Source of the DNA: Lama guanicoe
Lineage: Eukaryota
DNA length: 64,000 bases
NCBI GenBank assembly: GCA_013239625.1
Contig: MU053933.1
Span: forward strand, 3,712,470 to 3,776,469
Direction: 5' to 3'
Positions 1 to 64,000 of this stretch are shown here, in pieces (within the stretch, counting starts at the first letter, position 1; each line of letters starts with the position of its first letter). Both the position numbers and the translations under genes were made by a program. The notes under the pieces are model-generated. The model ran no database searches and was not told where the DNA came from. It was given only the letters and a program-made list of their open reading frames with translations.

Positions 1-660
1 GGTCCCGGAGGACCTCAAGAGAGGAGCCGTTTGCCCGGAGCGGCCGGTGGAGGCGGCGGGGCAGAGACTCCCGCCAGGCCACCTTCCAGGGCCGCGCAGG
101 TGCGAGCTGTCGCGGGGTGGAGGTTGAGGTTAGGAGCCTTGGGAACCACCCGGGATGCTGGGATCCTGAGCGTCTGCTGTGGGGTCCTCCACACAGGTGA
201 TACGGGACGAGGTGGGGTGTGGGCCAGGGAAAGAGACCCCCCACGGTGGCCCAGGGGTGGCCCAGGGCTCAGGGGGGACAGGTCATGATGGGGGAGAGGT
301 TAGCCGGAGCCTCACTGCTTGGTATCCCCTTGAGCCAACAGCCTCAGGCCCCCGGGGGAGCCGCTTTCCCCCAAATGCTGCCTGTGTCTTGCTCACATTT
401 GACCTTTCACAGAAATAACAGCTTTTTGGGGACATGATTTCATCGGTGGCTTTGGGTGGACACTGCTGTGCCAGCACGTGGAGGCTGGGGCTGGGGAACA
501 GGCGCCAGGCGGGACCCCCACGCCTCAGGGAACCTGAGCAGCACCCAGGGCTGCATCCTCGCCCCACCAGGCGGGAGTGTGTCTGTCCCAGTGGGAGCCT
601 GCAGCCAGGCGCCTGACGGTGGGAGGGCGTCTTGGGTGACACCGCGTCCCTGTCTTGCAG

Positions 661-832
661 CACCACCCACTGGAAGCAGGTGCTGTTCATGATGGACGAG
701 CCCGTCTCAGTCCACGAGGGAGATGTGGTCACCGGTGCAGTTGTGCTACAGAGAAACCCAGTGTGGAGGCGGCACATGTCTGTCACCCTGAGCTGGTCTA
801 TCACTTCCAGACAAGACCCTGCGTCGCCGAAA
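661..832 (+). CDS. PRMT2: Protein arginine N-methyltransferase 2, penultimate coding exon
   Basis: Acceptor tgtcttgcag|C at 660/661 and donor AAA|gtaagg at 832/833. Translates TTHWKQVLFMMDEPVSVHEGDVVTGAVVLQRNPVWRRHMSVTLSWSITSRQDPASPK, with the PRMT THW-loop motif and the PRMT2 C-terminal sequence. Confidence 0.95.
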
Positions 833-1448
833 GTAAGGCATTTAGCCGAGAGTCATGTGCTGTGGTGCTGGTCTCGGGAGATGGTGGGTCTGGGGGTGAT
901 CACAGTGGGGGATGCCCATCCCCACCACACAGACCCCACGGCCAGACCTTGTCTGTGTCACTTTTCTCATCGTCGTGATGGGCAGTGGGTGCTCTTATTA
1001 CAGAACAGGAAGCGGAGGAGCAGGAAGGTGAGTCATATGCTGTGAGATGGCCAGTCAGTGAGAACAGAGCCCGTCCCAGCCCAGGAGACCCCCGGCTGCA
1101 GAGTTGCTGAGGGCCTTGCACACACCGCAGTGCCTTGGCCATGGGCAGTGGTGTGAGGGCTGGAGTGAATGTGTGGCCAGGTGGGCCACTGAAATTCCTC
1201 TTCTTTAGACTCCAGGTTAATGTAGGAGAGAGAAGAAAATAATCAAATAGTTTCCCTTTATTTTGTAACACCTGTTTTGTGCTTTGTTTTATGCTCATTT
1301 TATGTAAAAAGTTTAAATGTTTGTTGTTAAAGTCTGTACCTGAGGGCCAGACTCTCGAAAATACTAAATGATTATTAGCAAATACTGCATGTTAGTCAAA
1401 CTGAAATGATTTATTACCTGATTGGTTTGTTTTCTTTGTCTTTTTCAG

Positions 1449-1481
1449 GTTGGGGAGAAAGTCTTTCCAATCTGGAGGTGA
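1449..1481 (+). CDS. PRMT2: PRMT2 terminal coding exon (VGEKVFPIWR*)
   Basis: Long polypyrimidine tract ending tttttcag|GTT. Reads GTT GGG GAG AAA GTC TTT CCA ATC TGG AGG TGA, in frame with the previous exon and matching the known PRMT2 C-terminus. Confidence 0.95.
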   Translation, partial: VGEKVFPIWR

Positions 1482-1928
1482 CAGGGCAAACAAGCTCTGT
1501 CTGGAAGGCAGCGTGTGGTCCTGGAGGCTCGGACGTGACCAGCGAAGACGAACCCGGATGGGAACGTGTCCTGTGAGCCGCCACTTTCTCTCTGATGGAG
1601 TGACAACAGCCTTGCCCCGGGCTCCACGGGCTTGCCGTGTCACCGCCCTGTCCGTCCCTAGAAGTGGGCTGTGTGCCTAGTGTCCACCTGTGGGTAGCTA
1701 GTGGCACAGTGTCCCTGAGCTAGGTCTAGTTCTGAGCTCATAGGACACAGACGTCAACCCTGTCCTCCTGTGAAGGTGGCTGTTTGTGCACCGTGTGTCC
1801 ATGTGCTCTTCCTGCCCCTGGCCCAGCCGCCCAGCTGTGGGGGCGTGCGGGGCTGGAGGTGCAATGCATGCGATGCGGCTCTGCATGGGGTGGTCCGGCT
1901 GTAGCGACGTCTTCCAGACGAATTACGT

Positions 1929-1975
1929 GTTGGCACATAGTACATGCTCAATAAATTTTTTTAATAAATGAATGT
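1929..1975 (+). terminator. Probable PRMT2 polyadenylation signals (two AATAAA) within an L2 LINE 3'-end remnant
   Basis: AATAAA at 1950-1955 and 1963-1968. Context tggcacatagtacatgctcaataaa...aatgaatg resembles the L2 3' terminus. GT/T-rich sequence follows. Confidence 0.65.
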
Positions 1976-2109
1976 TTCTGTGCACGTACAGTATTTTTTA
2001 CTGGGTGGGTCAAACTGTGTGCATTGCTCTGTAACCTTTCTCATCTAATATTACAAAGAAACTTTCACGCCAGTGGGTCCATGTCTAGGTTTTTGGGTGT
2101 GTGTCAATT

Positions 2110-3945
2110 TGACTTTCAGCTGTTTACTGGAGTATAAAATCTATACCCCAGACCGCACGAGTTGTGAGCGTACAGATGAATGACATTCCACAAAGTAGAC
2201 AAATACGTAGCCAGCACTCAGGCCAAAACCCTTGCACACACTCGGGGTCCCAAGTGGCCCTTGCTCTCAGAACCACCCCCAAGGTGGAGCCTGGCTTCTA
2301 AGACTGGAAGTGGCTTTAGCCTGGTTTCCAACACTGTATGAGTGGAATTGTATACGTAGTGAATTTTCAGTAGACTGGATGTTCATGTCCTCCCCAAACT
2401 CATGTGCTGAAAACTAACCCCCAGTGTAGTGTTAGGAGGTGGTGAGGTCATGAGGTGGTGCCCCGTGAAGGGGTTAGTGCCTTTATTATAAAGGGCCCTG
2501 CAGAGCTCTTGCCTGACCTACACGTGAGGGCCCAGCAGGAGCGTCCGTGAACCAGAGCACGATTCCCACCAGACTCCGGGCCGGGCCCTGATGTAGTAGG
2601 GACCTCCAGCCTCCATGACTCTGAGCACCCACGTCCACCCTCTGAGCCCCCCATGCAGTGTTCTGGGGGGCTGCCGGCCCCTTGGTGTCTGCCTTCTGTG
2701 GGTCATGTGTTTGTGAGATTCATCCATGAGCCGTGTGCTTCACCGTCTGCATGCACACAATGTACGTGTCTTATTCCAGTGTTGGTTGTTTTCGGTGTCC
2801 AGCTGTTATGACTCGGGTGAAGGGGAACATTTCTGTGTGTTGGTGCATGTGTGCGCACACATTTGTGTGATGCACATGTGTTCACACATTTGTTTTCGGT
2901 ACACACTTAGGAGTTCAGCTTCCCTAGAAATGACAGACAGTTGTGCAGAGTCAGAGGACCTGCGTCACTACAGCCCCCCCGGGAAAGCTGCAAAGCGCCC
3001 GCCCTCGTCAACACGCACTGCGGGCCATGTTCTCTGGTGGGTGCGCACGCTGACGACCGAGGGTGTGTTTTCCTGAGGCAGCGTGGCTTCATGTACTCGC
3101 TGCTCATTAGGGTGTCCTGTTGTTGGAGTGCTTCTGAGGGCTTCTGCCCATTTTACTACTGAGGGTTGTTTTTTGCTTACTTTAAAGTGTTTTTGATAAA
3201 CAGAAGTTTTATCAAACTTAAAACTTAAATTTTGTCTAATTTGACATTACTTTTCTTTAAGGTTAACACTTGCTGTGTCCTGCTTAAGAAACCTTTGCCT
3301 GTTCCAAACCACTAAGATATTCTCCGACACTCTCTTCTACAGCTATGTTAGTCCATCCTTTCCACTTAGATCAGCCCTCTACCTGGAATTGATTTTTGCC
3401 ATTGATGTGGAGGAGGATTAAGGTTTATTTTCCCATGAGGTAAAAGCTTAGATTATTGATTTTCAGTCTTTTTCCTTTTCTAATTCATGCATCAAAAACT
3501 GAATTTTCCCCTAGAACTGTTTTAGCCACAACAACATATTGTGGTACACTTTCAGTGTCGTGCAGTTCCAAATATTCCTAACTTCTGTTATGATTTCTTC
3601 CGTTGTACCTCAGATTATTTAGAGGTGCACGGCTTAATTTTAAAAGGTGGCACTTTCTAGTTACCTTTTCTTAGTGCTCTCTGGCTTAACTTCAGTGTGG
3701 TTGGAGAACAAACTCTTGAGTGGTTCCAGTGCTTTGAAATGTGTTGGCTCTTGTTTTATGACTCAATGATACTGGTCATTTTCACATGTACTTGAAAAGA
3801 ACGTGTGTTGGACTGTTGCTGAATATAAAGCTCTATGTATGTGGTTTAGACAAAGCTGTTGATTGTCGTGTTCAGATAGTTGGATCTTGACTGACACTTT
3901 TGTCTGCTTATTCTATCAGCTACTGAGATGGAGGATTTAGAGCAT
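2110..3945 (-). mobile_element. Old L1 (L1M/L1ME-type) antisense fragments, interrupted by an MLT1 LTR at ~2370-2690
   Basis: T-rich L1 antisense-like text (e.g. ttcagctgtttactggagtataaa; cacatgtacttgaaaagaacgtgtgtt). MLT1A-like motif cccaaactcatgtgctgaaaactaacccccagtgtagtgttaggaggtgg. Confidence 0.6.
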
Positions 3946-3954
3946 TTTGGTCAA

Positions 3955-5000
3955 CTTGAGTGGCCAACACAAAATGCCTTAGACTGTGCGGGTTAAACAA
4001 CAGGAATTTATTTCTCGGGAATTGAGTTCTGGAGGCTGGGAAGTCCCCGAGGTGCCAGCCAACCTGGTTCCCTGTGAGGACTGTCTTCTTGGCTTGCGGA
4101 CGATGCCTTCTCGATGTGCCCTCTCGTGGTGAGGAGAGTGAGCTCTCTGGCTTCTCCTTGTAAGGACACCCACCCACTGGATCGGGGCTCCTCCTTTGTG
4201 ACGTCATTGAACCATAGTTACTTCTTCGAAGCCCCATCTCCAAATACGGTCTCGTTGAAGGTTAGGGCTTTGCATTATAGTGAATGTCTGTTGCCCCAAG
4301 ATTCACATGTTGAAATCTAACCAACAAAGGGATGTGGTTAGATTATGAGGATGGAGCCCCAGACATGGGGTTTGTGCCCATAAAAGAGGCCCAGAGAACA
4401 GCCTGGTCCCCTTCCTCCAGGTGGGAGCACAGCAGGGAGACTGAACAGGGAAGTGTGCCCTCACCAGATGAGTCTGCTAGTGCTTTGATCTTGGGCTTCC
4501 CAGCTCCCAGAGCTGTGAGAAGTGAATTTCTGTTGTCTGTAAGCCGCCCCATCTATGATACTCTGCTGCAGCAGCTCAGACAGACAAAGACAGGCCTCAA
4601 CGTAGGGACTCTGGAGGAACGCAGCTTAGTCCATAGCACTCTGCCCCGTGGCCGCCAAATTAATGTCCTCATATACAAAATGCATTCATTCCATCCCAAC
4701 AGTCCCCAGAGTCTTAACTCACTCCAGCATCAAGTCTGAAGTGCCAAGTCACATCTAAGTCTCATTAAAACTAAATATATGTGCGACTCAAGGTGGGATA
4801 CATCCAGAGGCAAAATTCCTCTTTCGCTGACCTGTGGAGCCAGACGAGTTGTGCGCTTCTGAAACACAGTGATGGAACAGGCGTACGATGGACTCTCCCA
4901 TTGCAAAGGGGGACTTGGAAGGAATAAAAGGGGGGCTTGAGAGGAAAAAAGCCTGGTGGGTCCCAGGCTTGTCCAAAATCCAGCTATGCAAATCCAAGTA
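3955..5000 (-). mobile_element. MLT1A-like MaLR LTR plus internal sequence, split by a nested second MLT1 LTR
   Basis: ttaaacaacaggaatttatttctc...gttctggaggctgggaagtcc...ccccatctccaaatac...ggttagggctt, resuming at 4593 and running into MLT-int-like sequence (cattcattccatcccaacagtccccagagtcttaactc). Confidence 0.75.
4271..4592 (+). mobile_element. Nested MLT1A-like solo LTR
   Basis: TG...CA termini and 5-bp TSD ggctt (4266-4270) / ggcct (4593-4597). Typical text: ttgatcttgggcttcccagctcccagagctgtgagaagtgaatttctgttg. Confidence 0.75.
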
Positions 5001-5849
5001 GCTCTGAAGGCTGGGCGATAGTCCTCACTGGACGATTCACTCAGCTTCTTGAATCTGTATGTTTATTTCTTTTCCCGAATTTGAGAAGCCTACTTTGTGT
5101 ATGTTTTCATCACTCTCCTTCCATTTTCTGGGTTCTGGTGAACCTAAATTTATATCTTTTTTATAGTCTCATATGTAGTGGAGTTAATTCACTTACAAAA
5201 TTTACTTTGGCTCTCAGTGGAAGAAAATTACTTAAGTTAATTAAATATTATATACTGTGATGATCATAGTTTCCAAATTTTGGTGACAGTTGGTATTTCC
5301 TATCCCAGACTGAACACTAAATTCATAAAATTTAAAAAATATAATTATTCTGTAGTTAATTACACATAGACAAACCATAGTTTGCCAAGAGTTTTTAAGG
5401 AGTGAAAGTAGGCACTGGTAACAATTACACTAGGACGTGGACACAATGAGGACTGTCCTAGGCAAGTCAGGCACAAGGTCATCTTAGTACTGTGAGATTG
5501 ATTTTAAGTGACTAGTGTAGGCTAATTATACCTATAATTGTAACTATGTTGAGGGCTTTAAGGCACTTATCTTTATTATAATTAATGCAGTCATTATTTT
5601 AAAATTACCCATTATTTTATATTCTGTCTCCTCAAATCATAACATCAAGAGAGTAAGGGGATTGTTAAGTGATAAATATCAGTGTTACCAGGCATGAGAT
5701 ACTGTAGGATCACATTTTATAAAGCATTATAACACTGTACCTTAAAAGAACTATAGGACCCTGAATATTGGCCAAGCCAGTGTGTTTCTTTTTGTCTGCA
5801 ACTCTTTTAAAATAAAATATACACATCATAACAACAACAACAAAAAAAG

Positions 5850-6110
5850 GTAGTAGAGTTCCTTATATATCTTGGATATCACCGCCTTAACAGACGTGTG
5901 ATTTGCAGATAATTTCTCCCATTCTGTAGGCTGTGTTTTCATTCTGCTGGCTGTTCCTTTTGCTGTGCAGAGGTGTTTTGGTTTGGTGTAGTCTTGCTGT
6001 GTTTTGCTGTTGCTGCTTGTGCTATTATCGTTGAGGTGTCAATTCCAAAGTATCATTGTCAAGACTAACGTCAAGAACCTTCCCCTGTTTCTTTGTAGGA
6101 TTTTGTTGTG
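5850..6110 (-). mobile_element. L1 ORF2 3'-region fragment, antisense
   Basis: gagttccttatatatcttggatat...tttgcagataatttctcccattctgtaggctgtg...ttttgctgtgcagag is a typical L1 antisense segment. Confidence 0.75.
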
Positions 6111-6444
6111 TGTGCTCGCCTCATTTGTCAATAACCAATATTGTCTTTTCCAGGTTCAAATCTAGGATATATGAAATGAAACAAAAACAAGACAAAACAA
6201 ACAAAAAGAAATTCACAACCAAGTCATTCCTTGTGTATCAAGTTTCTCCATATCGCACTGTCTTCTTATTTTGTTTTGTATATAATTTCAGGGGTTTTAG
6301 TTATACTTAGAGGTAAGAATAGGAAAAAGAATGTGTACTCCATCAGGTTTCTGTGGCAGATAACAGAATCTCCTCTAGTTATTCTAAAGACAAAAGAAAT
6401 CGAATTCTCTTTAAAAGTTTTCAGCTTTATTGAGGTATAATTGA

Positions 6445-6536
6445 CCCTAACTTTAACCCAAAGCCAAACCCAGCCAGAATCTTAACCCCAACCCCAAGCC
6501 CAGGCTCAGAGCTGAACCCTAACCCTGTCCCAAACC
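6445..6536 (+). repeat. Degenerate interstitial telomere-like (CCCTAA)n tract, ~15 hexamers
   Basis: ccctaa ctttaa cccaaa gccaaa cccagc cagaat cttaac cccaac cccaag cccagg ctcaga gctgaa ccctaa ccctgt cccaaa: 6-bp periodicity with two perfect CCCTAA. Confidence 0.6.
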
Positions 6537-6574
6537 GTCTACAGGAACTCCTCCGCTGTGCTGTGTGCTGAGCA

Positions 6575-6590
6575 TGTCGCCCTCTGGAGG
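6575..6590 (-). promoter_or_regulatory. CTCF-like motif
   Basis: Minus strand reads CCTCCAGAGGGCGACA, close to the CTCF core CCNCCAGRGGGCGC. It lies 40 bp from the telomere-like tract. Confidence 0.45.
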
Positions 6591-7243
6591 AACCGGTAAT
6601 TGTGAGACTCTCCCGTGTGTCTTACATTCCGGGGTACCTAGATCATGGACATTGTGCTTTTGGCCCCCTTGATTTTTTAATCTTCAGTTCAGAGCCCAAG
6701 TTCACCTCTATGCTCAATAGTCCTCAGGACATAAAAACATCTCTTAGGTGTTCTGAGATGCTGTTTATGTTTATGTCTTTTTACTTCATCTTAGATGCAG
6801 GTAAATAATTATTGCATAATCTGAAGACATTTCTGAATTGATGTGCAAATATGAAGAATTTTATTTATTTTAAAAGCTAAATATGTAGTATTTCTGACAT
6901 CCCAAGGTTTAGAGCACAATTTAAATAACACGCATATCTCATCACCTACTTTAGTGTCAGGGTTAGCTTATACTCAGAAGTAACAGCATTTATCAATTTC
7001 TGTAATTTTATGATTTAATAATATTTCCTATAGTAAAAAGCATTCTACAGTACGTATATGTTACTGTCTTCTAAAATTTTAAACCTTATACACATGATAT
7101 CATAACCTAAGCCTTGTTAACTCAGTCCAGTGGGAACTAAAATGTAACTCAGGTCATTGATAAACAGGTTACTCTGTCCTCAGGCACATTACTCCAGTGG
7201 TGCGAGGAATGCTAAGGAGTGGTCATATGATCATTTAATTACT

Positions 7244-8173
7244 TTAGGAAGAGAAAATCCTCATCCTTGTTTTGATGTAATTTATCTTGGAAATTCTATT
7301 TTCATTTGTAATCAGCAAGAAAGGACAGATGCTAGGGTAACATGATGCAATAAAATTACCAAAGTTCTCCAGGTGCCAGTTTTTCTTTTGCACAAAAATT
7401 AAATAAACAGTAAGAAAGGTATTGGTCCAGTGAAATAAAACAAAGCAGCTCACCAGGATGAGAATAACACTGGTAGCTTTGTTTTCAGGAGAGCCTCGTG
7501 AAGAGTGGATGGTACTGCGAACATGCTGAGCTATTTTGTGGTGTCTGAAAAGAATATTTACCATGTAGATACTATTACATGTCATTAGAGAGAGAAAGAA
7601 CAAATCTCGAGTGAATGTTGTGCTTAGAAATGTTGCTGCCAGATATTGGTTATAGGCACTGGTTTTACAAGTAGCGGTGTAATACCCACGACTAGCATGA
7701 GTGGCATTCCTGGTGGCCACAGTTCTTAAGATGATCTCAGTATAAATGATCATGTTGATGATCCAGGCAAAAAGTAAAGAGGGTTGAATAAACGTAGAAA
7801 TTTTGGTTTTGATCCAGGCCCATTTACTATTACTTGGAGTAATAGTCACAGCTTGAAATGTACTCTGGAGGGAGGTTGTGTACAGAGAAATACTTCGGGT
7901 AACTCTCTGAATGTAAAGCACTGTTTTACATCCAATATCACCCATCTCGGGCCTAATTCCAAATGATAACATTATATTTGGGACCCCTCTGAATATGAGT
8001 GATAGTGTGTTAGCCAAAGTTAGGTGGGCAAGAATCGTATCTGTGGGCTTCTTCTTATGAGGGAGAATTAAGAAGATGTACATATATAACAAAAATAACA
8101 AGGAATTCCCCATGAACCCAATACAAATTTGAAAGGTGAAGAAGATCCCAAAAATCACGTCACTGGAAATCAT
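7244..8173 (-). CDS. Vomeronasal type-1 receptor (V1R), intact single-exon 309-aa ORF
   Basis: Seven hydrophobic segments and V1R motifs GFMGNSLLF, KPTDTILAHLTLAN, GCKTVLYIQRVTRSISL, STFQAVTITP, LFRHHK, SPENKAT..ILILVSCF and YPSICPFLLI. True ATG start and no internal stops. Confidence 0.93.
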   Translation of the reverse strand: MISSDVIFGIFFTFQICIGFMGNSLLFLLYMYIFLILPHKKKPTDTILAHLTLANTLSLIFRGVPNIMLSFGIRPEMGDIGCKTVLYIQRVTRSISLYTTSLQSTFQAVTITPSNSKWAWIKTKISTFIQPSLLFAWIINMIIYTEIILRTVATRNATHASRGYYTATCKTSAYNQYLAATFLSTTFTRDLFFLSLMTCNSIYMVNILFRHHKIAQHVRSTIHSSRGSPENKATSVILILVSCFVLFHWTNTFLTVYLIFVQKKNWHLENFGNFIASCYPSICPFLLITNENRISKINYIKTRMRIFSS

Positions 8174-9299
8174 AGTCTTTCAGTCTCTCTTAGATCTTCA
8201 AACCAAGATCAGCACATCCTATAGACAGATAATTTGATTACGAATGTAAAGATTCAGAATAACTGTGAATGTATTAATTTTCCAGGAGACTTCCTGCAAG
8301 ATGGTCAGATGTTTAGCTACATCAGACCAAGGGACCATCAAGATACTTAAAGAGCAGAATTTAACGTTTATGAAAACAGAAAGTATCATATGTTTTCACC
8401 ATTTATTCCAGTCAGTTTCTCTTAGAAACGTTCTGCTGATTCTGAAGACTATTTTTATGTGTTAAGAGACAGTTTACTTAAAACTGTAACTTCTCTTACC
8501 ATTGTATGCATAGTGAATGCCAGTAGCATCTGTACAATGATATTCTCCCGAATGTTTATTGTATTATATAGCTCATTTTTACAAATGATCATATATAATT
8601 ACTGAAGCATGCATAAATATGTGGCACAAAACATATCTGACTCCAGTTATATTTTATTGTCACGTTTGTTATAAGGTTAACTAATATAAGATAAAAGAAG
8701 TTATTATGATCACATTCAAAATCAACGGCCAAGTTATAGATTACCTTCATCTCATTCTAAATCTCCAGTCTGAAGCGTGGGCTCCACTGATCTGCTGAGA
8801 CTGGAGAGTTTAGAATTGCCCTAATCTCCCTGCAGTCAGGGCACACACACTGCAGTGCCCTCTACTGCCTACTGATGTGTCTCGTGACTCCTGTATCCTT
8901 CTACTCGACTGTTTCCTTAAATCATAAATTGAGACTGATGATGCCACTGACAGGTCAAGGGGTGGGGAGAGGCTTGTAATCCACATGCGGAGGCTCTGTC
9001 CCGGAGAGCAGGACAAAGCTCCCGAGATGATCTGAAAATGGCTGGAGCAGGAGTATAAAGGAAATTGGTCTGGGTTTTTTTTTTTTTATTATTATTATTG
9101 TGATCCAGATGCGGCCTGGGTGAGGGCTCACACCTGCCAGCAGGGGCTGAATGCTTTGAATCTCTTACTTGCACCAAAGGAGGGAGCCCTTAGATTCCTT
9201 ATCAGTTTGACCAGACATGAGTCACGGGGAAAAGGTGAGTACACATGCCTAAAAGCTGACAGCAAGCATCCAAAAAACAGAGTCAGTCTTATTATTACA

Positions 9300-10085
9300 A
9301 CTATTCACCCACTGGGATAGCTGAAATTTTAAAAGTGACACCACCCAATTCTGGCAAGGATGCAGAGAAACGTATCATTCATACACAGCTAGTTGGAATG
9401 TAAAATCATACCGTCACTGTGGAAAAGAATTTGACAGCTTCTTCAAACAACCCCTCACACGCGATTACCATAGGTTCAGCAACAGCTCTCCCGGGAGTTT
9501 ATTCCTGAGAAATGAGAAGTTACTTTCACACAACACCTGTACTCTAATGTTAACAGCAGTGTCATTCACAACAGCCAGAAGTTGGAAGCCTAGACATCTT
9601 TTTTCCATGGATGAATGGTTGTAACAAACTATGGCACATTCCAAGCAATGGGATACTCTTCATAAAGTACAGAAGCAAACTACCGACACACACAGCAACT
9701 TGTATGAGCCCAGGGAAACGTGTTGGGTGGACATGCCAGTCCCAAGAGGTTACATACTCCGTGATTGTATTTGTGTAATGTTTCTGTGATAACCAAATGC
9801 AGAACTGGAGGGCAGACTGGTGGTCACTAAGGGTTAATGAAAGAAAGGGGTGGAAGGCGAGGCGGTGTGGCTGTGAGGGCAGCGTGCACTGTCCATTTTC
9901 TGATGGAACGTTCTGTGTCTGGCTGTCCACGTCCGCATCCTGCTCGGGACGTCGCACTATGGTTTTGTGGATGTTACTGAGGAAACTGAGCACACGATAC
10001 ATAGGATCTCTCCGTATTGTCTGTAATAACTACATGGGAATACACAGTTATTTCAAAATAAAAAGCTTAAGTCAATATTTAAAAA
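9300..10085 (+). mobile_element. L1MC/L1MD-type 3' end
   Basis: ggcaaggatgcagagaaa...ggaatgtaaaat...; ends ggatctctccgtattgt...ttatttcaaaataaaaagctt. Confidence 0.7.
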
Positions 10086-10099
10086 ATCACGGTGGGAGG

Positions 10100-11030
10100 A
10101 AAACTTCTGTCACTCACCTTTAAGAGTGACGTTAGCTGTATATTCTCTTAGGTGACCTTTATTGAGTAAAGGGAGTTCCCTTTCTATTCCTTGTTAGCTG
10201 ACAGTTTTTAACCCGAATGGATATTAAATTTTGTCAAATATTTTTCTGCATCTATAGAGACAGTCATTTCATCTTCCTTATTTTGTCTATTAGTATGTGG
10301 TGTACCCTGATAGAAATTTAGACCAACTTTCCATTTCTGGAGTAAATACAACTTCATTATGATTTTTTTTACTTTTTATATATTGCTGGATTCAATTGGC
10401 TGATATTTAGCTTGAAATTTTTGTGTCGTGTTCATGAGAGAGAGTGGTCTGTCATTTTCTGATCCAGTATTGACATGAATACAGGTGGCCTTAAAAAGTG
10501 ATTCAGTAAGTGTTCCTTTCCCTTGCATTTTGTGGGAGAGCTTGTGTAGAACTGGTATTTTTCTATAAGCATTTGGCATATTTGCTACTGAAACCATCTG
10601 CGTCTGGAGTTTTTCAAAAGGTTTTAAACATAACTTCAGTTTCTTTAATAGGCACAAGGTATTCGGGTTACCTAGTTCTTCTGAGTGACTTTTGGTGGCT
10701 TGTCCTTGGAGGAATCGGTCCACTTCGTGTGAGTTATCAGACTGACAAGCTTGAGTTGGTTGTGGCATTCGTGCTCTCACTAGTGTTTAAGTGCCTTGGG
10801 GATCATTAGTTATGTTCTTGCTTGTTCCTGTTCTGTATCTTATGTCTTCTCTTTTTCTCTTGGCCAAACTGTCTAGAGGTTTACGAACTTTCTTGATCTT
10901 TGATATTCTCTACTGTTTTCCTGTGCTCTGAGTTCATAGATTTCTGCTCTGATCTTTATTATTTATGTTCCTACACTTGCTTTAAGTTTAATTTCCTCTG
11001 CTTTCTTGGGTTGCCTACGGTGGAAGCTTA
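10100..11030 (-). mobile_element. Old L1 ORF2 fragment, antisense
   Basis: attttgtcaaatatttttctgcatctat; ttgctggattcaattggctgatattt; gatttctgctctgatctttattattt. Confidence 0.75.
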
Positions 11031-11434
11031 GGTATGAAAACTGAGCTGAAACTAGCAGTTCTTAGTGTATCTCAAATACTTTGGTTCTGAAATTCATTAT
11101 CTTGGAGGATTTTAGTCTCTATTTACAACATCTGTGGCTGCACGGCACAGGGGATGTTGGCTATTTCCAGGCATGACATCTAACAGGAGGAAGAAGACTT
11201 CAAAAAGTGGCCTCAGAATGCCTCCATGTCATTGTCATTAATGCTCTTCCCACCTCTGCCTCATGCCCAGGTACCCCAGGGACCAATTCAGGCCATACCT
11301 GTGGTGACACCAAACTGCCCCTATTACTGTTGTAGCCTATCTGGAGAAGAGACTGGCTGGTCTGTCCATTTCTACTTCCACCCCTGGGTGGAAAGGGCAG
11401 GGTGAATCACAGTTTGAACAGGGTCAGAACAAAC

Positions 11435-13349
11435 TGAACCCAGCACCATACTAAAAGGATGACATGCTACAATCAGGTGAAATTTTTCCCGGAAGTGCAA
11501 GAGTGGTTCAACATGTGAAGATCAATGTAATAGGCCACATCAATGCACTGAGGGAAAAATCCACGTGATCATCTCAATAATGTTTCAAAAGAATTTGAAA
11601 AAATTAGCATCTGTTCCTGAAAAAAAAAAACAACCCAAAACAACAGCACTCAGTAATCTAGGAGTAGAGGAGAACTTCCTCAACAAGAGAGGACATATAT
11701 GAAAAAACCTGAATGCAGCACCGTACTAGCAGGTGAAAGACTGAAAGCTTCCATTCTTCTCAGATCAGGCACAAGACAGGGATGCTTTCTCTCACAACTT
11801 CCATTCAACGCTGCGCTATAATTTTCAGCCATAGCAATTCATCAAGAAAAAGAAATGAATTGTCAGTATTGGAAAGGAAAAGGAAAGCTATGTCTGTTCG
11901 TAGATGACATGATGCTGTATGTGGAAAACCCTAAAGAACCTGCCAAAAAGAAGACATTTCTTGAACTAACACATGAATTTAGCAAAGTTGTAGGATCCAC
12001 GATCAACACACAAAATTCAGTTGTATTTCTATACCCCAGCAATGAACAACCCCCCCAAATTAAGGAACGGAATTTACAATAGTGTTAGAAAGAATGTAAT
12101 GCCTAGGAACGAATTTAACCAAGGAGGTGAAAGAGTTATACACTAAATCTAATAAACACAGTAGTAAGAAATTAAAGAAGGCCCAGATGAGCCAATACAC
12201 ACCCTATGTCCATGGATTGGGAGACTCAGTGTTGTGATGGTGGCAGTGCTCCTTGACGTGACCTACAGCTTCCAGTCTGTTCTTACCCACATCCCAGTGT
12301 CCATTTTGCAGAAATGGAAAATCTGATACTAGAATTTCTATGGAATTTCAAAGGACCTCAAATTGCCAAAGCAATCTTAAAAAGAGCAAAGTTGGAGGAC
12401 GCACATTTCCTGATTTTCAAACTTTCTACAAAGCTGCAATAACTAAATAGTGTAATACAGGCACAAGGCTAGAGACATCAGTGAGTGGAAGAGGAGAGGG
12501 AATCCAGAGATAAACCTGTACATCTGTGATCAGGTGATTTTTGACAAGGATGCCAAGACAATTCAGTGGGGGAAAGAACAGTGTCCACTGCTGGACAACA
12601 GAATACCTGCATGCAAATGAGTGATGCTGGACCTTTATTTCGCATCATATACAAAACTTAACCCCAAATAGATCAAATAACTAAACTGAAGAGCGATAAA
12701 ATTCTTAGAAGAAACAAAGAGCAAATCTTCATGTCCTTGAATTTGGCAATGGTGTCCTAAATATGACATTCAAAGCACAAAACAACAAAAGAAAAAAACA
12801 GATAAATTCGGTTTCACAATATTAAAAATTTATGTACATCAAAAGACACTATAAAGCAAGTGAAGAGACTACTCAGAGTGGGAGAAAGCATTAGCAAATA
12901 ATGTATCTGATAAGGGTCTAGGAGCTGGAATATGTAAAACATTGTTACAGCTCAACAACAACAAGACAAACAACCCAGTTAATACATGGGCACAGACACT
13001 GAACAGAGACTTCTCCAGGAAAGATACTCGTAATGCCAAGAAGAACATGAAAAGATGACCAACCCTATTATTCTTTAGAGAAATGCAAATCAAAGCCACA
13101 AAGGGATGCCACCTCAAGCCCATTAGGATTGTCATAATCCAAAAGAAGGAAAATATGACAAATGCGTGGAGAAGCTGGCACCCTTCAGACATTGTTGGTT
13201 GAAAGGTGAAGTGGTTCTGCCTTCACAGAAGAGAATTCAGTGAGTCTTCCATAAGCAAAACACAGAATTACTACATGATCCAGCAACTGTACAACTAGGC
13301 ATATACTCAAATAAAAGGAAACAGGTGTTCAAACAGAAACTTGTGCACA
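11435..13349 (+). mobile_element. Older L1 (L1MB-like) ORF2 3' part, left half (host of nested young L1)
   Basis: Decayed RT: ORF 11855-12082 ...[18 protein letters not shown]...[24 protein letters not shown] (FADD-type motif). Continues colinearly at 20408. Confidence 0.85.
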
Positions 13350-15007
13350 GAGGAAGAGAGAAGATGGCGGAGTAGAAGGACACTGGTAGCTCACCCTCTC
13401 CCACAAATGCACCAAGACTCACATCCACAGACCCACTCAACCAACCAGAGCACCTGCAGAACTCCGACAGAACATCGTCCTCTTCAAAAGATAGAGACGC
13501 CAAAAATCTGGTAGGAGAAAAGGAAAAAAGAAAGAAGAAAAGGCAAAGCAGAGCGGGACGGGTCCTGCGGGGAGGGAGCGGCAGAGGAGGACTGGCGCTC
13601 ATTCTTTGGATCTCCCCTCTCCAACTGAGAGGCCAACGGGACAGAGGGGGAGCCTCTGAGGCTTGGATCTGTACAGAGCAGCCCTTGACTGACAGAACTA
13701 AGTTAAAATTGGCACAGAGGGTCCCCGCGACACCCAGCCTGAGATCGCGGGCCGGCAGCTGGGGGCAGGGCCAGGCTGCCCAAGCTGGTCGGAGGATGGC
13801 GTCCCCTGCACAGAGGCAGCCCTGGGGGGCTGCAGGGGACTGCATGCCGTGGCTGTGGGTGCACAGGGCAGAACAACCTGGGCCCTCCATAAAACAACAC
13901 GGTTGATGTGCCCTGGGGGGAAGGGTGCATACCCCCATCTCTGAAAACCCATGTAAAGTTTTCTGGGGAAGAGAGGCGGGGCTCAGGCACAGCCGACATA
14001 TCCTCTGGTGCTTAGCACCCAGGTGGGGGTGGGAGCGAAACCTGCATCTACACCTAAGGACTTAGCAGCCTCAAAAGCCAGACGGAGACTTGTCTACAGC
14101 CCGAGGCAGATAGGACCCTTCTGTCCTGGTCCCTCAGAGAACTTGCTCTGCCAAGACAAACAAGGAGCTGGGTTCTGGCCCAGAGCAGGGACAAGGCTGT
14201 TCCTCAGTCTTCCCTGAGCCCGCCTGCGGAGCGCTGACCCGAGGCGGAGCGCACAGCAGCACAGAGCAGCAGACTGACCGGTGCTGGGAGAGGGAGGGTG
14301 GCCCCCTGCCTTTCCGGCAAGAACGCAGACCCTGACCATGGTGCTGGGAGGGGGAGCGACCCACCCTCCTACCTGGCCAATCTGCAACATCTGACTGCGG
14401 CATCGGGAAGGCAGTGACCTGCCCGCCCACAGCAAAGGAGAACTGCACCTGACCCAGTGTTGGGAGGAGGCGCGATCTGCTTGCCGACAGGCACTGGGAG
14501 CAGCACAGATGAGGGCGCCAACGGGGGGCCTCTGGAGACAGCTAGCTGAGTTTCCAAAACAGGAAAAGGACAGAAAGACTTCACATTAAAAGCACACAGT
14601 CTCCAGGAGAACACCGACCCCCTTCCCCCTTTTCTTAAAATGTGTTTTTAACCTGTTCTATTTTCTATTACCCTCTTAATTTTTACTTCTTAATTCATTT
14701 TTATTTCTCTTGGGTTTTGAGGTCCTGTTAATGATTACACACAGCTTTCAAATACATCTTTTCCTCTTTTCCCCCTTTTTAAAGGTTTTAAAAGAATGTC
14801 TCAACCCGATTGCTATTCTGCTTCAACTTACTCTTCTATTATTAATTATACACTCTTTTCAAACCTTTTTTCCTCCCCTCTTTTAAAATTCTTTCTCTCT
14901 CTCTTTTTTTCCCCTAAGTTTTATTCCTACACAGGCATTAGATAGATAAACTCCTTAAGGACCACAATAGATAACTGATACTCCATAGACCACAGTGCCA
15001 GAGAGGT

Positions 15008-15894
15008 ATGAGCAAGATGAAGGAGCAGAGAAACCATTTCCAATTAAAAGAACAAGAGAAATCCCCTGAAAGAACGATCAATGAAATAGACATTGATAGT
15101 CTACTAGAGCAAGATTTCAAAAAAGGAGTGATCAAATTGCTGAAGGAATTAAAAGAGATAGTGTTTAGAGATATAAAATATGTCAAAAATGAAATTGAAG
15201 CTATAAAGAAGAGCCAAGTAGAATGGGTAAACTCATTAGGGTAAACTCATGAGATGAGGAATGATCTAAAGGCTGTGCAAAGCTGACTAGATAATGCAGA
15301 GGAATGAATTAGTGACTTAGAAGACAGGACAATAGAAGCACCCAATCAGAAGAGCTACAAGATAAACAAATAAAAACAAATTAAAATAGCATAAGGGACA
15401 TATGGGATAATATAAAGTGTGCCTATCTTCTCATAATAGGGGTCCCAGTAGGGGAAGAAAGATCAAAGGGGATTGAAAAGGTTTTTGAAGAAATCATGAC
15501 TGAAAACTTCCCAAACTTAAAGAAGGAATCAGATATCCAAGTGCAGGAAACTCAGAGGGTCCCAAACAGACCCACACCAAGACATATCATAATCAAGATG
15601 GCCAGAGTCAAGGACAAATAAATGATCCTAAAAGCAGCAAGAGAAAGTGAGTTACAAGGGAACCCCCATAAGGCTCTCAGCTGATTTCTCTGCACAAACA
15701 CTACAGGCCAGAAGGGAGTGGCAAGATATATTCAAAGTTCTGAATGAAAAAAAGATGCAGCCTAGGATACTTTATCCAGCAAGGCTATCCTTTAGGATAG
15801 AAGGAAACACGAAGATTTCACAGACAAGAAAAAGCTACAAGAGTTTAGCAACACTAAACCCATGCTAAAAGAAATATTGAAAGGTCTACTCTAA
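15008..15894 (+). pseudogene. L1 ORF1p, disrupted
   Basis: MSKMKEQRNHFQLKEQEKSPE... and ...YKGTPIRLSADFSAQTLQARREWQDIFKVL.EKKMQPRILYPARLSF. Broken by a 12-bp duplication gggtaaactcat (15225-15236 / 15239-15250) and by stops. Confidence 0.9.
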
Positions 15895-16297
15895 ATAGAA
15901 AAGCAGCAGGATGCTACAGAAATGAGAAAGTCACAACTGGAAAGGTGATAACTCATAAATTACAAATAAAATAAACACAAAATCATAAAAGAAGACATAC
16001 AAATCATTGAGAATGGGAGAGGGAGGCAGGAAAATATAGAATTTTTTTTCTTTCTTTAAAAAATTTTTTCTTGGTAGGATGGGTTTGAGATCATGTTGCT
16101 ATCAGTTTAATAAAAACAGTTATAGTAATGGGCTAATAGACTTTAAAAAAAAGGGAAACCACAAGCCAAAAACTTACAAGGGAGTCACTAAAACTAAATA
16201 AAATTCATGGTAATACAAAGGAAAATTACCAAACCACAAAAGGAAGAAGAAAGGAACAAAGAGGATATACCAATTCAACTGCAAAGATAAGTTCAAA

Positions 16298-19200
16298 ATG
16301 GCAATAAACACACATCTATCATTAATTACTGTAAATGTTAATGGACTAAATGCTCCAGTCAAAAGACATAGAGTGGCAGACTGGATAATAAAGCAAGAAC
16401 CTTCAATATGCTGCATACAAGAGACCCACTTTAGGGAGAAGGACACATATAGATTGAGAGTGAAAGGATGGAAAAGGATATTCCATGCAAATGGAAAAGC
16501 CAAAAAAGCAGGTGTTGCAGTACTGATTTCAGACAAAATAGACTTTAAAACCAAGGCCATAAAGAAAGATAAAGAAGGACACTTTATAGTCATTAAAGGA
16601 ATGATACAAGATGAGGATATTACACACGTTAATATATATGTACCCAATATAGGAGCACCTAAGTACATAATACAATTACTAACAGAGATAAAGGGGGATA
16701 TTGATGGGAATACAATCATAGTTGGAGATTTTAACACTGCATTAACATCACTAGACAGATCTTCCAGACAGAAAATAAATAAGGCAACAGAGAAATTAAA
16801 TACTACAATAAATAGAAAAATCAGATTTGGTGGATATTTTCAGAGCATTACACCCCCGCAAAATAGGATATACATTCTTTTCAAGTGCACATGGAACATT
16901 TTCCAGGATTGATCATGTACTTGGGTACAAAAGAAACCTCAACAATTTTAAGGAGATAGAAATTATCTCAAGCATTTTACTGACCACAATGCCATGAAAC
17001 TAGAAATCAACAACAGAGAAACAAAGGAGAAAAAAAGGAAAGCATGGAGATTAAGCAATATGTTATTAAAAAAAATGGGTCAATGAGGAGAAAACAAATG
17101 AGAAATTAAAAAATATTGAGACAAAAGACAATGAAAGCACAACCACACAAAATTTACTGGACACAGCAAAGGCAGTGCTAAGAGGGAAGTTTATAGTGAT
17201 ACAGGCCTTCCTCAAAAAAGAAGAACAATCTCAAATAAACGATGTAACCCACCAGCTGAATGAATTAGAAAAAGAAGAAGAACAACAACAACAAAAAACC
17301 CAAAAGGCAGCAGAAGGAAGGAAATTATAAAGATTAGGGAGGAAATAAATAAAATAGCAATTAACAAGACCATAGAAAAAAATCAACCACAAAACCAAAA
17401 GCTGTTTTTTGGAAAAAGTAAATAAAATTGACAAACCTCTGGCCAAACTCACAAAGAAGAAAAAGAGAGAGCACAAATTAGCAAAATAAGAAAGGAAAAT
17501 GGAGAAATTACAATAAATAAAATAGAAAAGCAGAATATCATATGAGAATATTATGAAAAACTATATGGAACCAAACTGGATAACCTAGAGGAGATGGACA
17601 AGTTTCTGGAAACAAACTGTCCACCAAGACTGAATCAAGAAGAAACTGACCACTTGAACAAACCAATCACTAGAAATGAAATAGAAATAGCAATAAAAAA
17701 ACCTCCCTACAAATAAAAGTCCAGGCTTCACAGGGGAATTCTACCAAACATACAAAGAAGAACTCATACCATTCCTTCTCAAACTCTTCCAGAAGATTGA
17801 AAAGGAGGGAATACTCCCAAACTCATTCTATGGAGCCACCATCACCCTGATACAAAAACCAGGCAAAGACACTACCAAAAAAGAGAATTATAGGCCAATA
17901 TCTCTGATGAACATAGACGCCAAAATCCTCACCAAATAGTAGCAAATAGAATCCAACAACACATAAAAAAGATTATACATCATGACCAAGTGGGGTTCAT
18001 CCCAGGGACACAAGGTTGGTTCAACATACGCGAATCAATCAATGTAATACATCACACCAACAAGAGAAAGGACAAAAAAACCACATGATCATCTCAATAG
18101 ATGCAGAAAAAACATTTGATAAAATTCAACACCCATTTATGATAAAAACTCTCGCCAAAGTGGGTATAGAGGGAACATATCTCAACATAATAAAAGCTAT
18201 CTATGACAAACCTACAGCCAGCATAGTACTCAATGGTGAAAAACTCAAAAGCTTCCCACTAAAATCTGGGACAAGACAAGGATACTCCACTATCACCACT
18301 CCTATTCAACATAGTCCTGGAAGTCCTAGCCACAGCAATCAGGTAAGAGAGAGAAATAAAAGGGATCCAAATTGGAAAAGAAGAGTTAAAAGTGTCACTA
18401 TATGCCGAATATATAGAAAACCCTAAAAGGTCCACACAAAAACTACTAGAGCTGATTGAAGAATTCAGCAAGGTAGCAGGTTACAAGATTAACGTTCAAA
18501 AACCAGCTGCATTTCTTTACACTAACAATTAATCAATAGGAAAATAAAGTAAAGAAACAATCCCCTTTAAAATAACACCCAAACTAATAAAATACCTAGG
18601 AATAAATCTAACCAAAGAGGTGAAAAATTATACACAGAAAACTATAAACCATTGATGAAGGAAATTAAAGAAGACTTTAAAAAATGGAAAGATATCCCAT
18701 GGTCCTGGATTGGAAGAATCAATATTGTTAAAATGGTCACACTGCCCAAGGCAATCTACAGATTTAATGCAATCCCTATCCAATTACCCAGGACATGTTT
18801 CACAGAACTAGAACAAATCATAATAAAATTTATATGGAACCATCAAAGACCTAGAATTGCCAAAGCATTACTGAAGAGAAAGAAAGAGGCTGGAGGAATA
18901 ACTCTCCCAGACTTCAGACAATACTATAGAGCTACAGTCATCAAGACAGCATGGTATTGGTACAAAAACAGACATATAGACCAATGGAACAGAATAGAGA
19001 GCCCAGAAATGAATCCACAAACTTTTGGCTGACTAATCTTCAACAAAGGAGGCAAGAATATACAATGGAATAAAGACAGCCTTTTCAGCAAATGGTGTTG
19101 GGAAAACTGGACAGCAACATGTAAAGCAATGAAGCTAGAACACTCCCTTACACCATACACAAAAATAAACTCAAAATGGATCAAAGACTTAAACATAAGA

Positions 19201-20089
19201 CAAGATACAATAAACCTCCTAGAGGAAAATATAGGCAAAACATTATCTGACATACATCTCAAAAATTTTCTCCTAGAAGAAATAAAAGCAAGAATAAACA
19301 AATGGGACCTAATGAAACTTACAAGCTTCTGCACAGCAAAGGAAACCGTAAGTAAAACAAAAAGACAGCCTATGGAATGGGAAAAAGTTTTTGCAAATGA
19401 AACTGACAAAGGCTTGATCTCCAGAATATACAAGCATCTCATATGACTTAATAGAAAAAAACAAACAACCCAATCCAAAAATGGGCAGAAGACCTAAACA
19501 AGCAATTCTCCAAGGAAGTCATACAAATGATCAATAGACACATAAAAAAATGCTCAGTATCACTAATTATCAGAGAAATGCAAATCAAAACTACAATGAG
19601 GTATCACCTCACACCAGTCAGAATGGCCATGATTCAAAGTCCACAAATGACAAATTCTGAAGAGGCTGTGGAGGAAAGGGAACCCTCCTTCACTGCTGGT
19701 GGGAATGCAGTTTGGTGCAGCCACTGTGGAAAACAGTGTGGAGATTCCTCAAAAGACTAGGAGTAGACTTACTGTATGACCCAGGAATCCCACTCCTGGA
19801 CCTATATCCAGAAGGAACCCTACTTCAGGATGACACCTGCACCCCAATGTTCATAGCAGTGTTATTTACAATAGCCAAGACATGGAAACAGCCTAAATGT
19901 CCATCAACAGATGACTGTATAAAGAAGAGGTGGTATATTTATACAATGGAATACTACTCAGCCATAAAAACCAACAACATAATGCCATTTGCAGCAACAT
20001 GGATGCTCTTGGAGAATGTCATTCTAAGTGAAGTAAGCCAGAAAGAGAAAGAAAAATACCATATGAGATCACTCATATATGGAATCTAA
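16298..20089 (+). pseudogene. L1 ORF2p (endonuclease/RT/cysteine-rich), multiple frameshifts
   Basis: EN: ITVNVNGLNAPVKRHRVADWI...CCIQETH...[34 protein letters not shown]...SGTRQG. C-terminal: [13 protein letters not shown]. Split across several ORFs. Confidence 0.92.
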
Positions 20090-20407
20090 AAACAAACAAA
20101 CAAACAAAAACAAAGCATAAGTACAAAACAGAAATAGACTCATAGACATAGAATACAAACTTGTGGTTGCCAAGGGGGTGGGGGGTGGGGAGGGATAGAC
20201 TGGGTTTTCAAAATTGTAGAATAGATAAACAAGATTATACTGTATAGCACAGGGAAATATATACAAGATCTTATGGTAGCTCACAGAGAAAGGAATGTGA
20301 CAATGAATATATATATGTTCATGTATAATTGAAAAATTGTGCTCTACACTGGAATTTGACACAACATTGTAAAATGATTATAAATCAATAAAAAATGTTA
20401 AAAAAAA

Positions 20408-20912
20408 AAACTTGTGCACAAATGTTCATAGCATATCTTGTTGCAATAGCCAAAAGGTGTAAATAGCCTAACTACCCATCAATGGAAGAGTGAGTAAGCA
20501 AAATATAGTATGTTCATATGATGGAATATTATTCAACTATAGAAAGAAATGAAGTACTGATACATGCTGCAACAGACATGAACCTTGTAAACCTTCTGCT
20601 GAGTCAGAGAAGCCAGACACAAAAGGCCCCTATTGTATGAACCCTTTGATATGAGATATCCCCAGCAGGCAAGTCCACAGTGGCAGAGAGCAGGTTAGCA
20701 GCTGCCAGAGGCTGTGGGGAAGAGGAAATGGGGGTGACTGCTTAATGGGCATGAGGTCTTTGTTTGGAGTGACGTTCTGGAATAAGTGGTCTGGTGATGG
20801 TCACCTAACACTGTGAATGTACGTACTGCCACTGAACAGTAGACTCTAAAGAGGTCAAAAAGCTGAATTTTGTGTCACATGTATTTTACCACATTAAAAA
20901 AAAGTTAAGAAA
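20408..20912 (+). mobile_element. Older L1MB-like 3' end, right half of host element
   Basis: aaacttgtgcacaaatgttcatagca...gaaatgaagtactgatacatgctgcaac...gtgactgcttaatgggcatgaggtc...tattttaccacattaaaaaaa. Confidence 0.85.
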
Positions 20913-21199
20913 AAATTAGCTCAAAGTAGACACCAACTATCATTCTTGAGATTGTTTCAACACTTATAATGCAAGTCCCAGAGAACAGAATTATATACTT
21001 GATGGGATAAAGGAAGGTAACTGCTATCCTAGAAACTGAATACAAATGAAAGTAACAGGGTGTAAAGGTGTAACAAAGATATTTTCAAACACTCATGTAC
21101 ATACATGCAAACGCACACATACCTGCCCAAACTACCCCAGTAATTACAAAGAATTCTTTTCAGTTGGAAGAACAAATGACTGCTGAGGGATTATGTCCT

Positions 21200-22760
21200 A
21201 AATTGAGTTCTTAAGAAGCAAATCCTGCAATGAAGCTGTCAGAAAGGTTTCCACCAATAAACTGTAGAACCAGAAAACATCATGGTGAATTCTATCAAAT
21301 TATAACAATACAAGTAATTCCACAACTCACTTTATTGCACTAGTATAACACTGAAATAAAACCCCAACAAGGATAGTACATAAAAATGAAAAGACATAGC
21401 AATATTATCCAAGAAGATGTAATGTTGAACAAAATCAGTTAGTTAACCCAACAATATATATAAATGGTAGTTTCCAAATATTAGTTAGCTTTGTCTCAAG
21501 AAAACTGATTTAACTTAAAAGAAACTACTCAATGAAATAACTATATTCACAGGTTAAAATAAAGTATGACCATCTCAGTACTTACATCAAAATTTATTGA
21601 TAAAATTCAAAATGCATTCAAAATTAAAACAACTTGTAGAAAAGTAAGTATAAAATAGAATATGCTTAACCTAGTAAAAGTAATTATAACCCATGGCCCC
21701 TAATCACCCTGTATAATGGTTAAACCTGTGAACTCACTCTTGTGAGTGGGAGGAGAACAGGATAACTCTTTTCATCATCTTTGTACCAGAAGAGATGATC
21801 CACAAAACAGGGCAAGAAAATGACTAGCATAAGTTTTGGAGAGTATGAAACACAATTTCCCCATTAGATGTTATTAATTTTTGTATATAAGCACCAAAGA
21901 ATCTTGGGTTAAAAAAAACAGGAACAAGAGGGCTTTAGAAGGTAAGTAGATAAACATGTCAGTATACAATAATCACTTGTGTTTTTGTATGTCAGAAACA
22001 AACTCTGTTTCTATAAGATAAAGTTTAAGGTTGTGATTCTCTCTAAATAGCATAAAAATATCAAGTAACTAAATAAAAAGACAAAAGACATGAGAGCAGT
22101 AAGAGGAAAAGTGTGTAACTTTGTTAGGAAATACTAAAACCCTAAATAAATGTAATGACACACGCTGTGTGTCAAAGACTCAAAGATGTAACATGTTAAT
22201 GATGATGCCAATTCTAAAAAATTATATGTGGGTATTACAGCCTCCAAATATAATTCTGAAAATGACTTTCCCAATTTTAACATATCTACAATGTGCACAA
22301 TGTCAAAAATAGTCAAAGCAAATTTAAAAGAAGAAAACTGTGTAGGTAATTGTTTCAGGAGGTATCAAGGGAAAGCATTATAAAGCTAAATCATGAAGGA
22401 ACAATGGTTTTGGTCCATGAGGCACCTCTGGAGCACAGTAGAACTCCTAGTAAGCAACCTATGCATTTTCCTTGTCCTGAGGTGTGACGAGAGAAGTAAA
22501 GAAGAGAAGTGGGAAAACAAGTCTTTACCCAGATGGTGTCAGGTCTTTTCTAAAAGGGGCCTTAGGTATTTCCAATAGAATGCCATACAAAACATCATTT
22601 TGTATTCACTGATACCTAATTATAAACACAAATCTATTAAATATTTTGGAATTCATATAGAGAATATCTTCAAGACTTTAGGCCAGATACATTTTCCTCA
22701 AATTTTTTAAATAACAAAGAAAAATATTGAAAGATTTGTCCACATTAAAATTAAGAATAT
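21200..22760 (+). mobile_element. Highly decayed ancient L1 ORF2, sense
   Basis: A-rich, with recognisable remnants such as ggtgaattctatcaaa, ttgataaaattcaaaatgcattca and aaatagtcaaagcaaatttaaaagaagaaaac. Confidence 0.6.
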
Positions 22761-24264
22761 GAAGTGAGTGTAATAACATGCCCTGTGGAAGAGGAAGCTA
22801 TTTGCCACAAACATAACTGCAGATTCTGTTGTGCAGCTGTATCAGGGGAATGCCATGCATATTTGGGCTGAAAGGTAGTAGAACTGAGTATAAACCAAAG
22901 GCAGCAAGAAAAACAAAAAGACAACAAACACTCCTCTGAAAATGGAGGATGATAGAAAAGATCATAGAAACGGTAGAAATACTGCAATTAGTGGCAGAGG
23001 GAGAAAAAAGGTGATAAACATGGCAGAAGTAGCCAAATGGAAGAATGAAGAAAATGCAACACTAATCGGTAGGAAAAAAATCATTGGATATATACTTACA
23101 AGAAACAAGAAACAGTAGAGCCCTAGAAACAAGTGTGTGAAAGTTGAAGAGAAAATGCCACCAGGAAAAGAAGGGTATTACGAGGTACTCTTGAAGTATG
23201 AAGGACCAAGAAGAAATGATAACAGGAAAAGGGCAGAAAGGTCATGTAATCAACACATGATGTATTTTGATCTATGATCAAGTGTATGTTGTTATCGTAA
23301 TTACATGGAAGAGGTTTTTTTTGGGAAAATGAACAAAAACTAAAGAAGAGAAATGGAAATGCCCAGGAAAGCCAAGGAAGAAATTTAGAAAGAAAAAAGA
23401 AGAATTTAATAATGGGGAATTAATCAGTAGACCAAGAAAAAAAGAGAAACAGATGAATTTTTTTTAAAGCTCATAGAGTAAAACCACAATGTAATCATGC
23501 CACAAAAAATCAATACAAAGAAGAAACTGAAATAGAGAGGGGAATGTAAGTGGTGTGAGAATGACTTTAGATTTAGAAAGAAGAGAATAGAATGTTCAGA
23601 AGAAATTCCAGAAAGGGCTTAATATCTCCTCTGCAGCCCTGAGACCCCAGTCACACCAGTGTCCTTACCAAAGCCAGTCTGGGTAGCCCCGGGTAGGCAG
23701 GTGACTCACAGGCGGTGCTGAAAAGCGATGATATGCTGCCAGAGTTATGGGGAAGGAGCTATGTGACTTCATCTCCCATGGGGCACTAACCAGCTTGTTA
23801 TCCAAAGTGGAAATGTCCTGTGCACAGGGACCCAGTCTGGCAGGTTCACAGGAGTCTAAGTCACCCTCTCTGGTGCCTTGTGTCTCCTGTTACTTATTAG
23901 GCTGATTATTTTCAAGTGCCCAATTACCTTCTGAGGTAATAATAGATTGTTCCTGAGTTAAAGCTCAGTAATTATCCTTTGGGGTTCCAGAACAATGACA
24001 GGAAGGTAACCAGAAGTTTAATTCTCTCAGCTGGCAGATGTTGTGCCGGTATTCAGTGTTACGCTGGCCACTGTGCTGCATCTGTGAGGCTGGAGTGGTG
24101 GCTATTCAGAGCTGAATTTCAGATTTCTGAAATTTCCATTCAAACAAGCGTATAGCTTTATCTTGTTCAACTACCAGACCATAATTTTTATTTGAATTTG
24201 CATGCATACTCAGTGATATAACTTGTGCAACTTTGAACACATGAAAAATTTACATTTTAAAACT

Positions 24265-24908
24265 TAAACCTTTTATTTTGAAAAAATAGTAGATTCACAG
24301 AAATTGTAAAAGATGTACAGAGAAATCCCATTAGCCCTTCATCTGGTTTCCCCAATGGCTGCATCTTTCACAATTATAGTACAATGTAAAAACGTTTGAC
24401 ATGGATGTAATGTGTAGTCATGTCACCCGTGTAGCTTCATGTAACCACTGACTCCATCAAGACACGACATTGTTTCATCTACAAAGGTCTCCCTCATGCT
24501 ACCTCTATACTCACACCCAGATCACCACCACAAATCTGTTTTCCATCAGTATAATTTTGTTTCTGCAAAACATTATCTAAATACAATAATATAATTTTAT
24601 AGCATATAATCTTTTGGGATTTCTTTTCATCACTTAGCATTCTTCTCTGGGTCCATTCAAGTTGTTGCTTGTCTCAAGAGCTCAATCCCTTTTATTGTTG
24701 AGCAAGACTCCCATTGTGGAGGTACCAATTTACACGTACCTGCTGAGGGACATTTGAGCTGTCTTGCAGTTTGGGCTCTTACAAGTAAACAGTAGTTTTG
24801 GCTATTACTATGAACAACTGTGTACAGGTTTTTATGTAAATGTTAGTTTTCATTTCTCTAAGATAAATGCCCAGGAGTACAACTGATGGATTGTATGCTA
24901 AGTGCATA
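24265..24908 (-). mobile_element. L1MC/L1MB-type 3' end, antisense
   Basis: ttttattttgaaaaaatagtagattcacagaaattgtaaaagatgtacagaga...ctaagataaatgcccaggagtacaactgatggattgtatg. Confidence 0.7.
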
Positions 24909-25002
24909 TTTTACACCCGATATCACCCATCTCAGGCCAGCCTAATCCTAAAGGATAGCATTATATTTGGAGCCCCTCTGAGAATATGAGTGTCAGGGTG
25001 TT
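24909..25002 (-). pseudogene. ~94-bp frameshifted fragment of a V1R paralogue (TM2-ECL1-TM3 start)
   Basis: ttttacacccgatatcacccatctcaggccagcctaatcctaaaggatagcattatatttggagcccctctgagaatatgagtgtcagggtgtt aligns to 7924-8011 of the V1R (RGAPNIMLSF vs RGVPNIMLSF), with 4-bp and 2-bp insertions. Confidence 0.85.
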
Positions 25003-26354
25003 TGTTCATAGCAGCATTATTTGCAAAAGCTGAGATATGGGCGCTTCCTAAGTGTCCATCAACAGCTGAATGGTGACCTATTAAGACACTTTTCCATAAG
25101 ATCTTAAACTGGGCAAGGATGCCTCTATCACCCTTGATATTCAATATAGTGTTGCGAATTTGGAGCCCAGAGATGGGAAGGCAGGAGGAATTTACTGTTG
25201 CAGGAAAGGCTTGCTGGCAGCGCTGACCAGAGGAAGAGACCAGAACTGTGAGCATCAGATCTGAGAAATCAGAAGCCCAGCAGACAGGGCAAGGGGGTAT
25301 CTGGGCTGCTTCCTTGGGTCCAGGAGCCATTATTGCATTATTGTTCATTGAGCCATGGCCCGATCATGTAGACATGCATGCCTTGGCCCCGGTGGGACAA
25401 GGGGTTTCCCACAGTCTGTACCATGTTCTTGGAGCTGTGACTCCAGCTGGTGTCTTTCTTGCCATCCGAGGAGCAAGGGCATCAGTGATCTCTGCAAACT
25501 GCATGCCAGGTCTTCAGTCTGCAAGGAGCTGCACCAGAGACCAGGCCTCCAGTGCAGGGCTGCCTGACCTCACGGGGTCTCCTCTTTGGCAATATCTGTG
25601 CGTTTTGGAAATGGGGCTGGACAGTAGCTAATTCAGTCTCCTCAAAGTCAATAGGATCAGATTAGGTCCCGTCATATTACATTAGTTCACACCAAATCAA
25701 ACTAGACATTTTTGAAGCTCTGAGTCAACCGAGAAGCCTGCCCCACAAGTAAATTTTCCAGGAAAGGAGCCACTTGTAGAGTGGCTCAAACTCAAAGCCC
25801 AGTGACTCGGCTTGTAGCTGAGACCCTCCTATAAGCCCCCTTCTTGTGGCTCGTGTCATATTTCCTTCTGCTGCCAAGTGCTGACCAACCCCAGGGCTGG
25901 CCTCCCCTCCGTGGCAAGTACATGGCCACAGCCCAGCCAGATGGGCCGCTGGCATGGAGCCTGGAATGGAAAACTAACAACGTCTGAGCCCATATGTAAT
26001 TTCTACCAGGATCATGCATACAGAGCAGAGCTACCTGGGTGTATGGCGCTGGCTTGGAGATGTCCATGGTGCTGAAAGGATCCCGGTCCTCCCCTGCCCC
26101 ACCTCCTTCTGCCATGAACGAATGACTGGAAATTCCATTACCAGGTTGGTGAGGGGCTGTTAGCCTAGGGAGACAGAGGGCAACAAACTGTGCCCAGCTC
26201 CGACTTCTCCCTACTCTGGTCCATCCGTGGCAGCATCAAGCTCTTTTGCCCCTAACATTGTGTTTCAGCATCAGAAGGAAGAAAACCACTTGAAAAAACC
26301 AATCTCACAGTGTGGGTTCTGTTCATTGTGGGTTTTGTCCAGCAAAAGTCCCAC

Positions 26355-27220
26355 TGTGGAAGAACAAAATTACTCAAGACTTTATTAAGTCATGAGAGTG
26401 AGAGGGAGCTGGAGCCCAACTCTCTGAGCCCTCCCAAGCTCTTGTATTTATTGAGAATAGTCAAACAGAGAGTCAAAGTAAAATACGTCATAGGAATGAA
26501 TAAATAGCATGGTGTATGTGCAGGGATGCAGCTCAGCAGTTTCAGCTTGTGAAAAAAAAAGATATTATAATCTTAATTTACACTTAGAGAGAGGTTACAA
26601 TATTGATAGTACAAATGGTTACTTTAAGCCTTAAACAATCATGAGCAAGGTTACAGTGTTCCAAATAATTAATAATGAAAACCCAGACCACCACAAAGTC
26701 TCCATACTATGATCAGAAGTTGTCTAAGCACGCGAAGCAGCCCAGCTGTCCCCAGCTAAGGGCTAAGTCACAGTCTTCTATGAGCAAGGGCAGCCCACAC
26801 GATCCACCTGTGCCTGATGAGCGAAGCATGTCCTGCTGGTTAGCGCAGGGGACAAGTTATGGTTTTCCATGAGCACAAGCAGCCCTGAATCTATGACCTC
26901 AAACTAAGCAAAGCATGTCTCTGCTTTTTATGGCAAGGAGACAGTTTGTAGCAGATTCCTGGTGGCAAAGCAGCTTCAAGGCAATGTAAGCTAAATTCCA
27001 TAGATAAGGTGTTGATTTGTATCTAGAGTTTAGCCTTTTATGCTTTTGGACATTTTGCTTTGAAGTAGCAGTATAATGAGAAATATAGAAAGCATTGGCT
27101 TTGATTATACATTTCTTATGTGTTTATGTAAAGGTGAGGATACATAAAGGTGGGAATACGATTTGGTAAAAGCAATGATTACCATATCAAAGTTTGTTAA
27201 CCCAAGTTTGTGCTCCCACA
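26355..27220 (-). mobile_element. Solo ERV LTR (~866 bp)
   Basis: Inverted termini tgtgg...ccaca, 4-bp TSD ccac/tcac, and minus-strand AATAAA (tttatt) near the left end. Confidence 0.7.
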
Positions 27221-28539
27221 TCACAGAATCATCATTTCTTTCCAAGACTCCCCATCATGTGTGAGAAAGAGATGATCAACTAAAAGGCAAAGAGAAGCTT
27301 TCAGCCCAGCTCTTCTTGCCAGCCCTGGCTTCAGGGTCCAGGGGTCCAGGGAGAGGACTCATGGGAGGGGATAGCTGCTCACAAAGGTCTGGGCATCTCC
27401 TCATCATTTCCACCACTGGGTGTGATTTTCTGGGCTTATCCCCAACTCCAGCCTGCAGATCTGTTCACCTGTTTGGCTGAAAACCTTCCACTAGGGCATG
27501 TGGGGTTTCTGGGCACTTTGGGGCTGCATTGGGAGCAAGGGCACTCCCAGGTCTGTTTTCTTGAGGGGATATGCTCCCATGTTATGGACCTCAGTCCTGG
27601 GTGTTCTGGGAATGGGTGGGCTCTGGTGTGGTTAGAGGTCTGAGTCGGTGCTCAGGGTTTTGGTTGGTGGTGCGTCTGGGGTCCGTGGTCCCACTGTGGT
27701 CCCTCTCCCAGGCAATCCTCTGTCTGAGCACAGAGGGATTTCTGTCTCCCCATCCCCAGTGACTAGCCTGGGGCCTGGTTCATGGTGGCTGCTCAGGAGA
27801 TGTCAAAAATTGGATAATGGAATAAGTCCAGTCCAGTGTCGCCCCCTACACTTCTGTGGGGCCCCCATGATGCCTGCTCAGCACTGCACACCTGGAGGAC
27901 CAGGGCCTAGGCAAAAACTATATGCCCCTGGGTGGTCAATGAGAACTCCTTGAATCCCTGATGTGTTAAGAAACTTGTTTATCACTGTGTGGAGGCTGAA
28001 GGAAGGGGGTCAATGAGAGCAGTGGAAGGGACTGGGTCCAGCAGCTGGAATCCTCTGAGATCTTGACACTTGGAAGGACCCGGGATGGCATCCTTGGTAA
28101 GGCATGCTCTTACTCCTTCCACCCCACTTTACCCCATTCTGACTTGCCTCTCAGAGGTCTTCATAGGAGGATCGCCTTGTAGGTGGCTTTTAATGTATCA
28201 GATGTCCAGAGTATCAGATGTCCAGAGTATCAGCTGGAGACATGTGCTGGGTGAAGGGCCCCCCACCATGACCCTGACCCCAAAGCTGAAGATGCAAGTG
28301 GGTCTCAGGAATGCCCCCTTCCAGGACAGACTCCTTAGTCAGAAATGAGGCCCTTTGTGTTCCTAAATGGCCCAAGTGAGAGAGAGGTGCTTGGTGAGGG
28401 TTTGTCCATCAGCTCCCAGCTCTTTCACCCCTTCCTCTCCCAACAGACCCTTGTAGGAAAAGCTCCCTGAGATGATGCAGGAAAATGGATGTGGGGTGTG
28501 AGGAAGGCCATATCCCAGATCTTGGTTGAGTCCCTGGGA

Positions 28540-29116
28540 TGTGCTCTGCCAAGTGTGGGTCCTTGGCTTCATGCAGGAAAGAATTCAAGTGCAAGCCATA
28601 GTTGAGTAAAGGTAGATTTATTTAGAGAGGTACATACTGCCTAGGGTGTAAGGCAAGAGAAAGGCAAGGAAAGAGCTGTGGGAATTGGGTGCTCAGGTTA
28701 AAGTAAAAGGAGGTACACACTCCATAGACAGAATGTAGGTCATCTCCAAAGAGGAGGGAGCAAAAAATGGCGGCTAGGCATGGTGTTGCCAGCTTTTATG
28801 GGCTCTGTAGCTTCACATGCCTACAGGTGGGACCATTCCAACTACCTTAGGGAAGGGGCTGGGATTCACAGATATTGGGCCACCACCCATTCTTTGGCCT
28901 TTTGTGGTTAGCCTTGGGACTGTCATGGCTCCTGCAGACATATTATTTATCGTGCTATTTCAATGAGCATATAATGAAATGCAGAGTCTACTAGAAGTCA
29001 AACCTCCTACCAACTTAATCCTCAAGGCCAAATGGGAGTTGAATCTTCCACCATTTTGGTGTTAATTGCTGTCACTCCTTGAATGGCTGTGCCCTGCCCC
29101 TTTCCCTCCTGTCTCA
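28540..29116 (-). mobile_element. ERV1 LTR, MER41/LTR8-like
   Basis: ggtccttggcttcatgcaggaaagaattcaag...agatttatttag. Minus strand starts TGAGACAGGAGG. Left boundary is approximate. Confidence 0.65.
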
Positions 29117-29647
29117 GTTTTAGAATTGTTAGCTACTACAGCCTGGAAAGAATTTTATAAATTAAAGCCCACAGTTTAACAGTAGTCCATTTTGCCTTTG
29201 CAAAATGATTCTGTACATTTCAAAAGTTAACCTAGGTCAGCACCTCTTGCCCTCTACTGACTTGCCCTCTACCTTCCACCCATTTCTAATAGTTAGATTC
29301 TGTCACTTTGTGTATTCCATTCTGCAACACTCCTACACCCTAATCAACTAAATTCGAATAGATTATGATTGACCTTTGGGCTGTACAAATGTATGGACTT
29401 AGACATACTCATAGTGACACAACCTAAATTATCCCAAGGAACAGTTCAACCCTTCACCCCCACCCCATTATCTGCTTATGTGTGTAGTTTTGCCTTTTCC
29501 ATAATTGTCCTAAATAGGGTCATACTGTGTGCAGCCTCCTCAGACTGGATTCTTTCAGTTAGTAACATACAAGTAAGATTTGCCTATGTCTTTATGTGGG
29601 TTGATGGTTTTATTTTTATTGCTAAGTAGTATTCCATTGCATGTATA

Positions 29648-30179
29648 TGAGAGTAAAACCAGTTTTCCCTCTATCCTTCTAGGCTCTTGGATGAGACCTC
29701 CCAGCCCCACCCCCCGATAAGACAGATTACCAGGAGAAAGAAACAAGTTCAATAACACGTATACCTCCAGTATACCGGAAAGATACCCAGGAAAACTGAG
29801 CCCTCCCCCCCCGAAATGGCCAAAGACATCACCTTAAATATGATCTTTAGTTTAAAACAAAAGCAAGGCCTTGGGGAGGGAAGAAGTCATTTATGGCAGG
29901 TTACCATGAAAGCTCAGTAAAGGAAGCTATGTTTGTTATGCAGACTTAAGTCAAGACTTCTCTATTGATAAGAGTTAGTTAAGGTTTAATCAGCCTTCTA
30001 TTTCTGGTACAAAGAGGGACACACTTACAAATGTAGATTTTCCTAATAAATGTAAATGCCACTTACAAAAGGGCAACCTCCACTCAGTTTTCTAAGATTA
30101 TTTTTTTTTAAATTAGACTAAATTAATCCTTATGCCAAAGAAGCCTATTTTGGGGTGCCTTATTCTGTTCTTTTTGACA
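29648..30179 (-). mobile_element. ERV1 (MER34-like) solo LTR. Related copies at 38190-38714, 50970-51245 (truncated), ~59830-60200, and in opposite orientation at ~35890-36275 and ~55985-56340.
   Basis: ttttccctctatccttctagg...gacagattac..gagaaagaaac...gaaatggccaaagacatcaccttaaata...ttttggggtgccttattctg. Same L1 insertion context (ttccattgc) in three copies. Confidence 0.7.
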
Positions 30180-32233
30180 TGGATGTACCCCAAATTGCTT
30201 ATCCATTCATCTGTTGAAGGACATCCTGATTTCAAGTATTTAGCCATTATGAGCAGAGCTGCTGTGCATAACTGAATCCCAGTATGTCTTTGGACATTGT
30301 TTTTCTTGCTTAAATACTGGAAGCAGGAATGCTATATCCCAAGGTGAGACTTGTTTAGCTTTGGGAAAAACTGCCAACCTGTCTTACGAAGTGGCTGTCC
30401 ATGCATTCCACCAGCAATGAGGGAGAGTTCTGTTGTTCCTCACCACCAGCAATGAGATTGTCATATTTTTGGAGTTTAGCAGTTCTAACAGGTGTGTCAT
30501 GATCTCTTTTGATTTTAATTAGTAATTCCCTGATGGCATATTTTTGTGTGCTTATTTATGATCTGTATGTCTTCTTGGATCAGGTATCTGTCCAGATCTT
30601 TATCCGTTTTTTATGGGGTTATTTTAGAGTTCTTTGTATATTTTGAGTGAGTCCAAATCATTTATCAGACACGTGTTTTGTAAATATTTTTCTCACAGTT
30701 TTATGGTTTGTCTTGGTTTTCTGAATAAGGTCTTTCAGAATAGAAGTCTTTAATTTTATAAAGTCCATAATCTTACTTTTTTTGTGGATTGGCTTTATGT
30801 GTAGTGTGATAAAACTCAAAGGTCATAATCTACATTATCAAATGCAAGGTCACATAGATTTTCTTCTGTTTATCTCTATAACTCAATTTTGGATTTTAAA
30901 TATGTGTGAATAAATTTGAGTGAATTTGTTGTAAGTGTTAAAGTTTCTGTTTCCATTCAGTTCATTCCATATGGCTTCCAATGAATTGTTTCTTAACTGT
31001 TTGGAGAAGCTAGGGATATTTGGCTTTATTTTAGTTTGAATTTCCAGTTTAAAAGACTCAGCTGAACTATTCTCAGGGGGGTGGGGCCCCTAGCTGTGAG
31101 GGGTGCCTGTTCCACACTTTCCTGTCCGTAGTGTAGTGGACTGAGCTGAGCTGCCCTTGGGTGGAGCTTCCGCTGGCTGTGAGGGTGGCTGAGCCTGCAC
31201 TTTCCCATTGGCCAGCAGGGCCCAGAGCCCGCCTCCCCTACCTGTGGCGGGAACACACGTTCAGCCCGAGGATTTGGCTTCCTGCGCAGCTGACTAGAGC
31301 CACGTCTCCTCTGGACCTGCTGGGCCTTTGGGACAACAGGGGGTTATGTCCATGCTGAAGGGACCCCAATCTCCTCAGGACCCGACAGGAGTTGCTGCAC
31401 TGAAGGAAGGGTGTGGAGAAAGAAAAAGTGAGAATTTTCCTGTGAGGGGCTGACTGCTGAGGGGAATCCCTCCTCAGAGGGCCCGGGAGAGGAAGGGCTG
31501 GATGTGGGGAACTGTGGGTTTTAGTCAGTTTTTGTGTGTGGTGTAGAGTGTGCCATGTCCTTTGTGTGTGGTGTCCAGTTTTCCCAGTGTTATTGAGGAG
31601 ACTGTCCTTTCCCTAAGCATATGTTCCTGGCTCCTTTCTTGTGACTTAACCGACCACATACCCCTGGGTTTATTTGTGGGCTCTCTATCTGTTCCTCTGG
31701 TCCATGTCCTGGTTTTTGTGCCAATTCCGCACTTTTTTGGTGACTGTAGTTTTGTAATGCTGTGTGAAGTCAGGGAGGGAGATGCCTCCAACTTGTCCTC
31801 CTTTCACAGAATCCTTCTGGCTGTTCAGGGTCCTTTGGGTTTCCACACAAATGTTAGGGATGTTTGTTCTGTTTCTGTGAAAAATGACACTGAAACTTAT
31901 TTTATTAAAGTATAGTCAATTTACAGGGTTTTGTTATTTTCTGATGTAGGGCATAGTGATTTGACCAGGTTTGCTTTGAATCTGAACATTGCTTTGGTTA
32001 GAATGGATGTTTTAACAATATTAATTCTTCCATCTATGAGCACAGGATATCTTTCCATTTATTTGTGTCTATTCAGTTTCTTTCCTCAGTGTCTTAGAAT
32101 TTTCAGTGTTCTGATCTTTCACATCCTTGATTAAATTTATTGCTAGGTAGTTTTTGGGGAGGATGCAATTGTAAATGGGATTTTAAAAAGTCTCTTTATA
32201 ATGTCTTATTATTTATTTATTTGTTTATTTTCC

Positions 32234-32397
32234 TAAGGGAGAGCACAAATGCCATCCACCACTACCACAAATTATGCAGTCGATTTTCTGACATTTGGAG
32301 AAATCTCAGGGGTCAGCATATCCGAGGTGCAATGGATAAGCCTCTCCCTGGGAAAACCACCTTCATGATCATGGTATCTCCCCTGCCAGGTAAGTAT
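32234..32397 (-). pseudogene. U1 snRNA retropseudogene, full length (164 nt)
   Basis: Minus strand ATACTTACCTGGCAGGGGAGATACCATGATCATGAAGGTGGTTTTCCCAGGG...AATTTGTGG (Sm site)...CTCTCCCTTA. A-rich tail and ~15-bp TSD taatgtcttattatt (32199-32213) / tgatgtctcattatt (32400-32414). Confidence 0.93.
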
Positions 32398-34663
32398 GAT
32401 GATGTCTCATTATTAATGTAGAAAGACAACTGATTTTTGTCTGTTGATTTTGTTCCTTGTAGCTGTACTAAAATCAATCATCAGTTCTAACAGGTTTTTG
32501 ATGATTTGTTATGGAAAACTAGAAATCAGAAATCACCCTGTTTGGACTCCATCCAGGTCATCCACAGCATCCAAGACACAGTATCTCCTAATCTTCCTAC
32601 AGTGCCTCTAAATTACCTGTGGACTCCTACAAGGGTGGTTATCATCAGAACTTTGGGTGAACTGAATCTAGTTAAGGGTTGGTCTCTATAAGGAAATCTG
32701 ATGTCTTCTCTGCTTTTTCAACACAGTGTTGACAATGGTTGTTTTGAAAAGTAATTTATTTTCTAGTAATTTCAAACATATAAAAAACTTTTAATAGTAT
32801 TACAAAGTACTCATATTTACCACCTGACAAAATGCTCTAAAACTGGGATACTCTCAGGGAACCAGCACATAAACCCCAAATGAAGAAATTTTATGGTTCC
32901 ACGTTGTAATCCCATCCACAGGCCCACTTCAACCTTCCCCATTGCCCCAACTTAGGGAAATGTATTTTTCCATTCTGATCTAGTTTTCTTTTTCTGAAAC
33001 TATTATTGAGATTTCCCTCTTTTTCAAAATCTTAATGGATTTGAAGTGCGTAAGATGAGTTTGATCTTGACCTCTTCTGTGTGGCTTCTTTCATTTAGAA
33101 TGTTTTCAGTGTTCAACCAGGATGTAACATGTATCATTAGTATTTCATTCACATTTTTCATTGTTATTAAAAATACAGAACATAATGTTACCTTTTAAAC
33201 CATTTAAATACACAGTCCTAAGGTATTAACTAAATTCACACTGTTGTACAGATACTTCACTGTCCATCTCCAGAACTTCATCATTTCCCCCAAGGGAAAC
33301 ACGGTATCCAGTAAGCACTAACTTCCTTCAGCTCCTTGCAATGACATTGTTTCTATCTCTGCATTTGACATCTGGATACCTGGTATAAGTGGAATCACAT
33401 ATTTGTCCTTCTTTGTCTGGCTTATTTGACTTAGCATAGTGACTTCAAGAATTATTCACGTTGCAGCATGTGTCATAATTTCCTTAGTTTTTAAGGCTGT
33501 GTAGTTTCCCATTGTGTATACACCACATTTAGTTTAACCATTCATTTGTTGATGGACAGCTGAGTTGATTCCAACTTTTGCTGTTGTGATTAGTGCTGCT
33601 ATGAATATGGTTGAACACCAGTCCCTGCTTTCAAATATTTTGTATATATATATACACTGAAGTGGAATTTTTGGATCACATGTTAACCCCATGTTTAAGT
33701 TTTTGAGGAACTCCCATGTGGTTCTCCACTGTGACTGCACCATTTTATTCCTTTATATGGCAGAATCATAGAGCGGTTTATGGATATACTGTTTGTTAAT
33801 CTATTTAGCCTTTGATGGACATTTCAATTGTTCTGCTTTTTGGGCCATTGTGAATAGTGCTGCTATGAATATTTGCAAACAATTTTTTTGTTTGTTTGAA
33901 CACCTGTTTTTAATGCTTTGTGTTCTATGTCTAGGAGTGAAATTGTTGAACCATAAGGTAACTGCATTTTTATCTTTTTGAGGAAATGACAAACTACATA
34001 TAAGCTGTACCATTGTCAACTTTTTCAAGTAATGTTTAAAGGTTTCCATTTCCCTCCATTTTTACCAATATTGGTTGTTTTTAATTTTTTTGATTGTACA
34101 GCTTCTAGTGTGCTTGAAAAGGTACAGCATTATGGTATTAATTTGCATTTCCATCATGACTGATTTTTTAACGTCTTTTCATGTGCCTGTTGACTATTTG
34201 TCTTGTTCAGAGAAGGGTGTATTTAATTTTTTTTTAAAAAAATCTAATTTTATTTATTTTTGCTGTTTTTTTTCAGTTTTATTAGGTAGAATTATTACAG
34301 TTTGACCACACACATATACATTATATTACCTGTAAATATATATAGAAATATACTGCACATTTTTTTTCAAAGAAGGGTCTATGTAAGTCCTTTTACTATC
34401 TTAAAAATTGGATTTTGTGTTTTTATGAGTTGTAAAAGTTCTTGATAAAAATTTTTTTAGGTATGCAATGTGCAAATATTTTATTTGATTTTTGTTTGTG
34501 GTCATTTCACTTTCTGGATAGCGTCTGATGTACAAAGTTTTTAATTTTGAGGAAAGGCAATTTAGTTTTTTCTTTCCTTGCTTGTGTTTGCTTTCAGATC
34601 TAAAAAAATTGCTAAATCCAAGGTCATGATGACTTATCCTCTCTGTTTCTTTGAGAGTTTATA

Positions 34664-35003
34664 CAGCTTCCCTCCCTATCTGTGAGGTATTGGTTCCAGG
34701 ACACCCTGTGGATACTAAAATCTGTGAGTTCTCAAATCTGTTATATAAAATAGTGTAGTATTTGCAAATAATCTAATCACATCTCCCTGTATACTTTAAA
34801 TCACCTCTAGATCAGTTATAAAACCTAATACAATGTAAGTGATATGTAAGTAATTGTGAAGAAAATGAAATATTATTTAAATCATTTCTGGCATGCAACA
34901 AATTCAAGTTTTTCTTTGTGGAACTTTCTCCAATTATTATTATTATTTTTATCTGAAGGTGGCTGATTCTGCAAATGTGGATTCAGCAGATGAGGGCTGA
35001 TTG
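34664..35003. mobile_element. MER2/MER2B (Tigger-family) DNA transposon
   Basis: ta|cagcttccctccctatctgtgaggtattggttccaggacaccctgtggatactaaaatc...tactttaaatcacctctagat...gagggctgattg. Paralogous copy at 54776-55115. Confidence 0.85.
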
Positions 35004-36917
35004 TTGCTTTACCTGTCTTTAAATTTAAGCTTTTTATGTACCTTGAGTTAATTTTGTATGTGGTGTGAAGCAACGATCCAATTTCATTTCTCTTAGAAAT
35101 GAAAAATTTTCGTTGGATAAACAATTGCCTGGCACCATTCCCCCCTCCCCCAATTTAATGCTGCCCAGTGTTGTAAAAAAAAATCAGTTAGTGCATGTGT
35201 CTTTTCACATTTGAGTGTTGCTCTGGATACATGCCCAGCAGTGGGATCTCAGACCTTTCTTGCTTCTGACCTAAACAGGAGGAGGTCACTATGTGGAACC
35301 TACATTTCAGGAGATGGGGGTTTATCTCCACCTCCTTGGTGGATGCCATTGATTATTAGGAATTCTCCTGCATAGGAGTTTTCTATTCAATTCCATTTAT
35401 TTAAAAAAACAAAACAACAACAATAACAATAACAAAAACCCTATGTCATCATTTAACTTCACCACTGTGGGCACATGGATAGTTATTTTAATCTTTGATT
35501 AGAATCCAGCAATGCAGAATTTGGTTGCTCTGTCTATTCCTGCTTTGGATATTGAGACCTCTTTTCATTGGCTCCTGTTTCCTTTGAGATCATTCTATAT
35601 TTTGGTCCCCCCCCCCGGTACTTCCTTATATTCTGATACAAGTTTCAAGATTATTCTGAATCATATATTTACTGTCTCACTTCTAGTATAAGCCATCTCT
35701 TCAAAGAGTCCTGGTTCCTTTAATTAGAGAATGGTATTAAGAACTTACATATGGGAGGAAAATGTCCTCAGCCAACAATGCAAGGAAATGTATGCCTGTT
35801 TTCCCGCCTACATGTATTGTTGCTCAGGGAGCAACTCCATGCCCCTTCCCTCAAATCTACCACAACTACATAGTGATTGTTTAAAATTTAAGTTACTTAG
35901 AAAATGGCCAAAGGAAGAGGGACACTCTGACTCCCACTCTATCTCTCTAAAAGCAGGAAATAAATCTGTCACTTGAAAGGTTCAGAAGCCCACATAAACA
36001 TAACTTGTTACTTCTTTAACTTACCACCCCCAAGCCCAAACTCTATTAAGATTCTTCATTAATTGAGTACCCAAAAGCTACATTCCTTTGGGCTGTCAAT
36101 TCATAACAAATCAATAATTTTCTAGATGTATAAAATCTGCCTGGTTTTACTACTTACTTCCTATTTCTATGAGACTTTTGTGTATAGGAATTAAAAATTT
36201 TTTTTCTCCTGTGGCTCTCTTGTGTTTGTTTTACTATCAGTCCAGCCACAAGAAGTGAAATTTCTCCCTCCCCAATAGAATACACTCCTAATTATAAAGA
36301 TTTCTATGTGGAAATGTTTGTATTCATATTAAGCTGAAGACGAGTGTATGCTGATGCCTCCAGCCTGATCCATTATCACATGGACAGTGTACATCTCCCC
36401 CTGCTTATCCATAACTCCCAGTTAGACAGTGAGGATCCTCATTCCCACCATCTTCCATCCATTCAATTCATTTCTCATTCTACTCCAGATGAATGGTTTC
36501 AGCATTCTTAGCTCCCACCCTTGTGCAATGGAACTTTATAGATTCTGTGCAGTATGTTTTCCCTTTAGTCTACACATTCTGTTCATTACCACAGTTACTG
36601 AGGCTGGCAACTTTTGCTCCACCAGTGTCAGTGAGTGCTTCCATACCTTTCTAATACAGATTCTTTTTTACATCCTGTATTCTATCCTGTGACACTACCA
36701 CTTACTCGATCACTTAATTGACTCATTGGGCCATAGAAAACTATGGGTTTTGATAAGTGGATATTGGCAGATGTACATCACTCAAGTATTACATGGAATA
36801 TTTCAAAACTCTCACATGATCTGTTTACCACCTCTTAGTTTTCCCTGTTCCTGAATTTCATATAAATTGGGTTATACAATGCATATGTAGACTCTTCAGA
36901 TTGGATTCTGTCACTTA

Positions 36918-38096
36918 TGAAAGGAAAATCAACATGGAGTTGATATTGATAAGAGAGCTATGTAAAATGGAGTGAGGAGCCCATTTAGTATGAATGAATG
37001 AAAGTCTAAGTTTTGACCTGATGAAATCATCCAAAATATCTGCCAGAAACTTATCTATCTGCCAGTAACCTATCTACTTATTGTATTCTTAGCTTAAAAT
37101 AATTCATGACAGTCTGTCTATGTATTGGACACTTACCCTAAATTAACTCATGATTCCTTAAGGACAAATATTTTTGGACTCACATCAGAGTCCATCACAA
37201 TTATGGCCAGTGAACTTTTAACAACCTCCTGGACTTTTGTCTTTATAAGCCTCTGTACTCTTATTCTTATCTGGAACACTCTTTAAGGGTTACCTGAATC
37301 TGTACTGGGAAACAAGCTGATGGAAAACAAACCACTGGATAACAAGCAGCTAATAAATAAGCCACACCTAGATTTCAATGAGCTTAAAACATTGTATTCA
37401 CACTTGCTTGCTTAAAATGCACATGCTTGATTTGTTTTAATGTTTTATGCAGTAGATGGCCTATAGCACATACTATGCTAAAGAAAATTTGTGGTGAGCA
37501 ATCCTGAGATTGACCATAAGGGCATGAAAGAAGGCATATGTTTCCTCAGGGTAAACAATGGATGGTCCTGGAAAGCCAGGTCATCCAGTAACAGAACTTT
37601 GTTCTGGCATGAAAGCATGCTGTTTAACCTGAGGGAAATATTTTCTATCTCAAGATGGCCTGGAGACAATCACAGGGTAGGCTCATAAATCTCATATACC
37701 CTGAGAAGGGTGATTGTTCCTGGAGGGGATAGGCTTGTACTTAATCAATCACTTAGCAAGCAGAACTTAGTGCTTATCACATGGAATATCTAAAGCCTCA
37801 CCTCTTTGATCACAATTTTTTTTTGAAGCTGTATACTCCTAATAAATATAATGTCAACCAGGCTTTTGGCACTCTCGATCCACGAGATCTTGAGTCCCCT
37901 GGTCCCATCTTTTCTTTGTACTTTGTCTCTTTGTTTCTTAAGTCTTGCATGGCCTGTCCTCAGACACAGTCCTGAGCTGCACTGGATGCAGCAAATCTGT
38001 GTCTTCCAAATGCAATTCTTAATTCATCACCCAAATAAACATTTTCCTATTTGCAGTTTCCTACATTATTATTACTATTATTATTTTGTTTGCACA
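36918..38096 (+). mobile_element. Solo ERV LTR with a nested second LTR
   Basis: TG...CA with TSD ctta (36914-36917 / 38097-38100), inserted in an antisense L1. Its 5' part recurs at 57011-57225. Confidence 0.75.
37301..37993 (+). mobile_element. Nested solo ERV LTR (693 bp)
   Basis: tgtactggg...gcagca with perfect TSD aatc (37297-37300 / 37994-37997). AATAAA at ~37841. Confidence 0.8.
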
Positions 38097-40814
38097 CTTA
38101 GCATTATATGTGTAAGATTCTTCTATATCTTTGCATAGATTGGTAGTTCATTTCTTTCCACTGGTAAATAGTATTCCATTGCATGTGTATGAAAGAAAAA
38201 ATAATTTTTCCTCTACCCTTCTAGGATCTTGATTGATATCTCCTCTGTGATAAAAGATTAAGAAGAGAAAAACAAAGAAGTTTAATAATGTGTATACCTC
38301 CTGTACTCTTGAGAGATACCAAGGAACACTGAATCGCTTCCAGAAATGGCCAAAGCCATCACCTTAAATAGCATGTTTAGCTAAAAGCAAAAGAAAGACT
38401 TGAGGAAGGGAGGAAGCCAGTTATGCCAGGGTGTCATGCAAAGCACAGTAAACATGATATGGTTGATACTTAGATTTCAGACAAGACTTTTCCATTGATA
38501 AGAGTTACCTGAGGTTTAATTACCCTCCTATGTCTGGTACAAAAAGAGGAACACACCCTTACAAATGGAGAATCCTGTAAGAAATGAAAATGTTTCTCAC
38601 AAAAGGGCAACCTATGCTGTATTTTCTGAGAGTCTTTAAAAAAATTAATCAGACTGAAACAGTCATTAGGCTACAGACCTATTTTGGGGGTGGCATATTC
38701 TGTTCTCCTTGACATGAGTGTGCACTGTGTTTTGCAAGTACTTCCTCCCAGTTTGTGGTTTGTCTTTTGGCTTTCTGAGTAATGTCTTTCACAGAATAGA
38801 AGTGTATGTTTACAAAGTCCATGTTATTAATTTTTTGTGTTATTTTATAGATAGTCATTTGGTGTCTTGTGTTAAAATGCATCACCAGGCCCAAGGCTTT
38901 ATAGGATTTCTCCCATTTCCTTTAAAAATTTTTATAGTTTTGTCATTTAAGTTTCTCTATGGGCAATTTTGAGTGAATTTTACTATTGCTCATGAAGTTT
39001 GTGTCTATGTTCTCTTCATTCTGTATGTTTTAAAATTAATTGTTCCTTAACCATTTTTTTGAGACAACATAATGAGATATATGGCTCTGTTTCAGCTTGG
39101 ATTTCCAAAGGTACTACATAGAGCAGAACCACTTCCCAGATGAGGTCTCTAGGTTTTGTGAGCTTAGCGTTCCCCGAACTTCTCTGATGACCCACAGCAA
39201 GGCGCCAAATCCACCTCTCAGACCCACGGGCACAAGTGTATTCTGCCCACGGACCTGGCCCTTTGCACAGCTGGCAGAGGCTTGGTCTCCTCAGGACTGT
39301 CAGGGCTTTGGCTTCTAGACAATGGGGTTATGTCCATGTGGTCATGGGCTGAATTTTCTTGGGCATCACTAGTGAGGAGGAGCTGCAATAGGAAAGGAAA
39401 AGGACAAAGTGAGGAGAAGCTTCCTGTGTGCAGTTGACTGCTCAGGGAAGTTCTGTCTTCAAAGGAACCTCAGAACGAAGTTGATGAGGGAAACTGTGGG
39501 GTTTTAGTTTTAGTTAGTTTTGTGTGCAGTGTAGATTGTGACCAGTGATGTTCTTTGGTGCATAGTGTCCCATTTTCCTAGCACTGTTTATTTAGGAGAC
39601 TGTCCCTCCCTCTTTGTATGTCATTGGCCCAATTCTCATGAATTAACTGACCACAGCCATGTGGGTTTATTTTTGGGCTCTGTATGCTGTTCCTCTAGTC
39701 CGTGTGTCTGTGTATATGACAATTCCTCACTATTGTGGTCACTACAGCTCTGTGATACAGTTTGATTCTAGGGAGTGAGATGCCTGCAGCTGTGTCCTTC
39801 TTTCTCCAAACCTCTTTGGCTGTTCAGGGTCCTTAGTTGTTCTATATTAATATTAGGGTTGTTATTTCTATTTCAATGAAACATATCATTGAATATTATA
39901 TTGATGTTGCAGTGAATTTGTTGATAGCTTTGGTTAGAATCAATATGTTAGTAATTCTTCCAATCCAAGAGTACAGAATATTTTTCCATTTATTTGTGTC
40001 TTCTTTAATTTCTTGTTTAATGACTTACAGTTTTTTGAGTACCAGTCTTTCACATCATTGGTTAAATTTGTTCCTGGATATTTTGTTCTTTTTGATGCAA
40101 TTATAAATGTGATTGTTTCCTTAAATTTTATTTCTGATGGTTCACTATTAGTGTATAGAAATGGAACTGATTTTTGTACATTGACTTCATATTGAACTTT
40201 ACTGATTTTATTTATTTTACAAACTCTTTGTAAAGTGTTGTGGAAAATTGTAATTTTAATATCTCAATGTTTCTCTTGTATTGCAGGTCATCCACACGAC
40301 CCAAGGCCTGATGGCTACTAGTATACTCATCCCACAGTACCTCTTAATAACAAGTGAACTCCTACAAGGGCGATTAGCATCACAACCTTAGTTGACCTTG
40401 GTCTGGATAAGTCTTGGCCTCTATATCAAAGTTTGATGTCTATTTTATCCACTCTTCTGGCATGGTATTGATATGGTTGTTTCAAACTGTAATGGACTTT
40501 CCAGTAATTTCTGTAATGATAAAAAGTACTCACAGTACTATTTGACACAAAGTATTGTAGGGTGTTTTACCCCAAACAGGGACATTCTCCTGAGGAACCA
40601 TCATGTGACTCGTAAAAGAGGAAGTCATATGGTTTCCACATTATTATTTAGTCCTCAGGCCCACTTCAACTTTCAGCAGTTGGTCAAATGGCATGTTTTC
40701 TTTTTCTGGAATTGTTACTGAGACTTTCTCTCATTTTGACAATCTTGATGGATTTAAAGCATGCATGATGACCATGTGATCTGGGAGAACTTTTCTTTAT
40801 GACTTTTTTTTTCA

Positions 40815-41395
40815 GCAATGTGTATTCAAAGCCTTAAAAATGTGCATACTTTTCACTCAGTAATTTCACTTCCAGGAATCTGTCCTAAAGAAATAATAAA
40901 AGTTCTGCAGTGAATTAAGAGAATCAGGACTCTATGTACTTTAAATTATATATATATATATATATATATAATCTATATGTAATCTTTATAGAAAATTTAA
41001 ATATAAAGATGTTATTCACAACATTGTTTACTCTAGAAAAAAAGTTGGAAATAACCCAGAAAGGACATTGGTTAGACAAATTATGGTTTACATGTAGGCA
41101 ATATGTGTATTATGTAGGAATACAATGTAGCCATTTCAAAAATAAGTTTTCTAAAAATGTAAATGACATGAGAAAACAGTTACAATACACTGTTAGGCTG
41201 AAGGGGGAAAGCAGGCTATAGGGTAATACATCTATAACATATGACCCTGATTCTGTAAAACATGACATCTGCATATATACCTGCAAATAAAGGGCAGGAG
41301 GACTGAACAGTAGCTCATCTTTAGATGTGAGAATTACCCCCTTTTGTGTCTGTTATGGGTTCTACATTTTCTACAATGGCAATGTATTTGTTTAG
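40815..41395 (+). mobile_element. L1ME-type 3' end containing a (TA)n microsatellite (~40947-40970)
   Basis: ttcactcagtaatttcacttccaggaatctgtcctaaagaaataat...aagatgttattcacaacattgttt...ttttctacaatggcaatgtatt. Confidence 0.7.
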
Positions 41396-42424
41396 AGTCC
41401 AGAAAAGCCTCAAACATTATCTAAACAGAGCAGCAAGAACTGGATTAAAATTTTCATTAGTGTTATTCTCCCCCAAACACAATGGACACAACAAACCCTG
41501 GAAGTTTAAACATAGACCTCAGTCACTGTCGGGAGCATCATGACAAGGGCCACAAGATGAGAATAACATAGGATGGAGAAAGCTTGGCCTGGAGAAGGCA
41601 TTGGATGGACTTTGAAGGAGCGGGTCATCAGGGTAGGGCAGATTCTTAGAGAAACATTTAAGGTGAGGGAAGCCACATAACCAGAGGCCCAGAGGTCAAA
41701 GAGGACATGGATGAGACCTGAGTGGTAAAGAGACCAGGACAACAGGGACCTTGTTTAATGCAGGGGCCTCTAGCCAGAGGTTGGAGGCTCAGGGTATAGC
41801 ACACTGCTCTACCTAGGATAACTCTATTCCCTTAGACTTTTTCAGGCATATGCAGATGCTGGCAGGACTGACTAAATACTAATGTAGTTAAAATCATTGC
41901 AGAGTTCACAATGGCACTGTGTAGCTTTCTATCTTCTCCTCAAATGACCAGTCTTCTCCAATTACTCTGCCCCATGTAGGACACCCACCCCCAAGCACTG
42001 GCCTTCCTGTTGTCCCTCTGATGGGCCAATACTTGTTCCCCTTGACCTGAAACATGCTCCCCCAGATATCTGCACAGCCCCTCCCCACTGTAGGTCCTAT
42101 GGGAAGAGAGGCAGAAGTCAAAGTGTGTGAAGTGAGAGCTCGGAGGCCAGAAGTGCATGCTGCTGGCTGGGGGTGGGACTGAGGAACCACAGGTATTTCA
42201 GCAGAAATGTCTCGGGAAGAGTAAGGGGCTACAGGATGGGGGAGGGCCACCAGGTCCAGACAATGTCTCCAGGGCTTTGGGAACTGAGCAGCTGTGGCAG
42301 ACAGCTAATGCAAAAGTTCTGAGGATCAGAGGCGATTTTCAGACCCAATAAATATCCTGAAAGAACACAGAGCCCTGATCTGCTCTGCTTAACTCTTACA
42401 GCTGTGGGTGCCCTGCAGTTTAAA

Positions 42425-42600
42425 AGTACTTTCACCTTCATTACCTCATGTGGTCCTGGGAGGTAAGCAGAAATAGGCAGTGGCCATTTTACAGAGGAAA
42501 TAACTGAGGATCAGAAAAGTTAAATAATTTGCCTGAAAGCTCAAAAGGGTCGGTGGCTGACTAGCTGGACTCAGCTCCCCAGCCCCATTTTCTCCACATA
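42425..42600 (-). mobile_element. MIR SINE
   Basis: ccattttacagaggaaataactgaggatcagaaaagttaaataatttgcctgaaagctc is the MIR core. Confidence 0.8.
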
Positions 42601-42813
42601 CGAACCCAGGTGTTTTGGCACTACACTTAGACTGAATAAAGACATCCCTGTCATAAAGCTTTGCCTCCTGTATTTTGACAACAGCAACCCTGTAGGGATG
42701 GACTCCATGGCTGCAAGTATCAACTCAGGGCATCAGCGGGAGGGCATGTACAGAGGGAAGAGCCACATGGACCCTCTGTACAGATGGTAAGGGAAGCCCT
42801 GTTGTCTGAAAGG

Positions 42814-42835
42814 GTGTGTGTGTGTGTGTGTGTGT
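42814..42835. repeat. (GT)n microsatellite
   Basis: gtgtgtgtgtgtgtgtgtgtgt. Confidence 0.9.
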
Positions 42836-43899
42836 CTCTAATCAGCCAGCCCAGCAGGGTCCAGGTTGCTGTGGCCTTCCAGGGGTGCTCTCAAATTCAA
42901 CTAAAGCTCTGGCTGTGCCACTGCCTCCAGGGGGCCATTCACTGCATCTGAACTTGACCCAGGTTCAGGGAGTGGAGGAGGTGGGGCAGCCTGAGGCAAA
43001 CTGCTAGGCCACCAGAACACCCACAGCCCCCAGTCCCTGAGGAGAGGCAAAGGCAAAAGACAGACCCTTACTCTCCAGCCCTAACAGTCCACACGCTGCC
43101 GACAGTCCAGACTGCAGGAAAGGACCTGGTGAGGGCGCTTCCTCCAGGGCTGTCCCTTGGCAGTTGTGCATCTGGTCAGGCAGCTGCAAGCCACACATGG
43201 CCAGTGAGCACAGGGGTATGGCCAGTGGGACTCAGCAATAGTGTGTGACGTTAATACGATCCAACTGACACTTAGAAGTGAGTGGCCACTAGGAAAGGGC
43301 AGCAGGAGGTCCCCTTATGATAGAAGCATTCTATCTGGTGACTGTGGTGGTGAGCCCAGGGATGTGCACGCGACAAAAGTGCAAGACCTGAAAACACCCC
43401 CCCCCCCGCGAACGACTCCAGCGAGGTCCTGGATGTGACACTGTGATACAAGGTGCTACCTTTGGGGGCGTTTCCGTATTCTTTCTCACAACTGCTTGTT
43501 AATCTGTGATGGTCTCAAAATAAAAAGTTAAAATAAAATGAGACACCGACCGTGCTCAATGGGTACTGCAGTGGCCAGCGAGCTCTAAAAGCCACATTCT
43601 CACTGAGCTAAAGAAATGTCGCCCACTCATGCTCGTTGTCTCTTCCCCTCACACACCACACAGCAGGCACCTGTAACTTGGGGGCGTGGGGGCGCTCCGG
43701 GGCTAAAAGAGGGGTGAGTGCAGGGCGAGGGTCACAGAATTAGCATTCGGAGAAATTAGATATGAGGGGTTAAAAAAAAAAGACATAAAATGGTGAGGAA
43801 ATTCCTCAACTCAACTATACTGGGGTTTCTGCAAAGAACCTCCCCCATCCTCGGAGGAAGCCCTGGAAATACTAAACCAAAGGACCCCCGCTTGGCCGG

Positions 43900-45480
43900 T
43901 AGGGCAATCTAGGCAGGAGGGCCTCTGGACTCATCTTCCCAGAGACCCGGCCAGGGCACACCCACTCCAAGACCCAAGTGTGCATGGAGTTGGAGGTCAG
44001 AGCCCACTCTCCGGTCTGGCTCCTCTCCCACCACTCGTGCGCCTCTGTCTTGCTTTACTGGGGCGGGGGTGGTGGGGAGGAGGGCGCAGAGAGAAAGGGC
44101 CAGAGCGGGCTCCCTGGCAACAGTCAGCTTGAGTGCCCCCTCCTCCAGGACCCTGAACAACTGCAGCTCCTCCTCTGCCGCGGGGCCCACCACCGGGACT
44201 CTCGCAGACAAAAGCGTCTGCGGTGAAGAAGCCACCGCCGCAAAGGGCAGAAGCGCCAGATCCTATCAGCCAATTACCTAAACGCGTAGCTACCCGCAAG
44301 TTCGAGCACGCTTGGGCCAGGGCGCGGGCAGCGGGAGGGGCCGCCAGTCAGGTGCGCCCGTGGAATCTGGGCCTGCGGCGCACCGTGAGGCTCAGGGCGG
44401 TACGCAGGGCGGGCCTGGGGCTGAGGTCTGGGCTAGGGGCTGGGGACCCGCGCGTCTCGTCTCCCCCTCGCCGGTTGCGAGGCTCCTCCGCAGCGACGGA
44501 GGCTGCGCGGTCAGGGCACTCCCTCGGCCAGGGCTCCTGAGGCCCTTCCACGGCCCCAGATCCGAACAGCCCCCGGGTCGCCCTGGAAACGTCGCCCCTC
44601 CACCGTGCGGCGCGCAGGGTCGCCTCTGGCTTGTGGAGCAAAAGAACCTCTCCCACGAAGGGTCCGGCGGCCGCGCGGCCCTCTGAGCGCCGGGGCTGCA
44701 GCTGGATCCTATGGGGCTGCCGGGCTCTGTGTGCGCGCAGGGGCGGGAAGGACCGCCGGACCCCTGCACATCCCGTGGACAGTGCCGCGCTCCAAAGCTG
44801 TCGCCCACGCCGGTCCCTCTCGCACCGCCGAATCCCCTGCGGGGCGCAGACCGCCGGTCCCCGGCTCATCTTGCTCTTGACTTCCACCGCGCTGCAGTCG
44901 TAGAAGCGCAGGATCTGAGACTTGTGGAAATTCCGGTTCACGGTTCCCGCCCCGCTCAGCCTCGTCTGCGCCCTCGCTTCTCCCTATGGGGGCTGCAGAA
45001 GGACCCTGGGTGCGGCACCTCCCGCCACGGCCCCGGCCCCGGCTCGCTCGCCACCGGGCTACTTGAGTGCAGCGGCCCGAGCTGGGCTGGCCGCTCGCCT
45101 TGGGTACTCAAGGGGCTGCATGCTGGAGGAGTTGGGGGCGCCAGCGCGCGCCGCCCCGAGGACCCGTCCCCCGAGCCCCACGAGCCCGCCTCACATCCTT
45201 AAGATCCATTCCTCCAGCTTCGAGGATCCGCCCCGTGTCCCGAGTACTCACCCCACGCCTCGCCGACCTGGCCCCCGAGCTCTGCGGACCCGGTTCCCCA
45301 GATCACGCCGCCATTCCCTGCCCGGCGCCTTGAGGACCCTCCCGCGGACCCGCCCCCGAAGACTCGGCTAGGTGCGCGCTTCTGTGTGCAAAAATCCCAG
45401 AGCCCGGAAGTGAAGCACCGCTGACCTGCCTGGGACGCTTCATTCCCACCTTGGCGCCCGCACTTTTTCTCCCTTGCTCG
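43900..45480. promoter_or_regulatory. CpG island (PARD6G-derived promoter/exon 1/intron 1 start)
   Basis: Very GC- and CpG-rich, with GC boxes and an ETS motif CCGGAAGTG at 45404-45412. Confidence 0.9.
44870..44941 (-). pseudogene. PARD6G: Orphan copy of PARD6G coding exon 1 with mutated start codon and splice donor
   Basis: Reads (GTG)[23 protein letters not shown] vs human PARD6G N-terminus [24 protein letters not shown] as recalled. Start context is ACCGTG, and the donor position reads AAG|ATGAGC instead of GT. No exon 2 (FGAEFRRF...) was seen in the window. Confidence 0.88.
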
Positions 45481-46760
45481 CTCGTGCCGAGATTTTGTTT
45501 GCCTCCACCCCTTGCCAGGGAAGGGACCTGATTTTGGCTGATTTTTAACTTTGTCTTAGATGATAAGGGAATCACCGGAGGCCTGACCCCCTTGGGCCCA
45601 CCTGTCCGTACAGCTGCCAGCTGGTAGATGGTCTGGGCAAAGGTTCTGCAGGGAGGCAAACCCCTAGGACATAGTTCAGCACAGGTAAAAGTAAAAGGGT
45701 CAGAAGCACCTCTAGGCCTGTCTGATGAGAAGGAAGACTTCTGCTGAGGCTGGTAGAGAAAGGAGTATGTTAGCAACAAGGCTTCAGCTGTTAGCAGTGT
45801 CGTCAGTGCTTACCATCTAGAGAGCTCTGGGAGCGGGGCTGCCAAAACCCAAATTCTCGCCCCTGAGGAATTTGTGAAGAACCTAAGAACCCAGGACAAA
45901 TAGGGGTTTTAAAAGTATTGCAAAGTGCATCGTACAAATTTACAATGCAGCTTTAGTTGACTATATTATTTTTCCTAGTGTAAATTCGTAGGACTAAAAG
46001 GAAGAAATACAAACATGCTAATTTAACTATTATACATATAGAGGAGAGTATTAAATTAAATTAAATTAGTGATTTTAAATGTAATCAAGAACAAAATTTA
46101 AAAAAAAGAACAAACTTAGAACAAAAGTATAACCTAGTTTTTCAGAAGATTTTGTATATATATAAAACAAAACTAATACAAACATGTTGTGAAATACTTA
46201 CTAAATTCTACAGACAGAAAAAATAACGTAAGATACAGGAACTGAGAATATATATACCTGTGTATAAATATAAATATATATACACATATATATAAATGTG
46301 AATGAGATAAAACTCACCTATTTTAGGACTTTCACATTTGATCACTAAGTAATACTCAGCTAAAAACAGTAAATAAGAGACAAGTACAACAAAGTGACAT
46401 AGAAAGGATGAAATTTAAAATATCAGTAAAGGGAGAAAGCAGCGGTTTCCATTTTAAGATTATGTTGCTTTAGGGACAAAGGGATTAAATAAGGTAAAGA
46501 AAGGGCCTTCACAATGGAAAATGGTATGCCAGCATGAAGATCTAATTAATACACATGAGCACTGCACAGATCAGCATTCACAAAATAAAATGGCAGGAAA
46601 TAGGAAGTGTACCTTTGTTAAAATGCACCGTAATAGGTAAAGGACAGAAAACTCAGTTACTTGAACTTATATAACTACTGAACTCTGTGCCTGAATGCAG
46701 ACAACGGTCCTTTTCAAATTCTCTGGAACATCCACAAAATGACTGTGTATTAGGACATGT

Positions 46761-46982
46761 TAGGACAGGGCCATACACTATGGTACGTGTGCCTAATCAG
46801 TCTGCTGCTTGATTTTGTAAATAAAGTATTACTGGAACACTTTACTGCTCATTCCCTCATGTCTGTGGCTGGCGTTGTTCTTCAGCTGCAAATCTGAATA
46901 CTTGGGAGGGAGACTGTACAAATCACAAACTCAAAAACGTGTGTTATCTTGCCCAACTATACAACAAATTTGCTGATTTCTT
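46761..46982. mobile_element. MER58A-like hAT-Charlie DNA transposon
   Basis: ttttgtaaataaagtattactggaacac...gagactgtac...aatttgctgatttctt. Confidence 0.75.
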
Positions 46983-47042
46983 AATTAGTTCATGAGCAGT
47001 AATAACCCCAAAGTATAAAGAGAGTATAGATATATATGCATA

Positions 47043-47585
47043 TGTATTGAGGTGAGAAGCCCCTTTGAAAGACTGGCAGGAGCCCCAAGCAGGGCCACTA
47101 CTCTACTGCCAGCATGATCCGGTTCCCTGGCCCAGAGGCTCTATCTCACTTTTTGCCTCTGAAATGGCTTACTTACCCCTAAAATTCTATTGGTTCCCTG
47201 AGCTCACTCCTGATTGGTTATTTCCTTCACTCCTGATTGGTTCATTTCCCTAGCTTCTGATTGGTCCATTTGTAGTACTTCATTTGCATGGAGCTCACTC
47301 CTGATTGTTTATTTCTCTCACTCCTGATTGGGCCATTTTTACAAAGCTTGTTCCTAATTAGTCAACTTTAGTTATACCTCATTTGCACATGATGTTGCAA
47401 AGTGTAAACTGGCAGCCTATAAAAGCCGGTGTAAACCTACAGCCATGGTCCAGAGCTTGGAGTGTTAACTCCTTTGGGCCTGCTGGCATGATAAACCTGA
47501 GGACTCCAGCTCTCTGAGTACTGCTTGGTCTGTGGCAGGGATCCAGGTTGCTGTCACAACTGAGCTGTAACACTAAGGTGTAACA
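47043..47585 (+). mobile_element. Solo ERV LTR with tandem CCAAT boxes and TATA box
   Basis: TG...gtaaca with possible TSD cata/catt. Five ATTGG in repeated ctcctgattgg units (47188-47331). TATAAAA at ~47418. Confidence 0.75.
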
Positions 47586-49096
47586 CATTTTTCCACAGCA
47601 GTATGTGTATATAAACAGATTTGATATATATGTGATCACAATGTATTAAAAGTAGAAATGTAAGAAAATATTAGAAAATAACCACCACAACAAAAATCCT
47701 TAATACCCGGAAGCTAATTTTATGAACTCAAACTGTTACAAAAATACACATGATAATAAAATATCTAAAGTAATAATGAAAAACCATAGATTGGAGTGTA
47801 TATGATATAGTTAAGTAGTGCTCAGAGGAAAATTTTATAGCCATAAGTAATTATGCTAATGAATATGTGAGAATGAAGATAAATGAATTAAAGATCAAAA
47901 ATCAAAAATTTAAAACAATAACAAAATGGTAGGATGGGAGGTAGAAAAGTTGAATTAGGAAATGAATAACAATCCATAAAGAAATCCAGAAGGTGGCCGT
48001 TTGAAGAAAACCAAGTATTAGATAACAAATTAAGAAGTATTATAAAGTATACTATAAATAATTTATGTTATGTGGTTATAAATGTATTATAAATTCATCA
48101 TAAGAGGAAAATCTGGAGAATACAAAGACATGAAGGGAAAAAGTCAAAGTCACCCACAATTGTACTGCTCAGCAATCAAGTTTGTTATGGTTTTGGTATA
48201 TTGTACCTCTGTTGCTTTTTCTGCATATGTATTTACATACTTTACAAAATCATTATCATGCAGTTTAGCCAGTTTTGTAGCCTTTTTTTTAAAACTTGAT
48301 GTTGTATAAAAATATTTTCATTAAATATTCTTAGAAAGTATGGTTTTTATAGCTGCACATACGAATATAGGTATAATTTTTAATCATTTCATCATTGGAT
48401 ATTTAGGATGTTTCTAATGTTCAGGGTTTATTTAATACTGTGTTTCTGGAGTTCACTTATTTATGATTAATTCATAGAATCAACTCCTAAAAATGGAATT
48501 ACTGGGTCATAAGTTACACATATGTCTACACCCTTCAATACAGATTGCCAAATTGCAGTTACCAAAATTTAAGTTTCATTTCCTCTTACTAAATGTGCTG
48601 TGATATGCCAGGGACTACAATCACAGAGGCACAGAGTTACAGTCCCTGTGCTTGAGAGAAATATCAGGCTGGCCAGGGTTCCAGGCCTGTAGACAGAGTT
48701 CCAGAGCAAGGCACAAGTGAACTTAGCAAGGAGACAAAAATGCCACCAGGTTCCCACAGAGTCAGAAGAAAAGTATCCTAGACAGAAGGTTGAGGATGTC
48801 CACTGGTCTGAAAGCTAGAAGGGACCTGGTATAGTTTGCCATCTATGCAGAATTTAATAAATTCCATGTCTGCTCTGTCCTGAGGAGGCCTCTGTTGCAT
48901 CAGGTAGAAGAAACAGGAGGTACCTGTGGAGTCAACCTCACACAGCACAGCAGCCAGCAACCAACTGCTGACCTGGTAGCTCTGGTGGGGTTCAGGGACC
49001 TGCAGCATCTCCTGGTTCTCACCTCATCCCAGCACTGCTCATGAGTTGCTGAACAGCAACTGTGCTGGCAGCAAAAAGAGAATGCTTGTTCACACA

Positions 49097-49216
49097 CCCC
49101 TCCCAGAGCATGGGGCTTAAGTGGGCAGGCCCCTCACAGGATATGGAGCTCACCTGGGCAGGCACCCAGCAGCCCCCGGGGCTCACATAGGCAGGCCCCT
49201 CCCAGGACATGGAGCC
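49097..49216. repeat. Degenerate ~33-bp minisatellite, ~3.5 copies
   Basis: catggggcttaagtgggcaggcccctcacagga / tatggagctcacctgggcaggcacccagcagccc / ccggggctcacataggcaggcccctcccagga / catggagcc. Confidence 0.7.
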
Positions 49217-51334
49217 AGCAGCCTAGCGAGGGTGCTGGGGACTCTCAGGGTCCCAAGCTCCAGCCAAAGTGAGGAAATCTTTGGGGAATTACAGGTGGGA
49301 GAGAGTCATGGTCTCGTTTCTGGTTCATGAAGTCTACATTGGGACAGGATGTGAGATGCACCATTGGGGCAGAAGCTTTGTCAGGGCCTGATGGAGGAGC
49401 TGGGGGCAAGATCGGGTTGGGCCACCATCAAGCCTGTGGCTGTAGAGTGGCATTATTGTGGGGACTGGCTGTAGACTCCAGAGGAGGAACTGACAGTCAC
49501 TGGGGCACAAGGAAAGTGGGGGACTGGGAGGCCCCTGGTGTCTGGGCTTAGCAACCAGGGGAAGTGGGGCTGCCTCCTAGGGTGTGAGGAGCAGCAGGAT
49601 CACAGTTTTGTGAGGGACCTGTTACCCCTAAGGTGAGAGGGGGATGCAGGGTTTGGAGAGATGTGCCTGACCTGGGGGATGGGTCCAGGGAGAAAGGAGA
49701 GAGCCCAGGTGGGGGCAGGTGAGTTACAGCAGACTCCATGCAGGGGAGTGTGGTCCTGATGGAAACAGCTCAGAGCCAGAGAGGATTGGCTGTCAGGTGC
49801 TCAGCTTCACTCTCCTGTTCCTTTGTAAAGCCACTGTGTCATAGTTTGAAACACTGCCAGGGGACCCCTGAGTCCAGTTCTGCCCTGGCTTCATCCAAGG
49901 GGTTCAGGTGGAAAACAACCACTGCAGGTCCCACCCACATCCCCACAGGGAATGAACGCCATCAGGACACTGGGCTCACAGACTTCAGGAAACCATGGCC
50001 CTCAGGACTGATCTCTTCCTTGCTGTCACCTGCTGGTCAGAGGCCCAGATGACCCATCCTGGCTCCACCCTCTAGGGCCTGGATTCTGGGACAGCTTGTG
50101 GGTAGTGCAAGACCCTCACACTCCTTTATCTGCCTGATGGTGAGGATGTCTTAAAAGCTGCATGGTTGATTTTGGAGGTCTGAGTGTTTCCAGCAGGTAT
50201 GGGGGGAGGGGTGTGAGGTTCCTACATCGGTAGGGTTTTCCCAGGGTGAAGAGCTGTGCCTTCCCCTCCCAGTCCATTCCCCCCACCATCCATCCAGGAA
50301 GCTCATATACAGAAGTATGAGGGCCAAGGCTCTCCCCTTGCTTGTCTGTGACTTTCCATTCCCACAGCCAGGAGCCTGGCTCCCACCATCTGCCCTTTTT
50401 CAACCAAATTCTCTGTTGCAGGTTACATGCACAGTGGTTTCAGAATTGTTAACTACTATACCCCGGAAAGAACTTTATAATAGAAAGCCCACAGTTTAAC
50501 AATGGTCCATTCTGCCTTTGCAAAAGAAGTCTGTTCATTTCCAAAGTGACCTTAGGTTAACACCTGTTGCCCCACCATCAACTGTTTTTTCAACCTGTTT
50601 CTAATACATTTCATAGATTATGTGTCACACTGCGTATTCCATCCTGTGACACTGCTACACCCTAAACAACTAAGTTTGAATAGATTATGATTAACCTTTG
50701 GGCTGTACAAATGTGTGGGTGTAGACACACGCATAGGGACAGGTGTCCATCCTAAAGTATCGCATGGAACACTTCAGCCCCCCCACCCCCACCCCATGAT
50801 CTGCTCATGTATGTAGCTTTGCCTTTTCCATAATTGTCATCAATGGGGTCCTACTGTGTGCAGCCTCTTCAGACTGGATTCTTTCACTTAGTAACATACA
50901 GGTGAGACTTACTCGTGTCTTTCCGGGGGTTGATGGTTTGATGTCCATTGCTGAGCAGAATTCCATTGCGTGTGAATGGGAGGAAAATCAGTTTTTCCCT
51001 CTGTCATTCTAGGTTCTTGGATGAGACCTCCCAGCCCCTAATAAGACAGATTACTGGGAGAAAAACAAACAAGTTTAAAAACATGTATAACTCCTGTATA
51101 CAGGGGAGACACCCAGGAACACTGACTCCCTCCCTGAAATGGCCCAAAGCATCACCTTAAATATGACCTTCAGCTGGAAACAAAAGCAAGGCCTCGGGAA
51201 TGGAGGAAGTCATTTATGGCAGGTTACCACGAAAGCTCAGTAAATGAGAGTGTAAGGTTTAAAGTTTGTGTCTCCGTTCACTTCATTCCACATGGCTTCC
51301 AACTAATTGTTTCTTAAGTATTTGGAGAAGTTAC

Positions 51335-51775
51335 GGATATTTGGCTCTATTTCAGTTTGAATTTCCGGTTTAAAGGATTGAACAGAGCAGCTGTCGGGGC
51401 GGGGCCTCAGCTGGCTGTGAGGGCGGCTGGGCCCGTGCTTTCCTATTGGCTGGCAGGGCCCGGAGCCCGCCTCCCCCAGCTGCGGTGGGAACTCACGTGC
51501 ATTTTGCCGGAGGATTTGGCGTCCTGCGCAGCTGCCTGGAGCCACGTCTCCTCTGGATCTGCCAGGGCTTCTGGACAACAGGGGGTTATGTCCACACTGA
51601 CAGGAGCCCAGTCTACTCAGGACCCAACAGGAGGTGCTGCACTAAAGGGAAGGTGAGGAGGAAGGAAAAGTGAGGGAAAGTGAGGAGAAGCTTCCCGTGA
51701 GGGGCTGACGGCTGAGGGGAGGCCCTCCTCAGAGGCCCTGGGAGAGGAAGGGCTGTATGTGGGAAGCTGTGGGCT
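51335..51775 (+). promoter_or_regulatory. Candidate promoter/first-exon module (best-preserved of 5 copies: ~31015, ~39075, ~51335, ~57920, ~60975)
   Basis: GC box GGGGCGGGGC 51396-51405, ATTGG 51445-51449, CACGTG 51494-51499, donor-like AAG|GTGAGG at 51653. CpG-enriched relative to the L1 flanks. Confidence 0.4.
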
Positions 51776-54775
51776 TTAGTCAGGTTTTGTGGGTGGTGTA
51801 GAGAGTGTGCCATGTGCTTCTTTGGTGTGTGGTGTCTGGTTTTCCCAGCACCATTCATTGAGGGGACTGTCCTTCCCCCGGTGCAGGTTCCTGGGTCCTT
51901 TCTTGTGAATTAACTGACCACACACCTTTAGGTTTATTTGCAGACTCTCTCTGGTCCATTTCCCTGTCATTGTGCCAATTCCACACCTTTTTGGTGACTG
52001 TGCTTTTGTAATGCCATGTGAAGTCAGGGAAGGAGATGCCTCCAGCCTGTTTCCCTTTTGTAGACTCCCTCTGGCTGTTCAGGGTCCTTTGTGTTTCCAC
52101 ACGAATGTTAGGAATGTTTGTTCTGTTCCTGTGGAAAATGCCACTGAAGTTTATTTTATTTTATTGAAGTATAGTCAATTCACAATATTCTGTTATTTTC
52201 TGGTGTAGGGCATAGTGATTTGATGAGGCTTGCTTTGAGTTTGAGCACTGCTTTGGGTAGAATGGACATTTTAACAATGTTAATTCTTTCTGTCCATGAG
52301 CGAAGGGTATCTTTCCATTTATTTGCATCTGTTCAGTTTCCTTCCTCAGTGTCTCAGAATTTTCGGTGTGCAGGTCCTTTCACATCCTTGATTAAATGTA
52401 TTCCTAGGTATATTTTGGATGCAATTGTAAATGGGATTTTAAAAAATGTCTCTTTCTGATGTTTCATTATTAATGTATAGAAAGACAACTGACAATACAC
52501 AATTGTGTATTGATTTTGTACCTTGTAGCTTTACTGAAGTGATTCATTAGTTCTAAGAGTTTATGATGATTTGATGTGGAAAACTAGAAATCAGAAATCG
52601 CCCTGTTTGGACTCCATCCAGGTCATCCACAGCACCTAAGACACAGTGGCTCCTAATCTTCCCACAGTGCCTCTAAATTGCATGTGGACTCCTACAAGGG
52701 CGATGAGCATCAGCACTTTGGGTAAAGTGGTTCTCATTAAGGATTGGCCTCTATAAGGAAATCTGATATCTTCTTTGCTTTTTTGGTGTGGTGTAAACAT
52801 GGTTGTTTTCAAAAGTAATTTAGTTTCTAGTAAACTTTTCTTATAAAGTTCTGTATAAAATACTTTAAATAGCATTACCCAGTACTCACATTTGCCACCT
52901 CACATAAAATACTCCAGTGGGTTTTACCTAAAACTGGGATACTCCCCCAGGGAACCAGCACATAAACCCCAAATGAAGAAATTTTATGATTCACTTTGTA
53001 ACCCCATCCACAGGCCCACTTCAGCCTTCCCCATTGCTCCAACTTCTGGAAATCCTTTTTTCCCATTCTGTGCCAGTTTTCTTTTTCTGAAACTATTACT
53101 AAGAGTTTCCCTCTTTTTTTTTTTCCAGAATCTTAATGGATTTAAAGCACACAAGATGAATACGATCTGGGTGGCATCTTCTGTGTGTCTTCTTTCACTT
53201 AGACTGTTTTCAGTTTTCATCCAGTTTGAATCATTATTGATTCATTCACATTTTCATTGTCCTTAAAAATACAGAACATAACATTTACCATTTAAACCAT
53301 TTAACTATGCAGTTCTGTGGTATTAACTAAATTCATATTGTTGTACAGATACCTCACCATCCATCTCCAGAACTTACTCATTTTCCCCAAGTGAAGTCCT
53401 GTGTCCAGTGAACACTGACTCCCCTCAGCCCCTGGCAAGGACACTCTTTCTATCTCTTCATCTGACTTCTCTGGATGCCTTGTATAAGGGGAATCATATA
53501 TTTGTCCTTCTGCGTCTGGCTTATTTCACTTAGCATAGTGACTTCAAGATTTATTCACGTTGCAGCATGTGTCATGATTTCCTTAGTTTTTAAGGCTATG
53601 TAGTATCCCATTGTGTATACACCACATTTAGTTTATCCATTCATCTGTTGATGGACAGTTGAGTTATTTCCACGTTTTGCTGTTGTGATTAGTTCTGCCA
53701 TGGGTATGGGTGTACCCGTTTCTATTCCAGTTCCTGCTTTCAAATATTTTGAACATATATCCTGAAGTGGAATTGATGGGTCACATGTCAACCCCATGTG
53801 TAAGTTTTTGAGGAACTCCCATATGGTTCTCCACCATGGCTGCACCATTTCATTCCTTCATGGCAGAATCGTAGAGCAGCTTATGGATGTACCCTGTTTG
53901 TTTATCTGTTTAGCCTTTGATAGACATTTCAGTTGTTCTACCTTTTGGGCCATTGCGAATGGTGCTGCTATGAATATTTGTGTACCTTTTTTTTTGTTTG
54001 TTTGAACACCTATTTTTAATGTTTTGGGGTCTATGTCTAGGAGTGAAGTTGTTGATCCATACAGTAACTGTATTTTTTATCTTTTTGAGGAAGTGACAAA
54101 CTGGAAACATGGGCTGCACCATTTTCCAATTTTTCAAGTAATGTTTAAAAGTTTCAGCTTCTCTACATTTTTGCCAATATTTGTTGTTTTTAGTTTTCTT
54201 GATTGTAGAGCTTCTAGTGTGCTTGGGAGGGATGGCATTATGGTATTAATTTACATTTCTATCATGACTGATTTTTAACATCTTTTCATGTGTTCATTGA
54301 CTACTTGTTTTGTCTGGAGAAGGGTCCATTTAAAAAAAAATTAATTTTATTTATTTATTGGTGTTTTTCTTTTTCATTTTTATTAGGTAGAACTATTACT
54401 GTTTGACTGCATGTATACATTATATTGCATGTAAATACATATATACAATATACTATACATTTTAAAAAAAATTTACATATTGAGGAGGGTCTATTTAAGT
54501 TCTTTCTACCATGTTAAAAAATGAGTTTGTTTTTTCTGAGTTGTAAAAGTTCTTGATAAAAATTTTTTTCAAATATAATGTGCAAATATTTTCTTTGATT
54601 TTGTGTGCTGTCCTTTCAGTTTCTGGATAGCATCTTTGATGTACAAATGTGTTTAATTTTCAGGAAAAGCAATTAATTATTTTCTTTTCTTGCTTATGTT
54701 TGCTATCAGATCTAAAAAAATTGCTAAATCCAAGGTCATGATGACTTATCCCCATTGTTTCTTTGAGAGTTTATA

Positions 54776-55115
54776 CAGCTTCCCTCCCTATCTGTGAGGT
54801 ATTGGTTCCAGGACACCCTGTGGATACTAAATATCTGTTGGTGCTGAAATCCATTATATAAAATGGTGTAGTATTGACAAATAATCTAAGCACAGCTTCC
54901 TGTATACTTAAAATCATCTCTAGATCACTTATAATAAATAATGCAATGTAAATGGTATGTAAGTAATTGTGAGGAAAACATAATGTTATTTAAATTGTTT
55001 CTGGCATGCCACAAATTCAAGTTTTTCTTTATGGAACTTTCTCAAATTATTATTATTCTTTTATCTGAAGGTGACTGATTCTGCAAATGTGGAATCAGCA
55101 GATGAGGGCTGGTTG
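54776..55115. mobile_element. MER2/MER2B copy in block A'
   Basis: Same sequence and same insertion site as 34664-35003. Confidence 0.85.
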
Positions 55116-58100
55116 TCACTTTACCACTCTTTAAATTTAGGCTTTTTATGTATCTTGAGTTAATTTTGCATGTGGCATGAAGCAAGGATCCAATTTCACT
55201 TCTCTTAGAAATGAAAAAATTTCACCGATAGACAATTGCCTGACACCATTTGTTGGAAACACAATTTTTCCCACAATGTAATGTTGCCCACTGTGGTAAA
55301 AAAAATCATTTAGTGCATGTGTCTTTTCACATTAGAATTTTGCTCTGGATACACGTGCAGCAGTGGGATCTCGGACTTTTCTTGCTTCTGACCTAATCAG
55401 GACGAGGTCACTATGTGGAACCTACACTTCAGGAGAGGGGGCTTTAGCTCTACCTCCTTGATGGATGCCATGGATTATTAGGAATTCTTCTGCATAGGAG
55501 TTCTCCCTTCAATCCCATTTATTTAAAAAAAAGCCCAACAACCTATGTCATCATTTAACGTCACCATTGTGGATGCCTGGATAGTTTCTTTAATCTTTTG
55601 GTTATAATCCAGCACTACAGGCTTCGTTGCTGAGTTCATTCCTGCTTTGGCTACTGAGAACTCTTTCTTTGGTTCCTGTTTCCTTTGAGGTCATTCCACA
55701 TTTTGGTTTTTTTCTACCCTGGTACTTCCTTACTTTCTGATACAAGATTCAAGATTATCCTGGCTCATATATTGACTTCTCAGTCCTAGTATAAGCCATT
55801 TCTTCAAAGAGTCCTGATTCCTTTAATTAGAGATGGTATTAAGAACTTACATATGGGAGGAAAGTGTTCTCAGCTGACAATGCAAGAAAATGTGTGCATG
55901 TGTTCCCATCTTAGTGTATTGCTATTGCTCAGGGACCACCATCCCCCATCCATCTGCCACAACCACATAGTGTTTTAAATTTAAGTTACTTAGAAATGGC
56001 CAAAGCAAGAGGGACACTCTGACTCCTGCTTTATCTCCCTAAAAGCAGGAAATAAGCCTGTCATGTGAAAGGTTCAGAGGCGCATTTAAACATAACTTGT
56101 AACTTCTTTAAGTTACTACCCCAAGCCCAAACTCTGTTTAGATTTTTCAAAAGCTACAATTCTTTAGGTTGTCAATTCCTAACAAATTTATAGTTTTCTA
56201 GATGTATAAAACGCCTGTTTTCACTACTTCTTACTTCCCATTTCTGTGAGACTTTTGTGTGTAGGAATTAAAATTTCTTTTTCTCCTGTGGCTCTGTCTT
56301 GTGTTAGTTTTATTATTAGTCCAGCCACAAGAAGTCAAGAGGGAGAGAGAGTGAACCCCCCCCCCGTAGTATACACTCCTAATTATATAGATTTCTATGT
56401 GGAACTGTCTGTATTCATATGAAGCAGAAGACGGGTTTATACTGATGCCTCCAACTTTATCCATTATCATATGGACAGAGTACATCTCGCCCCCCTGCTT
56501 GTCTCCCAGTCAGACAGTGGAATCCTGGTTCCCACCAGCTTCCACCCATTCAATTCATTTCTCATTCTGCTCCAGATGAGTGGTTTCAGCGTTCTTAGCT
56601 CCTGCCCCTATGGGATGGATCTTACAGATCCCACTGTTCACTTGCAGTACGTTTTCCCTGTAGTCTACACATTCTGTTCATTCCTGCAGTTACTGAGGCT
56701 GGTCCCTTCTGCTCCACCAGCAGCAGTGAGTGTTTTCATACATTTCTAATACAGAGGCTGTTTTACATCCTGCATTCCATCCTGTGACACTACCGCTTAC
56801 TCGATCACTTAACTGACTTGTTGGGTCATACAAACCTATGGGTTTAGACAAAGCATAATGGCAAATGTCCATCACTAAGTATCATATGGAACATTTCAAA
56901 ACTCCTGCATGACCTGTTTACCATCTCTTAGTATTCCCTTTCCCTCAATTTCACATAAATTGGGTCACATAGTGCATAGGTAGCATCTCCAGACTCATTC
57001 TTTATCTTTTTGAAGGAAAATTACATGGAGTTGGTATTGACAAGTGAGCTCTGTCAAATGGAGCCAGGAGCCCATTCAGAACTTGTGACCTATCTTATCA
57101 CATCTCAGCCTGGATCAAATCCTGAGTTTAGACCTGATGAAGCCACCCAGGACATCTGCCAGAAACTTATCTGTCTGTCAGAAACCTACCTACTTATTGT
57201 ACTCTTGGCCTCAAATAATTCAGGGCATACTGATCACTTGAGTTTCTAAGCCATTATGAATAGACCTCCTGTGCATTACTTGATGTTCATTTTTGTTTGA
57301 ACAGTTTTTCAAAGCAATTGTTTAAATTCAAGAGATGATTTTTTTTTTGGATTCTAAGTTGAGACTGTTTAGCTCTGTAAGAAACTACCAAACTGTTTTC
57401 CAAAGTTGGCCACACCTGTCTTCCACCAGGACCTTGAATGTATTTTTGTATGATTGTTTTCTACCTGTATACCTTCTTTAGCCAGATGTTTGTTTCTATC
57501 TTTATCCATTTTAATGGGGTTGTTTGTTCTAGATTTTACTGATATAATTTGAGTACAAATCCTTTATCAGATACACATTTTGCAAATACTTTCTCCTTGT
57601 TTGTGGTTTCTCTTTTGCCTTTATGAATAAGACCTTTCACAAAGTAGACGTCTATAGTTCTATAAAGTCCGCATTATTAATTTTGTATTGATTTGTAGAT
57701 AGGCATTTGTTGTTGTGTATTAAAACTCATCACCAGACCCAAGGTCTTTCAGATTTTCTCCCTTTTCCTTCTAAGATCTTTATAGTTTTGTCATTTAAAT
57801 TTGTCTATAGGCAATCTTGAGTGAATTTTGCTATCAGTTGTAAAGTTTGTGTCTATGTTCTCTTCATTGTATATGTTTTTTAATTAATTGCTCCTTAACC
57901 AGTTTTTGAGACAACATAGTGAGCTATTTGGCTGTGTTTCAGTTAGGATTTCCAAAGGCACTATGTACAGCAGAACTGCATTCAGGATGCAGACTCTGGG
58001 CTTTGTGAACTCAGCGTTCCCTGAACTTTATTTTAAATGGTTCACAGCGGGGTGCCAAATCCACCTGTGACCCACAGGGCACACCTTGTGGGTCATTCTG

Positions 58101-59135
58101 CCCATGGACTTGGCCCCTTGCACAGCCGACAGGGGCTTGGTCTCTTCAGGACTGTCAGGGCTTTGTCTTCTAGACAGTGGGGCTGTGTCCATGCTGTCAT
58201 GGGCTGAGTTTTCTTGGGCATTGCTGTGAAAAGGCACAATAAGAGGAAAAAAAGACCAAGTGGGGAGAAGCTTCCTGTGTGGTGCTGACTGTTCAGGGGA
58301 GTTCTGTCTTCAGAGGAACCTCAGAAAGAGGTTGATGTGGAAAACTGTGGGGTTTTAGTTAGTTTTGTGTGCAGTGGGTGATGGTGACCAGTGATGTTCT
58401 TTGGTTCATGGTGTCCCGTTTTCCTGGCGATGTTTATGGAGGGGAGTGTCCCTCCCTTTTTATATGTCCTTGACCCCATTTTCATGAATTAATGGACCAC
58501 AGCCATGTGGACTTATCTCTGGGCTCTTTACGCTGTTACTCTGGTCCGTGTGTCTGTGTTTGTGCCAGTTCCTCACTGTTGTGGTTACTACAGCTCCTTG
58601 ATACAGTTTGATGCTAGAGAGGGAGATGCCTCCAGTTGTGTCCTTCTTTCTGAGAACTTCTCTGGCTGTTCAGGGTCCTTAGTTGTTCTGTATTAATAGT
58701 AGGGTTGTTATTTCCATTTCAATGAAACATCACTGAACATTATATTGATGTTGCAGTGAATGTGTTGATAGTTTTGGGTAGAATCAATAATTTAATAATA
58801 GTAATACTTCCAATCCATGAGTACAGAAAATTTTCCTGTTTATCTGTGTCTTCTTTAACTTCTTTTTCAATTCTTCATAGTTTTTTGAGTACAGGTCATT
58901 CACATCCTTAGTTAAATTTGTTCCTGAATATTTTCTTCTTTTTGATACAATTATAAATGTGATTGTTTCCTTGAATTTTCCTTCTGATGGGTTATTATTA
59001 GTGTATAGAAATGCAGCTGATTTTTGTATATTGATTTCAAATTGAACTTCACTGAATTTATTTATTTTAAAAACTGTTTGTTAAGTGTTGTGGAAAATTG
59101 TAATTTTAAAATCTCACTGTTTCTCCTCATCCCAG

Positions 59136-59255
59136 GTCGTGCACAGGATCCCAGATTTGCTGGCTCCTGGTGTACTCCTCCCACAGTGCCTCTTAATAAC
59201 AAGTGGACTCCTACAAGGGCGATGAGCATCACACCTCTGGCTGCCCTTGGTCTGG
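59136..59255 (+). other. Candidate 120-nt internal exon (best-preserved of 5 copies)
   Basis: tgtttctcctcatcccag|GTCGTG...TCTGG|gtgagt. Paralogues start at 32557, 40287 and 52622 (all cag|GTC) and at ~62141 (AG lost). Confidence 0.4.
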
Positions 59256-62200
59256 GTGAGTCTTGGCTTCTAGAACAAGGTTGGAAGTCTGTCGTATCAG
59301 CTTCTCTGCCATGGTATTGATATGGTTGTTTTGAAAAGTAGTGGACTTTCCAGTAATTTCTAGGATGGTAAAAGCTACTCACAGTTGTCCCTTTATACAA
59401 AATACCATAGGGTGCTTTACCCCAAACAGGGGTAGTCTCCCGAGGAGCCATCATATAACCCACCAGTGAAGAAGCCGTGTGGCTTCTGCATCACTGTGTG
59501 ACCCGCCGGCCCCTTCAGCTGTCACCGCTTGGTCCAGCTGCTTGTTCTCTGTTTCTGGGTTTGCTACTGAGACTCTCACTGTGACAACCTTGATGGATGT
59601 GAAGCACACACGATGACCATGTGATCTGGGAGAACTTTTCTTTATGGCTCTTTTCACTAGGGATCTTTTCAATGTTTGTTAATGGTGTAAGTTGTATCAG
59701 TTCTACATCCCTACATGATTTTCACTGTGATTAAAAATACATATGACACTTTTTAATTGAAATCATTTCAGGTACACATTTCTGTGGTATTAACTACGTT
59801 TACATAATTGTACAAACAAGTTCAAGAACTTGTGTGCCTACTTTAAGCATGGGAGATGCCCAGGAAATTGAGTAATTCCCTGAAATGGCCAAGACATCAC
59901 CTGAAATACCATCTTTCTCTAATACCAAAAGAAAGGAAGGTTCTATTCATTATATAGATTTAAATCTTAGCCTTCTCTATTGATAAGTTTTTTGAGATTT
60001 AGTCTTTCTTTTATTTCTGGTGCAGAAAGGGAGATTACTTTTCAAATGGAGATATCCCATATAAATGTAAATTTGCCTCACCAAAGGCAGTCTTGACTTG
60101 GGTTTCATAGAGTCTCATGTGTCTTAAGTTTTAAGAAATCTGCCCATTGTAATCTTCATGCCAAAGAGATATATTTTATGGTGTCATTTGCCCTCTTTCA
60201 CATGGGTGTACCCCAACTTGCTTATGTATTCATGCATGGAAGGACATCGTCATATTTTAGAGTTTTTGATTAGAGTTGCTGTGCATAATTGCATGCTAGT
60301 TTTTGTTTGGACACTTTTTCAAAGGAATTGTCTAAATACTAGAGGTGCAATGTTGGATTCTCAGGTGAGCATTGACTAGCTTTGGAAAAAACTGCCAAAC
60401 TGTCTTTCAAAGTAGCCACACATGTATTCCACTTGCAGTGAGGGAGAGTTCCTGTTTTTCTTCATCTTCCATGTCATTTTTTCTTCATCAATCATGTCAT
60501 TTTTTTTGAGTTTAGTGGTTCTAATGAGTGTGCAGTGTTATATCATTGCTGTTTTAATTTGCAATTTCCTACTGGTATATGATTTTCGAGAATATTTTTA
60601 TATGCTTATTTACTATCTGTGTATTTTCTTTGGAGAGGTGTTAAGATCTTTACCTATCTTTATTGAGGCTGTTTGTTGTAAAGTTCTTGGTGTAATTTGA
60701 GTCCAAATCCTTAATCAGTTATGTGTTTTGTAAATTAAAGCTTCTCAGTATGTGTCTTGTCTTTAGGTTTCCTGAATAAGGTTATAAACAGAGTTTAAAT
60801 TTTTAATTTTTTAAATTCTATGATATAAATTTTACTTCTGTGGATAGACTTGGGGATTTTTGTAAAAGTTGGTCACCTAGACAAGGTTTTGTAGATTTTC
60901 TTATATGTTTACTTTTAGAATAATTCCAGATGTGCATTATATAATTGTGGACAATTTAGAGAACATTTTGGTGTGAGTGGTAAAAACTTGAGTGATTGTG
61001 GCCTGCAGTCCCCAGCTGGCCAGCAGGTGACACTATGCCTGTTCTCTGACCCTCAAGGTGCACGTGTCTCACTGAGGGATTTGGCTCCTGTGAGAACTTG
61101 GCTCCTTACAGGGGCTGCTGGAGGCTGGGTCTCCTCGGGACCCATCATGGTTTCACCTTCAGGACAATGCTCAACCAAGCAAGTCCACGGAGACAGAAGC
61201 CAGACGTCTTCAAGAATCACCAACAGGCATCACCGTGGGAATAAAAGGTGAGGAAAAAGTAGGGAGAGGCTTCTTGTGTGATTACAACTAAAGGTTTCCA
61301 TTTTCAGAGGATCCAGCAGAGGAGTGGCTTGATGTGGACATTTTTTGAATTTACTTGATTTTGTGTTTAGTGCTGACAGTGTCTAGTGTCATTTTTTGAG
61401 GTATGGTGTCCCATGTTCTTGGCACTGTTTATTGAGGAGACTGTCCTTTTCCCAATTTGTGTTCTTGGCTCTTTTGCCATGAATTAACTGACAGCATAAA
61501 GATGGGTTTATTTCTGTGCTCCCTATTCTGTTCCTCTGGTCCATGTGCCTATTTCTCTGCCAGTATCTTACTGTATCTCTGCTGGTGACTGTGGCTTCCT
61601 AATATCACGTGAAGCCAGGGAGGGAGACGCCTCCAACTGTGTTCTCCCTTCTCAAGGTTGCTCAGGCTATTCCAGTTTCTGTGTTGTTACATACAAATGG
61701 TAGGATTTCTTGTTTTATGTGTATGTGAAAAAAATGCCATTTGAATTTGGTAGAGTTTGCAATTAATGTGTGCACTGCTTAGGCTTCATGAATGTTGTAG
61801 TAATGTTCTTCTAGTGCATGAGCACAACTTTATTTTGTGTGTGTGTCCCCTTCAATTTCTTTATCAGTGTTTTCTAACTTTCCACGTGCAGGCCTTTCAC
61901 ATCCTTGGTTAATTTTATTCCTAGGTTTTTTTTTGTGTGTGCATTTGTTAAATGGGATTGCTATATTAATTTCTCTTTCTGAAACTTCTGTATTAGTATA
62001 TAGAAAGTCAATTTTTGTATATTGATATTATATCAAGTAGCTTTACTAAAAGTATTTATTATTTTTTAACAGTTTTTTTTTGTATTTTGATGCGGAAAAG
62101 TAGAATTCAAAATTGCCGCTGATTTTTTTTATCACATCCAATTCATTCACAAAAACCAAGACACAGTGGCTTATGATATTCTCTTATGGTGTCTCTTAAT

Positions 62201-63549
62201 AATATGTAGTTTCCTGCAAGGGTGATTAGCTTAACCATTTTGGATCAACTGGAAATGGAGAAGACTTGGACTCTATAGTGAAGTTTGATGTTTTTTCTGC
62301 TTTCCTGTAGAAAATTATTTACTTTCCAATAATGTTAAACATACAGAAAAGGTGCAGTAGCAGTACAATGTCCTCTTTATCTGTAAGCTCAGGTTTCTCA
62401 CTCATTGTTGATGTAGCACGTCTGCCACTTTTCATGACAATCTCTAGTGTGTTTTTGCCTTGAGTAGAGATTCTCTCTCTGTGGCACCACATAACACCCA
62501 AATGAGGATTCATTATGGTTCTCACTTCATAAATCAGTCCACAGGCTCAGTTCCACTGTCAGCACCTGCTCCAACTGTATGGCAATGGGTTTTCCTAATC
62601 CAATCCAGTGTTTTTTTGTTTCCTGGAACTGTTCTTGAGACTTTCCCTTATTTTCCCAACTTTAACTGAATTAAAGGGCACAAGATGAGTGTGATCTGGG
62701 TGGCCTTTTCTGTATAGCCTCTTTTTCTTAGAATGTTTTCTTTGTTCATGTTGTAACAAGTATCAGTACTTCATGTTTTTCTTTGTGATTAAATCTATTC
62801 CATATAATATTTACCATTTAAACTGCTTTAAGTATATAGTTTCATTACATTTATGTCATGAAGTTTTTGGATATTAACTACATTTACACTGTTGTAGAAA
62901 TATTCTCAGCATTCATCTCCACTACTTTTTCAGTTTCCCCAGGTGAAGCTGTATCCATTAGACATGAACACTTAACCCCCTGGCAAGTACATTGTATGTT
63001 TTGTTATTGAATTAGACTTATACGGATACCTCATCTTAGAATCATAGGGTGTTTGTCCTTTTTTAGTTTGGTTTGGTTTGTTTCCCTTGAATAACTTCAA
63101 GGTTCATCCACATCATAGCATATGTCAGAATTACCTTCATTTTAAAGGCTGAATGCTATTTAAATGTGTATATAGTACATTTTGTGTATGGAATCATCCA
63201 TCCATGCACACTTGGGTTTCTTATGTCTTTTGGCCAGTGTGAATAGTGCTGGTATGAACATGGCTGTAGAAATGTGTTTTTCAGCCCCTTCTTTCAAACC
63301 TTTTGGGTTTATACTCTGAAGTTGAATCAATAGATGATAGATATTATCCACAGTGGCTGTACCATTTTACTTTATTTCTTTCAATGGCAGAATTACATGA
63401 AAGTTTATGGATCCACTGTGCTTTGCATATCTATTCATCCATTGATGGACATTTGAATAGTTTCTACCTTTGAGCTATTTCAAATGCTGCTGCCATGCCT
63501 ATTAGTGTAGTGTAGCATTTTTTGTATGGACATGTGTTTTAAATTTTTT

Positions 63550-63567
63550 GATATATATATATTATAT

Positions 63568-63598
<31 letters not shown>
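63550..63598. repeat. Imperfect (TA)n microsatellite
   Basis: atatatatatattatatatatatatataatatatatatatatatata. Confidence 0.9.
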
Positions 63599-63625
63599 GA
63601 GGGAAGTTGCTGAACCAAGTGATAG

Positions 63626-64000
63626 TTGTTGAGGGAAAGCTGTGACTCAGCTATGGTCATCAGAGACCTTAGCACAGCCAAGGAAACAATAGCTTAGCTT
63701 AAATTGAATACTATTTACCAACATCATTGACCATCATAACGTGTTATTGAGTCAGTGGTCACAGGACATTCAGAAATTACACATCCACATGCAAATCAGT
63801 AAATAGCTTGCTTTATTACCCCTCTGCTTACTGCTTAATCTCATACTTTGTCCTTATCACCTTCCCACCCCCCCCAAACAAGGCAAAGGATATAACTATG
63901 TAAGATTCAACTAACTCATCTAACAAACATATTGCCCTTACTTCACCAACCCAGTTACTATAACTAGAAATTGGCCTTTTAACTCTATCTGCCAACTGTT
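63626..64000 (+). mobile_element. Probable ERV LTR, runs off the window end
   Basis: Abrupt switch from antisense L1 (gaagttgctgaaccaagtgatagt) to tgttgagggaaagctgtgactcagc... with LTR-like composition. Confidence 0.45.

Follow-up and report, generated by a model that had tools for sequence, protein, structure and literature searches.

What are the two short modules that recur five times amid antisense L1 debris in this 64-kb window of camelid DNA (the window being the whole stretch analyzed), and are they still in use? The sequence-only reading had described one module, P (~440 bp), as promoter-like and the other, E (~260 bp), as exon-like, and had proposed a multi-copy transcript family. 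We consider it fairly probable that the array is the decaying front end of an old plus-strand unit, with its promoter and two non-coding exons, and that this unit was multiplied and partly re-copied. A living family is unsupported because the modules diverge like L1 or faster and no copy is complete, but a largely decayed one is supported. The features on which this analysis is based are listed in Table 1.

Table 1. Features of the window. Shown are positions within the window, strand, and remarks.
Feature	Position	Strand	Remarks
Intact V1R, 309 aa	7244-8173	-	3' of PRMT2
V1R upstream exon	9005-9046	-	P0036, from another assembly, links a homologous stretch with the coding exon
Second V1R gene fragment, ~110 bp	24894-25005	-	Between L1 pieces
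Block A	29117..40820	+	Alpha-type unit U1 plus beta-type unit U2; copy of block B at 80-82% identity
P1	31014..31519	+	GC 58%; E2F6-type motif 31246; CCAAT 31207; donors weak; 70 bp duplicated internally
L1 ORF2 fragment between P and E, U1	31521..32198	-
U1 snRNA retrocopy, full-length	32234..32397	-	143.7 bits; unit U1 only
E1	32506..32767	+	Acceptor kept (weak), donor lost
P2	39071..39506	+	Decayed; GC 50%; strongest minus-strand acceptor, at 39382
Same L1 ORF2 fragment, other units	39556-40185, 51778-52565, 58363-59036, 61359-62045	-
E2	40235..40505	+	Good acceptor 40287; donor GT lost
Non-repeated spacer between blocks	40821..50329	.	CpG island at ~44.0-45.5 kb
LOC116664062 exons	~49144-49021, 45.37-45.25 kb, from ~44.89 kb	-	Canonical donors in window
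Block B	50330..59814	+	U3 (alpha) and U4 (beta)
P3, best copy	51335..51774	+	GC 61%; 15 CpG
P3 motifs	GC boxes 51396/51421/51466, CCAAT 51445, E-box 51494, donor 51653	+
E3	52571..52831	+	Acceptor kept (exon would begin at 52622), donor lost
P4	57918..58352	+	Decayed; GC 50%; 3 CpG; weak donor
E4	59085..59354	+	Sole intact 120-nt exon, 59136-59255
Unit U5 (gamma)	59812..64000	+	Third old unit, reaching window edge
P5, most diverged	~60912..61349	+	E-box 61061; donor 61248
E5	62087..62330	+	Acceptor and donor both lost

Profile searches based on the alignments found exactly five P and five E copies in the 64 kb, confirming the five-copy repeat that had been claimed, and no additional significant copy of either module elsewhere in the window. 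All ten modules lie on the plus strand, and the order P then E, at a spacing of 1.1 to 1.5 kb, holds in five of five units, also as claimed. Tandem Repeats Finder reported short repeats only and no array matching the unit size. Rather than five independent units, the array is a simpler arrangement: the block A/B copy plus U5, which directly adjoins block B in the self-comparison. The same comparison gave identities of 80 to 82% for U1/U3 (over 4.9 kb) and U2/U4 (over 2.1 kb) and 64 to 73% for the remaining pairs, bearing out the close pairs 1/3 and 2/4 described earlier. Unrooted trees of the P, E, and L1 parts each showed (U1,U3),(U2,U4),U5 with support of 99 to 100. Both results support two rounds of amplification. 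On these sequence relationships, three old units (U1/U3, U2/U4, and U5; 65 to 72% identity) came first, and the two-unit block would later have been copied across the CpG island. The ends of the alpha units (36.4 to 37.0 kb and 56.5 to 57.0 kb) are homologous to the start of the following unit, as expected for a tandem array.

All 14 L1 hits to the right of 29 kb were on the minus strand, in agreement with the claim that nearly all L1 pieces are antisense; these hits, however, trace back to only a few ancestral insertions. Hits to the young L1 of the window (ORF2/3' end) covered 0 bases in 10 of 10 modules, and in each unit P and E alone were left uncovered. Judged by eye, the L1 pieces on either side of each P appear to stop at nearly the same ORF2 position, within ~100 bases, and the left and right pieces look like what we take to be two different subfamilies. 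An element at 29650..30180, presumably an LTR on the minus strand, is common to U1, U2, part of U3, and U5 and thus predates the array, whereas the U1 snRNA retrocopy must have inserted after the block duplication since it is found in one unit only. Rfam assigned no family to P or E, the retrocopy being the only hit at gathering score, and between 50.4 and 64 kb it gave a single hit (E = 0.84).

If the modules were in use, they might be better conserved than the flanking L1. They were not: E diverged equally and P faster, one of the outcomes that the sequence-only reading had itself listed as counting against it. For close, alpha-beta, and gamma pairs, respectively, the divergences were 16%, 31%, and 34% for E; 15%, 33%, and 32% for the L1 between P and E; 21%, 34%, and 35% for the downstream L1; and 18%, 38%, and 50% for P, the last figure being inflated by the poorly aligned 5' half of P5 (42 to 46%). 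Relative to L1, P had diverged significantly more in four of six pairs and E in none of six. The exon core of E was slightly less diverged between alpha and beta (26% versus 33%), with significance in one of six pairs (P = 0.038, uncorrected for 18 tests). The conserved E core described earlier is exact in two of the five copies, and the other three carry 1, 2, and 8 mismatches; the longest run invariant among U1 to U4 was 13 nt in E, within this core, versus 18 nt in L1. Base composition also shifted. The beta and gamma copies of P lost G+C (S>W 15 versus 5 and 39 versus 15), and alpha gained G+C in both P and L1. Promoters and non-coding exons, even when used, often show little constraint.

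Were the modules, then, ever a promoter or an exon? They might be old pieces of an unrecognized transposon, or intergenic DNA, copied along with L1. The neutral-like divergence and the longer invariant run in L1 fit this explanation, as does the T-rich antisense context, which favors chance acceptors. However, no copy lies beyond the array in the 64 kb, and a homolog from outside the window points the other way. An exact scan of metagenome contigs with a 17-base seed from the E core found 64 loci, and the seed was masked before comparison. One locus, L061, matched E (E = 5.5e-46, seed masked); the other 63 were chance seed matches. None of the 64 matched P. L061 is non-camelid mammalian host DNA with a SINE that we assume to be of the CHR-2 type (whales, hippos, and ruminants). 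It bears E plus matching downstream L1 pieces, and this shared downstream context makes it a locus-type homolog rather than a dispersed copy. Without the seed, its E is 77 to 79% identical to U1/U3 and 71% identical to U2, U4, and U5. Both the acceptor and the GT donor are kept, 119 nt apart, although the exon was not significantly better conserved than its own flanks (P = 0.12 to 0.43). Taken together, we regard a history without promoter or exon as improbable. If rates were similar, the three old units would predate the split of the L061 lineage (ortholog or further paralog) from camelids, and the block copy would be younger than the L061 branch.

The splice signals of E are consistent with its being a former exon. 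The cag|GTC acceptor claimed for four of five copies was borne out, as was the clean 120-nt AG...GT exon of copy 4. Among the four segments scored, the plus-strand E acceptor was the best-kept splice signal, present in five of six rows (including L061) at 3.5 to 7.1 bits on a rough matrix that gave genuine PRMT2 sites no more than 2.8 and 4.4 bits. The donor, in contrast, is present in two of six rows, U4 and L061 (one of the five window copies). Exon lengths range from 115 to 120 nt, with no constant multiple of three. Since L061 keeps both the acceptor and the donor, E was probably once a non-coding exon of ~120 nt, as judged solely from extant copies.

For P, the evidence is uneven among copies. 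The best copy, P3, contains the CCAAT, GC-box, and E-box motifs ascribed to it earlier, has kept 15 CpG (observed/expected ratio, 0.39), and carries its motifs 5' of the donor, the order expected of a promoter followed by exon 1 on the plus strand. The trio of GC box, CCAAT, and E-box turned up in 18 of 5,000 dinucleotide shuffles and in none of 50 background windows rich in GC, a post hoc result that concerns the best of five copies and motifs named beforehand by the earlier note and that rests mostly on the E-box. The GTGAG-like donors that had been described are strong in U3 and U5 but in only these two of the five copies; a weaker GT at a second site is found in all five. In addition, the purine run of P scores 5 bits or more as an acceptor on the minus strand in four of five copies (sites 31399, 39382, 51641, and 58223), which counts against the plus-strand reading. 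No coding sequence was found. In the two of six P3 frames searched for protein matches, there was no genuine match: the minus frame returned one spurious repeat protein among 1.84 billion, and the plus frame returned none among 42 candidates. A bacterial promoter scan, a model irrelevant to a mammal, found nothing.

No unit has every part intact (0 of 5). A good example of this is the pair U3 and U4: U3 has the promoter motifs, the P donor, and the acceptor and lacks the E donor, whereas U4 has the exon and a decayed P. The proposed anatomy of a promoter-like P and an exon-like E is thus supported as an ancestral state, given the E acceptor in five of six rows and the donor in L061, but not for any present copy. 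By sequence, an RNA spliced from P3 to E4 could still form.

This raises the question of whether the array is still alive as a set of alternative germline promoters on the plus strand. RNAs from P3, and perhaps from P1 and P5, would splice from 51652 to E4, skip the donor-less E3, and continue to a gene or lncRNA past the window. The P3 motif cluster, its CpG retention and strong donor, and the intact exon in E4 argue for this. So does a pair of motifs: the E2F6-type motif of P1 and the E-box of P3 and P5 lie in neighboring alignment columns, and according to the portion of PMC8195999 consulted, an E2F6 site with an E-box marks germline promoters repressed by PRC1.6. However, the same portion describes the E2F6 motif as not specific to germline genes, and the two motifs never occur in one copy (E2F6 in P1 only, E-box in P3 and P5 only). 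Further, the modules show no excess conservation over L1, the two P3 frames lack a protein match, and no downstream gene was identified within the window. We consider a live array unlikely.

A second set of alternatives involves the neighboring genes. The window starts with the last plus-strand exons of a gene that, from its peptide, we take to be PRMT2 (Pfam PRMT_C), and the locus is presumably subtelomeric on camelid chromosome 1, going by the synteny we assume. Among named relatives, a cattle V1R (79%) comes closest to the V1R protein, and others occur in pig, cats, bats, colugo, and sloth; the gene appears single copy in artiodactyls and cats and expanded in bats and colugo. None of 321 metagenome stretches held a V1R relative. 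For the cattle ortholog, three RefSeq accessions share a single protein, named isoform X1, implying that the variants differ in the UTR; several transcript variants are unusual for a V1R. P and E could be V1R cassettes on the minus strand, with E transcribed first, followed by an exon starting at the P acceptor, and would then represent either V1R blocks that have been orphaned or distant alternative promoters for the intact V1R. In favor of this, the acceptor is present in four of five P copies, the fragment between L1 pieces indicates a former second V1R gene, and the cattle accessions imply UTR variants. Moreover, V1R genes expand as ~10-kb blocks with one or two non-coding exons and 0.5 to 1 kb of promoter homology, in the part of PMC1955453 available. 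On the other side, an HMM of 114 V1R proteins, tblastn, and a DNA search found V1R coding sequence only at 7247-8173 and 24894-25005 and no remnant in any unit. P/E homology is absent between the V1R and 29 kb, the V1R already has an upstream exon near 9.0 kb (P0036), and the CpG island separates the blocks. On the minus strand, E has a donor of >4 bits in one of six rows, and thus no conserved donor to pair with the P acceptor. Finally, V1R promoters are more conserved than their blocks, whereas P has diverged further than the L1 lying between the two modules. We judge this explanation very unlikely.

The spacer island itself has homologs in other mammals' assemblies (P0142-P0145) and is without a known gene. 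A Camelus ferus model, LOC116664062, runs across it on the minus strand and matches the window at up to 95%; its translated part excludes P and E, and P3 lies 2.2 kb upstream of the model. No link from the array to the V1R or to LOC116664062 was found. The array might be a live bank of PRC1.6-type germline promoters, in which P3 RNA would run via E4 toward the telomere, and P1 and P2, placed upstream of the conserved island by the camelid block copy, could set its methylation by germline transcription across it, much as with the Snrpn U exons; P3 would perhaps also divergently drive the minus-strand RNA modeled across the island. This is most unlikely in our estimation.

The decaying front end of an old plus-strand unit therefore remains the explanation we prefer. 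The ancestral unit would have consisted of a CpG-type promoter and non-coding exon 1 (P), an intron now reduced to the antisense L1 fragment that separates P from E, a second non-coding exon of ~120 nt (E), and further antisense L1. Tandem multiplication of this unit would have produced three or more copies before camelids split from the L061 lineage, probably by unequal crossing-over between L1 pieces at the unit ends. Later, in the camelid line, the alpha-plus-beta block would have been copied across the CpG island. The copies would since have drifted at about the neutral rate, losing different parts, and would now be mostly relics. In this account, we infer the ancestral promoter and exon function, the plus direction, the mechanism of duplication, and the present inactivity.

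Tandem cassettes of a promoter plus a first exon that arose by local duplication are known from the repeated promoters of MAGEA4. Several other systems resemble the array, each with differences. First, the variable first exons of Pcdh and Ugt1 (PMC2819257, in the part consulted) are likewise tandem promoter-plus-first-exon cassettes from local duplication, and the array does consist of homologous promoter-exon cassettes in tandem and in a single orientation; however, the exons of Pcdh and Ugt encode protein and are joined by splicing to constant exons that they share, whereas the cassettes here are non-coding, two-exon, and decayed. Second, the U exons of Snrpn/SNRPN, as presented in the consulted part of PMC3248558, are several non-coding alternative exons upstream of a CpG-island gene, and the human upstream region is cited there as multiply duplicated. 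Those exons are transcribed in oocytes and brain and spliced to a known gene, whereas the array is known from sequence alone, and there is no sign of homology between the two. Third, V1R gene blocks, in the same part of PMC1955453, are tandem and L1 rich with islands of non-coding homology, and a V1R adjoins the array; but those blocks include a coding exon and a promoter conservation peak, the array has neither, and its likelier strand is opposite to that of the V1R. Finally, regulatory element families from segmental duplication (bioRxiv 10.64898/2025.12.03.692127, in part) are promoter-like and duplicated rather than transposed, but they have open chromatin and functional validation, and the array is far older. 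By analogy, the array may be built like the Snrpn upstream exons or a variable-first-exon array, of which it is a candidate member only. No publication on the array or on the PRMT2-linked V1R locus was found in the literature searched, whose reach mostly excluded subscription journals, and the available part of PMC6944220 does not mention the locus.

As a fossil, the array would mark a transcription unit next to the PRMT2-linked V1R locus that has been lost or has gone unannotated. It would also illustrate the complementary decay of duplicated promoter cassettes, a point of limited interest. If germline activity persisted at P3 or P1, this would be an array of upstream promoters, so far undescribed, on the flanks of a conserved CpG island.

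Some minor features of the window were also apparent. A 33-bp minisatellite (3.6 copies, 49097-49215) overlaps the first coding exon of LOC116664062, and a weak self-inverted similarity of ~290 bp (20 bits) lies at 42798-43095. Just outside PRMT2, at ~6440-6535, there is a degenerate run of telomere-like hexamers with two exact units, which may be the relic of a chromosome end or part of a repeat.

Follow-up and report, generated by a model that had tools for sequence, protein, structure and literature searches.

A dead duplicate of the PARD6G 5' end, shared with Camelus, on a guanaco contig that carries a PRMT gene

What does the first coding exon of PARD6G, parted from the rest of its gene, represent on a Lama guanicoe contig that also carries a PRMT gene, and by which route did it get there? 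The window, i.e. the whole stretch of 64,000 nucleotides analysed here (assembly GCA_013239625.1, contig MU053933.1), allows us to state with high confidence that this is a dead duplicate, that the intact gene lies elsewhere and that the relic is shared with Camelus. The features of the relic are as follows:

40806..44280, minus strand: presumed further part of PARD6G intron 1, from its position
44097..45564, unstranded: CpG island (1468 bp, GC 0.687, CpG observed/expected 0.82)
44281..44863, minus strand: copied beginning of PARD6G intron 1, from the translations of P0251 and P0252
44864..44869, minus strand: former splice donor, now AT; in Camelus ferus the ortholog still reads Val at this point, i.e. 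GT
44870..44941, minus strand: dead copy of PARD6G coding exon 1, with GTG as start and the changes S4N and T10I
44942..45103, minus strand: copy of the PARD6G 5' leader and proximal promoter, from read-throughs of the Met-bearing loci P0253, P0032 and P0014
45252..45367, minus strand: middle exon of LOC116664062 of C. ferus, an automatic three-exon model whose four splice sites are canonical in the window
45565..50280, unstranded: upstream flank of the relic, in which 49043-49144 is linked to the relic by the C. ferus model (31/34 residues)

The exon at 44870-44941 encodes 24 residues on the minus strand, 21 of which are identical to the N-terminal 24 residues of all seven named camelid PARD6G records, against a best match of 8/24 elsewhere in the window and of 7-12 in 30 shuffles. 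We examined 145 homologous proteins and compared the 115 with a 24-residue first exon, the other 30 being excluded for different first-exon lengths. Codon 1, GTG in the relic, encodes Met in 114 of the 115, and residue 4, Asn in the relic, is Ser in 113 and Asn in none. The first-pass annotation had described a near-perfect PARD6G exon 1 in a CpG island; the identity of the exon and the island stand, but the GTG start and the AT donor make the copy less than near-perfect. That the downstream PARD6G exons are missing, as was also claimed, is borne out by tblastn of seven full-length PARD6G proteins against the window, which returned the exon-1 match only (E about 2e-8 for the Met-start proteins; E of at least 0.015 for all remaining matches). 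Exons 2-3, encoding the PB1 and PDZ domains, are absent from the 44.8 kb downstream in the window, where the PRMT gene lies further on. The relic is not a functional PARD6G, as it lacks the ATG, the GT donor and exons 2-3, and it produces no Par6 protein. The 24-residue exon has no match in the PDB, its DNA pattern has no match in metagenome contigs, a protein scan of metagenome contigs gave 28 loci, none of which resembles the window, and a literature search found no paper mentioning this PARD6G relic.

The match to Met-bearing loci takes in the exon, its 5' leader and the initial 0.6 kb of intron 1, in agreement with the earlier proposal that the 5' end of PARD6G was duplicated at the DNA level. 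In translation, the leader copy matches P0253 over 13/13 and 45/56 residues, and the intron copy matches the gray whale model P0251 over 39/54 residues and P0252 over 21/29, 44/58, 25/34 and 29/38 residues. This homology to intact loci covers 44281-45103 only, i.e. 0.8 of about 9.5 kb, and is seen via translations only. The relic differs from the nearest intron read-throughs (P0252-P0254) by about 9-13%, similar to the whale model, in segments picked between frameshifts, so that the similarity is biased upward. A retrocopy origin was considered and ruled out because intron 1 follows the exon. The locus shows the disabling changes and the homology to its parent, including intron and upstream DNA, that define a non-processed pseudogene fragment, and camelid records supply the intact parent elsewhere.

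Full-length PARD6G records exist for alpaca, dromedary, Bactrian and wild camel, and the contigs that encode the intact camelid proteins are no longer than 27.9, 30.2 and 38.0 Mb. The second, intact locus that the first-pass annotation had anticipated is thus found in camelid records on another, smaller sequence, that of C. ferus being at most 30 Mb; the argument from separate contigs presumes that both C. ferus records belong to one assembly. The relic itself has an ortholog in C. ferus, on a contig of 122,453,268 bases and colinear over 5 kb, where the predicted protein XP_032337170.1 follows the window at 49144-49043, 45364-45251 and 44890-44277, with 261/276 residues identical. The copy is therefore likely to be older than the split between camels and llamas. 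The reading frame of this model, LOC116664062, is interrupted in the window by a stop and a shift and is not kept upstream. An unnamed Camelus-type gene model, P0129, carries a relic-type exon (Val start, Ile10) spliced to real exons 2-3; this exon matches the window over 36/38 residues, and its divergence of about 2.4% compares with 2.5% for the C. ferus ortholog. Between 0.78 and 0.82 of the sequence words of 41300-45600 are contained in 14 DNA runs among the 24 listed, which span four organism labels and six studies and of which one may be the source sample.

The surroundings of the relic are dominated by an old array, which, with the resident genes, is laid out as follows:

661..1482, plus strand: the two final coding exons of a PRMT gene, from Pfam
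7244..8173, minus strand: intact vomeronasal type-1 receptor (V1R) gene, a resident neighbour, from Pfam
28470..29116, unstranded: LTR-like element, labelled by eye, at the left end of block A; candidate inter-chromosomal junction
29117..40809, plus strand: block A, comprising array unit U1 and the truncated unit U2, cut on the left at the LTR-like element
40800..40813, unstranded: breakpoint where U2 ends at a T run and the relic block starts, from the comparison of A with A'
50280..64000, plus strand: block A' (U3 and U4) and the older unit U5, from comparison of the units

The PRMT gene, which we take to be PRMT2, shows its C-terminal exon at about 661-832 on the plus strand (Pfam PRMT_C, E 1e-12). 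The exon of PARD6G had been placed next to PRMT2; the two are in fact 43 kb apart, separated by the intact V1R gene, a V1R scrap, L1 sequence and array units. The V1R protein has an exact match on a contig of 124,690,746 bases. Pfam searches of 150 of the 157 open frames in the non-L1 regions gave solely V1R and PRMT_C above the cut-off, and an Rfam search of 42600-64000 gave no matches. Pfam matches to PCSK9_C3 (E 0.006) and PAP2 (E 0.002) fell below the cut-off and were taken as chance. The GT repeat reported beside the relic is present near 42814-42836. For the putative L1ME that the first-pass annotation placed here beside a putative MIR, comparison of 40806-41400 with the young L1 of the window gave no signal, 40806-41100 scoring 36 against top values of 37-41 for shuffles. 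The 64-kb window contains no TTAGGG array; one short, worn TTAGGG-like tract lies at 6445-6500 in the opposite sense, and there are no internal TTAGGG-like islands, which are common in subtelomeric duplicons and not required of them, at 29117, 40806 or 50300.

The array comprises five tandem units, is interrupted by the relic and resumes beyond the upstream flank of the relic. Identity between block A (29117-40809) and A' (50437-59654) is 80-82% (K2P 0.17-0.20); U1/U3 and U2/U4 are 85% identical, and other pairs of units 61-69%. The similarity had been described as stopping abruptly at ~40805, and the match does end sharply at 40806-40809 while A' continues. On the left, array sequence in A' exceeds that in A by about 100-160 bases, and the right edge of the relic block is therefore at about 50280-50330 and not at 50437 as previously given. 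Nothing in the remainder of U4 matches this extra left-hand piece, which indicates that A is the truncated copy. No target-site duplication of 4-6 bp was found at the LTR-like element that cuts A at 29117.

We tentatively propose a two-step route, a possibility that falls somewhat short of probable, in which a tandem duplication at the PARD6G end was followed by transfer to the PRMT2 chromosome before the camel-llama split. Part of intron 1, exon 1 and 5.4 kb of upstream DNA, reaching into the neighbouring array, would have been duplicated in tandem, with 40806 as the seam, so that the relic came to lie between A and A'. The DNA distal to about 29.1 kb would then have been copied onto the PRMT2/V1R chromosome by an exchange of chromosome ends, and the inter-chromosomal junction could accordingly lie near 29.1 kb rather than at 40805, a placement that we advance with similar caution. 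The ATG and Thr10 would have been lost before the split and the donor and Ser4 later, in the lineage of the window; these changes are differences in the sequence, and the Camelus records suggest their order alone. The end of A at 40809 while A' runs on, the return of the array right after the flank of the relic, the truncation of A and the lack of a target-site duplication at the element cutting it count for this route, and the joining of a relic-type exon to real exons 2-3 in P0129 would follow from a cis copy upstream of the working gene. Against it, P0129 may be an assembly chimera, the missing target-site duplication may simply have decayed, and an array upstream of intact PARD6G stands as a prediction of the route. 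To the left of A, 20500-29116 shows no remnant of a first relic, an absence that the route has to explain by its second event, the transfer.

The first-pass annotation had the PARD6G end moving from 40805 outward. The duplicate and the other intact locus are upheld, but 40805 need not be the inter-chromosomal junction; tandem duplication and transfer fit at least as well, since the array broken at 40806 resumes past the relic and A is cut at 29117. With the junction at 40806, the PARD6G tip (relic, A' and U5) would have replaced the PRMT2 tip, and A would stem from an older exchange. The break is sharp and non-homologous, and the strands in the window fit the telomeric polarity that we presume from the human order of PRMT2 and PARD6G. 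Human PARD6G is called subtelomeric in passages of PMC6468625 and PMC6557208, tip translocation is a known mechanism in the part of PMC2323237 that treats it, and PMC6371769 assigns HSA18 material to two further camel chromosomes (24 and 30). However, this reading demands two transfers from the same donor end, the second breaking inside the earlier copy, and leaves P0129 as an artefact; we consider it rather unlikely. An interstitial duplicative transposition, in which a 9.5-kb piece of the PARD6G 5' region entered the PRMT2/V1R region's own array, with a deletion at the site and no exchange of tips, appears rather improbable too. The same array family on both sides and the lack of telomeric repeats at either boundary speak for it, whereas its two ends show no target-site duplication (only one 8-base chance match), the extra deletion has to be added, and the truncated left end of A and P0129 go unexplained. 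Mis-assembly, i.e. a false join of the PRMT2 chromosome with either the true 5' end of PARD6G or a stray contig, has next to no chance of being correct. The flanks are rich in repeats and P0129 is at least one camel gene model that mixes relic and parent, but the inactivating changes of the exon are absent from all seven named camelid PARD6G proteins, and the contig that bears the relic in the independent C. ferus assembly (122.5 Mb) is comparable in size to the 124.7-Mb contig with the V1R protein, which makes mis-assembly unlikely.

The remaining alternative concerns function. The island at 44097-45564 has CpG-island composition and is by far the longest in the window. Comparison with the Camelus orthologs gives no excess of CpG transitions within it (1/130 against 9/410), so that it likely stays unmethylated in the germ line, and it may give low-level non-coding transcripts. 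GC-rich promoter copies and islands can remain unmethylated without selection or function. Six runs that are RNA-labelled or possibly RNA contain 0.05-0.18 of the words of 41300-45600, a range that is not evidence of expression. It is very unlikely that the island has been kept by selection, whether to drive a new, spliced non-coding RNA or to serve PARD6G in cis as an alternative first exon. The lack of CpG hypermutability and the canonical splice sites of the three-exon model would agree with it; yet at 2.5% divergence the chance that all eight splice bases survive is about four in five, automatic models choose canonical sites, the frame of the model is broken in the window, and unmethylated islands need no function. 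That the dead promoter was re-used, staying unmethylated for more than 11 million years and giving a spliced non-coding RNA from the PRMT2 chromosome, with a cis copy upstream of PARD6G in camels, whose splice donor is intact, serving as an alternative first exon for an N-terminally altered Par6-gamma as in P0129, is a long shot.

As a dead duplicate, the relic belongs to an ordinary and well-described class, and its weight is modest: with it, exchange between two camelid chromosomes can be dated, and it serves as a natural experiment, on a small scale, on the length of time for which a copied promoter island withstands methylation after the loss of its gene. It is also an annotation trap, having given rise to one spurious 'uncharacterized protein' in C. 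ferus and, probably, to a chimeric model of PARD6G, P0129.

This C. ferus entry, RefSeq LOC116664062 (XP_032337170.1), is the same orthologous DNA, at the 261 of 276 identical translated residues given above, annotated as an unknown protein instead of a PARD6G relic; its donor is intact in C. ferus, and its frame does not persist in the window. Like other non-processed (duplicated) pseudogene fragments, the relic combines an exon with intron and promoter, inactivating changes and an intact parent elsewhere; it differs in that its CpG island persists and in that only the first exon was copied, which left it unable to code from birth. Orphan CpG islands were reportedly described by Illingworth et al. 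2010. They are treated as proto-promoters in the pertinent part of PMC4772013, and the relic resembles them as an island that has no annotated coding gene and might promote new transcription, but this putative promoter is traceable to that of a duplicated gene. Subtelomeric duplicons arise by tip translocation with orientation kept, according to the part of Ambrosini et al. 2007 (PMC2323237) that concerns their origin. The relic differs from those described there in being camelid and older, its array copies being 80-85% identical against a cut-off of 90% in the human study, in having boundaries free of internal TTAGGG islands and in its putative terminal position. It is like them in that an intron-bearing gene piece is shared between chromosomes within a mosaic of older duplications, and in an orientation that is consistent with having been kept relative to the telomere.

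The block running from about 40806 to 50280-50330 carries a real, old and dead duplicate of the PARD6G promoter and first exon (hereafter the relic). On the minus strand, 44870-44941 encodes 21 of the 24 first-exon residues of the named camelid PARD6G proteins (7/7 records), against at most 8/24 for the best match elsewhere in the window and 7-12 in shuffles (n = 30). A CpG island of 1468 bases (observed/expected 0.82) surrounds the exon. The first-pass annotation had called this exon near-perfect; its identity and its island stand, but the description fails on a GTG start codon and an AT splice donor. The absence of downstream PARD6G exons is borne out within the 64-kb window, with seven full-length PARD6G proteins as queries. 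We examined 145 homologs and counted the 115 with a 24-residue first exon: Met begins 114 of these, residue 4 (Asn in the relic) is Ser in 113 and Asn in none, and the relic's Ile at residue 10 is found in three, all canids. The GTG start, the AT donor and the changes at residues 4 and 10 show that the exon copy is dead. Ile10 in canid PARD6G (P0003-P0005) is identical to the camelid relic change, and is probably convergent.

Comparison of a 211-residue frame through the exon with 1.84 billion protein representatives gave nine matches. Eight of them come from other loci and translate PARD6G exon 1 and intron 1 or the sequence around them. In one, a gray whale model reading into intron 1, 39/54 residues agree at 44632-44471. 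One unnamed translation matches 44825-44281 across frameshifts; because the exon is absent from it, we only infer its origin from an intact locus. Another spans the leader to 45103; its start codon encodes Met and its exon is followed by Val, which means a GT donor at that locus. From these matches, which cover 0.8 kb of the roughly 9.5 kb block, 44281-45103 reads as a colinear copy that takes in the leader, exon 1 and the beginning of intron 1. The earlier proposal of PARD6G intron 1 sequence from 40806 thus holds on the 44281-44863 side, where intron-1 translations match, the comparison having reached 44281 only.

The best of the nine matches is XP_032337170.1, a three-exon automatic model of Camelus ferus (LOC116664062) on a 122,453,268-base contig, whose colinear segments in the window are 49144-49043, 45364-45251 and 44890-44277 and which differs at 15/276 translated residues. 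In alpaca, wild and domestic Bactrian camel and dromedary, the contigs that carry an intact PARD6G protein measure no more than 38.0, 30.2 and 27.9 Mb. The predicted second, intact locus therefore exists in camelid records, and in C. ferus it is on a different chromosome from the relic if both records come from one assembly. PMC6371769 gives camel chromosomes 24 and 30 as the counterparts of HSA18. We are highly confident of the core of this reading, i.e. a dead duplicate common to Camelus, with the intact gene elsewhere.

Because Val still follows the exon in the C. ferus copy, loss of the donor came later, within the lineage of the window. P0129, an unnamed protein with Camelus-type residues in exons 2-3, has the Val start and Ile10 of the relic, but Ser4. 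Judged from these sequences, both the copy and its ATG loss are likely older than the divergence of Old World camels from those of the New World, placed at 11-25 million years ago in PMC4884201. Over 273 codons compared with XP_032337170.1 and P0129, the 14 differences comprise CpG transitions at 1/130 opportunities, other transitions at 9/410 and four transversions. Since about 23 CpG transitions would be expected under methylation (assuming an eightfold CpG rate), the island has likely been unmethylated in the germ line throughout, an indirect indication that does not imply function.

The window is mammalian and, judged by the nearest records, camelid; the 15/276 residue differences from C. 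ferus, together with four organism labels in which 41300-45600 is about equally present, suggest a New World camelid. Its first feature is a PRMT gene (Pfam PRMT_C), which we take to be PRMT2 and of which the two final coding exons are present. An intact vomeronasal type-1 receptor (V1R) gene follows at 7244-8173 (minus strand); its exact protein is recorded on a 124,690,746-base contig and is the only member of its 90% cluster, and no Camelus ortholog was found among 103 matches. A cattle V1R (79% identical) is on a 158.5 Mb contig, presumably the size of the cattle chromosome carrying PRMT2, so the gene is probably an old neighbour of PRMT2. A V1R scrap of ~90 bases at about 24909-25002, 81% identical to the gene and lying amid L1 pieces, suggests that resident DNA extends to at least 25 kb. 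Other elements of the window are as follows.

6445-6530: short and worn CCCTAA-like tract, whose sense is opposite to that of a right-hand telomere
about 14000-20410, plus strand: long L1, fairly young, its ORF2 broken and a poly(A) tail present
about 47050-47590: solo LTR-like element with 24-base repeats
49097-49215: minisatellite with a 33-base unit, located where the C. ferus model has its first exon

The relic is flanked by blocks A (29117-40809; unit U1 and truncated U2) and A' (50437-59654; U3 and U4). Their reading as merely two L1 copies was rejected, as both belong to a five-unit head-to-tail array (U1-U5) with heads near 31.2, 39.2, 51.4, 58.0 and 61.0 kb. Identity is 85% for U1/U3 and U2/U4 and 61-69% for the remaining pairs; K2P between A and A' is 0.17-0.20. 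By eye, the unit heads (29117-64000) resemble decayed promoters, with CCAAT/GC boxes and then a GT donor-like site; Pfam and Rfam (the latter over 42600-64000) gave no match for the units. The relic breaks U2 at 40806, and array DNA is found again from about 50280-50330. The left edge of A (29117) is cut by an LTR-like element, at which no target-site duplication was found, ~100-160 bases inside the array start point seen in A'; the rest of U4 lacks the ~100-160-base piece that starts the array in A'. No relic-like DNA was found left of A (20500-29116), and no telomeric array within the 64-kb window.

We tentatively favour a route in which a unit comprising the intron-1 tail, exon 1, upstream DNA and the array up to U2 would have been tandemly duplicated upstream of the working PARD6G gene, the distal part then being copied onto the chromosome of PRMT2, where the junction would lie near 29.1 kb. 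Such a duplication leaves the order A, relic, A', and with that junction the truncated A and the absent first relic copy would follow. P0129, a Camelus-type PARD6G model, opens with the relic exon in place of the real one, spliced to real exons 2-3, which requires one scaffold for both; it may be an assembly chimera, or it would be explained by a cis copy upstream of the working gene. The first-pass annotation instead had the tip of the PARD6G chromosome, from intron 1 outward, replace that of the PRMT2 chromosome at ~40805; U2 is indeed interrupted at 40806, but plain tip replacement would not by itself lead one to expect a single array flanking the relic left and right, and we consider it unlikely. 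Interstitial insertion of a PARD6G piece into the array is likewise doubtful.

Re-use of the island under selection is improbable: all four splice sites of the three-exon C. ferus model are canonical in the window, but its eight splice bases would be kept by chance about four times in five at the observed divergence, and lack of CpG decay is no proof of function. Orphan CpG islands can serve as proto-promoters (PMC4772013). Mis-assembly is very improbable given the colinear C. ferus ortholog and the presence of 41300-45600, at 0.78-0.82, in 14 of the 24 listed runs (six studies; four organism labels about equal).

A search of the literature on PARD6G, PRMT2, camels and subtelomeres found no publication on this locus. 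Human PARD6G is termed subtelomeric in PMC6468625 and PMC6557208, and subtelomeric duplicons of this sort are attributed to chromosome-tip translocation with orientation kept (PMC2323237). The relic appears to work like such a duplicon and is a candidate member of that class; it belongs to the non-processed pseudogene fragments, three defining features of which it shows.
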